Shown: piece after piece, positions 1 to 64,000 of the stretch
Layout of the letters: the number at the start of each line of letters is the position of its first letter
Position numbering within the stretch: the stretch's first letter is position 1
Origin: Haliotis cracherodii
Lineage: Eukaryota
DNA length: 64,000 bases
Assembly (NCBI RefSeq): GCF_022045235.1
Contig: NW_027266265.1
Location: 16,988,001-17,052,000 of the forward strand
Direction: 5' to 3'
The notes under the pieces: generated by a model
The model's input: the letters and a program-made list of their open reading frames with translations, nothing else
Told to the model about the DNA's origin: nothing
The model's database searches: none
Translations under genes and position numbers: made by a program

Positions 1-1659
1 ACCCGGATCTTCACGGGTCACATCGGTATTAAAAAGGGGCTGGTGTGGAAGCATGGCCGTTAAAAACCGGCTCATTATGTCGTAGAATCGGGTTCGAATC
101 TCTACATGTGTACAATGTTGGAAGCATATTTCTGAGCTGGGATATCTAGAATATTGCCACAAGCGGCTTAAAACACAACCCACTCACCCACTCACCCACC
201 CAGACAACTTTCCAAAACATATCTCTGTAAGTTATATTTTCTATGATCCATTGGAAAAAAATCAAACCTATCTCAATTTTCTTAAGTTTAATCAGTCATT
301 TCACGCTACAATTTACGTTAAATGTATACCCTTTATTATATGCTTCTGAATATCTATACTATACAGTAAAATTAAATGTTTTAAATATCAACAAATGAAT
401 CGTTATAAAGACCATATGAATGCACGTTATACCACACTCAATAGTATATTTGTTTAAAAACACATACAAATAGTACTTTTGAATAATGTTTACAAATAGC
501 AGATCAGCTATTTTGTTTATCATGAAAAACACAAGAAATAAACGATATAACACACTAAATGGTATATATACATATATGAGTTTCCATTTTCAAGAAATAC
601 ACGATTACAAGAATATCAAGTACTTTTTAAAATATATAGACTGAACAAAACAGGTTATGCTTCATGAATAGTTTTGAGAATATTTTATGATATTTTGTCA
701 GTTCTCAATCTTCACTACGAATAATATCCATGATCCCTAAATATTCATGACACCTAACAGTACATAATAAATAGTAAGATCAACTACGTTGTTTTTAGAT
801 AGGTAAGAATTACACGATAACAAAAATACGCTGGGAGTTCCTAGTCACCGGTACGTGTGACCCAGCAACAAGTCTCCCCCTTTGTTCAATCGGGAACGGC
901 CAACAAATGACTCCCCTTTCCATGAACCGAGTCAACACTTGTGGCTGTGACCTATATTTCACTTCGTGAATAGCTTCCTCGGAGGAGGAGATGGAGTGCG
1001 CCAGCGAGGACACAGACGAGAGTGTTCCGTGAAGCCAGTGTTTGTCCCTCGGTCGCGAGCCAGTGAGTTTTTAATAACGTGCTCATTAATTGTCGACACG
1101 CATGTCTCATTACCTGGGTTAAACATATGTAAAGATATTTTTAATATTCCGAACACGTTGTGTGCTTATAACCACAGCGGGACTCATTCCCTGTGACCCT
1201 CGTGCATGTTAAAATTTAGTTTGTGCTGGAAAGTGATCACCACGATACTGTTATTAATGTTATTACAGATTTTTACAAATATGCAGCATTTTAATTTTAA
1301 CAAATACATTTACTGAGGATCTATAACGCCACGGTAGTTTAATCAAGTATGTTTACTGTTCTACGGCTTGAAGTTTTGAAGTATTGAGATGTTATGGTAT
1401 TATAGGTAATTTGACATATCAACACTGTGTTAATTTGCAGTAGGCAACACCCGCCGAGATCGTCATATTCAGTTATGTTTGAGGTTTTCAATGCCTTTCG
1501 TCCATAATATCCTGTATTTACGATATTTTATTTAACAAAAAAACAAAAGCATTCACTGTTAACCAGCATCATGACAATAGTGTTGGTTCTCATTTCTTCG
1601 CTGACTTCCTGGGGAACAGTAAACATACGTTGTTGGTATTACGCAGTAGATGAGGGGAG

Positions 1660-1995
1660 GTGAAATGGGGTTTAACGTCGCGTCCAAGATTATTGCACTT
1701 ATATAGCGCCGTGCATGCACGTGTGTGCGTGTGCGTGTGCGTGTGCGTGTGTGTGTGTGGCTGCTAGTCTGGACTGAAGCCGATTTATAGAGCTAGCTCA
1801 CTGAGATACCATGCCGCAGTTTAACATGAATACCCCACTCAGACACAGTATACTGACTCCGAGCCCATCAGTCCTTGTTTTAGCCCCCTTATAATGCCAG
1901 GTGCCAGACAGGGTAACAACAAGTATCATATTTTAACGTCTTTTGGTATGACGCGACCGGGGATCGAACCCCGGACCTTCCGATCTCCGGGCGGT
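1660..1995 (-). mobile_element. tRNA-derived SINE, Meta-domain-like (family C)
   Basis: Reverse complement reads GGGGTTCGATCCCCGGTCGCGTCATACCAAAAGACG...TCAGTGAGCTAGCTCTATAAA. Homologous to the + copy at 13999-14255, with an internal (GT)n. Confidence 0.7.
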
Positions 1996-2056
1996 AGAAC
2001 CAGGACATGGACCTTCGAGGTGGCAGCGGCTTTAGGAGGAATGACGAATCCACGAT

Positions 2057-5000
2057 AATTGTACTGGGTGTCAAGTGTTCACGGTAATTGTACTGGGTGT
2101 CAAGTGTCCACGGTAATTGTACTGGGTGTCAAGTGTCCACGGTAATTGTACTGGGTGTCAAGTGTCCACGATGCTGTACTGGGTGTCAAGTGTCCACGGT
2201 AATTGTACTGGGTGTCAGGTGTCCACGGTAATTGTACTGGGTGTCAAGTGTCCACGATGCTGTACTGGGTGTCAAGTGTCTACATTACTTTATTCAGAAT
2301 CATACGTCCATACTGTGTTCAGAGGCAGGTGTCAGAGGGGTCCACACTGATGTACTGGGAGTCAGATGTTAATAATGGCGGACCGGGAGTCAAGTGTCCA
2401 CAATGTTGCACTGGGAGTCAGATGTTAATAATGGCGGACTCGGAGTCAAGTGTCCACAATGTTGTACTAGGAGTCACGTGTTCACAATGTTGTACTGAGA
2501 GTCAGATGATGATATTTGCGGACTGGGAGTCAGGTGTCCACAATCTTGTATTTGGAGTCAGATGTTAATAATGGCGGACTGGTAGTGAGGTGTCTACAAT
2601 GTTGTACTGGGAGTCAGGTGTTCACAATGTTGTATTTGGAATCAGATGTTAATAATGGCGGACTGGTAGTGAGGTGTTCACAATGTTGTACTGGGAGTCA
2701 GGTGTCATCAATGTTGTACTGGGAGTCAGGTGTCCTCAATGTTGTACTGGGAGTCAGGTGTCATCAATGTTGAACTGGGGGTCAGGTGTCATCAATGTTG
2801 TACTGGGAGTCAGGTGTTCACAATGTTGTACTGGGAGTCAGGTGTCCACAATGTTGTACCGGGAGTCAGGTGTTCACAATGTTGTACTGGGAGTCAGGTG
2901 TTCACAATGTTGTACTGGGAGTCAGGTGTCCTCAATGTTGTACTGGGAGTCAGGTGTCATCAATGTTGTACTTGGAGTCAGGTGTCATCAATGTTGTACT
3001 GGGAGTCAGGTGTTCACAATGTTGTACTGGGAGTCAGGTGTCATCAATGTTGTACTGGGAATCAGGTGTCCTCAATGTTGTACTGGGAGTCAGGTGTCAA
3101 CAATGTTGTACTGGGAGTCAGGTGTCATCAATGTTGTACTGGGAGTCAGGTGTTCACAATGTTGTACTGGGAGTCAGGTGTCCACAATGTTGTACTTGGA
3201 GTCAGGTGTTCACAATGTTGTACTGGGAGTCAGGTGTTCACAATGTTGTACTGGGAGTCAGGTGTCCTCAATGTTGTACTGGGAGTCAGGTGTCATCAAT
3301 GTTGTACTTGGAGTCAGGTGTCATCAATGTTGTACTGGGAGTCAGGTGTTCACAATGTTGTACTGGGAGTCAGGTGTCCTCAATGTTGTACTGGGAGTCA
3401 GGTGTCATCAATGTTGTACTTGGAGTCAGGTGTCATCAATGTTGTACTGGGAGTCAGGTGTTCACAATGTTGTACTGGGAGTCAGGTGTCATCAATGTTG
3501 TACTGGGAATCAGGTGTCCTCAATGTTGTACTGGGAGTCAGGTGTCAACAATGTTGTACTGGGAGTCAGGTGTCATCAATGTTGTACTGGGAGTCAGGTG
3601 TTCACAATGTTGTACTGGGAGTCAGGTGTCCACAATGTTGTACTTGGAGTCAGGTGTTCACAATGTTGTACTGGGAGTCAGGTGTTCACAATGTTGTACT
3701 GGGAGTCAGGTGTCCTCAATGTTGTACTGGGAGTCAGGTGTCATCAATGTTGTACTTGGAGTCAGGTGTCATCAATGTTGTACTGGGAGTCAGGTGTCCA
3801 CAATGTTGTACTGGGAGTCAGGTGTTCACAATGTTGTACTGGGAATCAGGTGTTCACAATGTTGTACTGGGAGTCAGGTGTCTACAATGTTGTACTGGGA
3901 GTCAGGTGTCATCAATGTTGTACTGGGAGTCAGGTGTCCACAATGTTGTACTGGGAGTCAGGTGTCCACAATGTTGTACTGGGAGTCAGGTGTCTACAAT
4001 GCTGTACTGGGAGTCAGGTGTCATCAATGTTGTACTGGGAGTCAGGTGTCATCAATGTTGTACTGGGAGTCAGGTGTCCTCAATGTTGTACTGGGGGTCA
4101 GGTGTCATCAATGTTGTACTGGGAGTCAGGTGTTCACAATGTTGTACTGGGAGTCAGGTGTCCACAATGTTGTACCGGGAGTCAGGTGTTCACAATGTTG
4201 TACTGGGAGTCAGGTGTTCACAATGTTGTACTGGGAGTCAGGTGTCCTCAATGTTGTACTGGGAGTCAGGTGTCATCAATGTTGTACTGGGAGCCAGGTG
4301 TCCTCAATGTTGTACTGGGAGTCAGGTGTCATCAATGTTGTACTGGGAGTCAGGTGTCCACAATGTTGTACTGGGAGCCAGGTGTCATCAATGTTGTACT
4401 GGGAGCCAGGTGTCATCAATGTTGTACTTGGAGTCAGGTGTCCTCAATGTTGTACTGGGAGCCAGGTGTCATCAATGTTGTACTGGGAGTTAGGTGTTCA
4501 CAATGTTGTACTGGGAGTCAGGTGTCTACAATGTTGTACTGGGAGTCAGGTGTCCTCAATGTTGTACTGGGAGTTAGGTGTCCTCAATGTTGTACTGGGA
4601 CCCAGGTGTCATCAATGTTGTACTAGGAGTCAGGTGTCATCAATGTTGTACTGGGAGCCAGGTGTCCTCAATGTTGTACTGGGAATCAGGTGTCATCAAT
4701 GTTGTACTGGGAGTCAGGTGTCCTCAATGTTGTACTGGGAGTCAGGTGTCTACAATGTTGTACTGGGAGTCAGGTGTCATCAATGTTGTACTGGGAGTCA
4801 GGTGTCCACAATGTTGTACTGGGAGTCAGGTGTCCACAATGTTGTACTGGGAGTCAGGTGTCTACAATGCTGTACTGGGAGCCAGGTGTCATCAATGTTG
4901 TACTGGGAGTCAGGTGTCATCAATGTTGTACTGGGAGTCAGGTGTCCTCAATGTTGTACTGGGAGTCAGGTGTCTACAATGTTGTGCTGGGAGTCAAGTG

Positions 5001-6725
5001 TCCACAATGTTGTACTAGGAGTCACGTGTTCACAATGTTGTACTGGGAGTCAGATGATGATATTTGCGGACTGGGAGTCAGGTGTCCACAATCTTGTATT
5101 TGGAGTCAGATGTTAATAATGGCGGACTGGTAGTGAGGTGTCTACAATGTTGCACTGGGAGTCAGGTGTCTACAATGTTGTACTGGGAGCCAGGTGTCCA
5201 CAATGTTGTACTGGGAGTCAGGTGTCCTCAATGTTGTACTGGGAGCCAGGTGTCATCAATGTTGTACTGGGAGTCAGGTGTCCTCAATGTTGTACTGGGA
5301 GTCAGGTGTCCTCAATGTTGTACTGGGAGCCAGGTGTCCTCAATGTTGTACTGGGAGTCAGGTGTCATCAATGTTGTACTGGGAGTCAGGTGTCCACAAT
5401 GTTGTACTGGGAGCCAGGTGTCATCAATGTTGTACTGGGAGCCAGGTGTCATCAATGTTGTACTTGGAGTCAGGTGTCCTCAATGTTGTACTGGGAGCCA
5501 GGTGTCATCAATGTTGTACTGGGAGTTAGGTGTTCACAATGTTGTACTGGGAGTCAGGTGTCTACAATGTTGTACTGGGAGTCAGGTGTCATCAATGTTG
5601 TACTGGGAGTTAGGTGTCCTCAATGTTGTACTGGGACCCAGGTGTCATCAATGTTGTACTGGGAGTCAGGTGTCATCAATGTTGTACTGGGAGCCAGGTG
5701 TCCTCAATGTTGTACTGGCAATCAGGTGTCATCAATGTTGTACTGGGAGTCAGGTGTCCTCAATGTTGTACTGGGAGTCAGGTGTCTACAATGTTGTACT
5801 GGGAATCAGGTGTCATCAATGTTGTACTTGGAGTCAGGTGTCCTCAATGTTGTACTGGGAGCCAGGTGTCATCAATGTTGTACTGGGAATCAGGTGTCAT
5901 CAATGTTGTACTGGGAGTCAGGTGTCTACAATGTTGTACTGGGAGTCAGGTGTCATCAATGTTGTACTGGGAGCCAGGTGTCATCAATGTTGTACTGGGA
6001 ATCAGGTGTCATCAATGTTGTACTGGGAGTCAGGTGTCATCAATGTTGTACTGGGAGTCAGGTGTCCACAATGTTGTACTGGGAGTCAGGTGTCATCAAT
6101 GTTGTACTGGGAGTCAGGTGTCCACAATGTTGTACTGGGAGTCAGGTGTCTACAATGTTGTACTGGGAGTCAGGTGTCATCAATGTTGTACTGGGAGCCA
6201 GGTGTCATCAATGTTGTACTGGGAGTCAGGTGTCCACAATGTTGTACTGGGAGTCAGGTGTCATCAATGTTGTACTGGGAGCCAGGTGTCATCAATGTTG
6301 TACTGGGAATCAGGTGTCATCAATGTTGTACTGGGAGTCAGGTGTCATCAATGTTGTACTGGGAGTCAGGTGTCATCAATGTTGTACTGGGAGTCAGGTG
6401 TCCACAATGTAATACTGGGAGTCAGGTGTCCACAATGTTGTACTGGGAGTCAGGTGTTCACAATGTTGTAATTGGAGTCAGATTTTAATAATGGCGGACT
6501 GGTAGTGAGGTGTCCACAATGTTGTACTGGGATCCACGTGTTCAAAATGTTGTACTAGGTGTCCATAATGTTAATAATGGCGGACTGGGACTCAGGTGTT
6601 CACAATGTTGTACTGGGATCCACGTGTTCACAATGTTGTACTGGGTGTCAGGTGTCCATAATGTTGTACAGATAGGCAGGTGTCCACAAAGTTGTATTGG
6701 TAGTCAAGTGTCCACACTGCTGTAT
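2057..6725. repeat. 28-bp tandem repeat, ~165 units, consensus CAATGTTGTACTGGGAGTCAGGTGTCAT
   Basis: Periodicity is directly visible, with variant endings tcat/tcct/ttca/tcca/tcta. The overlapping ORFs in all three + frames have a 28-aa period, which is an artefact of the array. Confidence 0.97.
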
Positions 6726-7743
6726 GTTATACACGACAATGTTATTATTGGATGTCAGGTACCGGTAATTATGTTACCTGCAACTGCAATCATTTAGTTG
6801 GAACCATAGGTTGAGTTGATGCCACAAAAACACTTGTGAGTAAAGAAAGGATGACCGCCTACCAGCTATCAACTGTCACCATGCAGGCTAAACGTGTGTT
6901 TAATCTTGAACCCGAGGCGTACTTATCGATTCTGGTTCATCAACACATTATGTGACCGGCCCCAGGGTTTATCACTCCTCGCAGGCTGCTCGCAAATAAT
7001 CTGGGTTATAATAGTGTAAGTCCCAATACAGCAGAATAAACATAAACATAAACAATGTCACACGTGTATACCGACAACACCATACACATTGTATTTATCA
7101 TAACAATTCTTAGATTCACGACAACATGTATACATCTTGAATAATTGACTCTATTTTAAAAAAAAAGATAACAAAAAAACCCATGCGTTTCCATGAACTT
7201 CAATTTCCTAGAAACAATTTTATGACATTAATCATAACCGCCACGGTGCGTTACGAGACCTGTCACTTCTTCTCTAAACGTATCCTGTTTGTTCACTTAA
7301 TGTGCACTTTACACATGCTTTGTAGATGTCGTAGTACTACTCAAAAGAAGGACCGCCTGGTTCTTACATCCAAATATCGTTACCCTGTCATAGCATACCA
7401 CATTAACTCTAGTGATATGAAAGAATCTGGTGGTCCTCAACCTCTTTTGCGGAGTATGTCATCATCCTGGACATATTCTGTTTACAAATATTACTATTCA
7501 CTTACAAAGCAGAAGATACTAAATATGTAATATGAGAACGAAAATGTATATCAAAGACCTCACTGTTTAATAATTTCTAATTAAACAAAGGAAAGAAGAG
7601 ATGTCTTTGAATACATGATATAGGTGTATGGAAACTGAACCTTTGATTGATGCACATAACAAAGAATTGCACAATCCATCACCGCGAATGAAAAGTGTAT
7701 TTCGAGTGCATTACGTCAGCGGACCAGCGAGTATGTAGACGAG

Positions 7744-8253
7744 GTATGTCTCTTACTGTTTGGGATTTTGAATCGAGATAAGTTATTTTGTCAGCTACAG
7801 CTTCAAAACCAGATATTATTTATATTTAAAATTATGAGCCTGGATTTTGATTTTATAAACAACACCTCGTGACAATGTAAATTTTGTGGCAGGCATTTTT
7901 GTCAACAGTAGGTTCAGTAAATTTGGTGGACAATTAAAACAATTTATAATTTATGAGCCTGGATTTTGATTTTATAAACAACACCTCGTGACAATGTAAA
8001 TTTTGTGGCAGGCATTTTTGTCAACAGTAGGTTCAGTAAATTTGGTGGACAATTAAATTTTTGGGATAAAATCCCAAACCTAATTCAGAATTACAATATA
8101 TCATCTATTTGACGACGGCCTATAAAAAATTAAGTCTATGCCATCCAAACCAGTAATTAAAAATATGAGCACCATCCCACGTTATCTCTTATACGGAGTT
8201 AAACAACATTCACTCATCACACGTATTATTAACTAGTCTATGTTTGTTTTCAG
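7744..8253 (+). other. Probable 5'-UTR intron of TLR-A
   Basis: Donor GAG|GTATGT at 7744 and pyrimidine-rich acceptor TGTTTGTTTTCAG|ATAT at 8253. The same AG|ATAT acceptor precedes TLR-C and TLR-D. Confidence 0.55.
7832..8057. repeat. ~107-bp direct duplication (offset 119 bp)
   Basis: TTATGAGCCTGGATTTTG...GGACAATTAAA occurs at 7832 and 7951. Confidence 0.9.
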
Positions 8254-8381
8254 ATATCATCTGCCAAGATGGATGTTTTTCTGACGAATTGTAAAACACC
8301 CAAATGACCTTTTGGTACCGACTGTCACAAACCAGAGGTTGTGTCATCGATCGAACGACCAAGTGATGAAGCAGGAATGAT

Positions 8382-10415
8382 ATGATGGAGAAACTGTTCT
8401 ATTTTCAAGCTCTCTTGTCCGGCACAGGGATGTCGTCCCGTTTAATCCTCATAATATTCAATTTGGCAATTCTAAGTGTCTTTAAACTATCATATGTCAT
8501 GTCGATTGGTGATTCGACAACTCATGTGAGACATGTGTCTATATTGGGAACAAGCCGACACCTGCCCACTGAGTGGGAGACAACGTGTAGGCAGGACTCT
8601 CATCTAAACTCCTCTTTTGTATCTATTTCGTGTACGGTGACAGTAGATGATGTATGGGATTTAAATCACTTCCGGAACTGGTCAGCCATATTGGATAATG
8701 ACACCCTTGTGTCTCTGGATGTAATGTGTGAAACTGGAGCCAGCGTCTGTCTCCCTTGGCCGTACCGAGCCAGACATCTGGACACACTGAAGATCAGGAA
8801 TTGCACCAACACGTGCTACTTCTCAGACTTCAACCAACCGGAAGTATTGGATATTCCTGACTCCCTGAGGGTGTTTGAAGGATATGGTGTGACTGAACAG
8901 GTTAACGTTATGGATATGTTGTCTGTCGACCTGAAGAGTCTCCCTCCTGCATTGGAGTGTGGACCGATGTCCTTAGAGGTATTCATCTACAGGAACACCA
9001 CGGCAGATTTTATATATCCAGAGGGATTCTTTCCAAAGGAAGGGGACTCCGTAACTGACGAGTTTGTACAAACGACGCGGGATATCAACAGTCTTGAACA
9101 TGTATGTCGCTATAGAAATATGAAGGTTTATGATTTGAGCCAAAGGACTGATGCCACGGGAGCCTTAATATATTCTACTTTCATCAACTCTCTATTTCCC
9201 CAGCTCAGAACACTAAACTTCTCAGACACAGAATTACAAGTTTATCCTTCAATTTTGGAAACATGGAGACTCCGCTTTGAGAAGCTGCAAACTTTGGACC
9301 TCTCTCATAATAATATCTCTCGTTTTGACTTGAGAGATATGAGTCTTATTTCTCAAGGTACTGGTCTAATAGACCTCAGGTATAATAGCATTCGCACTAT
9401 AGGCATCCAAGAAATAAATTCTTTTTCAAAAACAAAAGGCGCAGTAATTGACATAAGAAACAATCCTTTTAGATGTGATTGCGCTATGGCAAACTTTAGT
9501 GACTACCTCCAGAAGAATATAAAAAAAGATCAAGGTGAGAATATAAACATTAACTACAGCTATCTTTGGGACTTGAAATGTGTTTCCCCTCAAAGGTTTC
9601 GCGGAAAAGCGATCAGAAGCCTTTCAAAAGAGGTGTTGTGTTCCACGGATACGACTGCCTATGTCGCTCAGATAGCAGTCCTGTGTGTAATCGTAATCAT
9701 TTTGATAATCACTATTATTGTAACGACAAGATATAGGAAGGAGATAACCATTCTTGCTTTCACGCGTTTCAATATTCTTCTTCCATGTCAACCGATTGAA
9801 AACTCAAGCAATAAGACATACGACGCTTTTGTGGCCTACAGTCACCATGACACCACATGGGTTGTGAAAACTCTCCTCCCTCGACTAGAGAGTGGTTCCC
9901 CTGACGGAAATAACTTCCGGTTATGTCTTCACCAGCGAGACTTTGCAGTTGGCGCCGCTATAGCTGACAACATTTGTCAGAGCGTTGAGGCAAGCAGACA
10001 CACTATCCTGGTGTTGTCTAGGAAGTTTCTGGAGAGCGAGTGGTGTTTGATGGAGTTCCGCACTGCCTTCCACCAGAGTCTCATTGAGAAGAAGAAACAT
10101 CTGATTCTGGTCCTCCTTGAGGACATCCCCGTGAATGATCTTGACGCGGACTTTCGGCGTTGTATGCAGACATGGACGTACATTCACATCTCTGACAAAC
10201 TTTTTTGGGATAGAATCGTGTATTCGTTAACCGACAAAAGTAAACCAAAAAGGAAATCAATCGCTGCAAAAGACGAATGCTCTGACATACACAATCCACA
10301 GACCAGTGCAAGTGACTCTTTTGATCATGTCAACACCAACCTACCAGAACAATATGATCTTTGCCAGTATATTGAAAAGGAATCAAGGTCAGCTGACCAT
10401 ATCACTGATTTTTGA
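8382..10415 (+). CDS. Toll-like receptor A (short LRR ectodomain, TM, TIR); true start may be Met at 8430
   Basis: 677-aa ORF with a hydrophobic leader, LRRs (LQTLDLSHNNI, LIDLRYNSI), LRR-CT NPFRCDC...C...P...C, TM IAVLCVIVIILIITIIV, and TIR boxes YDAFVAYS / LCLHQRDFAVG / SEWC..EF / FWDRI. Confidence 0.95.
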   Translation: MMEKLFYFQALLSGTGMSSRLILIIFNLAILSVFKLSYVMSIGDSTTHVRHVSILGTSRHLPTEWETTCRQDSHLNSSFVSISCTVTVDDVWDLNHFRNWSAILDNDTLVSLDVMCETGASVCLPWPYRARHLDTLKIRNCTNTCYFSDFNQPEVLDIPDSLRVFEGYGVTEQVNVMDMLSVDLKSLPPALECGPMSLEVFIYRNTTADFIYPEGFFPKEGDSVTDEFVQTTRDINSLEHVCRYRNMKVYDLSQRTDATGALIYSTFINSLFPQLRTLNFSDTELQVYPSILETWRLRFEKLQTLDLSHNNISRFDLRDMSLISQGTGLIDLRYNSIRTIGIQEINSFSKTKGAVIDIRNNPFRCDCAMANFSDYLQKNIKKDQGENININYSYLWDLKCVSPQRFRGKAIRSLSKEVLCSTDTTAYVAQIAVLCVIVIILIITIIVTTRYRKEITILAFTRFNILLPCQPIENSSNKTYDAFVAYSHHDTTWVVKTLLPRLESGSPDGNNFRLCLHQRDFAVGAAIADNICQSVEASRHTILVLSRKFLESEWCLMEFRTAFHQSLIEKKKHLILVLLEDIPVNDLDADFRRCMQTWTYIHISDKLFWDRIVYSLTDKSKPKRKSIAAKDECSDIHNPQTSASDSFDHVNTNLPEQYDLCQYIEKESRSADHITDF

Positions 10416-10884
10416 TTCCACTGTTTGTACTTTCATATACTGAAAAGGACTGAGACTATAAGTAAACGCTTATGCTCTCTCTGTGTTGTCTCTTTAGTTG
10501 ATTTACGGGCTACTTTCAACGAACCAAGGATCATTAGTGGGAATTCAAGAATTATTATATTTGCTGAATAATAGAAATGTTTAGTATTTGATAAATTGTT
10601 TTTTTAATGTTTTCATTAAAGAAACAATTTCGTTGACGAGTTTTATGTATGATTAGCACGGAAGGTGGGTTTGCCCAGTTGCTTGATTCGGGTACATCGG
10701 TTACCCACATGCGTTTCATGTTGGGTTTGGATGTCATTTGGTGATTTGATGCTGAAAGCGGCATAAACCAAAACTCACTCACAATGAGTCATATTTGAGA
10801 AATTCTGATTTAACCCAAGTACCTTGCACCATCGAAAACATACATATATATGGAGTGTGAGATCGATTGTAACAATGTGACACT

Positions 10885-12090
10885 ACATACTTATAATATG
10901 CTTATGGTTATGATTTACTACATTGTTAGGATATACTACATGTTTATGACATCCTACATGGTTATGGTATACTACATGGTTATGGTATACGACATTGTTA
11001 TGGTATACTACATGGTTATGGTATACCACATGGTCATGGTATACTACATGGTCATGGTATACTACATTGTTAGGATATACTACATGGTCATGATATACTA
11101 CATGGTCATGGTATACTACATTGTTAGGATATACTACATGGTCATGATATACTACAAGGTTACGATAAACTACATGGTCATGGTATACTACATGGTTATG
11201 GTATACTACATTGTTAGGATATACCACATGGTTATGACATACTACAAGGTTACGATAAACTACATGGTCATGGTATACTACATGGTTATGGTATACTACA
11301 TTGTTATGATATACTACATGGTCATGATATACTACATGGTTATGACATACTACAAGGTTCCGATAAACTACATGGTCATGGTATACTACATAGTTATGGT
11401 ATACTACATTGTTAGGATATACTACATGGTTATGATATACTACATGGTTATGACATACTACAAGGTTACGATAAACTACATGGTCATGGTATACTACATG
11501 GTTATGGTATACTACATTGTTAGGATATACTACATGGTCATGATATACTACATGGTTATGATATACTACATGGTTATGACATACTACATGGTTATGATAA
11601 ACTACATGGTCATGGTATACTACATGGTTATGGTATACTACATTGTTAGGATATACTATATGGTCATGATATACTACATGGTCATGATATACTACATGGT
11701 TATGACATACTACAAGGTTACGATAAACTACAGGGTCATGGTATACTACATGGTTATGGTATACTACATTGTTAGGATATACTACATGGTTATGATATAC
11801 TACTTGGTTATGACATACTACAAGGTTACGATAAACTACATGGTCATGGTATACTACATGGTTATGGTATACTACATTGTTAGGATATACTACATGGTCA
11901 TGTTATACTACATGGTTATGGTATACTACATGGTCATGATATACTACATGGTCATGGTATACTACATGGTTATGATACACTACATTGTTAGGATATACTA
12001 CATGGTTATGGTATACTACATTGTTAGGATAAACTACATGGTTAAGATCCAGCACATGGCTATGGTATATTTCATGGTTGTGGTATTTTT
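10885..12090. repeat. 18-bp tandem repeat ATATACTACATGGTTATG (array 1)
   Basis: Direct periodicity; produces the (MVMVYY)n ORF 10850-12103. Confidence 0.95.
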
Positions 12091-12574
12091 CGTGGTCACG
12101 TGATAGTTGATAGTAAATTATATGTAAAGTTTAATATGTAAAAAATAATATTTGTTTGATAGGCATTACTTAGAAGTTGATGGATGACAAAGTGGACACA
12201 ACTTCTTTAATACTGTAAAGGCGACGTTTATGGATAACATCTTCTTTTGTCTACTTTGTGAAAAATCTGGCAAATTAAGGTTAGTTGGGTGACATTAATA
12301 AGGGATTATTTGGTTATTGTCGGAAGTTATCGGTGAGATAATTCTTGGTCGTTTTAAGAAAGGGTAAGGGATGTACACGAGCAAGTTTGGGATTTAAAAT
12401 CTTGAAAGTTAACATTTGAAACATTTTTAACTGATTTTGATAAGATAAAATACAATGTAGGTTTAGGTTCTATAAAAAAGGTAGATGAATTGAATCTAAA
12501 ATGGCACATTGTTACGTTTATTTTAGTTTTGTGAAAACGACGAAGACATTTCGCTTTTGATTTGGCAGTGGCCA

Positions 12575-13125
12575 TGTCACCAGTCCCAAGCATTGACGCA
12601 TGCCACCAGGCCCCAGCATTGACGCATGCCACCAGGCCCCAGCATTGACGCATGCCACCAGGCCCCTGCATTGGCGCATGCCACCAGGAACCAGCAATGA
12701 CGCATGCCACCAGGCCCCAGCATTGACGCATGCCACCAGGCCCCTGCATTGACGCACGTCACCAGGCCCCAGCATTGACGCATGCCACCAGGCCCCAGCA
12801 TTGACGCACGACACCAGGCCCCAGCATTGACGCATGCCACAAGGCCCCAGCATTGACGCATGCCACCAGGCCCCAGCCTTGACGCACATCACCAGGTCCC
12901 AAGGGTGACGCACTTCACCAGGTCCCAGCACTGACGCACGTCACCAGGCCCATGCATTGACGCACGTCACCAGGCCCCAGCATTGACGCACGTCACCATG
13001 TCCCACTAGTGACGCATGCGACCACGTCTCAGAATTGCCGCACGGTTCCATGTCCCAGCACTGCCGCACGTCACCAGATAGTAGTGGTAGTGATGGTAGT
13101 GATGCATGCCAACAGGCCCCAGCGG
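12575..13125. repeat. 26-bp GC-rich minisatellite TGCCACCAGGCCCCAGCATTGACGCA
   Basis: About 19 units, degenerating toward the right. Confidence 0.93.
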
Positions 13126-13579
13126 TGCAAAACACTGTCAGACATTCCTTGTTGTATGATAAAACAGACACGCTGAATTCACATCAACTACATCATGCGC
13201 ATTATTTATTATAATGAATGAGGAAGATATATATATATATATATATATATTATATGCAGGTGCTTATATCCTGTTTAGTGAGGATCCTGGTGTCACATTA
13301 CTCGCCTATAGAAATGTTGCCAAAATGTACAGTATGCTCACGCTTAGAGCTTTCGCCAGGTTAAAACATCACAGCCCATAACACAGGTAAATATATATAA
13401 GTAGGATATTAACGCTTCTCCTTCTGTTCATCATAGTCATAGTTGGATTCAACTCATCATAACATTAGTTATAGAGAGACTAGACTCGAGTAGTTCTGTA
13501 TAGTATTTCAGCAATATGACCCTGTGTCAGCTCCATCCGGAAGTGATGCTGGTCTCTGACGTTAACTACTTTTGTGTCA

Positions 13580-13866
13580 CTCACGAGCACGGGCATTGTG
13601 CTGACAACGTAGAACATACAATGTAAAGTGATATGTAAGATTCGAATCCACAACCATAGGTGTCTGGCACACCTCTACACAGCGATCACCACGCCGAAGA
13701 CCCGGGTTCGATTCCCGACATGGGTACAATGTGTGAAGCCCATTTCTGGTGTCCCCCGCCGTGATATTGCTGGAATATTGCTAAAAGCGGCGTAAAACCA
13801 TACTCACTCACTCACTCTTCACAGCGAACTGTGGCGCCTTAGACGCATGGGCTACACGCGCCCCCT
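13580..13866. mobile_element. Nested SINEs: 5'-truncated family A (+, ~13686-13813) inserted into family B (-)
   Basis: Family B sequence is interrupted by the family A body and (CACT)n tail, which are flanked by a repeat of CTCT(A/T)CACAGCGA. Confidence 0.7.
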
Positions 13867-13998
13867 TCAATTTGTGAAATGTAGATGGATATTGCAGTTT
13901 TGACCATTAGAGACCAACCATTTGATGTTCCTTACACGAATTGTACGGGAGATATGTAGCAACTTCATACACATTTAGTCATAAAACATCTTGATTTG

Positions 13999-14255
13999 GA
14001 CCGCCTCTGTGGTCTAGTGGTAGAGCGTCCTCTCGGAGAGCGGAAGGTCCGGGGTTCGATCCCCGGCCTCGTCATACCAAAAGACGTTTAAAGATGGTAC
14101 TTGTTGTTACTATGTCTGGCGCTCGACATTAAGGGACTAAAACAAGGACTTGTCAGTATACTGTGTCTGATTCGGGTATTAATGTTAAGCTGCGGCATGG
14201 TATCTCAGTGAGCTAGCACTATAAATCAGCATTAGTCCGGACTAGTACAAGCACA
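13999..14255 (+). mobile_element. tRNA-derived SINE, Meta-domain-like (family C)
   Basis: A box TGGTCTAGTGG, B box GGTTCGATCC, then CGTCATACCAAAAGAC...CAGTGAGCTAGCACTATAAA. Confidence 0.75.
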
Positions 14256-14289
14256 ACGTCTGCGAGCCATTGGTATGCTTGAATATCTT

Positions 14290-15010
14290 CACAAACCGTA
14301 CGTCGTCGCATCAGATGTGCAGGGATTGTCACCAGAAGACCCACCAGACGTCCAATTTTGACAGGAAACCACCGTCAAGCACGTCTACAGTGGTGCCAAC
14401 AGCGTCTACGCTGGACGGCCATGCACTGGGGACAAGTTCTATTCACTGACGAGTCTCGTTTTCACCTCAGCCACAGCGATGGACGGATTCCAGTGTACCG
14501 ACGTCGAGGCGAATGTTACGTCAATCATTGTGTCATGGAAGAAGATCGGTTCGGGGGTGGTAGCGTTATGGTATGGGAAGGGATTACAGCAAGAGAGAGG
14601 ACCCGTTTGATAGTGGTAGAGGGAAATCTCAATGGACAGCGCAACCGCGACGAGATCATCGTCCCTGTTGTTCTACCGATTTTGCGTCCTCATGGCATTA
14701 CCTTTCAACGTGACAACGCCCGGCCTCATATTGCTCGACTTGTTCAGGATTCACTTCAACAAAACAACGTGAATGTCATCCCCTGGCCGGCTCGTTCCCC
14801 TGATCTCTCACCAATCGACCACATGTGAGATGAGATGGATCGGCGCCTTCGACGTCAACCACGTGTTCCACAGACACTCCAGGAACTTCGAAACATGCTC
14901 CAGCAGATATGGACAGATATCCCACAGGGCTTTGTGCGACGCCTGGCCCATTCCATGAGACGAAGATGAGTTGCTGGCATCGGAACCAGAGGTGGACACA
15001 CACGGTATTG
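14290..15010 (+). mobile_element. Degenerate Tc1/mariner transposase (pseudogene fragment)
   Basis: ORF 14358-14828 contains VLFTDESRF, GGGSVMVW, QRDNARPH and WPARSPDLSPID, followed by a stop. No N-terminus is visible. Confidence 0.9.
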
Positions 15011-15315
15011 ATTTGTAAATTGACATTTTGGCATGTTCATGTTTTTTATGAAATCAATATGGCAAATTAAACCATTTCAACACTTACAGGAGTCTTTTAT
15101 CTGTTGCAAACCGAAATTGTTTCAGATTTGGTAAAAAACATAACTTTGCATTAAATCTTATTCAATGTCACAGCAACCTTTGTTGTTCAGTATATTTAAA
15201 ATGAAAACATTTCCCCATACACAGTCACGTCCAAAACTACCTGTGTCTAGAGAAGTGGAAACGATAGCTTTCCCAACAAAAATTCGCATCCTAGATATCC
15301 TTATAATCTCATCTA

Positions 15316-15543
15316 AACTGCCGGGCAAAAGAAAGTATACATCCATGTTTGAGGTAAATTAAAAATGAAACAAACAAGAATTGGATATTCGATGGTGATG
15401 ATATTTGATACAGGTGTCATAGTTTCGGACCTCAAGGTTGCAGTATTTCGGCGACTGTTTCAGCCTAGTAACGTTTTGGTAACGTTTAGAATTGTTTGGT
15501 CATATCAAATCTTGAAGTGTAAACTTTCTTTTGCCCGGAAGTT
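15316..15543. mobile_element. Tc1-type MITE (~228 bp)
   Basis: TIRs AACTGCCGGGCAAAAGAAAGTATAC / GTAAACTTTCTTTTGCCCGGAAGTT flanked by TA. A related copy lies at 42165-42404. Confidence 0.75.
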
Positions 15544-15654
15544 TATTTACTTTACGAATAGATTTAACTTCTCCCCATATTACTTTCATTCCCTTTGGCC
15601 TTCTATTTTAAGAGTAAGAAATTAACCTTTCTCAATATATTTTCACATTCTTCG

Positions 15655-15925
15655 TTTGTTTGCTTGTTAATTTGACGCCACACTGACGCCACAGCAATAT
15701 TCCAGCTATATGGCGGCAGTTTGTAAATATCAGGACCAGACAATCCAGTGATTGACATCATGAACATCGATCGATTCACCTTGGATACAATGTCATCAAT
15801 GACAGGGATCAACCAAGTCAGTGAGTCTGACCAGCCGATCCCGTTAGTCGCCTCTTACGACAAGCATCGTCGCTTTTTACGGCAAGAATGGGTTGCTGAA
15901 GACACAATTCTACCCACGGGTCACA
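15655..15925 (-). mobile_element. SINE family D (non-tRNA head containing GTCGTAAGAGGCGACTAA; (AAAC)n tail)
   Basis: Homologous copies at 16295-16510, 28965-29200 and 51262-51440, plus a head fragment at 1-20. Confidence 0.7.
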
Positions 15926-16294
15926 TTCTTAGTAATAACATCATCACATAAGAGTCTTAATACACAGATCGATGCCTTGTATTGGTTTACAGACAACTAA
16001 TAACAGACAATCCGTTCCCCATACACCTTTATGTCCTTAATCTGTCTGCTAATTGTTCTCGAGTAAGAGGATTTAGTGCTTTCAACATGACTTCCGTTCT
16101 TGTATATACCATTATCTCGTCCATTTGTGAGTACAATGATAAACATTTCCTGATGTACCTTTACATCATCATTCAGCCCCGTCTTTTATTTGTTATGGAC
16201 TAAGAGGATCAACCTTACCCTTTTAGCCTCATCTTACATTAAAATGACTTCTATATTTAGAGGAAGAGGAGACGTAAGTAATCTGACAGAGAGT

Positions 16295-16510
16295 TTTTGT
16301 TTGTTTGTTGTTTAACGCTGCACTCAGCAATATCCCAGCTATATGATGGCGGTCTGTAAATAATCGAGTCTGGTCCAGACAATCCAGTGAATTGATATCG
16401 TGTTCATCGATCCACGCGATTGGGACCGATGACATGCATCAACCAAATCAGCGAGCCTGACCACCCGATCCCGTTTGTCGCCTCTCATTACAGGCAGAGT
16501 CGCCTTTTAC
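16295..16510 (-). mobile_element. SINE family D copy
   Basis: TTTGTTTGTTGTTTAACGCTGCACTCAGCAATATCCCAGCTATATG...CCGATCCCGTT. Confidence 0.7.
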
Positions 16511-17984
16511 TGACCATGACTTACAGTTACATGGAATAACGATTTTGAATTTACTGTCGCCATTGTTTGGCCTGTAAGTTTTGTCCCTTCTGCGTAAGGC
16601 ATGTGTGACAAATGCAAATATAAATATACTTCAGTTGATGGTGCACGATGATTAAGTTGATAGGTCAGACGTTATCAAGATACATATCATACTAGATAAG
16701 TATAACATTAAAACAAGGATTTAAGAGGGAACATGTCATAACTTGACCACTGTCAGCAACTGACTTCACTATGATGCCTTGTCAGAAACGGAAAGTGTTT
16801 TATAGTTTATTGTTAACATAACATCGGCAGCATTTATGCCGCGGGAACATATAACATACCAATAGTTGCAAACAATGTTGATAAAACCAGCTGTAACATG
16901 GAAAATACGTAACTATTCAACACGTTAAAGAATTGTCATTATACGCGACTATCGAATCCGAGAAAACTAAGAAGACCTGAAAAAGTAAAGAAACAACAAC
17001 TAGAGCTTTTCTGGACTTCCGCTTCCTGCACAAGGTTACCTGCGCGTGAACAGTCCACACAGTCTGGCAATCTGTGACTGTGAAATTTATGACAAAACAT
17101 GGCCGCATGCAAGGAGGTTCATCCTTCATAGTTTTAAACAACTATGTATTTAATGTAGAAAGCAAGGACATGGCGACTTCCGGGATGATGCTATCACGTC
17201 CTAGGTGAAAAACACATGGTTTATTATATAGGCTAATCAGTTGAAACGCCTCACTTTTGAGCACACTGACAATATGTTTTGTTTTTGAAATATGGTCAAC
17301 TAACATATCAGACATGTTCAAACGACTGACAAGAATCTCCTTTTCTTTCTTACACTTGCATGTTTCTGGTATAATCACCTTGAGAAAAATGACTAAAATC
17401 ACAGAAAAGGGCACATTGTTCTACTTTCAAGAGACATTTTTGTATGACCCAAGTCCGTGTCACAAGATGTATTTTGTACCATATGTGTGTACTGTCTTGA
17501 TCTACATTTCCTAAGACCATCAGCTTGGGTCAAAGCCTTTTCAATATTCGTTACCCTTGGTGCTGCTTAAAGTCCAAGAAATGCAAGTGTTGTGAAATTC
17601 TAATTTCCTAGATAACGTTTACAACAAGTTCAAAAGTTGTGCACATTTCAATAATTTTGCAGACCTTGTGAGCCAAAAATAGAGCATTATCATTCCTTGG
17701 CCTTTCTCTAGCAATCTCAATAAAAAGTAAAAATCCATTTTCAGTATGATAACGGATCTCCCGGGTTCTGATTATACAACCTTCTGTGTACATGTGGTAT
17801 CGACGATAACATCTGACATCTTATCTTAGTGGGCAAGCACTTACAACCATCATACGGCCGGTCTAGTACAAGCAGCTACACTCACAGGTACATACATGCA
17901 CGTGGCTATACAAGTGAAATTATCTTGGACACGACGTCAAAACGTCAATGGTTACCCATTTCACATCACTTGATCCTATGTTTA

Positions 17985-19595
17985 TGCTATACTTCATGGT
18001 TATGATAAATTACATGGTTATGATATACTTCATGTTTATTTTATACTACATGGATATGATATACTGAATAGTTAGAGATATACTGCATGGTTATGTTATA
18101 CTGCATGGATATGATATACTGCATAGTTATAGATATACTGCATGGTTATGTTATACTGCATGGATATGATATACTGCGTAGTTATAGATATACTGCATGG
18201 TTATGTTATACTGCCTGGATATGATATATTGCATAGTTATAGATATACTGCATGGTTATGTTATACTGCCTGGATATGATATACTGCATAGTTATAGATA
18301 TACTGCATGGTTATGTTATACTGCATGGATATGATATACTGCATAGTTATAGATATACTGCATGGTTATGATAAATTATACATACAGTATACTAAACGAG
18401 CTCCCGTTTAATACCGATTTTATGAAACGAGTGAATAGTTCTGGTATTTGACGAACGAAACCATAGTTATGATATACTACATGGTAACGATAAACTACAT
18501 ATGATATGATATTCTAAATGGTTATGATATACTACATTGTTATGCTTCACAACACGGTTATAATAAACTAAATAGTTACTATATACAACATGGTTATGAT
18601 ACGCTAGGAAGTTATGATATACCACATGGCTATGATATAATTTGTGGTTATGATATACTATGTAGTTATGATATACCACATGCACATGATATGCTTCAAG
18701 GTTATATTACACTACATGGTTATGATATACTTTATGGTTATGATATACTACACCGTTAAAATGATTTACATTGCAATGATATACTACCTGGTTACGATAT
18801 ACATGTACTAGGTAGGTAGGATATACTACATGATTGTGATAAACGACATGGCTATGCTATGGGTGTGGTTATGATATAGTACATGATATATACTACGTAC
18901 TTATGGTTTACTACATGGCTATTATATACTTCATGGTTATGATATACTACACTGTTATGATATTCAACCTGATTATGATATACTAAATGGCTATTACTTA
19001 CATTATGGTTATAATATTCTACATGTCTGTGATATACTACATGGTTATGGTACACTACATGGTTATGATATACTACATGGTCATGGTACAATACATGGTT
19101 ATGATATACTACATGGTCATGGTACAATACATAGTTATGATATACTTCATGGTTATGGTACAATACATGGTTACGATATACTACATGTTCATGTTATACG
19201 ACATGGTTACGATATACTACATGGTTATGGTATACGACATGGTTACGATATACTACATGGTTATGGTACAATACATGGTTACGATATACTACATGGTTAT
19301 GATATATTTTACGATATACTACATGGTTATGGTATACGACATGGTTACGATATACTACATTGTTATGGTACAATACATGGTTACGATATACTACATGGTC
19401 ATGTTATACGACATGGTTACGATATACTACATGGTTATAGTATACGACATGGTTACGATATACTACATGGTCATGGTACAATATATAGTTATGATATACT
19501 ACATGGTTATGGTACACTACATGGTTACGATATACTACATGGTTATGGTATACGACATGGTTACGATATACTACATTGTTATGGTACAATACATA
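17985..19595. repeat. 18-bp tandem repeat (array 2, same family as array 1)
   Basis: ATATACTACATGGTTATG variants. The array resumes after the Tc1 insertion at 21113. Confidence 0.9.
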
Positions 19596-21112
19596 AACTG
19601 ACGTCCGAAATATAAATTTCAGACAAAGCATAATTATTTTTTCGATGAAGTCTATCTAAAACACATAACCTAAATACAACAATAGTGTATGCAGAAAATG
19701 TTAATCGTCTTTTACATGTTTGCGAGATAAGACCCGAAAAAGTGAAAAACACGTGCAGCACGGACAACTGCAAAAGCACGTGCGGGTTAGGGTATAAAAC
19801 GATTGCAACGGCAAGTCAGACATCCACAGTGATAAAAAAAACACACAAAAGAAATGCCACGACTCACAGTCGAACAACGTGAACGGGTATGGTACAGATG
19901 GGAGCCATCAACGCCCATATTGTACGACCCTTCGGTTGCTCCCGTGTTGCCGTTACCAACTTGATGCAACGTTACAGACAGACAGGGCGGACCGCTGACA
20001 GGCCAAGAACAGGCAGACCCAGGGTGACCACGCCCCATGATGACCGGTACTTGCGTACCTTGCACCTCCGAAATCGATTCCTGACAGTGACGTCATCGGC
20101 GACACAGGCTTAGGTCACAGGGTTAGTCGACAGACAGTGGCCAGGAGACTCAGGGCGCATTGAATCAGGGCTTTGAGACCATACAGAGGACAGCTATTGA
20201 CAGCGCAACATCGTCGTCTGCGATTGAGATGGGCCCGGACTGTACGACGTTGGCAACGACGTGACTGGCAGAGGGTTGTCTTCACTGACGAAAGTCGATT
20301 CTGTATGTTTAGGGCTGATGGAAGACAACGTGTTTACCGCTGAAGGGGTGAACGAACGGCGGCGTATTGCGTGCAGGAGGTCGTACCATAGTGTGGAGGG
20401 AGTGTCATGGTGTGGGGTGGGATCTGTGGGCAGGAGAGGACACCGCTGGTCATCGTTGACGGAAATTTGACAGCTCAGCGTTACATGGATACCATTCTTC
20501 GTCCAGTTGTCCTGCCATTTCTCCAAAAGCAGCCATGTGGTGTCATATATCAGCATGACAACGCTAGAGCCCATACAGCCAGAATTGTCACTAACTTCCT
20601 CGCAGCCAACTACGTCAACGTCCTGCCGTGGCCTGCACGCTCACCCGACATGTCCCCCATAGAACACCTCTGGGACTTGATGGATCGTCGTGTTCGACAA
20701 CGACCACACTCTCCAGCCAACCGGCAAGAACTGATCTTGGCCCTCCAAGAAGAATGGCATCAAATCCCACGTGACCTCATCAGACGACTGACTTTTTCTG
20801 TGCGTCGAAGAGTTTTTGCGTGTATTGAGGCATTTGGTGGCCACAGACGCTACTAATGACTTGTTATTGAACTTGAGCGATTGTTTATGTACTCTGCCTA
20901 TTGTCCATGATTCTGAAAGCTCGAGTTTTGTACCACACCCAACTTTGGGGGGCTCCGACGTCATTCTCGGTCGCGGTATGATTGTCATTTTCTGTGTTGA
21001 TTATGTTGATATACTGATCTTCTCAATACACTTTACTTCATGCATGTATGTTTTGTTGTTTTTGAGCAAGAGTGATTTCAAACTCTGGTAAAGATTCTTT
21101 TGGGCGTCAGTT
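19596..21112 (+). mobile_element. Full-length but defective Tc1 (DD34E) transposon, 1517 bp
   Basis: TA|AACTGACGTCCGAAA...TTTGGGCGTCAGTT|TA. Transposase runs from MPRLT (19854) through the HTH, FTDESRF and HDNARAH...SPDMSPIEHLWD, with 34 residues between D and E. Stops and frameshifts are present. Confidence 0.93.
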
Positions 21113-21730
21113 TAGTTATGATATACTATATGGTTATGGTACACTACATGGTTACGATATACTACATGGTTATGGTACACTACATAGTTACGATATACTA
21201 CAAAGTTATGATATACTACATGGTTATGGTATACTACATGGTTACGATATACGACATGGTTATGGTACACGACATGCCAAGCTATACTCCGTAATTATGT
21301 TTATGTTTCTGCTATACTTCATGACTATATTGTACCTCATTGTTCTCTTATACTTCATGGGGGTGGTCGGGTAGCCTAGTGGTTAAAGCGTTCGCTCGTC
21401 GCGCCGAAGACCCGGGTTCGATTCCCGACATGGGTACAATGTGTGAAGCCCATTTGTGGTGTCCCCGCCGTGATATTGCTTGAATATTGCTAAAAGCGGC
21501 GTAAAACCATACTCACTCACTCTCACTCACTTATACTTCATGGCTATGGTTATGCCTTATGATTATGTTTTACGTCATGGCTATGTTATACCTGATAGTA
21601 ATGTTATACTTCATAGCATTGTTAGGCCTGATGGTTATGGTATACTTCATGGTTATGTTATACCTGGCAGTTATGTTTTATATGGCAATGATTTACTGCA
21701 ATGTCATGCTATACTTGATACTTATGCCTC
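21113..21730. repeat. Continuation of 18-bp array 2 (degenerate, interrupted by a SINE)
   Basis: TAGTTATGATATACTATATGG... resumes in phase after the Tc1 element. Confidence 0.8.
21359..21530 (+). mobile_element. tRNA-derived SINE family A, full length
   Basis: A box TAGCCTAGTGG, B box GGTTCGATTCC, (CACT)n tail, and a 14-bp TSD CTTATACTTCATGG. Confidence 0.88.
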
Positions 21731-22878
21731 ACTTCATTGTTAAGTTGTGATTCATGATTATGGCGGTACTATGAGGTTTTTTTGGGTTCATGTTCTATTT
21801 CGGAATGAGACACTGACATTGACAAATAGCAACCTGGGTGTCATAGAGCAGAATATATCATGCTGATGCAAGTACGTTGAGCAAACGCCTTATATCTGCA
21901 TCCCATTATGGTAAAACATATACAGTTCGTTCTAGCTAGAAGGATTTAGTTTCTTGAGAAGATGTATGCAAAGAAAAAACATTGACGAGGCAGAGATGGG
22001 ACAACAGCAGCTCACACATGATTTACTGTTGTGACAGAGGGAAAATGTTTTGCATGTATGCAAAGGTGTTCATCCTGTTTAGCCAGCTTCTTCACGTCAC
22101 ACTGACCCAACGCAGTCGTATAAATGTTTACCCTGAAACTTGTTGGACCAACACACAGTACTCTCACGCTTTGCAGGCTTTATAATGTTAGAGCATTTAC
22201 AGTCCATGAAACAGGTCAGTATGCTGTTGATATGTAAAGGTTTTCACTTGAATCGATATTTATCATTGCTTATTGTTAATCTCTACTGACCATAGAACTA
22301 GTTTGGAGGTATTACATTTATATATTAAAGTTTTGTCTGGACTAGCCGCCGACCACTCGGCAGCTCGAGCAAGTTGTATCTAAATCATTCAAAATCTGCA
22401 TTGTTTTTGTTTGTAAACTGAAATATTATAATACGTATTAACATATTACAGAAAAAAACCAGAGACAATATCTCAGTTCCACACAGTATATTTGCATGAA
22501 GCATAATTATTTTTCATTCCCCACCCCAACCCCAACCCCGAATAACAAATGGTTGACCCCTATTTCAGAAATGAAAACCTGAAGGCTAAAAAATTCTCGT
22601 CTCGTTTTTTATGAGGTATATAATTTTAGATCAGAGGCATTTCAATTGTGAAACATATTTATACTTTTTCGCTTTTCTATACATTTTAGAGTGAAAGGAG
22701 ACGTTACAATCTATGGGTCCTTTAGAAGCGCCTTGCAGCGTTGTCTCGGTGACACCGGCTACTCATATCAACGTTCCCTCTTCTTCACATTAAATGACGA
22801 TTCCGATAACCAAAGGCGAATTGCAGAGATACGGAGACTGTGTTAAAAGGCGGCAGTGAAACAAATAAAGAGTTCACA

Positions 22879-24813
22879 ATGTCATCAGGAATATACTTCA
22901 GGTTTTGGACAATGGTTATGCTTGGTGTGTCATTAGTTGACACTGCATATGGTACAAAACTTATGCCTCTTAAACGTCCCCCCTCTCCTACGTTCAAGAG
23001 AAATATGATCATGCCAGATGAATGGAAGGCAATGTGCAAGACCTCAAGCGACAAAACCAACAAATCATTTATCTCCATATATTGTCATGTGAACGTTGAG
23101 GATGTGTGGGACTTTAATCACTTCCGGAACTGGTCAGTTGTGTTGGATAATGACACCCTAGTGTCGCTGGATATAGTTTGTGAGGATGGAGCAAGAATCT
23201 GTCTTCCCTGGCCGTACAGAGAGGGACATCTGCACACGTTGAGGGTTACCAGGTGCACCAATACTTGCTACTACTCGGACTTCAATCGACCGGAAGTGTT
23301 GGATATCCCAGACTCACTGAGGGTATTTGAAGGTTATGATGTGACAGAGGAGAGGAAACTACTGGATATGTTGTCCATTGACATAAAGAGTTTACCGGCT
23401 CCTATGGTATGTGGCCCAATGCATCTGGAAGTCTTCATCTACAGACACAAGCAGCTTAAAATCCTATTTGACGAAGACAGCGAAGATTACCCACAACTTG
23501 AGGACCTCAACATTACTGACACGATCACGAAGAACACGCGCAATATGGATGATCTTGGTTATGTATGCAAATATGAAAATATGAGAGTCTTTGATAAAAG
23601 TCAACGGATCCGGGCTTCGTCTCTCCTTATCTATTCAAGTGTAGTCAACTCACGATTCCCCCAACTTCGAATACTAAATTTCTCAGATACTGAGTTGCAA
23701 GTATTTCCCCCAATTCTGGCAGTCTGGCGGCGTCACTTCGACAAGCTGCAAATTTTGGACCTTTCTCATAATAACATCTCCCGTTTTGAATTAAGAGATA
23801 CGAGCCTTCTCTCTCAAGATGTTGGAATTATAGATCTCAGGTTTAATGATATACGTAAAATTGGAGAAAAGGAAATTGAATCTTTTTCAAAAGTTGACGG
23901 AGTTGTGATTAATGTGAGAGACAATCCCTTTCAGTGTGACTGTGCTATGGGAAACTTCAGCATGTATCTTCAAAAGTATAGCAGTACAACTGAAGCTGGT
24001 ATAAACAGGGATTATGCATATCTCTGGGACTTAGAATGCGTCACCCCAGAGAAGTTTCGAGGTAAAAGGATCAGCGAGTTCACACGGAAGATATTATGTT
24101 CCACCGATATGACAGCCTACATATCTCAAATATCAGCCATATGTGTAACTGTGGTCATTTTCTTGATTTTCGTGATACTTTGTGTTCGATATAGAAAGGA
24201 AATAAGAATTTTGACTTTTACACGCTGCAACATTATTCTACCATGTCAGTCATTTGAACACTCAAGCAATAAGACATACGATGCTTTTGTGGCCTACAGT
24301 CATATTGATTCAGCGTGGGTTGTGAAGACCCTCCTCCCTCGACTAGAGAGTGGTTCCCCTGACGGAAATAACTTCCGGTTATGTCTTCACCAGCGAGACT
24401 TTGCAGTTGGCGCCGCTATAGCTGACAACATTTGTCAGAGCGTTGAGGCAAGCAGACACACTATCCTGGTGTTGTCTAGGAAGTTTCTGGAGAGCGAGTG
24501 GTGTTTGATGGAGTTCCGCACCGCCTTCCACCAGAGTCTCATTGAGAAGAAGAAACATCTGATTCTGGTCCTCCTTGAGGACATCCCCGTGAGTGAACTT
24601 GACGCGGACTTTCGGCGTTGTATGCAGACATGGACGTACATTCACATATCTGACAAACTTTTTTGGGACAGAATCGTTTATTCATTAACCGACAAAAGTA
24701 AACCGAAAAAGAAGACCTCCATCGCAAAAGACGTACCCACGCCTGGAAACAATGCTGAGAACATCGACGTTAAGATCTGTAGAAAGCCCCCAGAACAGTA
24801 TGACCTTTGTTAA
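22879..24813 (+). CDS. Toll-like receptor B
   Basis: First ATG (MSSGIYF...) in ORF 22840-24813. Signal-like leader, LRRs, NPFQCDC LRR-CT, TM and TIR. Candidate upstream intron 22215-22689 (CAG|GTCAGT ... TTTTAG|). Confidence 0.95.
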   Translation: MSSGIYFRFWTMVMLGVSLVDTAYGTKLMPLKRPPSPTFKRNMIMPDEWKAMCKTSSDKTNKSFISIYCHVNVEDVWDFNHFRNWSVVLDNDTLVSLDIVCEDGARICLPWPYREGHLHTLRVTRCTNTCYYSDFNRPEVLDIPDSLRVFEGYDVTEERKLLDMLSIDIKSLPAPMVCGPMHLEVFIYRHKQLKILFDEDSEDYPQLEDLNITDTITKNTRNMDDLGYVCKYENMRVFDKSQRIRASSLLIYSSVVNSRFPQLRILNFSDTELQVFPPILAVWRRHFDKLQILDLSHNNISRFELRDTSLLSQDVGIIDLRFNDIRKIGEKEIESFSKVDGVVINVRDNPFQCDCAMGNFSMYLQKYSSTTEAGINRDYAYLWDLECVTPEKFRGKRISEFTRKILCSTDMTAYISQISAICVTVVIFLIFVILCVRYRKEIRILTFTRCNIILPCQSFEHSSNKTYDAFVAYSHIDSAWVVKTLLPRLESGSPDGNNFRLCLHQRDFAVGAAIADNICQSVEASRHTILVLSRKFLESEWCLMEFRTAFHQSLIEKKKHLILVLLEDIPVSELDADFRRCMQTWTYIHISDKLFWDRIVYSLTDKSKPKKKTSIAKDVPTPGNNAENIDVKICRKPPEQYDLC

Positions 24814-25061
24814 CATACTAAATCATCTAATCATATCATTGATGTTTCATTCAAATGTAAATATAAGAAGATGAACTGGACTCAAATCTCTTGAACATGT
24901 ACACACTTGGGCACCGCGAACACCTGATGTCATCATTGATTTTCTGTGATGCTATGTTAATGCTATGTTGCCTTTATCGCCCAATGGAATATATTCCGGC
25001 AGATAATCGAGACTGTTTATTCTCTAGCGTTATCGTTTTATATTTGGTTTTGTTGTTTTAA

Positions 25062-25340
25062 TCCAAGGACAAAGGGTCAGCGGATTTGTAACAATGTAAA
25101 AATAATATATTCGTTGATCACTATACATAGTTGTACAATATAAATGACTGTTATCATCACGATTATATTGGCCTTTGTGTGTCTTTAACGTTATCCCTAA
25201 TTGTCCAAGGACAAAGGGTCAGCGGATTTGTAGCAATGTAAAAATAATATATTCGTTGATCACTATACATAGTTGTACAATATAAATGACTGTTATCATC
25301 ACGATTATATTGGCATTTGTGTGTCTTTAACGTTATCCCT
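25062..25340. repeat. ~137-bp tandem duplication downstream of TLR-B (offset 142 bp)
   Basis: TCCAAGGACAAAGGGTCAGCGG...GTTATCCCT occurs twice. Confidence 0.9.
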
Positions 25341-27450
25341 TATTTAACTTTTTTTCATGCGGAACATCAAGCCATTTGTTTTTATGTATTTTCAAAACTT
25401 GCTTATTACAAAAGAAAGCAGTATTGGGATTGAGTCCACGAAGGTGATGTAACCGTAACCATGGCAGCACCTGGCAAATTTAACTTTGGTTAATTCAAAT
25501 GTACTAGGATCAAGCGAAGCTTAAATATAACCAGCGCTACGACACAAAATTGCCCTTTTTATATGTAAATCCTATATACCAATATTCTTTGTATAAGCTT
25601 GTCAAAATAAACATTATCTGTAGCTATTTTAGGTTCTTGATTGGACAATAACCTCCGAGCCACGACCATTCACGTATGAGATACACTATGAGTGTCGAGT
25701 TTTAATGAGCTATGCTAAACGCTGCTTTGAAAATATTCTGTTCTAAACCAGCAAAAGAAACTATACCTCTCAGTTGATTTTATCATATGTTTGATTTTCA
25801 ACTGAAAATATCTTAAGTTAGTGATCTTATATAAAAGATATGAACTTTACTGGCGCTACGTCAGCACTCAAAAAATATCTCTATATGGTTTTATTTTTTT
25901 TAAATAATCTGATTTAACACGTTTAAATTTTTTTTTAAAATACACAAGTGCTGATGGGTATCTTATAAATCTTATCTTTGAAAATAAATAAATTTGCATT
26001 TTATAGCACAAATGTACATCATTTCAAACATGGCAGAGGTCATGTGGTTGCACATTCATTTCTTACCCCAGTCTTTATTGAACCAATCTATTGTGACACA
26101 TATTTAACTGTTGCAGGGATGGGTGGTTAAACAGACATCATCTAACTCAGGAACAATTTTTTTTCAAATACATAAAAAACAAAATCGGTATACTTTCTTT
26201 TGCTCCTGCGTGCAGCGTAATGTGAGCGGAAAGACCAGTGTGACGTATGTTGCAGATTTAACAAACAAGCACGGATAGCTCAGATGAAGGAGCGTAATGG
26301 CGGATGGGCTAATATGGGATTCAAACGTAGAAACTACATCCTGTTCTATTACATGTGTAGGCAAAGAGCCCGTAAAATGACACACATAGACATCTGCTTG
26401 TGCAATAGCATACGTATAAACGACAACAGACTGAGCAATGACACAAAACACAACTGATTGTGCTACGACACATGTACTAGACTGTACAATGATACACGTC
26501 CACCGTAGTCAGTAGGCAGCCAGGGGAAAAGAGGCTATTTAAGATTTTCGTTTCCATTTTTTCCTGTATACCTAAACGTTTTTCTAATGCATGAGGGACG
26601 CATCTGCTTACGATTTCCAATGGGCAGTAAGCTTGCAAGTGTGTGCGTGAATTTTCAGGAGGTATAAATTGCATAAATTGACGGGAAAATGCATAATTTG
26701 ACAAAATTGCCTGTAACATTTTTATTAAGTCATGAAACTATCCAAATTATGTATTTTTATTATAGGTAATATTTTCGGTTATCTGAATTTTGCAAACATG
26801 ACGTGTGTACCTATTACTTCTTTCTCTGACTTATTACATTGTCATGTCTGTAGATGCGATACAAATTTAGATGCAAGCCACAAGAAAATATATATGTTTA
26901 AAGGGCGGAATGACAGGAGTGCTGCTGTTCTGTGTCAGGCAACAAACATTTACATTTTTTAATGCAACTTGTGTTAGTAGCGGTGCTACCTGTACCGGAA
27001 GGGCAGACATGCTTACCCTTTTCGCGAACACCTGGTGTCATCATTGATTTTCAGTGATCCATTCATATACTTTTCACCGATAGTTTGCTTTTACGCCCAA
27101 TGGATTCTGTCTCGTCGGAAAATCGAGACTGGATATATTATCTAGCGTTGACGTTTTATATTTTTAAAACCAAACCAACGATATATTTTAAGGGAATGCG
27201 CGGGTTACATATTAATAGGAGCGACAAAACCCTTTCCATATTCATGATAAATCTCTGCAAAAAGAAGAGTCCATTGTACGATTCCGACTTATTGGTTCAA
27301 ACACATTAACCATTTTATTGCTGTGACTTTTAATAGGGTGACCGCAACTAATTCCAAAGGAGAGACATTTACATTTAAAAAGTAATGATTGTTCATTAAA
27401 AACACACTTGTTGGACACAATTTGTGTAGCAAATGCGATTTAAGTGCTTT

Positions 27451-27972
27451 ACCTATTCCTATATTCAGCACATCAGATGAAGAATAAGTATTTTCGTAAA
27501 CATATTCAACATGAAACTGAACATTAATATTTCCTTCTTATATCGCAGTAACGCATCACCTATTCCTATATTCAGCACATCAGATGAAGGATAAGTATAT
27601 TCGTAAACATATTCAACATGAAACTGAACATTAATATTTCCTTCTTATATCGCAGTAACGCATCACCTTTTCCTATATACAGCACATCAGACGAAGGATA
27701 AGTACTTTCGTAAAAATATTCAGCATGAAACTGAACATTAATATTTCCTACTTATATCGCAGTAACGCATCACCTATTCCTATATTCAGCACATCAGATG
27801 AAGGATAAGTATTTTCGTAAACATATTCAACATGAAACTGGAGAATAATATTTCCTTCTTATATGGCAGTAACGCATCACCTATTCCTATATTCAGCACA
27901 TCAGGTGAAGGATAAGTATATTCGTAAACATTTTCAACATGAAACTGAACATTAATATTTGCTTCTTCAGTA
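27451..27972. repeat. 107-bp tandem repeat, ~4.8 units
   Basis: ACCTATTCCTATATTCAGCACATCAGATGAAG recurs every 107 bp. Confidence 0.92.
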
Positions 27973-28964
27973 ACACAGCTCGGTCGTACATAACTGACAA
28001 CCGTCCTGGTGCTGACAGCTGTGACCCGGATGACTTATATTAGAACAGGATGTAGACAAATGTAAGAATCAGGACAGGAGATATATGACAGGGACCAATC
28101 AAAAGGCTGTTACCGTTATGACAATTAATGTAGTTCCTTGCATAGTTAAAAAAATCGGTGGATCCACTAATGAATTATTATCTAGCTATGTATTCAACCT
28201 GTCAACCAAGTTTTGCTATTTTATAGTGTTGGCATTCCACAAACAGTTATACGGAAATATTATTTGATATTTGGATGGAATAGTTGCAGCAACTTGTAGT
28301 TTATACGTTGTTGCTATTTTGTCTCACTCAAGACATTGGACACATGTTTATGAGGTACATTAATATGTGAGCATATGTGCCAGTGAAATAAATGTGTTTT
28401 ACTTATGACGAGACTAACCACGAGCAAAGAGGAAGTGTTTGTCCCGAGTGAACTAATATTTTTTTGTCATACTCATTGTCATTTTAAGAGAGGACATGAA
28501 GAAGTGACTGAGTTTACATTTAACGTCGGCATTACGTCATCGCAACAAAGAGAACTTCACCGACGTCAGCCTGTTTTTGAGATTAAGTAACGGTACCAAT
28601 ATGCAACGCCATGGACATTTGGTGACGATATATCGCACTGACTTTATGACGCATCAACTGACCAGTCAGCATTGAAAATTGATAGAAAGCGAACATGCAA
28701 AATATTAGAAAGTAATTACACTTTGGTCTTTCTAGGCTAGCGGCAGTAACGTTTTCTGTAGAGAATGCATTAACAAATGTCAGCGGCATTCTCCAACAAC
28801 ACAGCAAGTGAGTTACAATTTAACGTCGCACTGGCATTGAATTGGTGATGTAACGGAACACAGTAAGAACAGTAGGAACTAGTATTCAGCAGAAGGAACG
28901 TGTAAGTTGTCGAAAGACTCCCAGGTCGCTGATGCTGGTACTCGAGAAACACTTTGGAAACTAA

Positions 28965-29200
28965 TGTTTGTTTGTCTGTTGTTTAACGCCGCACTCAGCA
29001 ATATTTCAACTGTATGGCGGCAGTCTTAAATAAGCAAGTCTGGACTCGACAATCCAGTGGTAAACATTGATCTATGCAAATGAGACATACTAACATATAT
29101 ACATCAACCAAGTCAGCAAGCCTGGCCACCCGATCCCATTAGTCGCGTCTTACGACAAGCAGATATTGTAGGCCAACTCTAACCGGGATCTTGACGGGTG
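28965..29200 (-). mobile_element. SINE family D copy, near full length
   Basis: Same tail, body and head as 15655-15925. Confidence 0.7.
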
Positions 29201-30717
29201 GGATATCTGTGTCATAAATCTGTTCAAGGTGAGAAAAGCAACCGCATGGTCATAGTAGCTTGAACTGCGAGGAAAATGTTGTCAACATTCGAATAATTGT
29301 CTTTACGACGCTTCTTTTGTCAGAGTCAATCAGTGATCCATTCATAATATTTTCATCGCTATTTTGCCGTTACGACCCAATGGAATGTGTTTCGTCGAGC
29401 ATAGACGTTTTATATGTATTTGGAAAGTTGAAAAATATGTCATACCTATGCCAGCCTTTCACTGATAAACGTTTCGAGGAACGGGGCCTTGAAGCCATGA
29501 GAATTTCTCATAGATATCTTCAGAAGAATGACGTGTGACAGAAGTTGTGTTAATTTGAAAACATAATTATAAACTGATAGTGTTTACCACACGCACACAG
29601 ACAGACAGACATACATACAGACAGACAGACAGACAGACAGACAGATACACATTTGAATCATTTGGCACTATATATACATATATGTTACTTTCCGGTTGAC
29701 CCCAGCAGGCACAAGACCCGAAATGTCTGGTCTTCATGAAAAAGACTTGTGTTGCATACAAAGTAAGATGACTGCTAATACCATAGTCCATATCTTCATA
29801 ATCATAATTCAGTCGGTAATACACGTAATGCATATATGATCAATTACTTTACACGGGATTGTAAGCACAAGTGAAAGAAACTCACGGTTTTACTTCCCCG
29901 TCGGTATATATTTAAAACATACTACGCTTATTGTATGCCGTATTTAGGGCCAATGTTAAAGCCTTAAGATATAGAACTCTCACAAATGTGTTAACTAAAT
30001 GTTTTCCGTTATGGAGATGTATTCAATAAATAAACGACGAGTGGGAGTTGTTTATCGTACAATAAAACACTGCAGAAGAACATATACCACGAGGGGCGCA
30101 GTGTTTATTCCTTTTATGAGATATCAACATTATGTACAAACTCTTTTAGGCTGTTGATAAAATGTACAAACTTAAAAAATATTAACCCCTTTTTAAATAA
30201 CGACGACTCCCTAAATAGAATCCTATCTCGGCAACGTCAGACATTCGACGTAAAGTTTCGAGCGCATGCTCGTATCTCCAGAAATGATGTCATAATAGAA
30301 CAATGTTTTCTCGTGAAATAAACCATGCTTCGTTCTTCGTTGTTCTTTGCGATTTATTGCGTAGCTATCTTATATATGTTGATATAAGTATTGGCTTCAC
30401 TGTGATTACTTCATGTGAAACGTACATTAGTTGTCGGAATGTCACTCGGTGTGTCAAGTTCTGTGTTGCAGCATGTATGTGCTTGACTGTGATTCATTTG
30501 TCGATGTATTATCTGCACGGGCGTTGCCAAGTAATATCTCACTTCCACCGAAACAGCATCCGGGTGGAGGAAGTTCCTTCTGAGTATCTGCATGGTTTAC
30601 ATGGCGGTGGGGTGAGATTGCATGACTCGAAGACGATATGTGGTTGAGTTCATGTATACTCTGAAAATATCAACTGAGAGACGTGACTGGGCATTGGACA
30701 AAAGGAATCAAATACTT

Positions 30718-30970
30718 GTGAGTGAGTGAGTTGGGTTTAACGCCGCTTTTAACAGTATTCCACTTATATCACGGCGTGTCAGCTTAATGTGGGAGGAAAG
30801 CCCGAAGTGATGCAGGTCTCAAACGTTTACCACTTCCGCGAAAACCACGAGCACGGGTATGGTGCTGACAAACCTAGAAACATAATCAGGGTGAACCGGG
30901 ATTCGAATCCACAATCATAGGTTTCTACCCATGGGACGCAACACTGCACAGCGAATTGCGTCTTAGACTA
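30718..30970 (-). mobile_element. SINE family B copy
   Basis: Reverse complement of most of 37220-37501. Confidence 0.8.
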
Positions 30971-31224
30971 ACACATAGTTTCCATATCAAATAGAAAAAT
31001 GGTACACACAAATATACATGACACACACAGATCACAACACACACTCTCACATACAAACACGCGCTATCTCACACACATACACTCACACTCCAACACACAC
31101 ACTAACACACGCTTTCTCACATTCACACATACACTCACAAGCACAAACATATTAACACACATAAACACTCACACACACCACATGCTCTTTCACACAGTCA
31201 CACACATATACTCTCAGACAAAAA

Positions 31225-31701
31225 TAAAAGCGACAAAATCCTTTCCATATTCATAAGCAATATCTACTAAAAGCAGTGTCGATTTACGATTCTGACTTCA
31301 TTATGAGCATGTGAATCACTATCTAGCTCTTAAATGCTGACACCTTGAAAAAATTCTGAGCAAGAGTCGTATGACGCTCTTTACAATCTTGATAGAAAGA
31401 GTCAGCTCGATTATGTCTCAAAAGTTGTGAAATGTACACACCCCAGGCTGCTGGAATGATACTCGACATGAATGAAACATTGACTATTGACAAGTTGATT
31501 TATCCCTCTTGTCATACAGTCTTGTGAAGAGTGTTCTGTCGCTCTTAATCTTTATGCGTAGATCTAAATATTAAACAGATGAAGCAGTCTCACTGGTCTC
31601 CTTTATTTCTAGTTCAGGTGGGTAAGAAGGGAATTGGCTATTTGATTTATATTGAACGATAGCAGATCATCCACATAGCTTAAGCTTAAGTTGAACTTCT
31701 T
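31225..31701 (-). mobile_element. Degenerate Penelope-like reverse transcriptase remnant
   Basis: Minus strand translates as FNLSLSYVDDLLSFN ... TRLYDKRD ... SIVNV.F.SSIIPAA..GVYISQLLR. Related short fragments lie near 27220 and 40280-40360. Confidence 0.55.
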
Positions 31702-31865
31702 NNNNNNNNNNNNNNNNNNNNNNNNNNNNNNNNNNNNNNNNNNNNNNNNNNNNNNNNNNNNNNNNNNNNNNNNNNNNNNNNNNNNNNNNNNNNNNNNNNN
31801 NNNNNNNNNNNNNNNNNNNNNNNNNNNNNNNNNNNNNNNNNNNNNNNNNNNNNNNNNNNNNNNNN
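31702..31865. other. Assembly gap (N run)
   Basis: Run of n characters. Confidence 0.99.
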
Positions 31866-31980
31866 CAGACTCACACAAACAATCACGCACACATATAAAC
31901 ACTCACACACACAATCATACGCACATATACACACTCACACACAAAAACACTTTCACACGCAATCACATACACAAACACAT

Positions 31981-32951
31981 ACACGTACACTCAACATTGT
32001 CAAGAGATACTGAAAAGAAATTAATACTTGTTCAGTGACGGGCGGTGTTTCTATGCCTTAGAAAACATCTACATAGTAGATGTTATTTAACAGTCCAACT
32101 GAAGCAAGAAGTGAATTGCTGCTGTGCAGTACTAACTGCCGTGTCATATCCGTATACATATAGGGAAACCTACTGACGGTGTTAACAGTTTTGAATCAAA
32201 TAACACAATTAATAGTATTTAACTTTATTAGATAAGGATTTTAACCACATATGGATAAAACGTTCATCTTCAAGTAAACATAGTATGATATTTGTTTTGA
32301 AAAATGCGCATTTTCTTATTTCCCTATATTTCTAACGTACAGCCACGTGCAAGTTATGCCCCCATGAAAAACACGAAGTCACACGGGGTAACAATGCAGC
32401 AACATCATAGATGAATGAATGTAATTATGTTTGCGTTAAGCAATACAGGATCGATTTTAAAATCGGGAATAATTAAATTTTGTATGATATAACGACGTGT
32501 GACTTTTAGTCCATTAGTCTCGGCTGAATTGTTTTATATTACAACTTCAAATATATCCTAAAATGACCCCTTATACACAACAGTACCCAGTGCCCAGCGC
32601 AAAGAATGTCATGCCTACAGAGATCCTTAAGTAAAGGTCATCTGTATTCTGCATCTCAAGTCACCATGCCCCAGTTCTTGGCGATGTGAGCTTTACATCA
32701 ACTTTGTTTCATTATTTATTATTTCCTTTCTTTACAAAGACATGTTGTCTTTTTTCGAACGCAGGATCTGCCCCGACAATGCTACAATCAATTCACTATG
32801 GACTGATGTTGGCATGCAATGCAATGCTTAACAATTTTATTTTTATACAGTTTAGAGTGCACGAGTGGCCCAGTCGTCAAAGGCGCTGCGATTCGTTGTG
32901 AAGAGTTGCGTCCCTTAGGCGTGCCAGAAACCTAAGATGATGGGTTCGAGT
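31981..32951 (+). repeat. Arm 1 of an inverted segmental duplication (partner 40625-41505)
   Basis: Reverse-complement match by eye; ORFs 32686-32901(+) and 40674-40889(-) are homologous. Confidence 0.9.
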
Positions 32952-33093
32952 CCCAAATTCTCCCTGATAATGTTTTTGGGTATATCAGCACCATGCCCGT
33001 GCTCGTTTGTTCGAGAGTGGTAAACGTGTATCACCTGCAACGCTATCCTCCCACATCAGCTAATTACTGAAATATTAAACCAAACTCACTCAC
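32855..33093 (+). mobile_element. SINE family B copy (diverged)
   Basis: GTGGCCCAGTCGTCAAAGGCGC...GGGTTCGAGTCCC...AAACTCACTCACT. Confidence 0.75.
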
Positions 33094-33706
33094 TGTAAAC
33101 AGTTTAATGCATGCAAATATTTATACATATATCTGGATGTTACATCAGTAACGTACAGTTTCCTTTTCTCAAATTTATTATAGAGGCACCTTCAAATATT
33201 TCCAAAGATATATTTATAAACACAAGCATACCCGTAATCCTCTCGCTTAACTCACATCACGCCTTTCTGTAAATATATATGAAATATCCACCCTGCTGTT
33301 CCATTTTGCAGGGGCCCGTGTTCCCCTTTTATTGTCCTGTATGTCAAAAACCAAAAACTTGCACCATTGCCGTGATTTATTATTTATTAATTAAGTGTAA
33401 AATGTCAAGTCACAACTGTTTGCAGCAGTGTTGACATTTGGGTACATACATCCGTTGTGATGGTAACATTGATGGTTACAGATAGGAGGCGTGACTGATC
33501 TGCCAGTTATACACATGACAAGCACATCAGGCTGCAGAATAACAATACTAACTGCCGTGAGTGTATTGATACACAACACAAGGAAGTACATAAGCAAGAC
33601 ATTCAAAGTAAATCTTGATAAAGGTATAGACTTGCTCTAATCGCTACAACCTTGTATCCCATTGTCCTTGTGTCCTACGTAAGTATAGACTTAAAGATAT
33701 TGACCA

Positions 33707-33827
33707 GTGCCTCGTTCCACAAATAGATCTAAGGGCGAAGGTGGTCGTAATTTCCATAATTGAACATAACCTTACGGTTGTCGCAGCGCTAAGATCGTGG
33801 ATCGCATCGCTTTGTGGAACGGGGCCC
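33707..33827. mobile_element. Small MITE (Harbinger-like TIRs)
   Basis: GTGCCTCGTTCCACAAA ... TTTGTGGAACGGGGCCC inverted ends (15/17 match). Confidence 0.5.
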
Positions 33828-34189
33828 TAGGTGCCACTGCCCAAGCAAGCATAGCACCAGGATGATCGCAAGGCGATGTTACGTTCATCTTAGCACTATG
33901 ATCCCTGTGTACAAGTGGACCATGTGGGAGAATGGGGTCTCATTATACAGTTTAAAGGTTGTGGAGCGGTCAGTATATTTATGTGATGTAACTGCCTTGA
34001 GCTGCTACAGACAAGCATGTTCTTATGGTGTCCGAGAGGGTACATCGTTTTATTCACTTTAATTTTGGTCGCGAGAAAACGATAAAGCGAAACGAGAAAG
34101 TGTCATATGCTCTAAAGACAATAAGCCTGAATCTGGCTTGCGCTCTTGTTTTCAATGCCAGGGGAATGGTGTGCTTTTGAATCACCCTC

Positions 34190-36158
34190 CCAGACAGTTT
34201 CTCCTAATTCACAACGTCAATGGATAGCAAAAGCTAGTCATCATTGTCCCGGATAGTGTATCCTAGTTCACTACGTCAATGGATTGTCAAGGCTAGTCAT
34301 CATTGTCCCGGACAGTGTATCCTAGTTCACTACGTCAATGGATAGTAATAGCTAGTCATCATTTTCCCGGATAGTGTATCCTAGTTCACTACGTCAATGG
34401 ATAGTCAAGGCTAGTCATCATTGTCCCGGATAGTGTATCCTAGTTCACTACGTCAATGGATAGTCAAGGCTAGTCATCATTGTCCCGTACAGTGTATCCT
34501 AGTTCACTACGTCAATGGATGGTAATAGCTAATCATCATTGTCCCAGGCAGTGTATCCTAGTTCACTACGTCAATGGATAGTAATAGCTAGTCATCATTT
34601 TCCCGGGCAGTGTATCCTAGTTCACTACGTCAATGGATAGTCAAGGCTAGTCATCATTGTCCCGGATAGTGTATCCTAGTTCACTACGTCAATGGATAGT
34701 CAAGGCTAGTCATCATTGTCCCGGACAGTGTATCCTAGTTCACTACGTCAAAGGATAGTAATAGCTAATCATCATTGTCCCGGACAGTGTACCCTAGTTT
34801 ACTACGTCAATGGATAGTCAAGGCTAGTCATCATTGTTCCGTTCAGTGTATCCTAGTTTACTACGTCAATGGATAGTCAAGGCTAGTCATCATTGTTCCG
34901 GATAGTGTATCCTAGTTTACTACGTCAATGGATAGTCAAGGCTAGTCATCATTGTCCCGAACAGTGTATCCTAGTTTGCTACGTCAATGGATAGTCAAGG
35001 CTAGTCATCATTGTCCCGGATAGTGTATCCTAGTTCACTACGTCAATGGATAGTAATAGCTAGTCATCATTGTCCCGGATAGTGTATCCTAGTTCACTAC
35101 GTCAATGGATAGTAATAGCTAGTCATCATTGTCCCGGATAGTGTATCCTAGTTCACTACGTCAATGGATAGTAATAGCTAGTCATCATTGTCCCGGATAG
35201 TGTATCCTAGTTCACTACGTCAATGGATAGTCAAGGCTAGTCATCATTGTCCCGGACAGTGTATCCTAGTTCACTGCGTCAATGGATAGTAATAGCTAGT
35301 CATCATTGTCCCGGACAGTGTATCCTAGTTCACTACGTCAATGGATAGTAATAGCTAGTCATCATTGTCCCGGATAGTGTATCCTAGTTCACTACGTCAA
35401 TGGATAGTAATAGCTAGTCATCATTGTCCCGGATAGTGTATCCTAGTTCACTACGTCAATGGATAGTAATAGCTAGTCATCATTGTCCCGGATAGTGTAT
35501 CCTAGTTCACTACGTCAATGGATAGTCAAGGCTAGTCATCATTGTCCCGGACAGTGTATCCTAGTTCACTACGTCAATGGATAGTAATAGCTAGTCATCA
35601 TTGTCCCGGACAGTGTATCCTAGTTCACTACGTCAATGGATTGTACTGGCTAGTCATCATTGTCCCGGATAGTGTATCCTAGTTCACTACGTCAATGGAT
35701 TGTAATAGCTTGTCATCATTGTCCCGTGCAGTGTTTCCTAGTTCACTACGTCAATGGATAGTCAAGGCTAGTCATCATTGTCCCGGACAGTGTATCCTAG
35801 TTCACTACGTCAATGGATAGTCAAGGCTAGTCATCATTGTCCCGGACAGTGTATCCTTGTTCACTACGTCAATGGATAGTAATAGCTAGTCATCATTGTC
35901 CCGGACAGTGTATCCTAGTTCACTACGTCAATGGATAGTAATAGCTAGTCATCATTTTCCCGGGCAGTGTATCCTAGTTCACTACGTCAATGGATTGTAA
36001 TAGCTTGTCATCATTGTCCCGGGCAGTGTATCCTAATTCACAACGTCAATGGATAGTAATAGCTAGTCATCATTGTCCCGGATAGTGTATCCTAGTTCAC
36101 AACGTCAATGGATAGTCAAGGCTAGTCATCATTGTCCCGGGCAGTGTATCCTAGTTCA
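34190..36158. repeat. 59-bp minisatellite, ~33 units
   Basis: Unit TAGTTCACTACGTCAATGGATAGT(CAAG/AATA)GCTAGTCATCATTGTCCCGGA(T/C)AGTGTATCC. Confidence 0.97.
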
Positions 36159-36364
36159 GCTCAACTCAACACTAACCTATGGCTGCCCCATCTGTTGGCA
36201 TAAGGATCTGTGTTTCTGACTTGATAACAAATCCGACTACCGAGGCGCGAAGCCCTCTGTAATTATGTTCCTGTTTGACATCAGATACTTACACATACTT
36301 ACCAATAGTAATCACTCTGACTTTGTGCAGAACGGACGTTGAAGTAGTGACGTTAAGGATTGAG

Positions 36365-37702
36365 GTATGTGTTGTCCATATTGTATCACAACTTATAGAC
36401 TAAGCAACTATGTACTGGAATGAATGACATTTCATTTAGCGTTATGTCATGTTTGGCATTTACAGAATGACCTACGAACTACGTAGAATAACGGATTATC
36501 TGTCCCGAGAGAATTATTTTTGGAAGTTACAAACATTGGCGTAAATCAAAATCATGTTCATAATAACCAAGTTCTGTTGGTTCTCATCGAAACATGTTTT
36601 ATAAAGATACATACATTGTCTTTTACATAGGAACTGATTTCGCAAATATCAAATATTAATTGCTGAACATGCATATCCTTTAACCATTAAAATATGCCAT
36701 TTCACTGGCTTGGAAAATATTCACTATACGGTCAACATATTACAAAAGGGAAAATACTTATATCCAACAGACCAATGTAATGAGCTGAATAAATCCGTAA
36801 AATCTCGACGTATGCTAAATGAATATATGTGTCAGATGCCATGAAAGAGTTCTGTAGGTAGTTCCCAAGACTCAGCTTCAATCTTCGGAAGATAATACAG
36901 TTATCAAAATATTATTGTACGAGGGTTGATTGTTAAGTTTTAAGAATTAAATAAAAGTGAAATCGTTTGTCGAGGACATTACATAATGTCATTAATCTGA
37001 GGTGTATCCACACGAGCTTGAGTCAACTGGGCATATAGTTTCTCCGTGACAAGTCAGTAAAATAAATAAGTGCTCACGGTTTTGTAGCCTTTGGAAAATG
37101 GACAAACTTGAGGAACGTGCAAAGGTTTTCACTATTGCGAAATTCATTCTATTTGACGCTTAGAACTACCAACCATCCCTTGTACGTACAATTTTCCTTT
37201 AGAACTTCATTGAGCTTCAGGGGACACGGGTGGCCTAGTCGTCTAAGGCGCCGCGATTCGCTGTGCAGAGTTGCGTCCCTTGGGCACGCCAGAAACCTAT
37301 GATTGTGGGTTCGAATCCCGGTTCTCCCTGATTATATTTCTAGGTTTGTCAGCACCATACCCGTTCTCGTGGGTTTCACCAAAGCGGTAAACGTCTGAGA
37401 CCTGCATCACTTCGGGCTTTCCTCCCACATTAAGCTGACACGCCGTGATATGACTGGAACAATGTTAAAAGCGGCGTTAAACCCAACACACTCACTCACT
37501 CATTGAGCCTCAGGGGCATTGAACTCTATTCCTTAGAAAATTCTAAAATAGAAGTTGTTTGATCAAGGTTACAACATTCAAGGCCTCATAAGGCTTTCAA
37601 AGCGTTTGAACACACACTACTCCAGCTATATGACGGCGGTCTGTAAATAGTTTTGTTTTTGTTTGTTATTAATATACTGTCATGTTTATTTAATATTTTT
37701 AG
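36365..37702 (+). other. Probable 5'-UTR intron of TLR-C
   Basis: GAG|GTATGT donor (same as TLR-A) and TTTTTAG|ATAT acceptor. Confidence 0.5.
37220..37501 (+). mobile_element. SINE family B, full length, tRNA-Leu-like head
   Basis: TGGCCTAGTCGTCTAAGGCGC...GTGGGTTCGAATCCC, (CACT)n tail, TSD TCATTGAGC(T/C)TCAGGGG. Confidence 0.85.
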
Positions 37703-37752
37703 ATATCCTTCCATAAAAGAGGCGTTTGCTGCTGTGAGGACAGGTGTCAGCG

Positions 37753-39393
37753 ATGTCGATCCATTCCTTCCATTTACTCTTCATTGTTTTAGTGACACAC
37801 TCAACCAGTGGATATCCGAACAGTAGTATCCCTTTGGAGTGGTCAAACATTTGTCAATCCGCCATTAACCTTTCAAACGTAGTCATTTCCTGTCACGTGG
37901 GTGTTGACGATACATGGGATTTAGATCACTTCCGGAACTGGTCAGCCCTATTGGATAATGACACTCTTGTGTCTCTGGACGTAATGTGTGAAACTGGAGC
38001 CAGTATCTGTCTCCCTTGGCCGTACCGAGCCAGACATCTGGACACTTTGAAGATCAGGAATTGCATCAACACTTACTCCTTCTTTGACTTCCACCGACGG
38101 GAAGTGCTGGATATCCCTGACTCCCTGAGGGTGTTTGAAGGATATGGTATGACGGAACAGTTTAACGTTATGAATGTTTGGGTGTGTGGACAGAAGTCCT
38201 TAGAGGTATTCATCTACAGGAACACCAAGGTAGATTTGAAAAACAAAATTTACCTATTCGCAGGTTCCTATAGAAATTTGAAGGTCATCGATATTAGTCA
38301 AGAACCAAAAACATCTATGGGCGCGCAAATTGACCGTCTTTCAATTTTTGTTTGGATGCCTCAACTTAGAAATTTGAATATGTCAGGCATAGGATTGCAG
38401 GTGTATCCATCGATGTTGAAACCGTGGAGAACCTCATTTCCCAAACTAGAAATTGTGGACCTCTCCCACAACAATATTTCCCATTTTGACATAGAGATAA
38501 CGTCTCCTTCCCAAGATGATGTTGGCCTTATAGATCTACGGTTTAACAATATACAGACCATAGGCGTCCATGAAATAATCTCCTTTTCACATTATAAAAG
38601 AGTTTTTATTGACATGAGAGGCAACCCATTTAGATGTGATTGTGCTATGGCAAACTTGAATGACTTTCTTCAGAAAAACACCAACAAAGACTTAAGTAAT
38701 ATGAACTATCTTTACGATTTGAAATGTGTTACCCCTCAAAGGTTTCGAGGAAAAGCGATCAGAGACCTTTCAAAAGAGTTGTTGTGTTCCACGGATACGA
38801 CTGCCTATGTCGCTCAGATATCAGTCCTGTGTGTTATCGTTATCATTTTGATAATCACTATTATTGTAACGACAAGATATAGGAAGGAGATAACCATTCT
38901 TGCTTTCACGCGTTTCAATATTCTTCTTCCATCTCAACCGATCGGAAAGTCAAGCAATAAGACATACGATGCTTTTGTGGCCTACAGTCACCATGACACC
39001 GAATGGGTTGTGAAAACCCTTCTCCCTCGACTAGAGAGTGGATCCCCTGACGGAAATAACTTCCGGTTATGTCTTCACCAGCGAGACTTTGCAGTTGGCG
39101 CCGCTATAGCTGACAACATTTGTCAGAGCGTTGAGGCAAGCAGACACACTATCCTGGTGTTGTCTCGGAAGTTTCTGGAGAGCGAGTGGTGTTTGATGGA
39201 GTTCCGCACTGCCTTCCACCAGAGTCTCATTGAGAAGAAGAAACATCTGATTCTGGTCCTCCTTGAGGACATCCCCGTGAGTGAACTTGACGCGGACTTT
39301 CGGCGTTGTATGCAGACAAGGACGTACATTCACATCTCTGACAAACTTTTTTGGGACAGAATCGTTTATTCATTAACCGACAAAAGTAATTAA
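37753..39393 (+). CDS. Toll-like receptor C (shortened ectodomain, no post-TIR tail)
   Basis: ATG at 37753 (MSIHSFHLLFIVLV signal), LRRs, GNPFRCDC, TM nearly identical to TLR-A, and a complete TIR ending SLTDKSN*. Confidence 0.93.
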   Translation: MSIHSFHLLFIVLVTHSTSGYPNSSIPLEWSNICQSAINLSNVVISCHVGVDDTWDLDHFRNWSALLDNDTLVSLDVMCETGASICLPWPYRARHLDTLKIRNCINTYSFFDFHRREVLDIPDSLRVFEGYGMTEQFNVMNVWVCGQKSLEVFIYRNTKVDLKNKIYLFAGSYRNLKVIDISQEPKTSMGAQIDRLSIFVWMPQLRNLNMSGIGLQVYPSMLKPWRTSFPKLEIVDLSHNNISHFDIEITSPSQDDVGLIDLRFNNIQTIGVHEIISFSHYKRVFIDMRGNPFRCDCAMANLNDFLQKNTNKDLSNMNYLYDLKCVTPQRFRGKAIRDLSKELLCSTDTTAYVAQISVLCVIVIILIITIIVTTRYRKEITILAFTRFNILLPSQPIGKSSNKTYDAFVAYSHHDTEWVVKTLLPRLESGSPDGNNFRLCLHQRDFAVGAAIADNICQSVEASRHTILVLSRKFLESEWCLMEFRTAFHQSLIEKKKHLILVLLEDIPVSELDADFRRCMQTRTYIHISDKLFWDRIVYSLTDKSN

Positions 39394-39739
39394 GTAATTG
39401 AAGCATTGACCTATGGTTTGGAAGACATTTGGACCAAGATAACATGACGTGGATGTATAGGTTATTCATCTTTATTGAACCATTTTCTTTTCATACAAAA
39501 TTACTCAGCCACAGATTACTTTTCACAAAAAGTTGCAGGAAAGAGTTAATGGCTTTTTACAAACCGTTGCAGGAAAGAGTTAATGGTTTAAAGTACATAA
39601 TCAAATTTCCCAACAGTTTCATTTAAAAATTACATGGTAGACCATATTTTTGCCCCTCTGTATATATTTACAAAATTAAACCCCCATCTGCATCAAGTAA
39701 CTGTAATTACTATTCGATGCTGCAAATGAAGGTAAAAAA

Positions 39740-40040
39740 GAAATTAGGATAAGCTAAGCACGTTTTCGATTTTCATCGTATGATTTTTGAATTGAAAAAG
39801 GAAGATATAAATATTAAAAGAGTACAGAGAATTTCTTTGTCATTTATTTGCAGTCGAAGATGAGTATCACTTGCATGTGCAGCTTTCACAACGTTAATAA
39901 ATGGAAACATCGAATAAAGTATCCATAAATAAATGTCCATCCAAAATTAAATAACTTGCCATCTTTGTTAAGTAGTTTAAACCAAGATACACTGCAGAAT
40001 ATATCAGTGTTTATTCATTATGCAATGTTACATCGAAACA
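39740..40040 (+). mobile_element. Highly decayed LINE 3' remnant
   Basis: Fragments ARFRFSS..IEKGRY and VEDEYH, typical of LINE ORF2 C-termini. Confidence 0.4.
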
Positions 40041-40535
40041 ATATTACATTTCAGTAAATATACGTCACTAGACACGTGAAGGACATTTTCAAATTTGACG
40101 TATCAGTGACAAAAATGGTGACCAATGCAATTCCCTCTTTTGTTTTTCAGGTGAACAATTGACTTGCCTTTGGGTGTGTTTATGATGGGTGCTACCGGTT
40201 GGGCAGGATAATTTATTATGCTCACCTTTTCGCGAACGCCTGGTATCATCACTATTTAAATGGTGATTCATAAAAACAAGCTCAAGATACGGAATCGTAC
40301 AATGGATTTTTGGCTGAGAGTCCTTATTATTATGGAAAGTGTTTTGTCGCTTTTATTCATTGAATAACAGCAAGGAATTGTGAAGACAGGGATGCAGACT
40401 GGACCTGCTTGTAAAATGAAGTGGTATATGAATAATTGTACTGAAGTTTGACGACAGGGTAGATGGATATAGGGTTTACCCGTGTGTGAGATGGAATGGT
40501 GAGATGGAGTGGTGTGTGAGAAAAAACGTAGGTGA

Positions 40536-40537
<2 letters not shown>

Positions 40538-40624
<87 letters not shown>
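40538..40624. repeat. (GA)n microsatellite
   Basis: Directly visible. Confidence 0.97.
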
Positions 40625-40626
<2 letters not shown>

Positions 40627-41502
40627 TCGAACCCATCATCTTAGGTTTCTGCACGCCTAAGGGACGCAACTCTTCACAACGAATCGTAGCGCCTTTGACG
40701 ACTGGGCCTCTCGTGCACTCTAAACTGTTTAAAAATAACATTGTTATGCATTGCATTGCATGCCAACATCAGTCCACGGTTAATTGATTGTAGCATTGTC
40801 GGGGCAGATCCTGCGTTCGGAAAAAGACAATATGTCTTTGTATAAAACGGAAATAATAAATAATGAAACAAAGTTAATGTAAAGCTCACAACGCCAAGAA
40901 CTGGGGCATGATGACTTGAGATGCAGAATACAGATGACCTTTACTTAAGGATCTCTGTAGGCATGACATTCTTTGCGCTGGGCACTGGGTACTGTCGTGA
41001 ACAATTCAGCCGAGACTCATGGACTAATAGTCACACGTCGTTATATCATACAAAATGTATTTATTCCCGATTTAAAATCGATCCTGTATTGCTTAACGCA
41101 AACATGTATTACATTCCGTCATCTATGATGTCGCTGCATTGTTACCCCGTGTGAGTTCATGTTTTTCATGGGGGCATAACTTGCACGTGGCTGTACGTTA
41201 GAAATATAGAGAAGTAAGAAAATGCGTGTGACTAAAATATGTGGTTAAAATCCTTATCTAATAAAGTTAAATACTATTAATTGTTATATTTGATTCAAAA
41301 CTGTTAACACCGTCAGTAGGTTTCCCTATATGTATACGGATATGACACGGCAGTTAGTATTGCACAGCAGCAATTCATTTCTTATTTCAGTTGGACTATT
41401 AGATAACGTCTACACGATGTTTTATAAGGCCTAGAAACACCGCCCGTCACTGAATAAGTATTAATTTCTTTTCAGTATCTCTTGACAATGTTGTGTTTAC
41501 GT

Positions 41503-41505
<3 letters not shown>
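40625..41505 (-). repeat. Arm 2 of the inverted segmental duplication
   Basis: Reverse complement of 31981-32951 with internal deletions; both ends abut (GA)n tracts. Confidence 0.9.
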
Positions 41506-41579
<74 letters not shown>

Positions 41580-41580
41580 G
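41505..41580. repeat. (GA)n microsatellite
   Basis: Directly visible. Confidence 0.97.
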
Positions 41581-42164
41581 CCTTGGTTCATTGCCATGCC
41601 TGGATATGTACAGTGCATCGTGTTCTTAGCTCACGTGGTGTCGGTAGATAAGCGATAACGATACGAAGAGTTAAAATAATTTGTATTGTGTTAACCATTT
41701 GGTGTAGGTAGATTAGCGCATTCCCGAACACTCTCGATTAACGCTGAAAGTGAAGCTGAAAACTGTTCAGACAAATGACGATAAGAAAAGTTAAAATAAA
41801 TTGAGCGAATAGGCAGATCATATTATATATCGGATTAAACGATTCGGATAGTTTCTTTTTTGATGGATGTGAATATCTAATGAACTAAGAAAATATCCGT
41901 GACTTGATAGGATCGATTTTAGAATTTAGATTTCCCAATTTGCTAAGAAAGAGAAGACCCCAATATTTGGGCCCCAACAGTATGTGAAAGCCATTTCAGG
42001 AGACGAAGTTAATTCAGAGAGAATTATAGCAACACATTCCTGCCACACCCCACACCCCTTCCCACACCCAACAAAACACCAATTAAATGTCACATAAAAT
42101 ATAAAACACAGAAAATGTACAGCTGTTTTTCATACCTGACATATCCTATAATAAGTCTGAACAA

Positions 42165-42404
42165 AACTGCCTGACAAAAGGAAGTATACACCATGCATAT
42201 GTTTGATGTTGGCTAAGATGAAATAAAAGAGAAATGGTTATTCGACGCCGATGCATTTGATAAGCTTAATGGTATCATTGTTGTGTTTTGGACCGTAGGT
42301 TTGCAGTAATTCGGAGACTGTCTTAGGCCTAGTAATGTTTCAAAACATTTGTCATTCTTTAAACAATCCATTTTCAAGTGTATACTTGCTTTTCCCCGGC
42401 AGTT
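42165..42404. mobile_element. Tc1-type MITE, same family as 15316-15543
   Basis: AACTGCCTGACAAAAGGAAGTATACA ... TGTATACTTGCTTTTCCCCGGCAGTT, with a similar interior. Confidence 0.7.
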
Positions 42405-42546
42405 TAAGTCTCAGGAGCTAACAGTGTGTGTTTTAACTGAATATTTCCTCTTGTTACAACAGTGAATATACAAGCTTACAAATAGTTTCAACTATTCCAG
42501 TGAATAGTAGATGTGTGCTTACACCTATAAGCATTGAACATATATT

Positions 42547-42703
42547 GGGCGCGTGGTTAAAGCATTGGCTCGTCATGCCGAAGACCCGGGTTTGATTTCT
42601 CCACATGGGTTCAATGTGTGAAGCCCATTTTCCGGTGTCCCCTGCGTTATATTGCTGGAATATTGCATTAAGCGGAGTAAAACCATACTAACTCACTCAC
42701 TCA
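42547..42703 (+). mobile_element. SINE family A copy just beyond the TLR-D stop codon
   Basis: GTGGTTAAAGC...GCCGAAGACCCGGGTT...ACTCACTCACTC. Confidence 0.8.
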
Positions 42704-42720
42704 AAATATATCGATATTTT

Positions 42721-44103
42721 CTAGAGTTTCTCCTGGGTAGATTTTGAGGATTCGTCTTTGTGTCGTCCATCATTGATGTTTTGTTCGTTGATGGGGGACC
42801 GGCCACACAGGATTCGGCAGCTTCGGGAGATGAGCAATTTAACGTTCTCTCTGTAAAGGATGCTTAATAAGAGTGAAGCGACCAAAATGACAACAACAAC
42901 AGCTAAAACAGCGACGAAGGCTTGGTAGGACGCCACATCCACGACATCAAGGTTGCAAAGCGCTTTCCTTGAGAATTGACTAATTTGTTTTCCTCTTTTA
43001 CTGACTGGATCAACGCACGTGAGATCCCAAAGATATTCGTAGTCAAGACTCAGACCTGCATCTTCTGGCGTCGGATGTCTTCTGAGAAAGTTACTGAAGT
43101 CGGCCATAGCGCAGTCGCATCTCAGGGGATTTTGTCTCACGTCCACAACTTGTGCAACGGAAGACTGAAACGATCCGATCTCGGCCTCTTTTATTGTTTG
43201 AATGGAGTTGTACGTTAAGTTGATAACTCTGATTGGTGCGTCAAAACTTTGAACACCCCCTCTGAGGTCAAAACGGGAGATGTTATTATGGGACAGATCC
43301 AAAATTTGTAGTTTTTCAATGCGTCCTTTCCATGATAATAAAATAGAAGGGAACGCCTGTATCTCCGTGGAAGAGTAGTTTAGTGTTGTCAGGTTGGGGA
43401 AGCGAGAGTTGATGAAAGTGGCGTATATACCTGCAGACGATGAGTCTTGTCTCTGACTCGCGTCATAGACCTTCATATTTCTATAGTTACACACGTGTTT
43501 AAGTTTGTTTATATCCCGCGCTGTTTGTACGAAATTGTTAGTAACCTCGTCTTCCCCTTTCGGCACAAAACTTTTGGGGTAAATTATGTCAGCCTTGGTG
43601 TTCCTGTAGATGAATACCTCTAAGGACATCGGTCCACACTCCAATGCAGGAGGGAGACTCTTCAGGTCGACAGACAACATATCCATAACGTTAAACTGTT
43701 CAGTCACACCATATCCTTCAAACACCCTCAGGGAGTCAGGGATATCCAGCACTTCCCGTCGGTGGAAGTTCGAGAAGAAGCACGTGTTGATGCAATTCCT
43801 GATCTTCAAAGTGTCCAGATGTCTGGCTCGGTACGGCCAGGGGAGACAGGCACTGGCTCCAGTTTCACACATAACATCCAGAGACACAAGGGTGTCATTA
43901 TCCAATAGGGCTGACCAGTTCCGGAAGTGATCTAAATCCCATGTATCGTCAACACCCACGTGACAGGAAATGACTACGTTTGAAAGGTTAATGGCGGATT
44001 GACAAATGTTTGACCACTCCAAAGGGATACTACTGTTCGGATATCCACTGGTTGTATGCGTCACTAAAACAATGAAGAGCAAATGGAAGGAATGGATCGA
44101 CAT
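42721..44103 (-). CDS. TIR-less TLR paralog D (LRR ectodomain, TM, ~44-aa tail)
   Basis: Intact 460-aa ORF from ATG 44103. N-terminus nearly identical to TLR-C, LQILDLSHNNI, QNPLRCDC LRR-CT, TM AFVAVLAVVVVILVASLLLSILY, no TIR. Acceptor TTTTCAG|ATAT at 44177. Confidence 0.88.
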   Translation of the reverse strand: MSIHSFHLLFIVLVTHTTSGYPNSSIPLEWSNICQSAINLSNVVISCHVGVDDTWDLDHFRNWSALLDNDTLVSLDVMCETGASACLPWPYRARHLDTLKIRNCINTCFFSNFHRREVLDIPDSLRVFEGYGVTEQFNVMDMLSVDLKSLPPALECGPMSLEVFIYRNTKADIIYPKSFVPKGEDEVTNNFVQTARDINKLKHVCNYRNMKVYDASQRQDSSSAGIYATFINSRFPNLTTLNYSSTEIQAFPSILLSWKGRIEKLQILDLSHNNISRFDLRGGVQSFDAPIRVINLTYNSIQTIKEAEIGSFQSSVAQVVDVRQNPLRCDCAMADFSNFLRRHPTPEDAGLSLDYEYLWDLTCVDPVSKRGKQISQFSRKALCNLDVVDVASYQAFVAVLAVVVVILVASLLLSILYRENVKLLISRSCRILCGRSPINEQNINDGRHKDESSKSTQEKL

Positions 44104-44904
44104 CGCTGACAATGTGTTCTTTCACGTTCCGATGGCTCCGATCTCACTGTTGCTTACACCTCTTTTGGGGAAATATCTGAAAATATAAGATAACCATGAA
44201 AGTTGTTGGAGTATATCAATGGCAGTCACAAAACATTATTTACAGTCTGTCGTCATATAGCTGGAATTTTCCTAGGTGCAAACAACTAAACCCACAGACA
44301 CACAAATAAAAGGCTAAGTGATTCAGTTAATTTAAACTAACACTTTCTCATTGAACTGAAATGCTAAGTATGAAAAATCAAACTCCTTGTTTTCAAAACA
44401 ACTACACGAAGTATGGAAGAAAAGTGATGATGTTTCCGTTATAAAATAATGGAATGATTTCCTTCATACAGCTTCCATATGTACATAAAGGTTATGACGC
44501 CAGTGTGTTTTGGGAAGGTAACTACCCATCCGTTCGCCCGCCAGAGAAATTGCCTTTTATCAAAGGGAAGCTACTCTAGTCTATGATATCTCACGTTTGT
44601 TTCGTCTGCTTGCCATTACATTATCATAACGTTACGAAATGCAGTCAGATGTCCCAAACTGCGACAAAAAGAAACGAAGGAATTTCGGATATATTTCGGC
44701 CAAATCCGACGTTATTTAATTCGGGAGGACGCCCCAAGGCGCAGTTTTCTATCAGCACGGATATGGAAAGTGATCCCGCTTGCGTCCCCGTTCAATGGCT
44801 TCCCCAATCATCCAATGTTGCCAATGCTTGTTAAAGGCCTAAGGTACGTCCCTGGTAGACATTGATTTTCGGCATCTTTGACTATTGTTCTAATGATGAT
44901 AATA

Positions 44905-45180
44905 GTGAGTGAGTTGGATTTAACGCGGCTTTTAACATTATTCCAGTTATATCGCGGCGTGTCAGCCTATTGTGGGAGGAAAGCCCGAAGTGATGCAGGT
45001 CTCAGACGTTTACCACTTCGGTGAAACCCACGAGAACGGGTATGGTGCTGACAAACCTAGAAACATAATCGGGTCGAACCGGGATTCGAACCCACAATCC
45101 TAGGTTTCTGGCATGCCCAATGGACGCAACTCTTCAAGCGAATCGCGGCGCCTTAGGCGGCTGGGCCACCCGTGCCCCCT
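44905..45180 (-). mobile_element. SINE family B, full length
   Basis: Reverse complement of 37220-37501; TSD CTAATGATGATAATA. Confidence 0.85.
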
Positions 45181-45276
45181 AATGATGATAATAACTATCC
45201 CAGTAACATGTCCAGATCCCCGAATATCAATTGTGACTCGATCGCCAATAGGCAAAGGAGACGCCATATCTGTTTG

Positions 45277-45441
45277 CACTGGCGGATCCAGAGGGGATGT
45301 ATGTGTGTGTGTGCGTGCGTGCGTGCGTGCGTGTCTGTGTTTGCGTGCGAGAGCGTGTGTGTCTGTGTGTACATATGTGTGTGCACAGAGGTGGGTATTA
45401 TGTGCACCTCCACTTTTTTCAAAATCCCGGATCCCCCGCTG
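45277..45441. mobile_element. hAT-like MITE containing (GT)n
   Basis: CACTGGCGGATCCAG ... CCCGGATCCCCCGCTG imperfect TIRs. Confidence 0.45.
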
Positions 45442-46329
45442 CTTTGTTCACACTGACAGAAGTTCCAACCTCACCTTTTACATTTACATATTTATCCGTG
45501 AAGACACTCACTGGGTACCGTTTTTATCCGTTGACTTTATCCTGCCGAGAAACCAACCCAAAATACCATAAATAATACATATTACCTATTAGCGACTGGT
45601 CCATTCACGGAAATTGCAATGGGACAAATAAATAACTTATATATTATACTTATACTTATTATACTTATATATATAAACACCTTATATATTGACATTACAC
45701 TCGTTAACCCATTCGTACACAATAAAACACGACACACAAATAGATGTTCTTCACACTGACCAACACGGATCTCCGGAATCCTGTATGATTTATAGGTTGC
45801 ATTTGGTCCGACGTATATTGATGGTATCCAGTCAGAAACGAGTTTAACGCCTACTTAAGGATGGGTATTATATCCTTGTCGTAGCCAATCATCTTATCTT
45901 ATTCGTTTCATAATACTGTTTTCGTTGTACTGTTCATTTCTTTGTCAAAAAATAAATATTTGAATTCAGACCTGGACTATATATCTGCTCTTGCATAAAA
46001 TCTAGTCTGGTGCCGTTCGAAAAATACACGTCGAACCTCTAAATCTAATGTTCCAGAATGTTAGTTTTTTTTAGTGTTTTTCAACACATGTGGTGTGTGA
46101 TCCAATACTTAAAGAACAATGGGGTTGTTTCGTCTTATTTCCTTATACAAAAAGGTCACCCCTGCTGACCCAGTGATTCAGAGACTAGAATGAAATGTTC
46201 AACACACTAGTGACGAGTCCTCAAAACACAATTAAGACACACGTTACTGTTATCATAGGACATGATTAATCAATAAAGATTAATAATATTTATAATGGTA
46301 TGTCAATACTTAATTTAACAAAATGTATA

Positions 46330-47090
46330 AACGGGGAACATATATAACCATCGAATTTGTATAATGAAGGAATGTTTATAATGAGGGTATGTATAACCAG
46401 AGAATATGTATAATCAAGAAATATGTATTACCAGAGAATATGTATAATCAAGAAATATGTATAACCGGGGAATATGTATAATCAAGAAATATGTATAACC
46501 GGGGAATATGTATAATCAAGAAATATGTGTAACCAGGGATATGTATAATCAAGAAATATGTATATCAAGGGAATATCTATAATCAAGGAATATGTATAAC
46601 CAGGGAATATGTTTAATCAAGGAATATGTATAACCAGGGAATATGTATAATCAAGGAATATGTATAACCAGGGAACATGTATGATTAAGGAATATGTATA
46701 ACCGAAGAAAATGTATAATCAAGAAATATGTATAACCAGGGAATATGTATAATCAAGGAACATGCATAACCAGGGAATATGTATAATCAAGGAATATGTA
46801 TAACCAGGGAATATGTATAATCAAGGAATATGTTTAATCAGGAAACATGTATAACCGGGGAATATGTATAATCAAGAAAAATGTGTAACCAGGGATATGT
46901 ATAATCAAGGAATATGTATAACCAGGGAATATGTATAATCAAGGAATATGTATAACCAGGGAATATGTATGATTAAGGAATATGTATAACCGAGGAATAT
47001 GTATAATCAAGAAAAATGTATAACCAGTGAATATGTATAATCAGGGAATATGTTTAATCAAGGAATATGCATAACCAGGGAATATATATA
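46330..47090. repeat. 17-bp tandem repeat with a 34-bp dimeric structure
   Basis: Alternating GAATATGTATAATCAAG / GAATATGTATAACCAGG. Confidence 0.92.
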
Positions 47091-47439
47091 ATTCCTGAAA
47101 TTTTCAGGGAATGTATTTAACGTCTGATTGAATGGGTGAACATCGAAGTACAACTGACTACATTTCAATGTCCGTTATACCTAAACTCATGACATAAAAT
47201 GGCAGTAAATAGAAACCGTCAGCTCCAGAGAATAACCCAGTCTCGGTTATGTGCCGATTGCACTGGGCGGAAAAGTTAAATCACGGCGTGTCAGCTTAAT
47301 TTAGGCCCATGATAGGTCTCAGATGTTTACCACTTTGGTGAAACCCACGAGCACGAGATAAACCTAGAAACATAATCGGGGCGAACTGGATTTCGGACCC
47401 ACTACCATATGTTTCTGCGCAGCCCTCTTATATTTCAAA

Positions 47440-47613
47440 GTGAGTGAGTGAGTGAGTGAGTATGGTTTTACGACGCTTTTATCAATATTCCAGCAATACC
47501 ACGGCGGGGGACACCAGAAATGGGCTTAACACATTGTACCCATGTCGGGAATCGAACCCGGGTCTTCGGCGTGACGAGCGAACGCTTTAACAACTTGGCT
47601 ACCCCGACCGCCC
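47440..47613 (-). mobile_element. SINE family A, full length
   Basis: Reverse complement of 21359-21530; TSD CTTATATTT(C/T)AAAG. A partial family B copy precedes it (47278-47420). Confidence 0.88.
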
Positions 47614-49063
47614 CTTATATTTTAAAGGACATTATCAGGTATGTACATACGAATGTGAACTAAACTTGGTTCATTTCAGCGATTGCATGTTTGGGACATG
47701 TGACAACACTTGCTAAGGATAATATTTGTATATAGGTTGATTTTACAGGTTTTCACGAAGCGTTTGTCTAATATTTAAACATGAGTAAAGTATGTGACAT
47801 AGTATATATTATATCTTTATCCAGGTGTTATATTATGTAGTCGTGCAGATGCAAGGATCTTTAATTTGAATTTGACTGCTGACCAATACCCTCAAAGACC
47901 AGCCGTTCGGAGTATTATTTAACAACACAAGAAACATGCCCTAGCTTAATTATCATACACTATCTACGTCATACGAAAAACAACATTCACAATACAATGT
48001 GGCTCATAAAACCGCATAAGGGACTTAATTATATATTCAAAGGACGTAAATAAAACGGTTAATTAAATTACTTACACTGTTACAAGTAGTGTGTCCTTAC
48101 AGTCTAGACTTTAAAGCGAGTGCAGTCTAACCTTGTTTAAAACATTTGCCAGTTAATTTCTTTTCTAAGGTGCCGAACTTAAGCTTCATCCTATGTTGTA
48201 TTGGAGCTGGATTTAAAAAATCAAATCCGCAATGACCAGTGGCGTGAATTGAAAATCACCCTGACGGGCTCTTCCACCTAATTGCCTGCACCCTTATGTT
48301 AAGGGACATATTTACGCCGCGATATAACAGGAATAATGTTAAAAGCGGCGTTAAACCCAACTCACTCACTCACTCACTCCTAAAGGGACATATTTACGTT
48401 TAAACGAGGAAGAGCAATATTGCGGCCGTTTTGTTGGACTGCAGTATGGTGCTAACATGTGGTTATGAAACTTTAAAGGATTGCTCATTCCTTTGGGGTA
48501 GACTGCAGTTGACCCATTCCTTTGTCCAGAGATAGGCCGGAGGCACCGGCACCCGCCTCAGACACTTTTGTGACTGCTGTAGCGCGGACACAGTGGTGTG
48601 AATATGTTTGTGATACTGTCAATGACTTTATAACTATATGAAGATTATACACTGGCCTAATGACATTTTCAAAGGCCTTGAACGTTGTCGAAAGACATCA
48701 TGACATAGTACAACCGCCATATGTCATCTTGCAAAGGTAACATTAAATTCCACTAAAGAATGCCTGTACATCAAGCACATGTCACAGTGCAATACTCGTT
48801 TTATATTGTGCAACGACAATGCGAATTTGACTATGACTTTAACAAAATCAACATGTATGTGACATTCCACAACATAGTGACAAGAGCGTGTGACATTCCA
48901 CAATGGTGTTGATCCTCGGTCATTTGAAAATGTACAACGATCATATGAAATTGTACATAGGCCATATAGGGATTGTACATTGATCATATGACATTGTACA
49001 TTCATCATAGGAAATTGTTCATCGACCATGTGAAAGAGTACAAATAGCACATTCCACGATCGA

Positions 49064-49380
49064 TACTACTACTACTAGTACTACTACTACTACTACTAAT
49101 TATAATAATAATAATATCATCAACAACAACGACGACGACGACGACAACAACAACAACAATAATAATAATATAAATAATAATTATAATAATAATAATGTGC
49201 ACTTATAATGCGCTAGCCTCCGTGTAGCAGTTCATGCTCAAAGCGCTACACGTTTAGTATCCCGGTCAATGGATCAGTGAGCACTCGATTTTTATTCTCA
49301 GCTCCCTGGAGAGTATACAAGAAAAAGCTGCCCGTAAGGCGCTAGAAGGCTAACATCAACATTACAATCTCATGTACTTT
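49064..49380 (-). mobile_element. Probable Deu/Nin-domain SINE remnant with an expanded compound trinucleotide tail
   Basis: TCAGCTCCCTGGAGAGTATACA...AAGGCGC resembles the Deu/Nin core. L2-like end GCGCTTTGAGCA...GCGCATTATAAGTGCACATT(ATT)n, followed by (TAC/ATA/CAA/CGA)n tracts. Confidence 0.45.
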
Positions 49381-50162
49381 ACAAGTGTTTCAGTGTGGGG
49401 CAGGGCCGAAGCCCTAGCAACTCTCAGGAGTCAAGTTTTATGACCTGTTCGCTGTGTACGGGACCACGTGCCACCACGTTATGGCGATGTTAGATATATC
49501 GTTATGTAAATAAAACCATAAAAGAAGAAAATATTTTGCATAATTCTGCAAAGAGGAGGACAGTGTTTGGAAAGCGACAATCTCACCTACCGTTGGGCCC
49601 ATCGACTTCCTTGTAGTATTCCCCCAGCTGTATTCATACACATGATAAGTGTCAGTTTCCTGTAACGACTTCTGGTCCTCATACATTCAAGGACGGAAGG
49701 CTAGCATGTATCAGTCATTCAAACAACGTGCGACAAATGCGTATCGCCAGTCATCATGGGGGCTTCTATTTTTCATCCAATCAGAATGCTCGAGCTTGTT
49801 ATTGCGTTGTACATCTGCGATGTTTGTGAACAGTGTTCCAGCGCCCAGCGACTCCGTTTATTGCTCAATTCCAGCAAGCAAGTGTGTGTGTGTGTGTGAA
49901 TCACGTCGGCTTGACCACTCATATTCATCTGTTACAGCGACGGTGTGGTGATCCTGTGTGTCGGCTGTAAGATAGGGAAGCTGAATATGCCACAGGACGT
50001 GGTGAAACTGAACTGAACTTTTCTACACACTGTGAGGCTGCTATTAGCGGCGTTATAGAAGTACTGACTCATTTCAACAACAAACACATGTACGTGAAAA
50101 TGTAGAATAAATTCAAAACACAAACAAATAGATATATCATATATGTTGAGGCGTGTCACAGT

Positions 50163-50925
50163 CCCCCGTCATCGTGTCCTGAATGTTGTGCTTTGTCATG
50201 GTACCCCGTCACTGTGTCCTGAATGTTGTGCTTTGTCATGGTACCCCGTCACTGTGTCCTGAATGTTGTGTTGTGTCATGGTACCCCGTCACTGTGTCCT
50301 GAATGTTGTGGTGTGTCATGGTACCCCGTCACTGTGTCCTGAATATTGTGGTGTGTCATGGTACCCCGTCACTGTGTCCTGAATGTTGTGTTGTGTCATG
50401 GTACCCCGTCACTGTGTCCTGAATGTTGTGTTGTGTCATGGTACCCCGTCACTGTGTCCTGAATGTTGTGGTGTGTCATGGTACCCCGTCACTGTGTCCT
50501 GAATATTGTGGTGTGTCATGGTACCCCGTCACTGTGTCCTGAATGTTGTGGTGTGTCATGGTACCCCGTCACTGTGTTCTGAATGTTGTGTTGTGTCATG
50601 GTACCCCGTCACTGTGTCCTGAATGTTGTGATGTGTCATGGTACCCCGTCACTGTGTCCTGAATATTGTGTTGTGTCATGGTACCCCGTCACTGTGTCCT
50701 GAATGTTGTGATGTGTCATGGTACCCCGTCACTGTGTCCTGAATATTGTGGTGTGTCATGGTACCCCGTCACTGTGTCCTGAATATTGTGATGTGTCATG
50801 GTACCCCGTCACTGTGTCCTGAATATTGTGGTGTGTCATGGTACCCCGTCATCATGCCCTGAATGTTGTGGTGTGTCATGGTACCCCGTTATCGTGTCCA
50901 GAATGTTGTGCTGTGTCGTGGTACC
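50163..50925. repeat. 40-bp minisatellite, ~19 units
   Basis: GTACCCCGTCACTGTGTCCTGAATGTTGTGGTGTGTCATG. Confidence 0.97.
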
Positions 50926-52423
50926 TCTTTATCTCGTCCTTACTGTTGTCTCTCTCATCGACATCGCAACTACAACCAGGCAACGTCCAAAGTAAGACCA
51001 CATAAGCCTGTTGACAACAGGAATGGCGATCCAGCCTTCAACTATCATAACAAGAAGGCAGTATTTCAATAACTGGATTATCTCATTCAGACCTCATTAT
51101 TAACAGGCCCTCATCATATATATGGGATATTTCTAAATAAACAAACAAACTAACTAACAAATGGTATGTCATAAAATTGAGTGTACCATGGCCACGACAT
51201 TGTATTTTAAAGACGCTTCAGGCGAATTTAAAGTTGATATTTTGCAACGCTCGTCCTTATTTGTTTTGTTTGTTTGTTGTTTAACGCCGAACTCAGCAAT
51301 AGTCAAGCTATATGACGGCGGTCTGACATCATGGTCATCGATCTACGTAATTGGGATACGACACGACGCATCAACCAAATTAGTCCGTTCCCGTTAGTCG
51401 CTTCTGACGACAAGCATTTAGGAGTGGGTTGTTCTAGCTGAAGTACTGTCGGAAAGGCTAGAAGAATGCTTTTTGCCCGTTAAAACAAGATAGAATGTTT
51501 GACAAACTGTTGCTATTGGAATATCAAGTAACTACCGATGTACCTACGTGTGGTTTGAACAATTTCAGTCACAAGGAGTCCTATCGACAATTTTGCACAT
51601 TTCGAACGAAAAAAGCAACTTCACTTCACAAGTCCAATGAGGGAAGTCTGAAACGCAAATAGAAATACGCGCACGTGACCCCGTTAACATAATCATAATT
51701 ATCATAATCATAATAATGATTAATCATTCTGGATGTGCATCTTAGAAATAACAAAATCACGCTGCATGCGTTATTAACTTATCTACTTGTAGTAGAAGTC
51801 GGGAGGTAATTAATGTTCCCCAGACGACATTATATTTACCTCTCCTCTTTATGGGATTTCGATACACAATTCATGTGGCGCTGACCGAGCAGTTTTCAGG
51901 AGAAAATATTGCATCATGCCAATGAGGTCACATTATCTCCACGCAAGTCATGACGATCTTGCAGGTTCATAATAAAAACATGCTGTTTCAGCTCAGAAAA
52001 AAATGCCAATATAATGAGTGAGTGAGTTTGGTACACCACTTTGATCAATGTTTTAATTATATCACGGAATAGCAACTTGATGTGGGAAGAAAGTTCAAAG
52101 GGACGTTAAACCAAACTCACTCACTCACTCACTCACTCACTCACTCACTCACTCACTCACTCACTCACTCACTATTCAGAATATAAGCTGCAGAATAGTT
52201 TTGATGCAATCCAAAACGTATTGAAGAGCAAATAATGTTTAGTCTCACTGTCTATCAGTTTTATGACACTGCGTCTTTGCTTTGTAGAGTTACCTCCCTT
52301 AGTTGTCCGCTTAGGATCCGCATATAGAGAGTTATAATTTCATATTTGCCCTAACTGTGATCCTTTGACTCAGTATTATACACATCAAAGTGCAAACATC
52401 TACGGATTTAGTTCAACGTTAAA

Positions 52424-53110
52424 TTGACACGCCATGAAATAACGAAAATACTACCCAACAATAAAATTCAAGTCAGGAATGTCAAGGAGGACCTGGTTAC
52501 AAAGGAAATAACCATAAATCTCATTGAAAAGATGGATCTAGGAAAGAACATCAGTGACCAGTGTCATGAAAAGTTGTCTGAAGTTATTTTCAAACATTAC
52601 AACACTTTTAGCTCACGCGATGAAGGCATTGGATTTTGCGATGCAGTTCAGCACAAGATCGTAACCCTGGATGAAATCCCAGTCAAGGCCCCTCATAGAC
52701 GGATTCCACCCGAGCAATGGGAAGAAGTCCGGGAATATATCGGAAAAGCACTAGTTAATTGCATCATAAGGGAATCTTTAAGTCCTTATGCATCACCAGC
52801 GGTCCTGGTCCGCAAGAGTAATGGAAAGCTGAGGAATAGCTGTGACTACAGAGCTTTAAATGCGAAGACACGCAAAGATGCCTATCCTCTGCCCAGGATT
52901 GATGAAGCATTAGATGTTTTGACGGGTACTTTTGCATCCTGGACCCGGGGCGTGGTTTCAACTAGATTCCAGTTGCTGAGGGAGACATCGAAAAGACTTG
53001 CCTTCAGGATAGGTACTGGCGGACTTTATGAATATACCAGGATGCCCTTTGGTCTAACCGGTGCACAAGCAACATTCATGCGCCCCATGGACAAGATCTT
53101 CAGTATAAAT
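52424..53110 (+). mobile_element. Ty3/Gypsy pol (reverse transcriptase) fragment, degenerate
   Basis: IIRESLSPYASPAVLVRK, DYRALNAKTRKDAYPLPRIDEALD and YEYTRMPFGL. An internal frame disturbance is present and the fragment ends before YxDD. Confidence 0.9.
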
Positions 53111-53547
53111 AAAATACATGGACCCAGAGAACGACTTTGTCCAGCTTTTACACCTACAAAACATGTGTTAGTTTCGGATATTCAGAAGTAAACGACTGTG
53201 TTTGAATGAAGGTGCAACAGGGAAGCCCTTTCAAAAGGAGAGTTACCGCACTTTGGGACACAAATACCACCAATTAATGCCTTCAGTGAGATTGAAACAT
53301 TCTGACTATTTGTGGCTGAAACAAATTTTGTTTGAATGGCTGGAGTTATAATTGGCTGGACTGTCAGTTTGCTCGAGTTTAGTGCCCCTTTAAGCGCTCG
53401 TTTTCCGCTACCAAACAAACCAGGCCAAATCAATGATGCCTTCATTACGTTAACGGGTCATTGCAGCTCGCGCAGTTCCGTGGCTATGACTTGATACCGA
53501 GTCGACATACTTATCATCTGTTTGAGTCGGCCTACATTGTGTACAGC

Positions 53548-53647
53548 ATGGCGGACAAGACAACTCCTTACTTTGACACTATCGTCGTCGGATGCGGAGG
53601 AATCGGTAGCGCAGCAGTATTTTGGTTGTCAAAGACATCATCCTCAG
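53548..53647 (+). CDS. Exon 1 of a monomeric sarcosine oxidase / SolA-like FAD-dependent oxidoreductase
   Basis: MADKTTPYFDTIVVGCGGIGSAAVFWLSK contains the GxGxxG Rossmann motif; phase-1 donor CAG|GTATG at 53648. Confidence 0.85.
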
Positions 53648-54392
53648 GTATGCATCCTATAGAATGACGCCAAACATATATGTACTCTAACAGTAGGTAT
53701 TAATATAGTAGAGGTTGCTATCTAGGTCAAGACGAGTCATTCCTTTATAGGGCGATAAAATGTAGGCCTTTCACCTGGAATACTTTGCACAGCAATGGCA
53801 GGAATCATTCTTCGTGTGGATATCTAGTGTGAAGCCGAGAGCCGCGATGGGGTCCAACAGTCTTACATGACCTAACATCACTACCGAGAACACATCCTTC
53901 ATAAATCATATTCAGACTGTGGGGGGATGATTACCGTCGTATTTTTCTGAGATTTACTCCCAGATAATTTCCCGAGCTATACACGTACTAGTCATAATTT
54001 TATTACCACAACCTAAGTTAATAACAGGCCGGTAGCCCGTTCACTTCATGTTTCCACGGTATGGAGCTGACATGTTGACAAGGCATGTGCATGGGCTATA
54101 TTTCTATATGCACATGCACTGATAATCCGGAACAGAGCGTGAAATGTAATCGTTGAGATGGCCCGAGTGAGATGTGCAGACATCCGGCAAACTAAATCAT
54201 GTTGCGTCCTAGATATTCGCTATTCTTTTCTCAACGTCGTGACTGCCGTAACTGAGCCGTAATTACCTCTGTGAAGACTGGCACGTGGACACAGTAGGGT
54301 GGGTTCAAGTAGCTAGGTATATAACTAAGGTGGCAGAATAATTGCCAGTTGGGGGAGCGCCTATTCAGGTCAGGTTAACCAGCTGGCTGTCG

Positions 54393-54541
54393 GAGGCGGT
54401 CGGGTAGCCTAGTGGTTAAAACATTGGCTCATCACGCCGAAGATCCGGGTTCTATTCCCGACATGGGTACAATGTGTGAAGCCAATTTTTGGTGTCCCCC
54501 GCTGTGTTATTGCTGCAATATTGCAATATCACTCACTCACT
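54393..54541 (+). mobile_element. SINE family A copy
   Basis: GGCGGTCGGGTAGCCTAGTGGTTAAA...ACTCACTCAC. Confidence 0.8.
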
Positions 54542-54782
54542 CCAAGTTCACTAACTCACTCCAAGTCCAGGGCAAAGACATTGCCTCTTCGTCTGCCCTT
54601 TGTTGTCAGTTACTATGTTAATATCTATACTGTACTGGTCTGGTATTCAGACTGCACCTGTGTGTACATCCGCGTGTAGGATACACCTGCTTGCTGGTCA
54701 TGACTTAGTTGCAGAGTTGGAATCGCCCTTCAATTGCCAGCAATATAGTGACTATACTGTGGATACAACCTCTAATAGTAGT

Positions 54783-55045
54783 GGGTGGCACGGGTGGCGC
54801 CGCATTTCACTGTGCAGAGTTACGTCCCTTGGGAACGCCAAGAACCTTTGGTTGTGGGCTCGAATTCCGGTTCGCCCCAAAGATGTTTCTAGGTTTGTCA
54901 GTACCATACCCGTTCTCGTGGGTTTAACCAAACTGATGAACGTCAGAGACCTGCATCATTTCTTGAGTGCCTCCCAAATTAAACTGACACCAGTGATACA
55001 ACTGGAATACTGTTAACGGCGTTAAACCAAACTCACTCACTCACT
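54783..55045 (+). mobile_element. SINE family B copy
   Basis: GGCACGGGTGGCGCC...GGCGTTAAACCAAACTCACTCACTC. Confidence 0.78.
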
Positions 55046-55367
55046 CGTTCTAACAGTGTTAGCAGCATTACCCTATTCTCCTCCACGAAGACATACAGTT
55101 TTAAGTTGCCTCAGTTATGACTCAATGTGTTCCCGAAAAGGGTAAGCATATATTATTCTATCGGTAGCACCCGCCACTGGTAAGCGTTTGTTTGTTTCCA
55201 CCGCAAGAACACCTTGCATGTTTCTACCTACCTTGTCCAATATATATTGAGACATCTGTCAGGTCGTATTGAAATTAAAATAAAAACTTGGAGTGGATTT
55301 ATGTTGGATTAAGATTTTGAAGTTTGGATTGGGAGGTTAAAACATTTGCTTTCCGATTGTATTTCAG

Positions 55368-55434
55368 TTTTGGGTTTGGAACAGTTTGAACTTGGACATG
55401 AGAGAGGCGGTTCACAGGATGTTTCTCGAGTTAT
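55368..55434 (+). CDS. Exon 2 of the sarcosine-oxidase-like gene
   Basis: ATTTCAG| ... |GTGAGT. Spliced in phase to exon 1 it reads VLGLEQFELGHERGGSQDVSRV(I), the family motif that follows the Rossmann helix. Confidence 0.85.
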
Positions 55435-55753
55435 GTGAGTACAAGACCTCTAACTTATTTAAGCTCTGTATTGCTTTACTTCATATGTACTCTCTCCATG
55501 AAATATAGGGCATAATGAAATATAAATGCAATGATCAGTCGTCAGAAGAAAGATCAGCTTTGAAAAATGACTGAAAGAGATAGAGGAGAACCAAAACCTA
55601 ATGCACCAACACGCCCGGGACATTGCAATGTTGACCATGCAATTCCTCTGCGCACGTAGACAGAGTGTCATTCTCGATTTTGACACGTCAGTCAAAGATC
55701 TTTAAATCGCTCTGATTTTCATAATCAACAGAATCGCGTAAGCTCTTGCTTCA

Positions 55754-57010
55754 CAGACAGACAGACTGACAGTTTATTCAGTAATTTTGGCAACAGGGCC
55801 CATAGTACAATGCAGATTGGATATTAACATTTGTCACGTGATGTACATGATTAGATTTTAAATCAAGTTACACATTCCTCATTATAAAGACATGTTTTAA
55901 GAATACAGAAACAGCATGGATCATATCAGGATTTTCAGAGTTTAGCAGATTTATCATTAACTGACGGTCTTTAAAAATACCTTGCAACATGGGGAAATTG
56001 GAATACGTTTTACATATAAGTAAGACATGGTATTTATCCTCTACTTCTCCGGATGAACAGTTTGTACAAACTGAGTTCACAATATCTTGAGAAATCCATA
56101 CATATCAAAAGCCACTAACAAATAATAGATTTCTCACATCTGAAACCAAATTATTTTTTTCCATTATCATCAAGCCCCTTTAACATTTTGTAACACTGAT
56201 ATGGGTATCTATCAGGCATCATTCTAAGTAACTTAATCCAATACTTAATTACCCTTAATTGGCTGGCTACAAAAAAATTACAACGGCCTGTTTCACCAAG
56301 GATTGCCTTGTTTGAGACAAACTTACCAACACGTAAAAAACATTTGAAATATGAAGTGTGAACTTTTTCAATTGCAGTATAATACTTAGCACCCCATATT
56401 TCAGAACCACACAAAAGTATAGGCATAATTTTGCCTTCTTAAATCGTACATGCGGTGAAAAAGATACACGACTATTTTTCCTGAATAAATTATAAAGAGG
56501 CATAATGGTTTTCAACGCTTATTGCTTACATGCCATAGACCATGACAAGCTAGAGGAAAACATAAGTCCTAAATATTTATAGTAAATGACTCCACTCAAG
56601 GCAGACGAACCAAGAAACCACTTAACATGTTTTGCAACAATACCACCTTTTCTAAAAACTACAACATTGGTTTTATTCAGATTTACTTCGAGGCTCCATT
56701 TTGAACAGTACCTCTGTAACACAGTTGACTGTTTTTGCAAGCCATTTACAGAATAAGAAATAGCACATCACAAGCAAAGAGAAGGAGCATAATGTCCATT
56801 ATTTCTTGTATTACCAATATCCTATGTTGAGAACTATTTTGCAGCTCTATAGTAAGTTCATTTATGAATAAATATAACAACAACGGACTTAAAACACAAC
56901 CTTGTCGTACACCGGAGGATGTTGTAAAGCAGTCCGTACGTTCATTATTGACCTTTATACATGCGCTGACTGATGCATACATGTACAGACATTTTACCAT
57001 GACCTTGCTT
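55754..57010 (-). mobile_element. Degenerate 5'-truncated LINE (RT, C-terminal Cys/His motif, (TCTG)n tail)
   Basis: GVRQGCVLSPLL, YKYLG, CGSEIWG and CTNC...VEDKYHVLLIC across several minus-strand ORFs; AATAAA precedes the tail. Confidence 0.88.
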
Positions 57011-57034
57011 CACTGCAGTATTTGTGATCAGATT

Positions 57035-57900
57035 GGGGGTGCGTCGACTACAAGGTGATGGACGAGCAATTGGCATGCTTGAAATTGGTAGAATTCATCG
57101 AGAAGTAGCGAACATGTTCAATGTGTCTCAGTCTGTAATTTGCAGACTTTGGATTGGATGGGGATGGGGATGATTGGCCCCGCACAGGGCGCCATAGGTC
57201 CATTAATGAAGGCTTACAAAATCGAGACCAAACAGCCAATCAAATCGCTTTTCACTTGTGCCAGACCACCGGACGCCAATTGTGTTTAGAGCGTAGAGTG
57301 ACAGAGGCCGTCAAAAGTCAGCAACAAGTCCAGGATGGATTAATCAGAAACCAGGCTTTAAGAAATCGAGCCGAATCAGCCAATCAAATCGCTGTTTAAT
57401 TGCGCTAGGCCACCAGAATCCAAGTTGTAGACCAGACAATTAGAAATGGTTTGCATGCACCTAATCAACAGCTCGTCAACGTAAGACAACATGAGAGAAT
57501 TGGGGGTGTATCTGTAATGATCTTGGGCGGGATCACTATGACTTCCAGAACGCCACTGCATATTGTCCATAGATAGGTCGCTTGACAGTTCTACTGAGGC
57601 AACATACTGGCGCCAAAAGTGGTGCCGTTTGCACGATAAACAGGTCCACCTTTTGTCTCCCAATACGACAATGCTCGTGCCCACCGTGCAGTATCGTAAC
57701 TGACTATCTCCAGCAGCAAAACATCACCAGAATGCAAAGGCCAGATCTCCCAGTCCTGACTTTTCCCAAACAGAGCACATCTGGGACATCCGTTTCGTTA
57801 GCCGAACTAAAGTGGATAAGAGTCCCTCTAATTTTCATTGGGAGAGATTGATTCGGACCATGCCACGCCCTACAAACGAACTTGTGACCAATCGTGGGAC
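57035..57900 (+). mobile_element. Highly degenerate Tc1 transposase
   Basis: RAIGMLEIGR..REVANMFNVSQSVICRLW (HTH) and QYDNARAHRA. Confidence 0.7.
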
Positions 57901-58954
57901 ATTACCCATAACTGATCAAGTCATCTCAAACGTTTTGTTTTTACTATACACCTGTCGTCTTTCTTGGTTGTTTGCACCCTCACAACACACCGCCAACATC
58001 CATTACCATCACTCGAGACGTCTTTGTATTTCTGTAACCATCTGTTTTTCTCGAACATACCCTACTTATTTGAAAGTAAGTTCCGACTTTGGTGGGAGGG
58101 TAGCCATAAAGATAAAAAAAAATAATTTGAAAGCAACCAATGCGACTGGGTATGCTTGAAGGCAAACAACTGAACCAAACCAGGTCATTTTGATTATAAC
58201 AAAATAGAGCCAAGGAGATTTTGACAGTCAGCGAATCGGAATCGAGAAAAAGTGATATAATTTGAAGGAAACAAATCAGAGCCAGTATACACGTCTAACT
58301 TAAACGAACTGCCCACTCAGTCAAATTATGGCCATAACTAAAGGTAGTCATCAAGTTGTAGGAAATGGCTGCATTATCTGAAGTAACACGGGCATTAATG
58401 AGCCACATAGTTCACTTTCCAACACAAGTCAGTACAAAATCTCGATTGGAGGCATGTAGCAAAAACATTTTGAGTAGGCAGTGTAGTATCCTGTGTTTTT
58501 CTGATTCCTTCAACCTAATCGTTTGTAAAAGGAGCGCTCGATGTTCACCTTGACCTCTCAGACCTCTTCACAGTGGACGTCGCGGTTCCTGATTGGGAGT
58601 TAAAACCGTTATTTGGTGTATATCCTCCCTGAAAATCAATACAGCGGACTTAACGGCTAATTTGACACTCCTTTCCACCCGGAACCGAAAATATACCTTG
58701 TCGTAACAGTCGAACAGTAGAAAATCATGATTCATTCCGTAAACCTATTCAGACGACCATGAGATGCGAATATATCAGGATAACAATGTAGAGCTGTCAC
58801 AAACCACATTGTTCCACAAATAAAATACATATTTTACCATGAATCAGTACAAAGGTATTAATGTGCGAACAGATGTTTTACTGTAAATGCAATGTTGAGA
58901 ATAATTGGTTTATTATGTTTTATTTATAGTCGCCATGGTTACCACGATGAAACA

Positions 58955-59702
58955 TACAGTCGCCTCATCCCTCATGCCTACAGCGCGTAAGTTACATGTG
59001 TTCTTTAATTCAATAATCACAGGTTTGTGGAGATTGTATACAAAACAAGCATGGACCAATTATCTGGAATTGAAACTTGCAACAAGAAGGATTTCGCAAC
59101 ACCCACGAGTGAGTCAGAATTTAGGGTCACATATGAACTATTGCAGCAATTTCCTTGTTCAAAGAAGTCACGTCGGCATCATTTCGAATTCAAAGAAAAT
59201 GTGACCAATAAATGTATTATAGTTGTGTTAGATAAAAACTGTGGTCAAAGGAAACAAAATAACGTGTAACATATCACATATTTGTATTTAAATGTAGTAT
59301 GAAAACATTAAAACAACAAACTATTTTACCACGATACAATACAAACCTTCCTTTCAAAATAGAGATTTATGACAATGATGAGTATGAATCTGAGGCCGTT
59401 TAGAAACGACAAGAAGCTCTATTTGTTTGCAAGGATTATTGTTTTTAGAGATCCTATCAAAACATTACTGACTTCCCCGTACCCTGACATCAAGTGATGA
59501 ACTATTGTATACATTATTGTTATGAGGGAAGGGATGTTTGTCACTCTTCTGGCATGTTTTTTCGACCTCGAATCTAACTTCAAACTACTGGCACATGGGC
59601 AGGCACAAAGCACTTCAACTGGTAGTCGTGTCAGTACCTTCATTGCCCGTGACATAAACAGTGTACAATATCAAGACACGACTGTATTTCAGTTTGCAAG
59701 GC
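58955..59702 (+). repeat. 748-bp direct repeat, left copy (flanks the LINE)
   Basis: No mismatch seen against 63124-63871; ORF pairs are identical at offset 4169. Confidence 0.95.
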
Positions 59703-62700
59703 TAACCAGCGAGGATGTAGAGGGGAAGGCGGTGTGGCAATTTTAGTTAAGAAAAATATGTACAGGTACACTGATATATGTGAATGTGAGTATGATAGTG
59801 TTGTAGCTGTGAGACTCTCCCGTCCCCAGTGTGCTGATATGTATGTAGTGTGTGCTCTGCTCCCCTCCACTAATCACAACACAGCAGTGTATGAGGAGAG
59901 TGTCAAGGAAGTGTTCGACGTGGTTGATGAGCTATCAGAAAGCAGTTATGTTGTTCTTTGTGGAGATTTTAATACAGATCTTGTAAATTACCCAGCATCC
60001 CCTCGCTCCACTGTACTGCAGTCATACTTGGATACAAGAAACATGATACCATCATACAACTGTGGTGTCACTCTAGGTCGTCTCAAGACATGGTGCAACA
60101 AGGCTGGAACACAGTCATCTCTGATTGATTATATTTTCTTGCCAGATGCTCTTCAATCATCTGTGCTGACGACCTCTGTCAATAACAACATCGATTTCGA
60201 GATATCGGATCATTCACCAGTAGTGGTATCATTCCTTAGCGATGCGTTCTTAACAGAGCAAAAGCTATGGACTCCCCCAACTTACAAATGGCAGAAGGCG
60301 AATGGCCTTGAACTGAAGATGTACTCATCTGAAGTTAACAAAATACTTGGGGACACCCTTCCAGACGTGACACATGCTGACAGCGATATGGTGGAATATT
60401 ACTTTGATGCTATAGTGAGCTCTCTCCACACGTCAACAGCAATGTACATCCCAACAGGATCATACAGACCATACCTTCGGCCCTATTGGAGAGGATCTAG
60501 TCTAGACTACTACCACTACCAGATGCGTCATGCTAGACGACAATGGATATCTCAAGGTAAACCTAGAGGAGATGCACATGGCTCTTATAAACAGTATAAA
60601 GCAGCTAAATGCAACTTCCGTCGACAGAAAAGAAAAGCCGAACGGCAATGGGACAGACACAAGTATACAGAGCTGAACTCTGCCTGTGAAGTGGACATTG
60701 GTGAATTTTATAGAACTGTCAGGAGACAGAGGAAGACTAATGTAACGTGTACATCTCTACAGTATAAAGACAAGACGGCCAGCACACCCGAAGACATCTG
60801 CAATATGTGGACTGATTACTACGGAGATCTGCTGTCTCCTCTCGATAGGCCTGAGTTTGAAACGGACTTTTATGAGGAAACAAAATCAAAGGTTTGTGAT
60901 ATAGCAAACAGTAACATATCTGAGAACGATCCAATCCTGGCGACAAGTATTGCATCTAATGAAGTGAAATCAACCATTAAGAGGCTGAAAAAGAATAAGT
61001 CTCCTGGACCAGACTGTATTACTGTAGAACACCTCTGTAATGCTGACAATCTTCTGTTTAAACATCTGGCACACCTCTACAATATGATGATCAGTACTTG
61101 TTACACGCCTGTCATGATGAGAACTGGAACTATTATTCCCATCTACAAAGGGAATAATAAAGATAAATGCAACCCAGCTAATTATCGCGGTATCACTCTA
61201 ACATCTGTGATTGGGAAGGTATTTGAGAGGCTGTTGCTAGACAGACTGGAGTCCTACATCAAATCTATTAATCCTGATTTCCCACATCGTCTCCAATGCG
61301 GCTTCCGGAAAGAGCATGGCGCCAGTGTTGCTACATTTGTGTTAAAAGAGGCTATTTCTTATTATCAAGATAGACACTCAAATATATATGTTGCCTTTCT
61401 GGATAACGAAAAGGCCTTCAACAGGATATGGCATGAGGGGCTGCTACTGAAACTATACAATCTTGGTGTGAAAGGCCGTGCATGGCACATTATCCGTCAA
61501 TCTTACCAAGAAGCAAGTGCTTGTGTTAAATACAATGGGAGCACAGGTGATTTGTTCAATGTTCAACAAGGAGTAGGACAAGGTCGCGTGCTCTCAGCAT
61601 GGATGTTTCTAGTCTATATCAATGACCTGATATCCCAGCTTGATAATCTACAATGTGGACTAATTGTTGGTAAGGAGCACATCCCAACGGTAGTACTGGC
61701 TGATGACACTACTGTTGTGAGTACGAGTGTACATGGACTGAATATGTCTCTTGATACTATCCACCAGTATGCTCGGCGCTGGAGACTGACATATAACGCC
61801 AATAAGAGCTGTGTCTTGTCTTTTTGCAATAACAGAAGACATTGTAATAGACCTGTGTTCAGAATTGGAGATGTGACAATGAAGATCCAAAGCAGTACGA
61901 TTTATGCCGGCTCTCTGATACACACGGAAAAAGCAAGTGAACGAACTGCTAAGGCGCGACAGACAATCAACTCCTTAAGAAATGTTGGTCTTAGAGCTGG
62001 AGGATTGAGCCCAGTATCTTCATCGAATATCTGGCAACGAGTGATCTTCCCCACTGCCTTCTATACATGTGAGCTCTGGCCTAATATCAACAACCGTGAG
62101 ATCAGTGAGATGGAAACCCTACAGCGCTACTTTGCACGACGAGTCCAAAACCTTCACAGGAGATCCTCTACAGCTGCTACAACCCAGGTTCTAGGATTGT
62201 GGTCAATGCTGGGCAAGGTGGAGAAAATGAAGCTTCTCTTTCTGGGAAGACTCTGTAGAGCAGCAGGCACAACCATTGTGAAGCCGATTTTCTATCTCAG
62301 ACTATCCCAGTATGTCACCACGATCTCACACAGTGCCAGATCCATAACACATGATCTACTGAATGTGGCTCAAAAGTATGGATTCTCAGGCGTCTTAGAT
62401 AAACTAATCAACTCTGGGGAATTTCCATCTAAGAGTGTATGGAAGAGCATGGTACAACGAGCTATTAGTGAGTCTGAAAATATGAATTGGAGAAATACTT
62501 TGCAACAACGTCCAGACATGCATAGGTTTAGTGCTATCCACACCCGCCTTGCCCCACATCGTCTCTGGTCTCTGTGTATATGGTATGATATTACTCCCCC
62601 CCCCTGTATATGCTCTTGTAAAGCTCGGCATATTACCTGTAACGTCTGGACTATGTCTTATCTGTAACAGTGAATGTGATGACATTGTTAAGCACCAATT

Positions 62701-63123
62701 GCTTTACTGTGATGGCCTAATGAAACAGAGAAATGTGCTTAGTGAGTCTCTATTTGACAATGTTAGCCTTGAAACATATCTCAGACTTGAGGACACGTCT
62801 AGTGATGCCGTCAAGATTCTGACATACCTCGGTGCTATTACAGATGTGGTCCAGGACATGACACTTGACAGCTGGGCAACATTCATGAGTATCGTGGCTA
62901 AACATGTCAGCTCATGGAACTTAACATCCATATTGTATTTGTGAAGCTATGTCACACATCATGTAAATAGAGTTTCACGCATCACTTCATTACTGCTTAC
63001 CCAGCTCAACCTGTTGTATTCACATGTATTTTGTCATTGCCGTTGTCAAATAATGTAATGTAATTGTATGTACTACTCTCCAAATCATTGGGGGAAATAA
63101 AGAGTATTCATTCATTCATTCAT
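59703..63123 (+). mobile_element. Young 5'-truncated non-LTR retrotransposon (APE endonuclease + RT; RTE/RTEX-like, clade uncertain)
   Basis: ORF 59734-62667 has GGVAILV, GDFN, IDYI, SDH, KSPGPD, NYRGITL, QCGFR, GVGQG and LADD. A frameshift near the C9 run (~62596-62604) continues into CLIC...H...C (to 62944). AATAAA and an (ATTC)n tail end the element. Confidence 0.95.
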
Positions 63124-63871
63124 TACAGTCGCCTCATCCCTCATGCCTACAGCGCGTAAGTTACATGTGTTCTTTAATTCAATAATCACAGGTTTGTGGA
63201 GATTGTATACAAAACAAGCATGGACCAATTATCTGGAATTGAAACTTGCAACAAGAAGGATTTCGCAACACCCACGAGTGAGTCAGAATTTAGGGTCACA
63301 TATGAACTATTGCAGCAATTTCCTTGTTCAAAGAAGTCACGTCGGCATCATTTCGAATTCAAAGAAAATGTGACCAATAAATGTATTATAGTTGTGTTAG
63401 ATAAAAACTGTGGTCAAAGGAAACAAAATAACGTGTAACATATCACATATTTGTATTTAAATGTAGTATGAAAACATTAAAACAACAAACTATTTTACCA
63501 CGATACAATACAAACCTTCCTTTCAAAATAGAGATTTATGACAATGATGAGTATGAATCTGAGGCCGTTTAGAAACGACAAGAAGCTCTATTTGTTTGCA
63601 AGGATTATTGTTTTTAGAGATCCTATCAAAACATTACTGACTTCCCCGTACCCTGACATCAAGTGATGAACTATTGTATACATTATTGTTATGAGGGAAG
63701 GGATGTTTGTCACTCTTCTGGCATGTTTTTTCGACCTCGAATCTAACTTCAAACTACTGGCACATGGGCAGGCACAAAGCACTTCAACTGGTAGTCGTGT
63801 CAGTACCTTCATTGCCCGTGACATAAACAGTGTACAATATCAAGACACGACTGTATTTCAGTTTGCAAGGC
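63124..63871 (+). repeat. 748-bp direct repeat, right copy
   Basis: Starts immediately after the (ATTC)n tail and ends at GTTTGCAAGGC. Confidence 0.95.
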
Positions 63872-64000
63872 ATATAAGAGATATGTGTACACGTTGCTTA
63901 CGAACTTTTTTGCAATATTTTTGAATATTTTGCAAGTAATGTTAAGCTCTAAAGTAAGTCCCACAAAGCAAGTATACAATTTCTTCTTTGAACATTTATA

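What the first reader, a model, noticed from the sequence alone, without database searches (positions are those of the whole stretch)
8382..44103. Four-gene TLR cluster built as a patchwork of interchangeable blocks
Seen: nearest-neighbour relationships change along the genes. TLR-C shares its signal and N-terminus with TLR-D (MSIHSFHLL...SCHVGVDDTW). It shares its LRR-CT end, TM and juxtamembrane region with TLR-A (CSTDTTAYVAQI.VLCVIVIILIITIIVTTRYRKEITILAFTRFNILLP). It shares the 3' end of its TIR with TLR-B (GTGAGTGAACTT; GACAGAATCGTTTATTCATTA). TLR-D shares a 145-bp block (43596-43740) with TLR-A (8856-9000) with one mismatch, although the genes are ~35 kb apart and inverted. The central LRR cores differ in all four. 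Inference: recurrent interlocus gene conversion is recombining receptor modules, giving a combinatorial way to diversify innate receptors.
Basis: partly seen in the sequence, partly recalled or inferred. Interest (0 to 1): 0.78.

Follow-up and report, generated by a model that had tools for sequence, protein, structure and literature searches.

The report
Abalone TLR cluster shaped by gene conversion
Four neighbouring Toll-like receptor genes of an abalone have repeatedly copied short stretches onto one another, which keeps their end modules alike while their central ligand-binding parts stay different, much as is known for TLR1 and TLR6 of mammals.

Summary
The window is from a Haliotis genome. 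It holds three intronless TLRs: A 8382-10415, B 22879-24813 and C 37753-39393. It also holds D (42721-44103, minus strand), a conserved paralog with no TIR domain. Nearest-neighbour relations switch along the genes. C and D match at 333 of 345 nt at the 5' end. A and D match at 144 of 145 nt in one block. A and C match at 248 of 261 nt over LRRCT-TM. A, B and C match at 362-365 of 371 nt in the TIR. The central cores are only 49-66% identical. Synonymous divergence is 0-0.14 in the shared tracts and saturated in the cores (Fisher p 1e-14 to 1e-24). No other close paralog exists in the genome. Proteins of H. rufescens, H. asinina and H. rubra show A and D grouping by species lineage in the N-terminal block (AU p 5e-6 and 1e-7). 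In the core they group by gene type. The best reading is recurrent interlocus gene conversion, that is, concerted evolution. The N gap (31702-31865) is intergenic. This is a new member of a known kind, like TLR1/TLR6 conversion. Limits: no ortholog DNA, no junction-spanning reads, no RNA evidence.

The parts
8382..10415 (+). TLR-A. Single ORF of 677 aa: signal-like N-terminus, LRR ectodomain, TM, TIR and a C-terminal tail.
   Evidence: ORF. Pfam TIR scores 70.3 bits against a cut-off of 21.3. The AF2 model has mean pLDDT 76. Foldseek matches TLR1/2/6/10 TIR domains and LRR solenoids. Hydrophobic windows lie at residues 16-42 and 422-452. The H. rufescens ortholog P0072 is 96% identical.
22879..24813 (+). 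TLR-B. 644 aa counted from the ATG at 22879, with the same architecture as A.
   Evidence: TIR 65.1 bits. Orthologs are P0073 (H. rufescens), P0077 (H. asinina) and P0006 (H. rubra, a broken model).
37753..39393 (+). TLR-C. A chimeric 546-aa TLR: D-type 5' end, its own fast-evolving core with deletions of 11 and 24 aa, A-type LRRCT-TM-JM, the shared TIR and no C-terminal tail.
   Evidence: The core's best match in the genome is A, at 63% aa. Its branch in the core tree is 2.37 changes per column. No ortholog appeared in the protein searches. The core contig is present in 2 of 2 organism-A runs.
42721..44103 (-). TLR-D. A 460-aa paralog with LRR ectodomain and TM but no TIR. It is inverted relative to A-C and tail-to-tail with C.
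   Evidence: No TIR by Pfam, by tblastn or by a lax tblastn of both flanks (best E 0.078 and 0.22 on 28-39 aa). The same short cytoplasmic tail and stop are found in H. rufescens P0007 and H. asinina P0008.
37621..38230 (+). The 5' tract of C shared with D (D 44265-43593): about 135 bp upstream, the signal peptide and the N-terminal cap.
   Evidence: blastn. Identity 333/345 nt in the coding part. dS 0.09-0.12 against a saturated core. Quartet-informative sites AB|CD 23:1:0 in this segment.
43593..44265 (-). The 5' tract of D shared with C.
8856..9000 (+). The block of A that is nearly identical to D 43596-43740 (A residues 159-207).
   Evidence: 1 mismatch in 145. 0 of 29 synonymous sites differ.
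43596..43740 (-). The block of D that is nearly identical to A 8856-9000.
9573..9833 (+). The LRRCT-TM-juxtamembrane tract of A shared with C 38719-38979.
   Evidence: 248/261 nt identical, with a 91-nt perfect run. dS 0.13 against 2.1 in the core. A-type plus C form a clade at 96/96.
38719..38979 (+). The LRRCT-TM-juxtamembrane tract of C shared with A.
9873..10243 (+). The homogenised TIR tract, copy in A.
   Evidence: A-B 364/371 and A-C 362/371 identical. A and B share perfect runs of 191, 70 and 50 nt.
24331..24701 (+). The homogenised TIR tract, copy in B.
   Evidence: B-C 365/371 identical.
39019..39389 (+). The homogenised TIR tract, copy in C.
   Evidence: The Logan contig at 39043-39335/39356 has depth 84 and 66, against 23-34 for most single-copy neighbours, in 2 runs.
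31702..31865 (.). Assembly gap (N) in the B-C intergenic region.
   Evidence: Not filled.
31980..32951 (+). Locus-specific duplicate, inverted with respect to 40625-41505. It abuts the low-complexity sequence just right of the gap.
   Evidence: 85-86% identity. Only 2 of the 41 genome matches are full length, and both lie in this window.
40625..41505 (-). Second copy of that duplicate, lying between C and D.

Best explanation
The locus is a small Haliotis-specific family: three signalling TLRs (A, B, C) and one TIR-less LRR-TM paralog (D). The A, B and D types are old. They predate the split of the H. asinina/H. rubra lineage from the lineage of the window species and H. rufescens.

Short non-reciprocal copying events between the genes (interlocus gene conversion) have repeatedly overwritten stretches of roughly 100 to 700 bp:
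- the 5' end and N-terminal cap, among D, C and A;
- the LRRCT-TM-juxtamembrane region, between A and C;
- the TIR, among A, B and C.

Exchange needs local sequence similarity, and selection tolerates it only where the paralogs do the same job. It therefore persists in the conserved end modules. It has stopped, or is removed by selection, in the central LRR core. The net effect is concerted evolution of the cap, membrane and signalling modules beside four distinct recognition cores.

Shown here: the mosaic, the loss of synonymous divergence in the tracts, the incongruence between segments, and the recurrence in different species lineages. Inferred: that the events are non-crossover conversions. 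A-D and C-D are inverted pairs, and a single crossover between them would invert the interval. Also inferred: that selection for shared partners (adaptor binding by the TIR, possibly pairing through the cap) helps keep the converted versions.
For: 1. SYNONYMOUS DIVERGENCE.
- A-B: dS 0.14 in the TIR, against 0.78 to about 2.3 in the four ectodomain and TM segments S2-S5 and 1.6 in the tail.
- A-D: 0 of 29 synonymous sites differ in the block, against a saturated core.
- A-C: dS 0.13 in LRRCT-TM, against 2.1 in the core.
- C-D: dS 0.09-0.12, against a saturated core.
- Fisher p is 6e-18, 2e-14, 2e-23 and 3e-24 respectively.

2. QUARTET-INFORMATIVE SITES (120 in all) cluster by position.
- AB|CD 23:1:0 in the first segment.
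- AC|BD 29 against 4 and 1 in LRRCT-TM.
- 17:18:17 in the core.
- There are 51 adjacent pattern changes, against a shuffled mean of 75 (p = 2e-5).

3. LONGEST RUNS. The test on the longest run of polymorphic sites without a difference gives p = 1e-4, the floor of 10,000 shuffles, for AC, AD and CD. Longest stretches with at most 1 mismatch are 262, 238, 167, 145 and 178 nt (p = 2e-4, the floor of 5000 shuffles).

4. NO HIDDEN DONOR. In the own-genome search (67 matches; 66 of 227 candidates scored) the next paralogs are 34% and 32% identical. The core of C has no closer relative than A, at 63%.

5. ORTHOLOG TREES.
- In the N-terminal block, monophyly of the A type and of the D type is rejected (p-AU 4.8e-6 and 1.1e-7).
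- H. asinina A and D are sisters there (92/93).
- In the core and in LRRCT-TM the D type is 100/100. The B type is 100/100 in the core.

6. TIR ACROSS SPECIES.
- The window's B is 97% identical to the window's A but 94% to H. asinina B.
- One residue of a TIR motif is C in all five TIRs of the window species and H. rufescens, and V in all three full-length TIRs of H. asinina and H. rubra.
- H. rufescens B carries the A-type motif HHDTTW where the window's B keeps the B-type HIDSAW. The tract border therefore differs between sister species.

7. INDEPENDENT READS. In 2 of 2 organism-A runs from different studies, the core of C is a contig with 1 and 0 differences. The TIR contig has about 2.5-2.8 times the depth of most single-copy neighbours, and it starts at a site that distinguishes the paralogs.

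8. GC3 is 0.51-0.61 in the converted segments S2, S3 and TIR, against 0.36-0.39 in the cores of A-C and 0.48 in D's. This fits GC-biased conversion but is only a hint.
Against: - All cross-species evidence is therefore at protein level, and no tract could be dated or polarised.
- Logan contigs break at the block borders, so no read-level record bridges a junction. The tool itself warns that contig depth is not a copy number.
- In the A-B-C-only run test on polymorphic sites, A-B (p = 0.14) and B-C (p = 0.81) were not significant. The TIR has too few polymorphic sites, so the TIR case rests on dS and on cross-species residues.
- In the four-sequence version of that test, the A-B and B-C runs ride on spurious alignment of D inside the TIR and should be ignored.
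- The AU tests were run after I had seen the identity matrices, so they are post hoc.
- The TIR is also under strong purifying selection: 92-100% aa identity between the 8 full-length TIRs compared. This accounts for part of its similarity.
- The GC3 contrast could equally reflect codon usage.
Confidence: 0.85

Rival explanations
1. Combinatorial diversification. The cluster is a module-shuffling system whose function is to generate new receptor specificities, possibly also somatically.
For: C is a real three-source chimera. Tract borders differ between sister species, so exchange is ongoing.
Against: The recognition cores are never exchanged: 17:18:17 quartet sites and 49-66% identity. All tracts homogenise. 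Only four donors exist in the genome. Tract ends fall inside domains. No somatic data exist.
Confidence: 0.05
2. Assembly or polishing artefact. The paralogous blocks were collapsed, or short-read polishing copied one paralog's letters onto another.
For: The cluster contains an assembly gap. No bridging read was seen.
Against: - Identical runs are short (191 nt at most) and interspersed with private differences.
- The same pattern is seen in proteins from independent assemblies of H. rufescens and H. asinina.
- Contigs from 2 independent organism-A runs reproduce the core of C, and they break at the assembly's own paralog-specific sites. The TIR contig has about 2.5-2.8 times the depth of most single-copy neighbours.
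Confidence: 0.03
3. Constraint only. The shared blocks are similar because of extreme purifying selection, including at the nucleotide level, with no exchange between the genes.
For: The TIR is 92-100% identical in protein between the 8 full-length TIRs compared. The N-terminal block is the most conserved part of the ectodomain in all paralogs.
Against: - Constraint cannot make paralogs of one species closer than orthologs.
- It cannot produce switching quartet topologies.
- It cannot bring dS to 0-0.14 beside dS above 1.
- The C-D similarity continues into non-coding DNA upstream of the ATG.
Confidence: 0.02
4. Partial duplication or unequal exchange made C. On this reading C was built once as a chimera from a D-like 5' part and an A-like 3' part, rather than being an old gene overwritten at both ends. 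This does not exclude conversion elsewhere in the cluster.
For: - No C-type protein was found in three other Haliotis species.
- The core of C (38400-38599) was not found at 90% likeness or more in one run each of two related organisms.
- A locus-specific inverted duplicate flanks C.
Against: The core of C is saturated at synonymous sites against all three others and has no closer relative anywhere in the genome. It is therefore old, or came from a lost donor. A-C identity rises in steps towards the 3' end, from 57% to 99%, as overlapping tracts of different age would give. The tool states that a hole in contig coverage proves nothing.
Confidence: 0.2

Closest known systems
Gene conversion between tandem TLR1 and TLR6 of mammals (Kruithof et al. 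2007, PMC2077338; I read the abstract and outline only)
   Same: Both involve tandem TLR paralogs. In both, a C-terminal region (last LRRs, C-terminal cap, TM and most of the TIR) is more alike between paralogs than between orthologs, through independent conversion events in each species. In both, the N-terminal or central recognition part follows orthology. The authors conclude that conversion limits divergence of functional regions, which is what I conclude here.
   Different: - This is a mollusc family not orthologous to TLR1/6. By Foldseek the TIR is 34-37% identical to human TLR1, TLR2 and TLR6 TIR domains and 28% to TLR10.
- Three signalling genes plus a TIR-less one take part.
- A second, separate conversion zone exists at the N-terminal cap.
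- Two of the exchanging pairs are in inverted orientation.
- One member (C) is a chimera with a fast-evolving core.
Gene conversion in the vertebrate TLR1 family, including avian TLR1A/B and TLR2A/B (Huang et al. 2011, PMC3125219; I read the abstract and section headings only)
   Same: A small TLR family whose history combines duplication, several conversion events and selection.
   Different: A different phylum and a different family. I did not read their tract maps, so I make no closer comparison.
TIR-less TLR relatives that act as decoys or co-receptors, such as mammalian RP105/CD180 and soluble TLR5 of fish (recalled; no call supports this)
   Same: D has a TLR-type ectodomain and TM but no TIR. 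This form is conserved in 3 of 3 Haliotis species in which a D-type protein was found.
   Different: No function is known for D. Its partnership with A-C is inferred only from linkage and from the shared N-terminal block.
Somatic or combinatorial receptor diversifiers: lamprey VLR cassette copying (recalled) and snail FREPs (PMC2935394; search listing only)
   Same: LRR or other recognition modules are copied between genomic units.
   Different: In those systems the variable recognition modules are assembled from many donor cassettes, somatically. Here there are four genes, the variable cores are not exchanged, and no somatic evidence exists.

Membership tests
Toll-like receptor (LRR ectodomain + TM + TIR) | Cytoplasmic TIR domain | tested here: met
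   A, B and C score 70.3, 65.1 and 69.2 bits on Pfam PF01582, against a cut-off of 21.3. Foldseek matches the model of A to TLR1/2/6/10 TIR crystal structures (TM-score normalised by target length 0.72-0.78). D does NOT meet this feature. D is therefore a TLR-related LRR-TM protein and not a TLR in the strict sense.
Toll-like receptor (LRR ectodomain + TM + TIR) | Leucine-rich-repeat solenoid ectodomain | tested here: met
   All Pfam LRR hits are below the curated cut-offs (LRR_4 at 20.3-23.7 bits and LRR_8 at 17.7-21.3 bits against 27; LRR_1 in B at 16.5 against 20.6), so sequence alone is inconclusive. The AF2 model of A has block-mean pLDDT of 72-96 over residues 61-210. Its ectodomain aligns over about 360-400 columns to LRR solenoids such as TLR8, 5T4, LRG1 and NGL-3, at E 3e-7 to 2e-5. 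Only A was modelled.
Toll-like receptor (LRR ectodomain + TM + TIR) | Single transmembrane helix between ectodomain and TIR | tested here: met
   Each of A-D has one hydropathy peak above 3.1 in a 19-residue window. The model of A has a helix at residues 424-450.
Interlocus gene conversion / concerted evolution of TLR paralogs (TLR1/TLR6 type) | In a defined segment, paralogs within a species are closer than orthologs between species | tested here: met
   N-terminal block: the window's A and D are 89% and 97% identical, and H. asinina A and D 92% and 92%, against 78% and 86% for the window's A versus H. asinina A. Monophyly of the A type and of the D type is rejected. TIR: the window's B is 97% identical to the window's A and 94% to H. 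asinina B. All of this is at protein level only.
Interlocus gene conversion / concerted evolution of TLR paralogs (TLR1/TLR6 type) | Synonymous divergence drops inside the tract relative to the flanks | tested here: met
   dS is 0-0.14 inside the tracts and from 0.6 to saturation outside them. Fisher p is 1e-14 to 1e-24.
Interlocus gene conversion / concerted evolution of TLR paralogs (TLR1/TLR6 type) | Independent events in different lineages | tested here: met
   In the N-terminal block, A and D group separately within the H. asinina/H. rubra lineage (97/97) and within the lineage of the window species and H. rufescens. The TIR tract border differs between the window species and H. rufescens.
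Interlocus gene conversion / concerted evolution of TLR paralogs (TLR1/TLR6 type) | Non-reciprocal transfer with an identifiable donor and acceptor | not testable with these tools
Combinatorial or somatic receptor diversification system | The variable recognition modules are the units exchanged | tested here: not met
   No tract lies in the core. Quartet-informative sites there split 17:18:17 and identity is 49-66%.
Combinatorial or somatic receptor diversification system | A large pool of donor cassettes | tested here: not met
   Only the four window genes are close paralogs. The next best match is 34% identical.
Combinatorial or somatic receptor diversification system | Somatic variants absent from the germ line | not tested
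   No tissue-resolved long reads were available. The single read-laying run gave contigs only.

The most novel reading that the evidence does not exclude
The N-terminal cap of the TIR-less protein D and of the signalling receptor A (and C) is kept identical by selection on recurrent conversion, because D pairs physically with these receptors as a decoy or co-receptor. On this reading the cluster is a co-evolving receptor and regulator unit. Conversion acts as the mechanism that keeps the interface matched in each abalone lineage, and C is a newly made receptor wired to D's promoter and signal peptide.
Probability: 0.15. Interest if true: 0.6.

Novelty: new member of a known kind. Interest (0 to 1): 0.4.

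Why it matters
The locus shows, in a mollusc, the same evolutionary rule described for mammalian TLR1/TLR6. Conversion holds the signalling and membrane-proximal modules of tandem TLRs together while the recognition parts diverge.

It adds two less usual features. One is a second homogenised zone at the N-terminal cap, shared with a conserved TIR-less paralog in inverted orientation. The other is a chimeric fourth gene.

There are practical consequences for abalone immunogenetics. Trees built from the TIR or the N-terminal block of these genes will mis-assign orthology. Short-read variant calls in these blocks will mix paralogs.

My four topic searches found no paper on gene conversion in Haliotis or other mollusc TLRs:
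-, 20 of 99 hits listed;
-, 3 hits;
-, 6 hits, 4 listed;
-, 9 hits.

None was on the topic by title or abstract. Subscription journals and supplements were not searched.

Tried and rejected
I worked with ortholog proteins instead.
- The run test on polymorphic sites was misleading for A-B and B-C in the four-sequence version, because D is spuriously aligned inside the TIR. It was non-significant in the A-B-C version (p = 0.14 and 0.81). For the TIR I replaced it with synonymous-site contrasts and an all-site stretch permutation.
- In that all-site permutation B-D also gave p = 0.003, for a stretch of only 26 nt. I read this as a conserved motif and not as a tract. The all-site test does not correct for uneven constraint.
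- Monophyly of the A type was neither recovered nor clearly rejected in the core (p-AU 0.075) or in LRRCT-TM (p-AU 0.054). The cause is that C nests with or beside the A type.
- I looked for a lost TIR exon of D in 39394-42720 and 44113-48000 and found none.
- I looked for a closer donor of C's core elsewhere in the genome and found none.
- I asked whether the 881-bp repeat flanking C is a transposon family. Only its first ~100 bp are dispersed. The full length occurs twice, both times in this window. The order of the copies does not fit a simple inverted duplication of gene plus flank. The gap next to one copy prevents a reconstruction.
- Reads. No run on record as RNA holds the stretch, so expression is unknown. 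Logan contigs do not bridge block borders. Runs X10-X13, guessed to be RNA, hold 43-62% of a mostly intergenic stretch and are more likely DNA. I did not lay them.
- I opened no supplementary files. Tract maps in the supplements of PMC2077338 and PMC3125219 might refine the comparison.
- The two searches of earlier findings gave three first-reader notes on this window and nothing by words.

Full report
WHAT THE LOCUS IS

The window is G000:C2:16988001-17052000 of a 1.18-Gb genome in 80 contigs. The nearest named proteins are all from Haliotis. H. rufescens P0072 is 96% identical to protein A. The H. asinina and H. rubra proteins are 79% identical. The window therefore comes from an abalone close to H. 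rufescens. The genome itself is unnamed.

Four uninterrupted ORFs carry the family:
- A, 8382-10415 (+), 677 aa.
- B, 22879-24813 (+), 644 aa.
- C, 37753-39393 (+), 546 aa.
- D, 42721-44103 (-), 460 aa.

A, B and C pass the Pfam TIR cut-off, at 65-70 bits against 21.3. Their LRR hits are below the curated cut-offs. An AlphaFold2 model of A was built from a 39-sequence alignment and has mean pLDDT 76.3. By Foldseek its C-terminal domain matches the TIR domains of human TLR1, TLR2, TLR6 and TLR10. Its ectodomain matches LRR solenoids such as TLR8, 5T4 and LRG1. Each protein has one strong hydrophobic segment before the cytoplasmic part.

D has no TIR. Pfam finds none. tblastn with A finds none anywhere in the window (4 of 4 hits are the four genes, and the hit on D ends at A residue 472). 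A lax tblastn of both flanks of D gives only 28-39-residue matches, at E 0.078 and 0.22. The D-type proteins of H. rufescens and H. asinina end with the same short tail. The TIR-less form is therefore conserved and is not a local truncation.

THE GAP

The N run at 31702-31865 is 6.9 kb downstream of B and 5.9 kb upstream of C. Its left flank is unique sequence. Its right flank is about 110 bp of CA-rich low complexity. The only ORFs across it are runs of X. No gene of the cluster is affected. The join between the A-B half and the C-D half is a scaffold statement that I could not test and did not try to fill.

THE OBSERVATION

I made a protein-guided codon alignment and scanned it in 90-nt windows. 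Over the tracts defined from that scan:

| Pair | Region | Identity |
|---|---|---|
| C-D | 5' end | 333/345 |
| A-D | 145-bp block | 144/145 |
| A-C | LRRCT-TM-juxtamembrane | 248/261 |
| A-B | TIR tract | 364/371 |
| B-C | TIR tract | 365/371 |
| A-C | TIR tract | 362/371 |
| all six pairs | central core and beyond | 48.7-66.2% |

Perfect runs reach 191 nt for A-B, 123 nt for A-C and B-C, 99 nt for A-D and 86 nt for C-D.

In alignment columns 1787-1895, 5 of the 7 sites where one of A, B and C stands alone separate A from B=C. The post hoc p is 0.014.

Homology among A, B and C stops at the end of the TIR. A and B alone keep a weakly similar tail. C and D alone share about 135 bp upstream of the ATG, with indels.

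IS IT MORE THAN CONSTRAINT OR CHANCE?

Nei-Gojobori estimates by segment:

| Pair | In the tract | Elsewhere |
|---|---|---|
| A-B | dS 0.14 (TIR) | 0.78, 2.3, 2.0 and 1.3 in the four ectodomain/TM segments; 1.6 in the tail |
| A-D | 0 of 29 synonymous sites changed (block) | pS 0.75 (core) |
| A-C | dS 0.13 (LRRCT-TM) | 2.1 (core) |
| C-D | dS 0.09-0.12 (5' end) | pS 0.82 (core) |

Fisher tests on synonymous counts give p from 2e-14 to 3e-24.

The 120 quartet-informative sites are strongly ordered along the alignment:
- AB|CD 23:1:0 in the first segment.
- AC|BD 29 against 4 and 1 in LRRCT-TM.
- 17:18:17 in the core.
- There are 51 changes of pattern between neighbouring sites, against a mean of 75 in 100,000 shuffles (p = 2e-5).

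Uneven constraint cannot produce switching topologies.

NO HIDDEN DONOR

A six-frame search of the whole genome with A gave 67 matches at E of 1e-10 or less (66 of 227 candidates scored). After the four window genes, the best matches are 34% and 32% identical. The core of C finds A (63%), B (51%), D (44%) and then 33%.

OTHER SPECIES (PROTEINS ONLY)

The database holds these orthologs:

| Type | H. rufescens | H. asinina | H. rubra |
|---|---|---|---|
| A | P0072 | P0002 | P0003 |
| B | P0073 | P0077 | P0006 (broken model) |
| D | P0007 | P0008 | none found |
| C | none found | none found | none found |

Segment-wise identities and maximum-likelihood trees show two patterns.

The core and LRRCT-TM follow gene type:
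- D type 100/100 in both segments.
- B type 100/100 in the core and 59/70 in LRRCT-TM.
- A type plus C 96/96 in LRRCT-TM.

The N-terminal block follows species lineage:
- H. asinina A and D are sisters (92/93), inside a starred clade with H. rubra A (97/97).
- The window's A, C and D and H. rufescens A and D form the rest.
- Holding the A type or the D type together costs 49 and 54 log-likelihood units (p-AU 4.8e-6 and 1.1e-7).

I named these groups from whole-gene similarity but had already seen the identity matrices, so the tests are post hoc.

In the TIR, the window's B is closer to the window's A (97%) than to H. asinina B (94%). One residue of a TIR motif is C in all five TIRs of the window species and H. 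rufescens, and V in the three full-length TIRs of H. asinina and H. rubra. H. rufescens B has the A-type HHDTTW where the window's B keeps HIDSAW, close to the HMDSEW of H. asinina and H. rubra B. The 5' border of the TIR tract therefore differs between sister species, which means events after their split.

READS

One search found 24 runs, none on record as RNA. I laid the Logan contigs of two organism-A runs from different studies (X1, X6) and of two related organisms (X14, X15) on 37400-43399, at 90% likeness.

- In both organism-A runs, the unique core of C is one contig (38201-38795 and 38201-38809) with 1 and 0 differences. Its depth is 34 and 24, like most neighbouring single-copy contigs (most at 23-34).
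- The TIR contig (39043-39335 and 39043-39356) has depth 84 and 66. It starts right after a C-specific site of the assembly.
- This is what three identical genomic copies would give. The tool warns, however, that contig depth is not a copy number.
- Contigs end at the block borders, so none bridges a junction.
- In the related organisms, bin 38400-38599 has depth 0. The 3' part of D is present at about 98%, with a 6-nt deletion at 43254 that matches the two residues missing in H. rufescens D.
- This fits the lack of a C-type protein elsewhere, but a hole in contig coverage proves nothing.

INTERPRETATION

The mosaic is real and is best explained by recurrent interlocus gene conversion. I count at least five separate tracts in the window:
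- C-D at the 5' end.
- The A-D block.
- A-C over LRRCT-TM.
- The A-B-C TIR tract.
- A B-C sub-tract at the 3' end of the TIR.

At least two further events occurred in other lineages. A-D and C-D are inverted pairs. A single crossover between them would invert the interval, so short internal tracts flanked by diverged sequence indicate non-crossover conversion. This step is inferred.

The effect is homogenisation and not diversification:
- Every tract lies in a module that is conserved in all paralogs.
- The divergent core is untouched.
- Tract ends fall inside domains. The A-B tract begins at A residue 498, about 20 residues into the TIR.
- There are only four possible donors.

GC3 is 0.51-0.61 in the most converted segments, against 0.36-0.39 in the cores of A-C and 0.48 in D's. 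That agrees with GC-biased conversion but has other possible causes.

C is the one real new combination. Its core sits on a very long branch (2.37 changes per column). It carries deletions of 11 and 24 residues, the longer one over a low-confidence loop and a helix of the model of A. It is saturated at synonymous sites against all the others. I therefore read C as an old A-like paralog whose two ends were overwritten. A one-step chimeric origin is not excluded.

KNOWN PRECEDENT

Kruithof et al. 2007 (PMC2077338; abstract and outline read) describe the same pattern for tandem TLR1 and TLR6 in nine mammals. Independent conversions cover LRR16-19, the C-terminal cap, the TM and most of the TIR, and limit divergence of functional regions. 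Huang et al. 2011 (PMC3125219; abstract and headings read) report multiple conversion events in the vertebrate TLR1 family.

Four searches for the same thing in Haliotis, molluscs or sea urchins returned no paper on the topic by title or abstract:
-, 99 hits, 20 listed;
-, 3 hits;
-, 6 hits, 4 listed;
-, 9 hits.

The finding is a new member of a known kind. It has two less usual features: a second conversion zone shared with a TIR-less, inverted paralog, and a chimeric gene.

LIMITS

- There was no ortholog DNA, so tracts could not be dated or polarised.
- No read spans a block junction, and there was no RNA evidence.
- The scaffold join at the gap is untested.
- Only A was modelled.
- No supplements were opened.

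Noticed in passing
window 31980-32951 and 40625-41505: A locus-specific inverted duplicate of about 880-970 bp at 85-86% identity brackets gene C. One copy starts about 115 bp right of the N gap. Only its first ~100 bp belong to a dispersed repeat; the full length occurs only twice in the genome (2 of 41 matches). The order of the copies (downstream of D, upstream of C) does not fit a simple mirror duplication. It hints at an older D-like copy position near the gap.
   Followed up: partly
window 42721-44103 (-): The TIR-less paralog D is conserved, with the same short cytoplasmic tail, in H. rufescens and H. asinina. It is a candidate decoy or co-receptor.
   Followed up: partly
window 2059-6724: A 28-bp tandem repeat with 166 copies at 87% matches. 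It produces long spurious ORFs of 424-776 aa just upstream of gene A.
   Followed up: partly
window 10882-12079, 17978-19594, 21115-21276: Three arrays of the same 18-bp tandem repeat lie between A and B. The ORFs read through them (417 aa and 204 aa) are artefacts.
   Followed up: partly
window 34188-36158: A 59-bp tandem repeat with 33 copies at 93% matches, lying 1.6 kb upstream of C.
   Followed up: no
window 59734-62667 (+): A 977-aa ORF with endonuclease and reverse-transcriptase domains (RVT_1 at 92 bits): a LINE element.
   Followed up: no
window 14358-14828 and 20407-20856 (+): Two ORFs of about 150 aa lie between A and B. By eye they resemble the C-terminal part of Tc1/mariner-type transposases. 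They were not scanned against any family library.
   Followed up: no
window 37219-37496 and 44904-45180: A highly repeated short element lies upstream of both C and D in the same gene-relative orientation, at 91.7% identity. Contig depth there runs into the millions, and other copies lie at 30718-30960 and 54796-55049. I could not tell whether it belongs to the C-D shared tract.
   Followed up: partly
G000:C3:13258517-13324046: A tandem array of at least six TLR-like copies, at spacings of about 10.5 to 22 kb, each with 2-3 in-frame TAA stops in the region matched by protein A. It looks like an array of recently duplicated broken TLR genes.
   Followed up: no
window 7824-8057 and 25062-25344: Two two-copy tandem duplications, of 119 bp and 142 bp at 97-98% matches. 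One lies 0.3 kb upstream of A and the other 0.25 kb downstream of B.
   Followed up: no

Follow-up and report, generated by a model that had tools for sequence, protein, structure and literature searches.

A TIR-less Toll-like receptor paralog of Haliotis cracherodii evolves in concert with a TIR-bearing neighbour over part of its ectodomain

To our knowledge, mollusc Toll-like receptor (TLR) repertoires are very large, and almost no ligands or brakes are known for them. Molluscan TLRs with short ectodomains and a single cysteine cluster are described, in the available text of the published classification, as the X group, formerly the Ls type (Saco et al. 2023, PMC10279657). The vertebrate protein RP105/CD180 is described as working through TIR-bearing partners and can also stimulate, according to the accessible part of one account (PMC10353253), and CEACAM decoys and receptors are described as being kept alike by gene conversion (PMC2832619). 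We analysed a stretch of 64,000 nucleotides from the abalone Haliotis cracherodii (contig NW_027266265.1, positions 16,988,001 to 17,052,000; hereafter the window), which carried four related single-coding-exon genes. Three of them, A (677 aa, 8382-10415), B (644 aa, 22879-24813) and C (546 aa, 37753-39393), lie on the forward strand and are TIR-bearing TLRs by Pfam (E 1e-17 or better). The fourth, D (460 aa, 42721-44103), lies on the reverse strand, is 47-60% identical to its TIR-bearing neighbours and encodes a TIR-less LRR protein with a transmembrane (TM) helix. A motif, PEQYDLC, follows the TIR in A and B, both in the window and in H. asinina (P0002, P0003, P0009, P0015), and is absent in C and D.

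The original prediction had taken D for an intact TIR-less TLR paralog, and its frame proved to be unbroken over the whole coding sequence; the alignment shows a TGA in the same frame 24 nt before the ATG. The parts it had listed, namely a signal peptide, eight N-terminal cysteines, LRRs with an LRR-CT, and a distinct TM segment with a tail of about 44 aa, could all be located, the signal peptide as a signal-like sequence. Reading along the reverse strand, codons 1-52 (43948-44103) encode a signal-like peptide and N-cap, with a hydrophobic stretch starting at residue 6 by hydropathy; codons 57-187 (43543-43935) encode the first LRR turns, whose strands were taken from the structure model; codons 207-385 (42949-43485) encode the C-terminal LRRs and the LRR-CT; codons 386-416 (42856-42948) encode the TM helix; and the last 44 residues (Y417-L460, 42724-42855) form a cytoplasmic tail. 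Eight cysteines precede the LRR-CT (C34, C47, C79, C86, C104, C108, C156 and C205), all of which except C86 and C108 are at least 90% conserved among 95 family members, and four more belong to the LRR-CT (C329, C331, C363 and C383). Pfam LRR matches were weak and below the curated cut-off (best E 2.3e-4). An AlphaFold2 model built on an alignment of 95 rows (mean pLDDT 88) showed a solenoid of repeated strands followed by a helix at 386-416; a second, short helix spans 418-432, and the end of the tail is of low confidence. Together with LRR fold matches and the LRR-CT cysteines, the model describes an LRR ectodomain with cysteine caps, about 365 aa long and with a degenerate solenoid. A single TM helix was found, placed by hydropathy at 395-413. 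In a fold search of 48,161 chains the model matched LRR proteins, best of all 5T4 (Z 17.2, rmsd 3.8, 246 aligned residues, 16% identity), with TLR4, TLR7 and Toll scoring close below. Foldseek returned general LRR matches only (best TM-score by query 0.41 among the matches listed), and a feature-cluster search returned generic LRR clusters, the best structural match being a 378-aa, mostly molluscan cluster.

The cytoplasmic tail is conserved at 24 of 42 residues; its length and end point are equal in the window, H. rufescens and H. asinina, and all three retain two cysteines. No tyrosine occurs in it after Y417, so that it contains no ITAM- or ITIM-like motif as these are commonly defined, and the hydrophobic core of the TM segment (395-413) contains no charged residue. 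A possible acidic dileucine motif near the membrane, which the window shares with H. rufescens but not with H. asinina, was given no weight.

As predicted, no TIR remnant was found past the stop codon. Across the window, tblastn and six-frame TIR profiles matched only A, B and C, all on the forward strand; the tblastn search of the C-to-D interval that had been proposed as a check gave no match, and a TM-TIR DNA profile gave nothing better than E 4 there (with C as control, E 9e-218). D and its orthologs lack a cytoplasmic TIR, and D is strictly speaking a TLR-derived paralog rather than a TLR. The orthologs in H. rufescens (XP_046349338.2, 458 aa, 95% identical) and H. asinina (XP_067651285.1, 481 aa, 73% identical) stop at the same TIR-less position, and H. 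rubra has a partial 325-aa model that ends ahead of the TM segment. Haliotis is described as having two main lineages, the North Pacific abalones and a group with H. rubra and H. asinina (PMC12627906), and the shared end in H. rufescens and H. asinina places the loss before their split; as a rough scale only, the H. iris-H. rufescens split has been put at about 40 Ma (bioRxiv 10.64898/2026.01.03.697505). The position of D, nested among A and B and with a TIR-bearing limpet (Patella) protein as sister, shows that its loss of the TIR is derived. Residues 207-385 are kept between orthologs to a similar extent in D (139/179 aa, with H. asinina), A (145/178) and B (146/178; Fisher p 0.30), and D is thus constrained to the same degree as its signalling neighbours.

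Evidence on transcription came from sequencing runs, of which 20 of 24 contained the stretch; none was recorded as RNA and 14 of the 20 were guessed to be RNA. Contigs of four runs (X1, X4, X5 and X9), from which rare forms are lost and neither strand nor level can be read, were aligned to 41600-47200. Single contigs in X1, X5 and X9 spanned the TM segment, tail and stop unspliced and ran more than 100 nt beyond, the outcome against a splice to a distant TIR that the original prediction had asked to see; among the pieces listed for X4, none crossed the D stop. Contigs covered the likely 3' UTR (41600-42720, reverse strand) down to the edge of the examined stretch. The match in X1 was free of differences over 1010 nt. 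A D-type contig in both X1 and X4 (one difference and no gap over 300 nt) departed from the window at 44177-44178, leaving 129 letters unaligned in X1 and 100 in X4. Because the departure falls exactly at a reverse-strand pyrimidine run followed by CAG (44177-44203), which resembles the splice-acceptor end of a 5' UTR intron, we read D as having a spliced 5' UTR. A 312-nt contig covering 43596-43907 in both X1 and X4 had higher depth and broke beside positions at which D and A differ, the pattern that collapsed A and D transcripts would give. The interval 45714-47022 had no contig cover in any of the four runs, which carries no evidential weight. Judged by these contigs, D is apparently transcribed.

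These results bear on the reading of D as a decaying duplicate, as a mis-assembly, or as the first exon of a TLR whose TIR is spliced on from far away. The runs are only guessed to be RNA, their contigs drop rare forms, and the search for a TIR exon was window-wide, all of which would leave room for it; against it stand a frame and stop position shared with annotated proteins of two other species, contigs bridging the TM segment, tail and stop in three of four runs, and the lack of a reverse-strand TIR in the 42 kb downstream of D. In X9, moreover, a contig differed less over 1007 mostly coding nt (19 differences, no gap) than over 626 nt of UTR (24 differences and 30 gap letters; p 0.025), a contrast that was absent in X5 (p 1.0). 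Among the coding changes listed, 22 were classed (11 synonymous, 11 not), and no rate was drawn from them. We consider this reading very improbable, and largely refuted already.

Residues ~57-187 of D evolve in concert with A in three lineages, whereas the remainder groups by gene. Over residues 53-168, D and A of the same species shared 105, 106 and 105 of 116 aa (91%) in three species, compared with 92-103 between D proteins and 93-97 between A proteins of different species (orthologs 79-89%). Outside the block the order was reversed: D-A paralogs were 31-35% identical and orthologs 63-77% in residues 1-52, and 52-59% and 76-91%, respectively, in residues 207-323, and over half of the D ectodomain diverges from A (59% and 45% identity). 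Sites shared by species fell inside 57-187 in 13 of 14, 14 of 15 and 8 of 9 cases in three quartets, which have species in common and are therefore not independent tests; D of H. rubra entered as a partial 325-aa model. Their clustering was significant in each quartet by site-order permutation (p <=1e-5), with no boundaries assumed and with two crossed sites and sites past residue 440 excluded. AU tests on eight proteins, with block limits picked after the sites were seen, rejected grouping by gene within the block (p 4e-7) and grouping by species in the remainder (p 5e-4). Between D and A, dS was 0.13 in residues 57-168 and 1.92 in 207-385 (dN 0.42 there), and was saturated in 1-52, 169-206 and the TM segment. 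The core of the block is 57-168, and the end at 169-187 matches mainly in H. rubra. B orthologs grouped by gene within the block (bootstrap 100), and the match is therefore specific to A as partner.

At the nucleotide level D and A were 85-100% identical over codons 61-160, and D was 32-80% identical to A and to C past codon 200, in agreement with the predicted combination of recent blocks common to A and C with strong divergence of the LRR-TM part without a break in frame. The further proposal that the N-terminus of D is kept matched to its signalling partners needed to be narrowed: the segment ~57-187 does track A, but residues 1-52 are D-specific across species, with 16 of 52 residues identical to A in the window. 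The two proteins also differ in their signalling ends, A having a TIR and D none, with 12 of 30 TM residues identical. A segment of ectodomain more alike within species than between orthologs, joined to different signalling ends, corresponds to the pattern of mammalian paired receptors; the ITAM or ITIM motifs or charged TM residue associated with such receptors, as far as the accessible text describes them (PMC2832619), were not seen in D.

Conversion in the cluster extends beyond D and A. The TIR regions of A (9813-10244), B (24271-24702) and C (38959-39390) share 414-418 of 432 nt (A-B 414/432) while the ectodomains of the three genes are near synonymous saturation, which makes the TIRs a second zone of concerted evolution. 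Gene C was 90-100% identical to D in nucleotides over codons 1-140 (dS 0.09-0.12), a match that includes the intron end and gives 51 of 52 identical residues at the N-terminus; its TM segment (dS 0.08 to A) and TIR are of A type; and its middle is divergent and its own, the cysteine equivalent to C205 of D having been lost through two deletions. C ends directly after the TIR. It is thus probably a three-part chimera with a D-type 5' end, its own middle and an A-type TM segment and TIR. The predicted likeness of D to C is real, but C most likely took the 5' end of D: in three other species the corresponding N-terminus belongs to D orthologs, and a search of 187 candidates yielded no ortholog of C, although this is weak as proof of absence. 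At 43741-43908, D of the window has five letters in common with C where the contigs mostly carry the letter of A, perhaps a sign of recent, possibly polymorphic exchange between D and C, although removal of bubbles in contig assembly could instead explain them for X1 and X4.

The window is also rich in repeats. C is flanked by a pair of inverted repeats (31980-32951 and 40625-41505; 973 columns, 86% identical). A SINE-like dispersed repeat at 42553-42703 starts 18 nt past the D stop, inside the likely 3' UTR, and has further copies at 21379-21529, 47445-47594, 13690-13817 and 54395-54523; a second dispersed family occurs at 44904-45180, 37219-37496, 30721-30960 and 54796-55049, and both of these short families are very abundant in RNA-like contigs. 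Long tandem arrays at 2683-6488, 10850-12103, 17978-19601, 34188-36158 and 50143-50949 hold open but repetitive frames; match offsets put the unit at about 28, 59 and 80 bp for three of the five. Within 58955-63871 lies a 969-aa reverse transcriptase reading frame (59758-62667, Pfam RVT_1), the N-terminus of which carries what we take to be endonuclease-like motifs. It is flanked by 748-bp direct repeats that are 100% identical (58955-59702 and 63124-63871), the second following a short CATT repeat; they may be a tandem copy, a very long duplication or an effect of assembly. A short, broken reverse transcriptase fragment with a weak RVT_1 match is found at 52532-53191 on the forward strand.

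A profile search found 128 related proteins at E 1e-30 or better, and we aligned 95, of which the first searches supplied 11 and the other 84 were picked, for near-full ectodomain cover, out of 150 matches listed. By hydropathy and TIR profile, 54 of these have a TIR, 12 have a TM segment but no TIR (three of them D proteins) and 29 have no TM segment. In the ectodomain tree a single clade (support 1.0), nested with A and B, holds all four D proteins, while the nine other TM-only proteins, some of which may be cut models, are scattered, several adjoining TIR-bearing proteins; one cluster spans three Mytilus species and another comes from scallop. Relatives in Patella and Mercenaria are named as TLRs. 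TIR loss is thus recurrent in this family, which makes D alone less surprising. Most of the TM-less relatives fall in one clade (support 0.96), and many stop just past the last LRR-CT cysteine. This clade of 350-440-aa, apparently secreted proteins ending after the LRR-CT includes P0070, P0093, P0095, P0101, P0104, P0108, P0116, P0118, P0121, P0122, P0124 and P0125, and those with names are from bivalves and unannotated; they are candidate soluble TLR-ectodomain proteins.

With some reserve, we favour the possibility that D is a membrane-bound decoy or dominant-negative partner of A that damps the signal of A. Gene conversion would repeatedly match the first LRR turns of D to those of A; through the shared block, as a putative ligand surface, D would bind what A binds; the two would meet on the same cells; and D would inhibit A either by competing for ligand or by a pairing that leaves one TIR unpaired. 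Having no TIR, D cannot itself recruit MyD88-type adaptors, and with neither a tyrosine motif in the tail nor a charged residue in the TM segment, a route through an activating adaptor is not apparent. Several points count against a decoy: the block may lie outside the ligand-binding site, conversion is common in the cluster, most of the ectodomain diverges from A, CD180 as the model case can also stimulate, the closest solved fold (5T4) is not a TLR, and the conserved tail would fit a job of its own.

Such a job, independent of a TIR, might be capture or uptake of microbes, adhesion, or that of a shed soluble sensor, with the block as the outcome of conversion between neighbours that nothing stopped. 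We regard this as possible, if doubtful. The D-specific N-cap, C-terminal LRRs, TM segment and tail are all conserved by gene, and TM-only (12/95) and TM-less (29/95) relatives exist, with one TM-only cluster kept in three Mytilus species. The block may be a by-product, since conversion is common in the cluster, as the near-identical TIRs of A, B and C and the mosaic C attest, or selection may keep the other half different; theory, in the part of the source available, permits selected parts to diverge strongly under conversion while the rest diverges little (PMC3924837). A by-product would, however, have had to match D with A but leave out B in each of three lineages, although the synonymous sites that flank the block are near saturation, and the tail contains no tyrosine-based motif.

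Anatomy and conservation fit a positive co-receptor, which would capture ligand or pair with A (or with B or C) and aid signalling or delivery to the membrane, as well as they fit a decoy; we nevertheless think this rather unlikely. TLR signalling requires TIR pairing, of which a D-A pair would supply one TIR only, and a co-receptor would not need to copy the surface of its partner. In its favour, CD180 is reported to associate with TLR4 and TLR2 and to require partners to signal (PMC10353253), and TLR1 and TLR6, heterodimer partners of TLR2, are also described as homogenised by conversion (PMC2077338).

Taking the decoy reading further, D and A may be an invertebrate paired-receptor system in which selection, through recurrent conversion since before the split of the two lineages, has kept the ligand-binding turns synchronised, and molluscs may repeatedly have spun off membrane-bound and secreted decoys; we put this forward as speculation that is more likely wrong than right. 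If it were true, the conversion tract would show where the members of an orphan receptor family contact their ligand, and the paired-receptor strategy would extend from mammalian Ig receptors to invertebrate TLRs. D and A form a natural pair with a shared segment defined by sequence, which predicts a ligand site in a farmed and conservation-relevant genus, and the pair lends itself to a simple two-plasmid test of negative regulation. Should the block be a by-product, it would still be a clean case of region-limited concerted evolution, of a kind that misleads ortholog calls in TLR clusters. TIR-based surveys would miss TIR-less members such as D. In the part of the literature covered we found no report of gene D or of a conversion pair of TIR-less and TIR-bearing invertebrate TLRs; Zou et al. 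2023, who surveyed the TLRs of Haliotis (cited in PMC12521104), could bear on this. The available text on a link to the IL-17 receptor (PMC11087794) held nothing bearing on D.

With its short ectodomain and few canonical LRRs (matches below the cut-off), the D family agrees with the molluscan X/Ls group as that group is described. Like those TLRs it has a TM segment, and A, B and C have a TIR; D has none, and the published phylogeny, in the text available, rests on TIR domains (PMC10279657). The original prediction had drawn a parallel to RP105/CD180, which holds for the LRR ectodomain, the TM segment, the short tail, the lack of a TIR and the origin in the TLR family (PMC10353253). It does not hold for the ectodomain itself, which is a degenerate solenoid of about 365 aa in D and about 600 aa in CD180 PDB chains, or for the tail (44 aa, compared with about 11 described for CD180; PMC10353253). 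Orthology to vertebrate CD180 or TLR4 was not borne out, with D nesting among Haliotis A and B (support 1.0, in a tree without CD180) and the family profile matching CD180 over the C-terminal LRR part only, as it does many LRR proteins. D originated within the Haliotis cluster, where it exchanges sequence with its partner, and no MD-1-like partner of it is known; the likeness would be architectural only, an analogy of independent origin. 5T4/trophoblast glycoprotein and other LRR-TM proteins share the fold, LRRs, TM segment and short tail, but many LRR proteins lie within 3 Z units, and given the identity of D to its TIR-bearing neighbours this likeness is one of general fold only.

Closer in pattern are CEACAM1/CEACAM3, Siglec-5/14 and Siglec-11/16, described as neighbouring paralogs with one ectodomain segment matched within species and with differing TM and cytoplasmic parts (PMC2832619). 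D and A differ from these pairs in being invertebrate proteins with LRR in place of Ig domains, in the presence or absence of a TIR instead of ITIM and ITAM, in the lack of a charged TM residue in D for a DAP12-type adaptor, and in that their common ligand is putative. Vertebrate TLR1 and TLR6 both retain the TIR, whereas one of the two abalone partners has lost it, and the part shared by D and A lies in the N-terminal half of the ectodomain. As tandem TLR paralogs with region-limited conversion (described in PMC2077338 and PMC3125219), TLR1 and TLR6 nonetheless resemble the abalone cluster, in particular the homogenised TIRs of A, B and C.

Follow-up and report, generated by a model that had tools for sequence, protein, structure and literature searches.

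The locus raises the question of how a truncated LINE came to be enclosed by two copies of the same 748-base stretch (hereafter the unit), and whether that stretch belongs to the host or to the element. A self-comparison of the window (the whole 64-kb stretch of DNA that was analysed) revealed that the left and right copies of the unit agree at 748 of 748 bases and that the match is maximal, identity breaking on both sides exactly at the ends 58955-59702 and 63124-63871; the perfect repeat of the preliminary description was thus recovered to the base. Among the 30 longest direct matches listed once tandem arrays in the window had been masked, no other long repeat reaches 100% identity; nor is there a third copy of the unit elsewhere in the 64-kb window. 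As had also been described, the left copy abuts the endonuclease codons of the LINE, and the right copy begins straight after its (ATTC)4 ATT tail. The pentamer AAGGC, seen directly at 59698-59702, both closes the host unit and forms part of the LINE proper, and the first base of the unit, T at 63124, could equally be tail; the duplicated length is therefore 742-748 bp (~745 bp). The computed chance of a 5-bp microhomology of this kind is 0.001-0.006. The coordinates of all features are given in Table 1.

Table 1. Features of the insertion locus and of the predicted host gene (window coordinates)
Feature	Position	Strand	Description
Exon 1, putative sarcosine-oxidase-like gene	53548..53647	+	PF01266 HMM from animal homologues, 36.7 bits, and tblastn; GT donor after
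Exon 2, putative sarcosine-oxidase-like gene	55368..55434	+	AG/GT ends; phase matches exon 1; HMM 32.9 bits; mollusc homologues 70-78% identical
Exon 3 (57 nt), putative sarcosine-oxidase-like gene	58930..58986	+	Left breakpoint 58954/58955, 25 bases inside
Left copy of host unit	58955..59702	+	Exon 3 end (32 nt) with splice donor; intron 3 (716 nt); 748/748 match to right copy; single-copy depth; joined to both flanks in empty allele
5-bp microhomology AAGGC	59698..59702	+	Fit of X1, X5 and X7 LINE contigs to the window starts at 59698; upstream letters differ from the window and are alike in all three
5'-truncated non-LTR retrotransposon (LINE), 3421 bases	59703..63123	+	Likely Proto2/RTE-X lineage; lacks ~60-75 N-terminal ORF2 residues and all upstream
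Apurinic-type endonuclease domain, N-terminal part absent	59722..60213	+	PF03372 E 5e-4, PF14529 E 2e-3, both below curated cut-off; GDFN and SDH motifs
Reverse-transcriptase domain	61165..61821	+	PF00078 E 5e-26
Run of 9 C at frame shift	62596..62604	+	Between RT frame and C-terminal part; X5 and X7 contigs one base shorter here
C-terminal CCHC zinc knuckle	62654..62710	+	Pattern search on window copy and 11 relatives
AATAAA and (ATTC)4 ATT tail	63096..63124	+	Last T common to tail and right copy
Right copy of host unit	63124..63871	+	Half of exon 3 (63124-63155), donor at 63156, without acceptor, then intron 3
Right flank	63872..64000	+	Intron 3 goes on; first 30 letters directly after 59702 in X1 empty-allele contig; no exon-4 HMM match

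The empty allele predicted in the preliminary description, with one unit copy followed by ATATAAGAG, was found in other sequenced samples. Contig 1 of sample X1 (2069 nt) matches 58100-59702 without a gap or a differing letter and then carries the letters of 63872 onward, and its depth is flat at 6.9 across flank and unit. Contig 10 of X5 and contig 17 of X7 also cross both breakpoints, continuing for 407 and 541 letters, respectively, none of which is LINE. The 748 bases form one uninterrupted copy in these three samples, and empty alleles, in which the unit is joined to both flanks, occur under two species labels. In the contig sets, the depth of the unit is at flank level, unlike that of the LINE, and the LINE contigs of all three sets depart from the window at 59698 with the same alternative upstream letters. 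Because other copies of the LINE have a different upstream sequence beyond the 5 bases, the unit is host DNA, and it does not accompany the element.

These results bear on the idea that the 748 bases are a terminal repeat, a 5' region or a 3' transduction travelling with the LINE. The last 26 bases of the unit are in frame with ORF2 and resemble a relative, P0002 (HDC..V.K); they were rejected as LINE sequence, since the true upstream letters in the runs differ. Furthermore, the unit holds part of a host exon, its right copy has no tail after it, and no joint leading from the LINE end back to the unit is present among the contigs listed. We therefore regard this idea as hardly conceivable, and the earlier reading of the unit as duplicated host DNA is supported.

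Both filled junctions on one molecule are present in the assembled window only. Among the reads and contigs listed for four runs (of 21), none carries a filled junction, in what is a weak test, with 63099-63170 masked as repeat, rare variants dropped by contigs and a flank depth of ~0 in X18; this raw run is too shallow, and 97% of its placed reads continue unlike the window stretch. X1 agrees with the window haplotype at 1603 of 1603 bases, yet carries the empty site. Such results would be expected if the unit had been written twice around the LINE when reads or contigs were joined, an assembly or library artefact that is also favoured by a 164-N assembly gap elsewhere in the window and by the perfection of the copies. 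The two 748-bp copies show 0 differences, whereas the LINE between them departs from the majority letter of its family at at least 14 sites. If the LINE had acquired its differences after insertion, the copies should differ from each other at 5-6 sites, and the probability of zero is 0.002-0.008. Therefore, either the LINE differences came from the donor copy, or the copies were made alike in assembly. The window LINE letters at 61620, 62065, 62593 and 62596 are present in minority contigs of at least one run. The artefact would, however, still require both joints in reads, there is no N near the insertion locus, and both joints bear marks of retrotransposition, namely an exact tail at one and the 5-bp microhomology at the truncation point of the other. 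An artefact thus appears unlikely.

The position of the insertion in the host gene differs from that described before. The gene is, from its sequence, probably a sarcosine-oxidase-like gene (FAD oxidase), and the insertion had been placed in its intron 2; instead, the left breakpoint falls in exon 3, and the LINE lies in intron 3. Exon 3 shows 58% identity over 19 aa to the protein P0127, an exon 3-specific HMM gives 13.4 bits, a score equalled by none of 50 shuffles, and the exon is bordered by a pyrimidine-rich AG before and GTAAGT after, with the correct phase. The duplicated stretch supplies the remainder of exon 3 together with its donor, so that a complete exon 3 stands upstream of the LINE. 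It is therefore predicted that the LINE is spliced out together with intron 3 and that the hit exon is left intact. No HMM match to exon 4 was obtained within the window; the gene from exon 4 on lies beyond it. Two candidate exons, one at 59023 (as exon 4) and one at the unit end reading into the right flank, were rejected, because neither has HMM support and 90 of 100 shuffles score as well.

The LINE protein has 481 homologues, the best of which shows 53% identity over the whole query. As in APE-type LINEs, the endonuclease precedes the RT, and full-length relatives have both domains; the ends are likewise those of this type, with a short-repeat 3' tail, 5' truncation, no LTR and a flanking repeat that is host DNA. 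The weak PF03372 and PF14529 scores are due to truncation of the domain. ORF2 stops at 62942-62944. Searches for a restriction-like endonuclease yielded no PD-(D/E)xK-like pattern in the 77 residues after the CCHC knuckle of the window copy and no Pfam match, and the loose pattern has 1 match among the 9 of 11 LINE relatives in which the knuckle was detected. A hairpin at the 3' end of the LINE does not exceed shuffled sequences in stability (z 0.25 and 0.68). The element is likely of the Proto2/RTE-X lineage, judging from the clade label of motif-sharing bivalve relatives: all four entries with the GQGRV motif in the searched alignment file of PMC10294476 are Proto2 (RTE superfamily), and three of the four are of RepeatMasker type RTE-X. 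The likeness to these bivalve LINEs consists in this one shared motif. The LINE family looks young; across six listed pieces totalling 3030 bases, 13 differences separate the window LINE from the X1 contigs, and the depth of the LINE is ~10-16x that of the flank, a rough guide that gives no copy number.

We consider it probable (roughly 0.8) that one recent target-primed insertion, completed ~745 bases from the first nick, duplicated the host stretch, and we infer the following order of events. A bottom-strand nick at 58954/58955, made within exon 3 by the element's endonuclease, would release a 3' end to prime reverse transcription at the (ATTC)n tail. Reverse transcription would halt after 3.42 kb, within the endonuclease region, and the cDNA end would pair via AAGGC with the top strand ~745 bases further on. 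The distant top-strand 3' end was most likely a product of host repair or replication rather than a cut measured by the element. Fill-in synthesis would then copy the intervening stretch, which would end up on both sides of the LINE. A distant second nick and break-induced copying would yield an identical product.

The same end product would result if repair of a double-strand break or stalled fork had made a tandem duplication and LINE RNA had been reverse-transcribed into its joint, the first cut not being made by the endonuclease of the element. Endonuclease-independent inserts often lack the 3' end. This LINE has kept its full 3' end, AATAAA and tail included, as an ordinary target-primed insert would. 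That counts against a repair-first duplication and makes it quite unlikely, even though duplications of 1-10 kb at L1 sites, regarded as large TSDs, have been suggested to arise by break-induced replication (10.1101/2024.12.14.628481).

Had two ordinary insertions from one family come to lie on homologous chromosomes at a distance of 748 bases, unequal recombination between them, duplicating the intervening stretch, would have yielded exactly the order flank-unit-LINE-unit-flank and could account for a LINE copy that mixes variants. However, the family copies are few, as indicated by the depth of the LINE, and the probability of finding any such pair less than 1 kb apart is 1e-4 to 2e-3 (for an assumed 15-40 copies in a 1-2 Gb genome). 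Neither joint retains a remnant of a short TSD, neither allele with the LINE at a single breakpoint is listed in the runs examined, and one of the parent alleles would be a disruptive exon insertion. This course of events is very improbable.

Completion of a single target-primed insertion at a distance has precedents, and long target duplication by a LINE is a rare but known outcome. The preliminary description overstated its rarity: several LINEs have documented TSDs that run to hundreds or thousands of bases (PMC2666801, PMC5223499, PMC9977147). Zebrafish ZfL2-2 produced a 1228-bp TSD in 1 of 25 insertions in chicken cells (PMC2666801). Human L1 generates TSDs of >100 bp in up to 10% of events in HeLa cells and in 57-91% in NER-deficient cells (PMC5223499), and L1 TSDs of >1 kb are known. 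Retroviral TSDs, for comparison, reach 250 bp (PMC5488345). The large TSDs of L1 and ZfL2-2 have been explained by break-induced replication or by a second nick made far from the first (PMC2666801, PMC5223499, PMC4245944, 10.1101/2024.12.14.628481), and microhomology is frequent at 5'-truncated LINE joints (PMC4245944). The present insertion shares with these sporadic cases an APE-type element, 5' truncation, microhomology at the 5' joint and a duplication in the range of hundreds to thousands of bases. Those cases were engineered or somatic (cell culture, tumours), whereas this one is endogenous in an invertebrate assembly, polymorphic against an empty allele, and has its first breakpoint in a coding exon. 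Even as a single event, it offers a clean natural example, empty allele included, of what has been observed mainly in cultured cells and tumours.

In size, the duplication resembles those around Dualen-4b_cRei of Chlamydomonas reinhardtii, which shows long TSDs at 13 of 25 new insertions, with a median of 915 bp; other Dualen families in the ancestor assemblies also show long TSDs, and the paired APE and RLE endonucleases of Dualen have been proposed as the cause (PMC9977147). Unlike Dualen, where long TSDs are habitual, the LINE described here is an animal element with an APE domain and no RLE-like motif, known at one site. The Dualen clade is defined by APE and RLE domains together, and this LINE falls outside it. 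R9 of the rotifer Adineta vaga uses a restriction-like endonuclease. This non-LTR element likewise has an unusually long TSD, of 126 bp, six times shorter than that seen here, and, unlike our LINE, is rDNA-specific by its title (as cited in PMC9977147).

A broader possibility is that target duplications several hundred bases long are a habit of this Proto2/RTE-X-like family, active in this mollusc and in a sister species, and that an APE endonuclease alone suffices for them; exon-hitting insertions would then survive because exon and donor are rebuilt upstream and a spare half-exon is left downstream. We regard such a habit as doubtful. A metagenome scan with the single LINE protein found no relatives, and one with the LINE protein alignment found 51 distant loci. 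No long repeat flanks the element at any of these 51 loci, most of whose contigs are too short for both flanks; repeats >800 bases apart occur at three of them, none flanking the element. A 554-bp repeat at locus L004 was rejected as a flanking duplication, as it sits inside the ORF at the contig end. The accessible text of PMC10294476 gives no TSD lengths for the Proto2/RTE-X clade, and the literature searched, with most subscription papers and Repbase outside its scope, describes neither long TSDs in Proto2/RTE-X or molluscan LINEs nor the rescue of an exon by a LINE TSD. If the habit were true, the Dualen behaviour would have its first animal parallel in that literature, and two endonucleases would not be needed. 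If frequent in the family, such events would generate local duplications in molluscs and offer a case for testing how the second strand is joined in LINE insertion.

Several consequences follow from a long TSD itself. An insertion that strikes an exon can thereby end up intronic, and standard TSD finders (< ~50 bp) would overlook such sites. The identical flanks also permit precise loss of the LINE by recombination; that long TSDs could duplicate exons, and could disappear again through recombination, has already been noted for L1 (PMC5223499).

The two copies of the 748-bp unit (58955-59702 and 63124-63871) are identical at 748 of 748 bases, and the match stops on both sides exactly at these positions, in agreement with the perfect direct duplication claimed in the preliminary description. 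The unit has no third copy within the window, and the 3421 bases separating its copies, which contain the LINE, are found nowhere else within it. The duplication is considered real in the window and very likely represents a true, recent insertion with a long target-site duplication (TSD; probability roughly 0.8). The LINE contigs of all three contig sets (sequencing runs X1, X5 and X7) match the window from 59698 and carry identical other letters upstream; therefore, AAGGC is a microhomology common to the LINE and the host unit at the 5' joint (computed chance 0.001-0.006). The tail and the unit overlap by one T at the 3' joint, and the duplicated length is 742-748 bp. An alternative reading is that the unit travels with LINE copies or represents a 3' transduction. 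However, no joint running from the LINE end back into the unit was present among those listed when the runs were compared with 58100-63170, indicating that the unit is neither part of the element nor a transduction. Since the LINE's own upstream letters in the three contig sets also differ from the unit, the probability that the unit belongs to the element is practically negligible, and the likeness of its last codons to one LINE relative is attributed to chance.

Four of the 21 sequencing runs were compared with 58100-63170. In X1, a single 2069-base contig spans 58100-59702 with no other letters or gaps and continues with the 30 letters that the window has just after the right unit copy; sequencing depth is even across the flank and the unit. 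The predicted empty allele with a single unit copy was thus observed. The X5 contig (another study) spans 58813-59702, followed by 407 letters that do not fit the LINE, and the X7 contig (another species label), which carries 58 substitutions and an insert of 165 bases, spans 58129-59701, followed by 541 letters that also do not fit it. These empty-site contigs indicate that the unit is single-copy host DNA that predates the divergence between these species. Neither filled junction was among those listed for the four runs, but this is a weak test, because 63099-63170 was skipped as repeat, contigs lose rare variants and X18 (raw reads) barely covers the flank; the evidence for the filled allele comes from the window alone.

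X1 is identical to the window haplotype at 1603 of 1603 bases, yet empty, which is compatible with a very recent insertion and also with an artefact. At a minimum of 14 sites (40 of the 173 rows listed), the letter of the LINE copy is not the majority one, affecting 13 codons, 6 of them silently. The two unit copies show no differences, versus 5-6 expected if the LINE differences had arisen in place (P of zero, 0.002-0.008). Because minority contigs carry the window's letter at four of these sites, the differences were more likely inherited from a donor copy than made in place. Homogenisation of the units during assembly is another reading of their identity and would favour an artefact, which is nevertheless considered unlikely.

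The preliminary gene model, which placed the LINE in intron 2 of the oxidase gene, overlooked exon 3 (Table). This exon shows 58% identity over 19 residues to an animal homologue (P0127), scores 13.4 bits with an exon-specific profile (0 of 50 shuffles), and has canonical ends (AG, GTAAGT) and the correct phase. A Haliotis rufescens homologue has exactly the same exon-2 peptide, GHERGGSQDVSR, which points to an abalone or another closely related mollusc as the likely host. No profile match to exon 4 was found within the window. The left breakpoint lies 25 bases inside exon 3, and the left unit copy therefore preserves the whole exon and its donor; the LINE lies within intron 3 in the direction of the gene, and the right copy contains half of exon 3 with the donor but without its acceptor. 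Judging from the sequence, a short TSD at the same nick would have disrupted exon 3, whereas the long TSD is predicted to leave normal splicing of the gene intact, provided that the AATAAA signals of the LINE (61156, 63096) and cryptic use of the second donor do not interfere.

Features of the window
Feature	Position	Strand	Remarks
Tandem array, 4.7 kb	2059-6724		28-bp unit, 166 copies
Head-to-tail duplication	7824-8057		119 bp
Toll-like-receptor-type gene 1	8370-10412	+	single-frame
Old LINE/Tc1-like transposase fragments	14283-14825, 19883-20853		presumed from motifs
Toll-like-receptor-type gene 2	22810-24810	+	single-frame
Head-to-tail duplication	25062-25344		142 bp
Inverted repeat, ~1 kb	31981-32951, 40625-41504		86% identical; either side of gene 3
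Toll-like-receptor-type gene 3	37738-39390	+	single-frame
Toll-like-receptor-type gene 4	42724-44121	-	single-frame; LRR, no TIR match; inverted
Decayed Gypsy-like reverse-transcriptase fragment	52412-53191	+	presumed from motifs; weak PF00078 match; just upstream of oxidase-like gene
Exon 1, sarcosine-oxidase-like gene	53548-53647	+	match to animal sarcosine-oxidase-like proteins
Exon 2	55368-55434	+	match to animal sarcosine-oxidase-like proteins
Old LINE/Tc1-like transposase fragment	56151-57009	-	presumed from motifs; intron 2
Old LINE/Tc1-like transposase fragment	57040-57851		presumed from motifs; intron 2
Exon 3	58930-58986	+	homology, profile, splice ends, phase
LINE open frame	59653-62667	+	element part from 59703; reverse transcriptase preceded by endonuclease

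In the accepted scheme of target-primed reverse transcription, the 3' joint reveals where the first nick was made, and the 5' joint where second-strand synthesis began; here, these points map ~745 bases apart on host DNA. A bottom-strand nick inside exon 3 was probably followed by 3.42 kb of cDNA synthesis; the end of the cDNA would then have annealed through AAGGC to a top-strand 3' end located far downstream, with fill-in synthesis as the last step. Unwinding as far as a remote nick, a possibility considered in PMC5223499, and break-induced copying (10.1101/2024.12.14.628481) yield the same product and are indistinguishable here. The element carries a single endonuclease, and the occasional long TSDs made by other APE-type LINEs are governed by the host cell (PMC4245944, PMC5223499); we therefore favour a host-made distant end over a cut measured by the element. 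Repair of a break with captured LINE cDNA is quite unlikely, and unequal crossing-over between two nearby insertions is very improbable, given a chance of 1e-4 to 2e-3 under the assumed copy number and genome size.

The LINE frame specifies an apurinic-type endonuclease (PF03372 and PF14529, weak scores under the cut-off) and, after it, a reverse transcriptase (PF00078, E 5e-26); its protein has 481 homologues (best, 53% identical), several of them bivalve. Compared with eight full-length relatives, it lacks ~60-75 N-terminal residues, and is thus 5'-truncated, as well as four residues near 61946. A frame shift at a run of nine C is followed by a CCHC knuckle, behind which a pattern search detected no restriction-like endonuclease pattern, and the 3' end consists of AATAAA and (ATTC)4 ATT. 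The LINE likely belongs to the Proto2/RTE-X clade, judging by the GQGRV motif of its lineage: in a supplementary alignment of PMC10294476, all four entries with this motif are labelled Proto2, and three have the RepeatMasker type RTE-X. The X7 LINE contigs differ from the window copy (59698-62568) at 22 of 2598 bases (0.8%; six listed pieces), versus ~3.7% plus indels for the X7 host flank (58129-59701). Constraint acting on a lineage that is still active could explain this, as could introgression or horizontal transfer.

Long TSDs at LINE insertions are an already known outcome. Reported examples are a TSD of 1228 bp at one of the 25 ZfL2-2 elements inserted in chicken cells (PMC2666801), L1 TSDs of >100 bp in ≤10% of events in HeLa and 57-91% in repair-deficient cells (PMC5223499), and a 126-bp TSD for rotifer R9 (as cited in PMC9977147). 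Dualen-4b of Chlamydomonas has long TSDs at 13 of 25 insertions (median, 915 bp; PMC9977147), whereas the present LINE has one of ~745 bp at one site. No report of long TSDs for Proto2/RTE-X or molluscan LINEs, or of exon rescue by a LINE TSD, was found in the literature searched (few subscription papers, without Repbase). A long flanking repeat was seen at none of the 51 loci of distant relatives, most of which are too short to tell. It is rather doubtful that the family habitually makes long duplications. The insertion is thus of an already known type, here in a lineage for which we found no report, with a predicted exon-sparing effect that the first description missed. At one of the 51 loci (L004), a 554-bp repeat (3005-3558 and 4302-4855; 99.8% identical) falls within the ORF of a related LINE at the end of the contig and probably arose in assembly rather than as a TSD.

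Elsewhere in the window, the four related Toll-like-receptor-type genes form a cluster, in which three combine LRR and TIR, and all four are 76-86% identical along their longest matching stretches. The two head-to-tail duplications are fresh (~98% identical, 0-3 bases between copies), and further tandem arrays have units of 18, 26, 34, 40, 59 and 107 bp.
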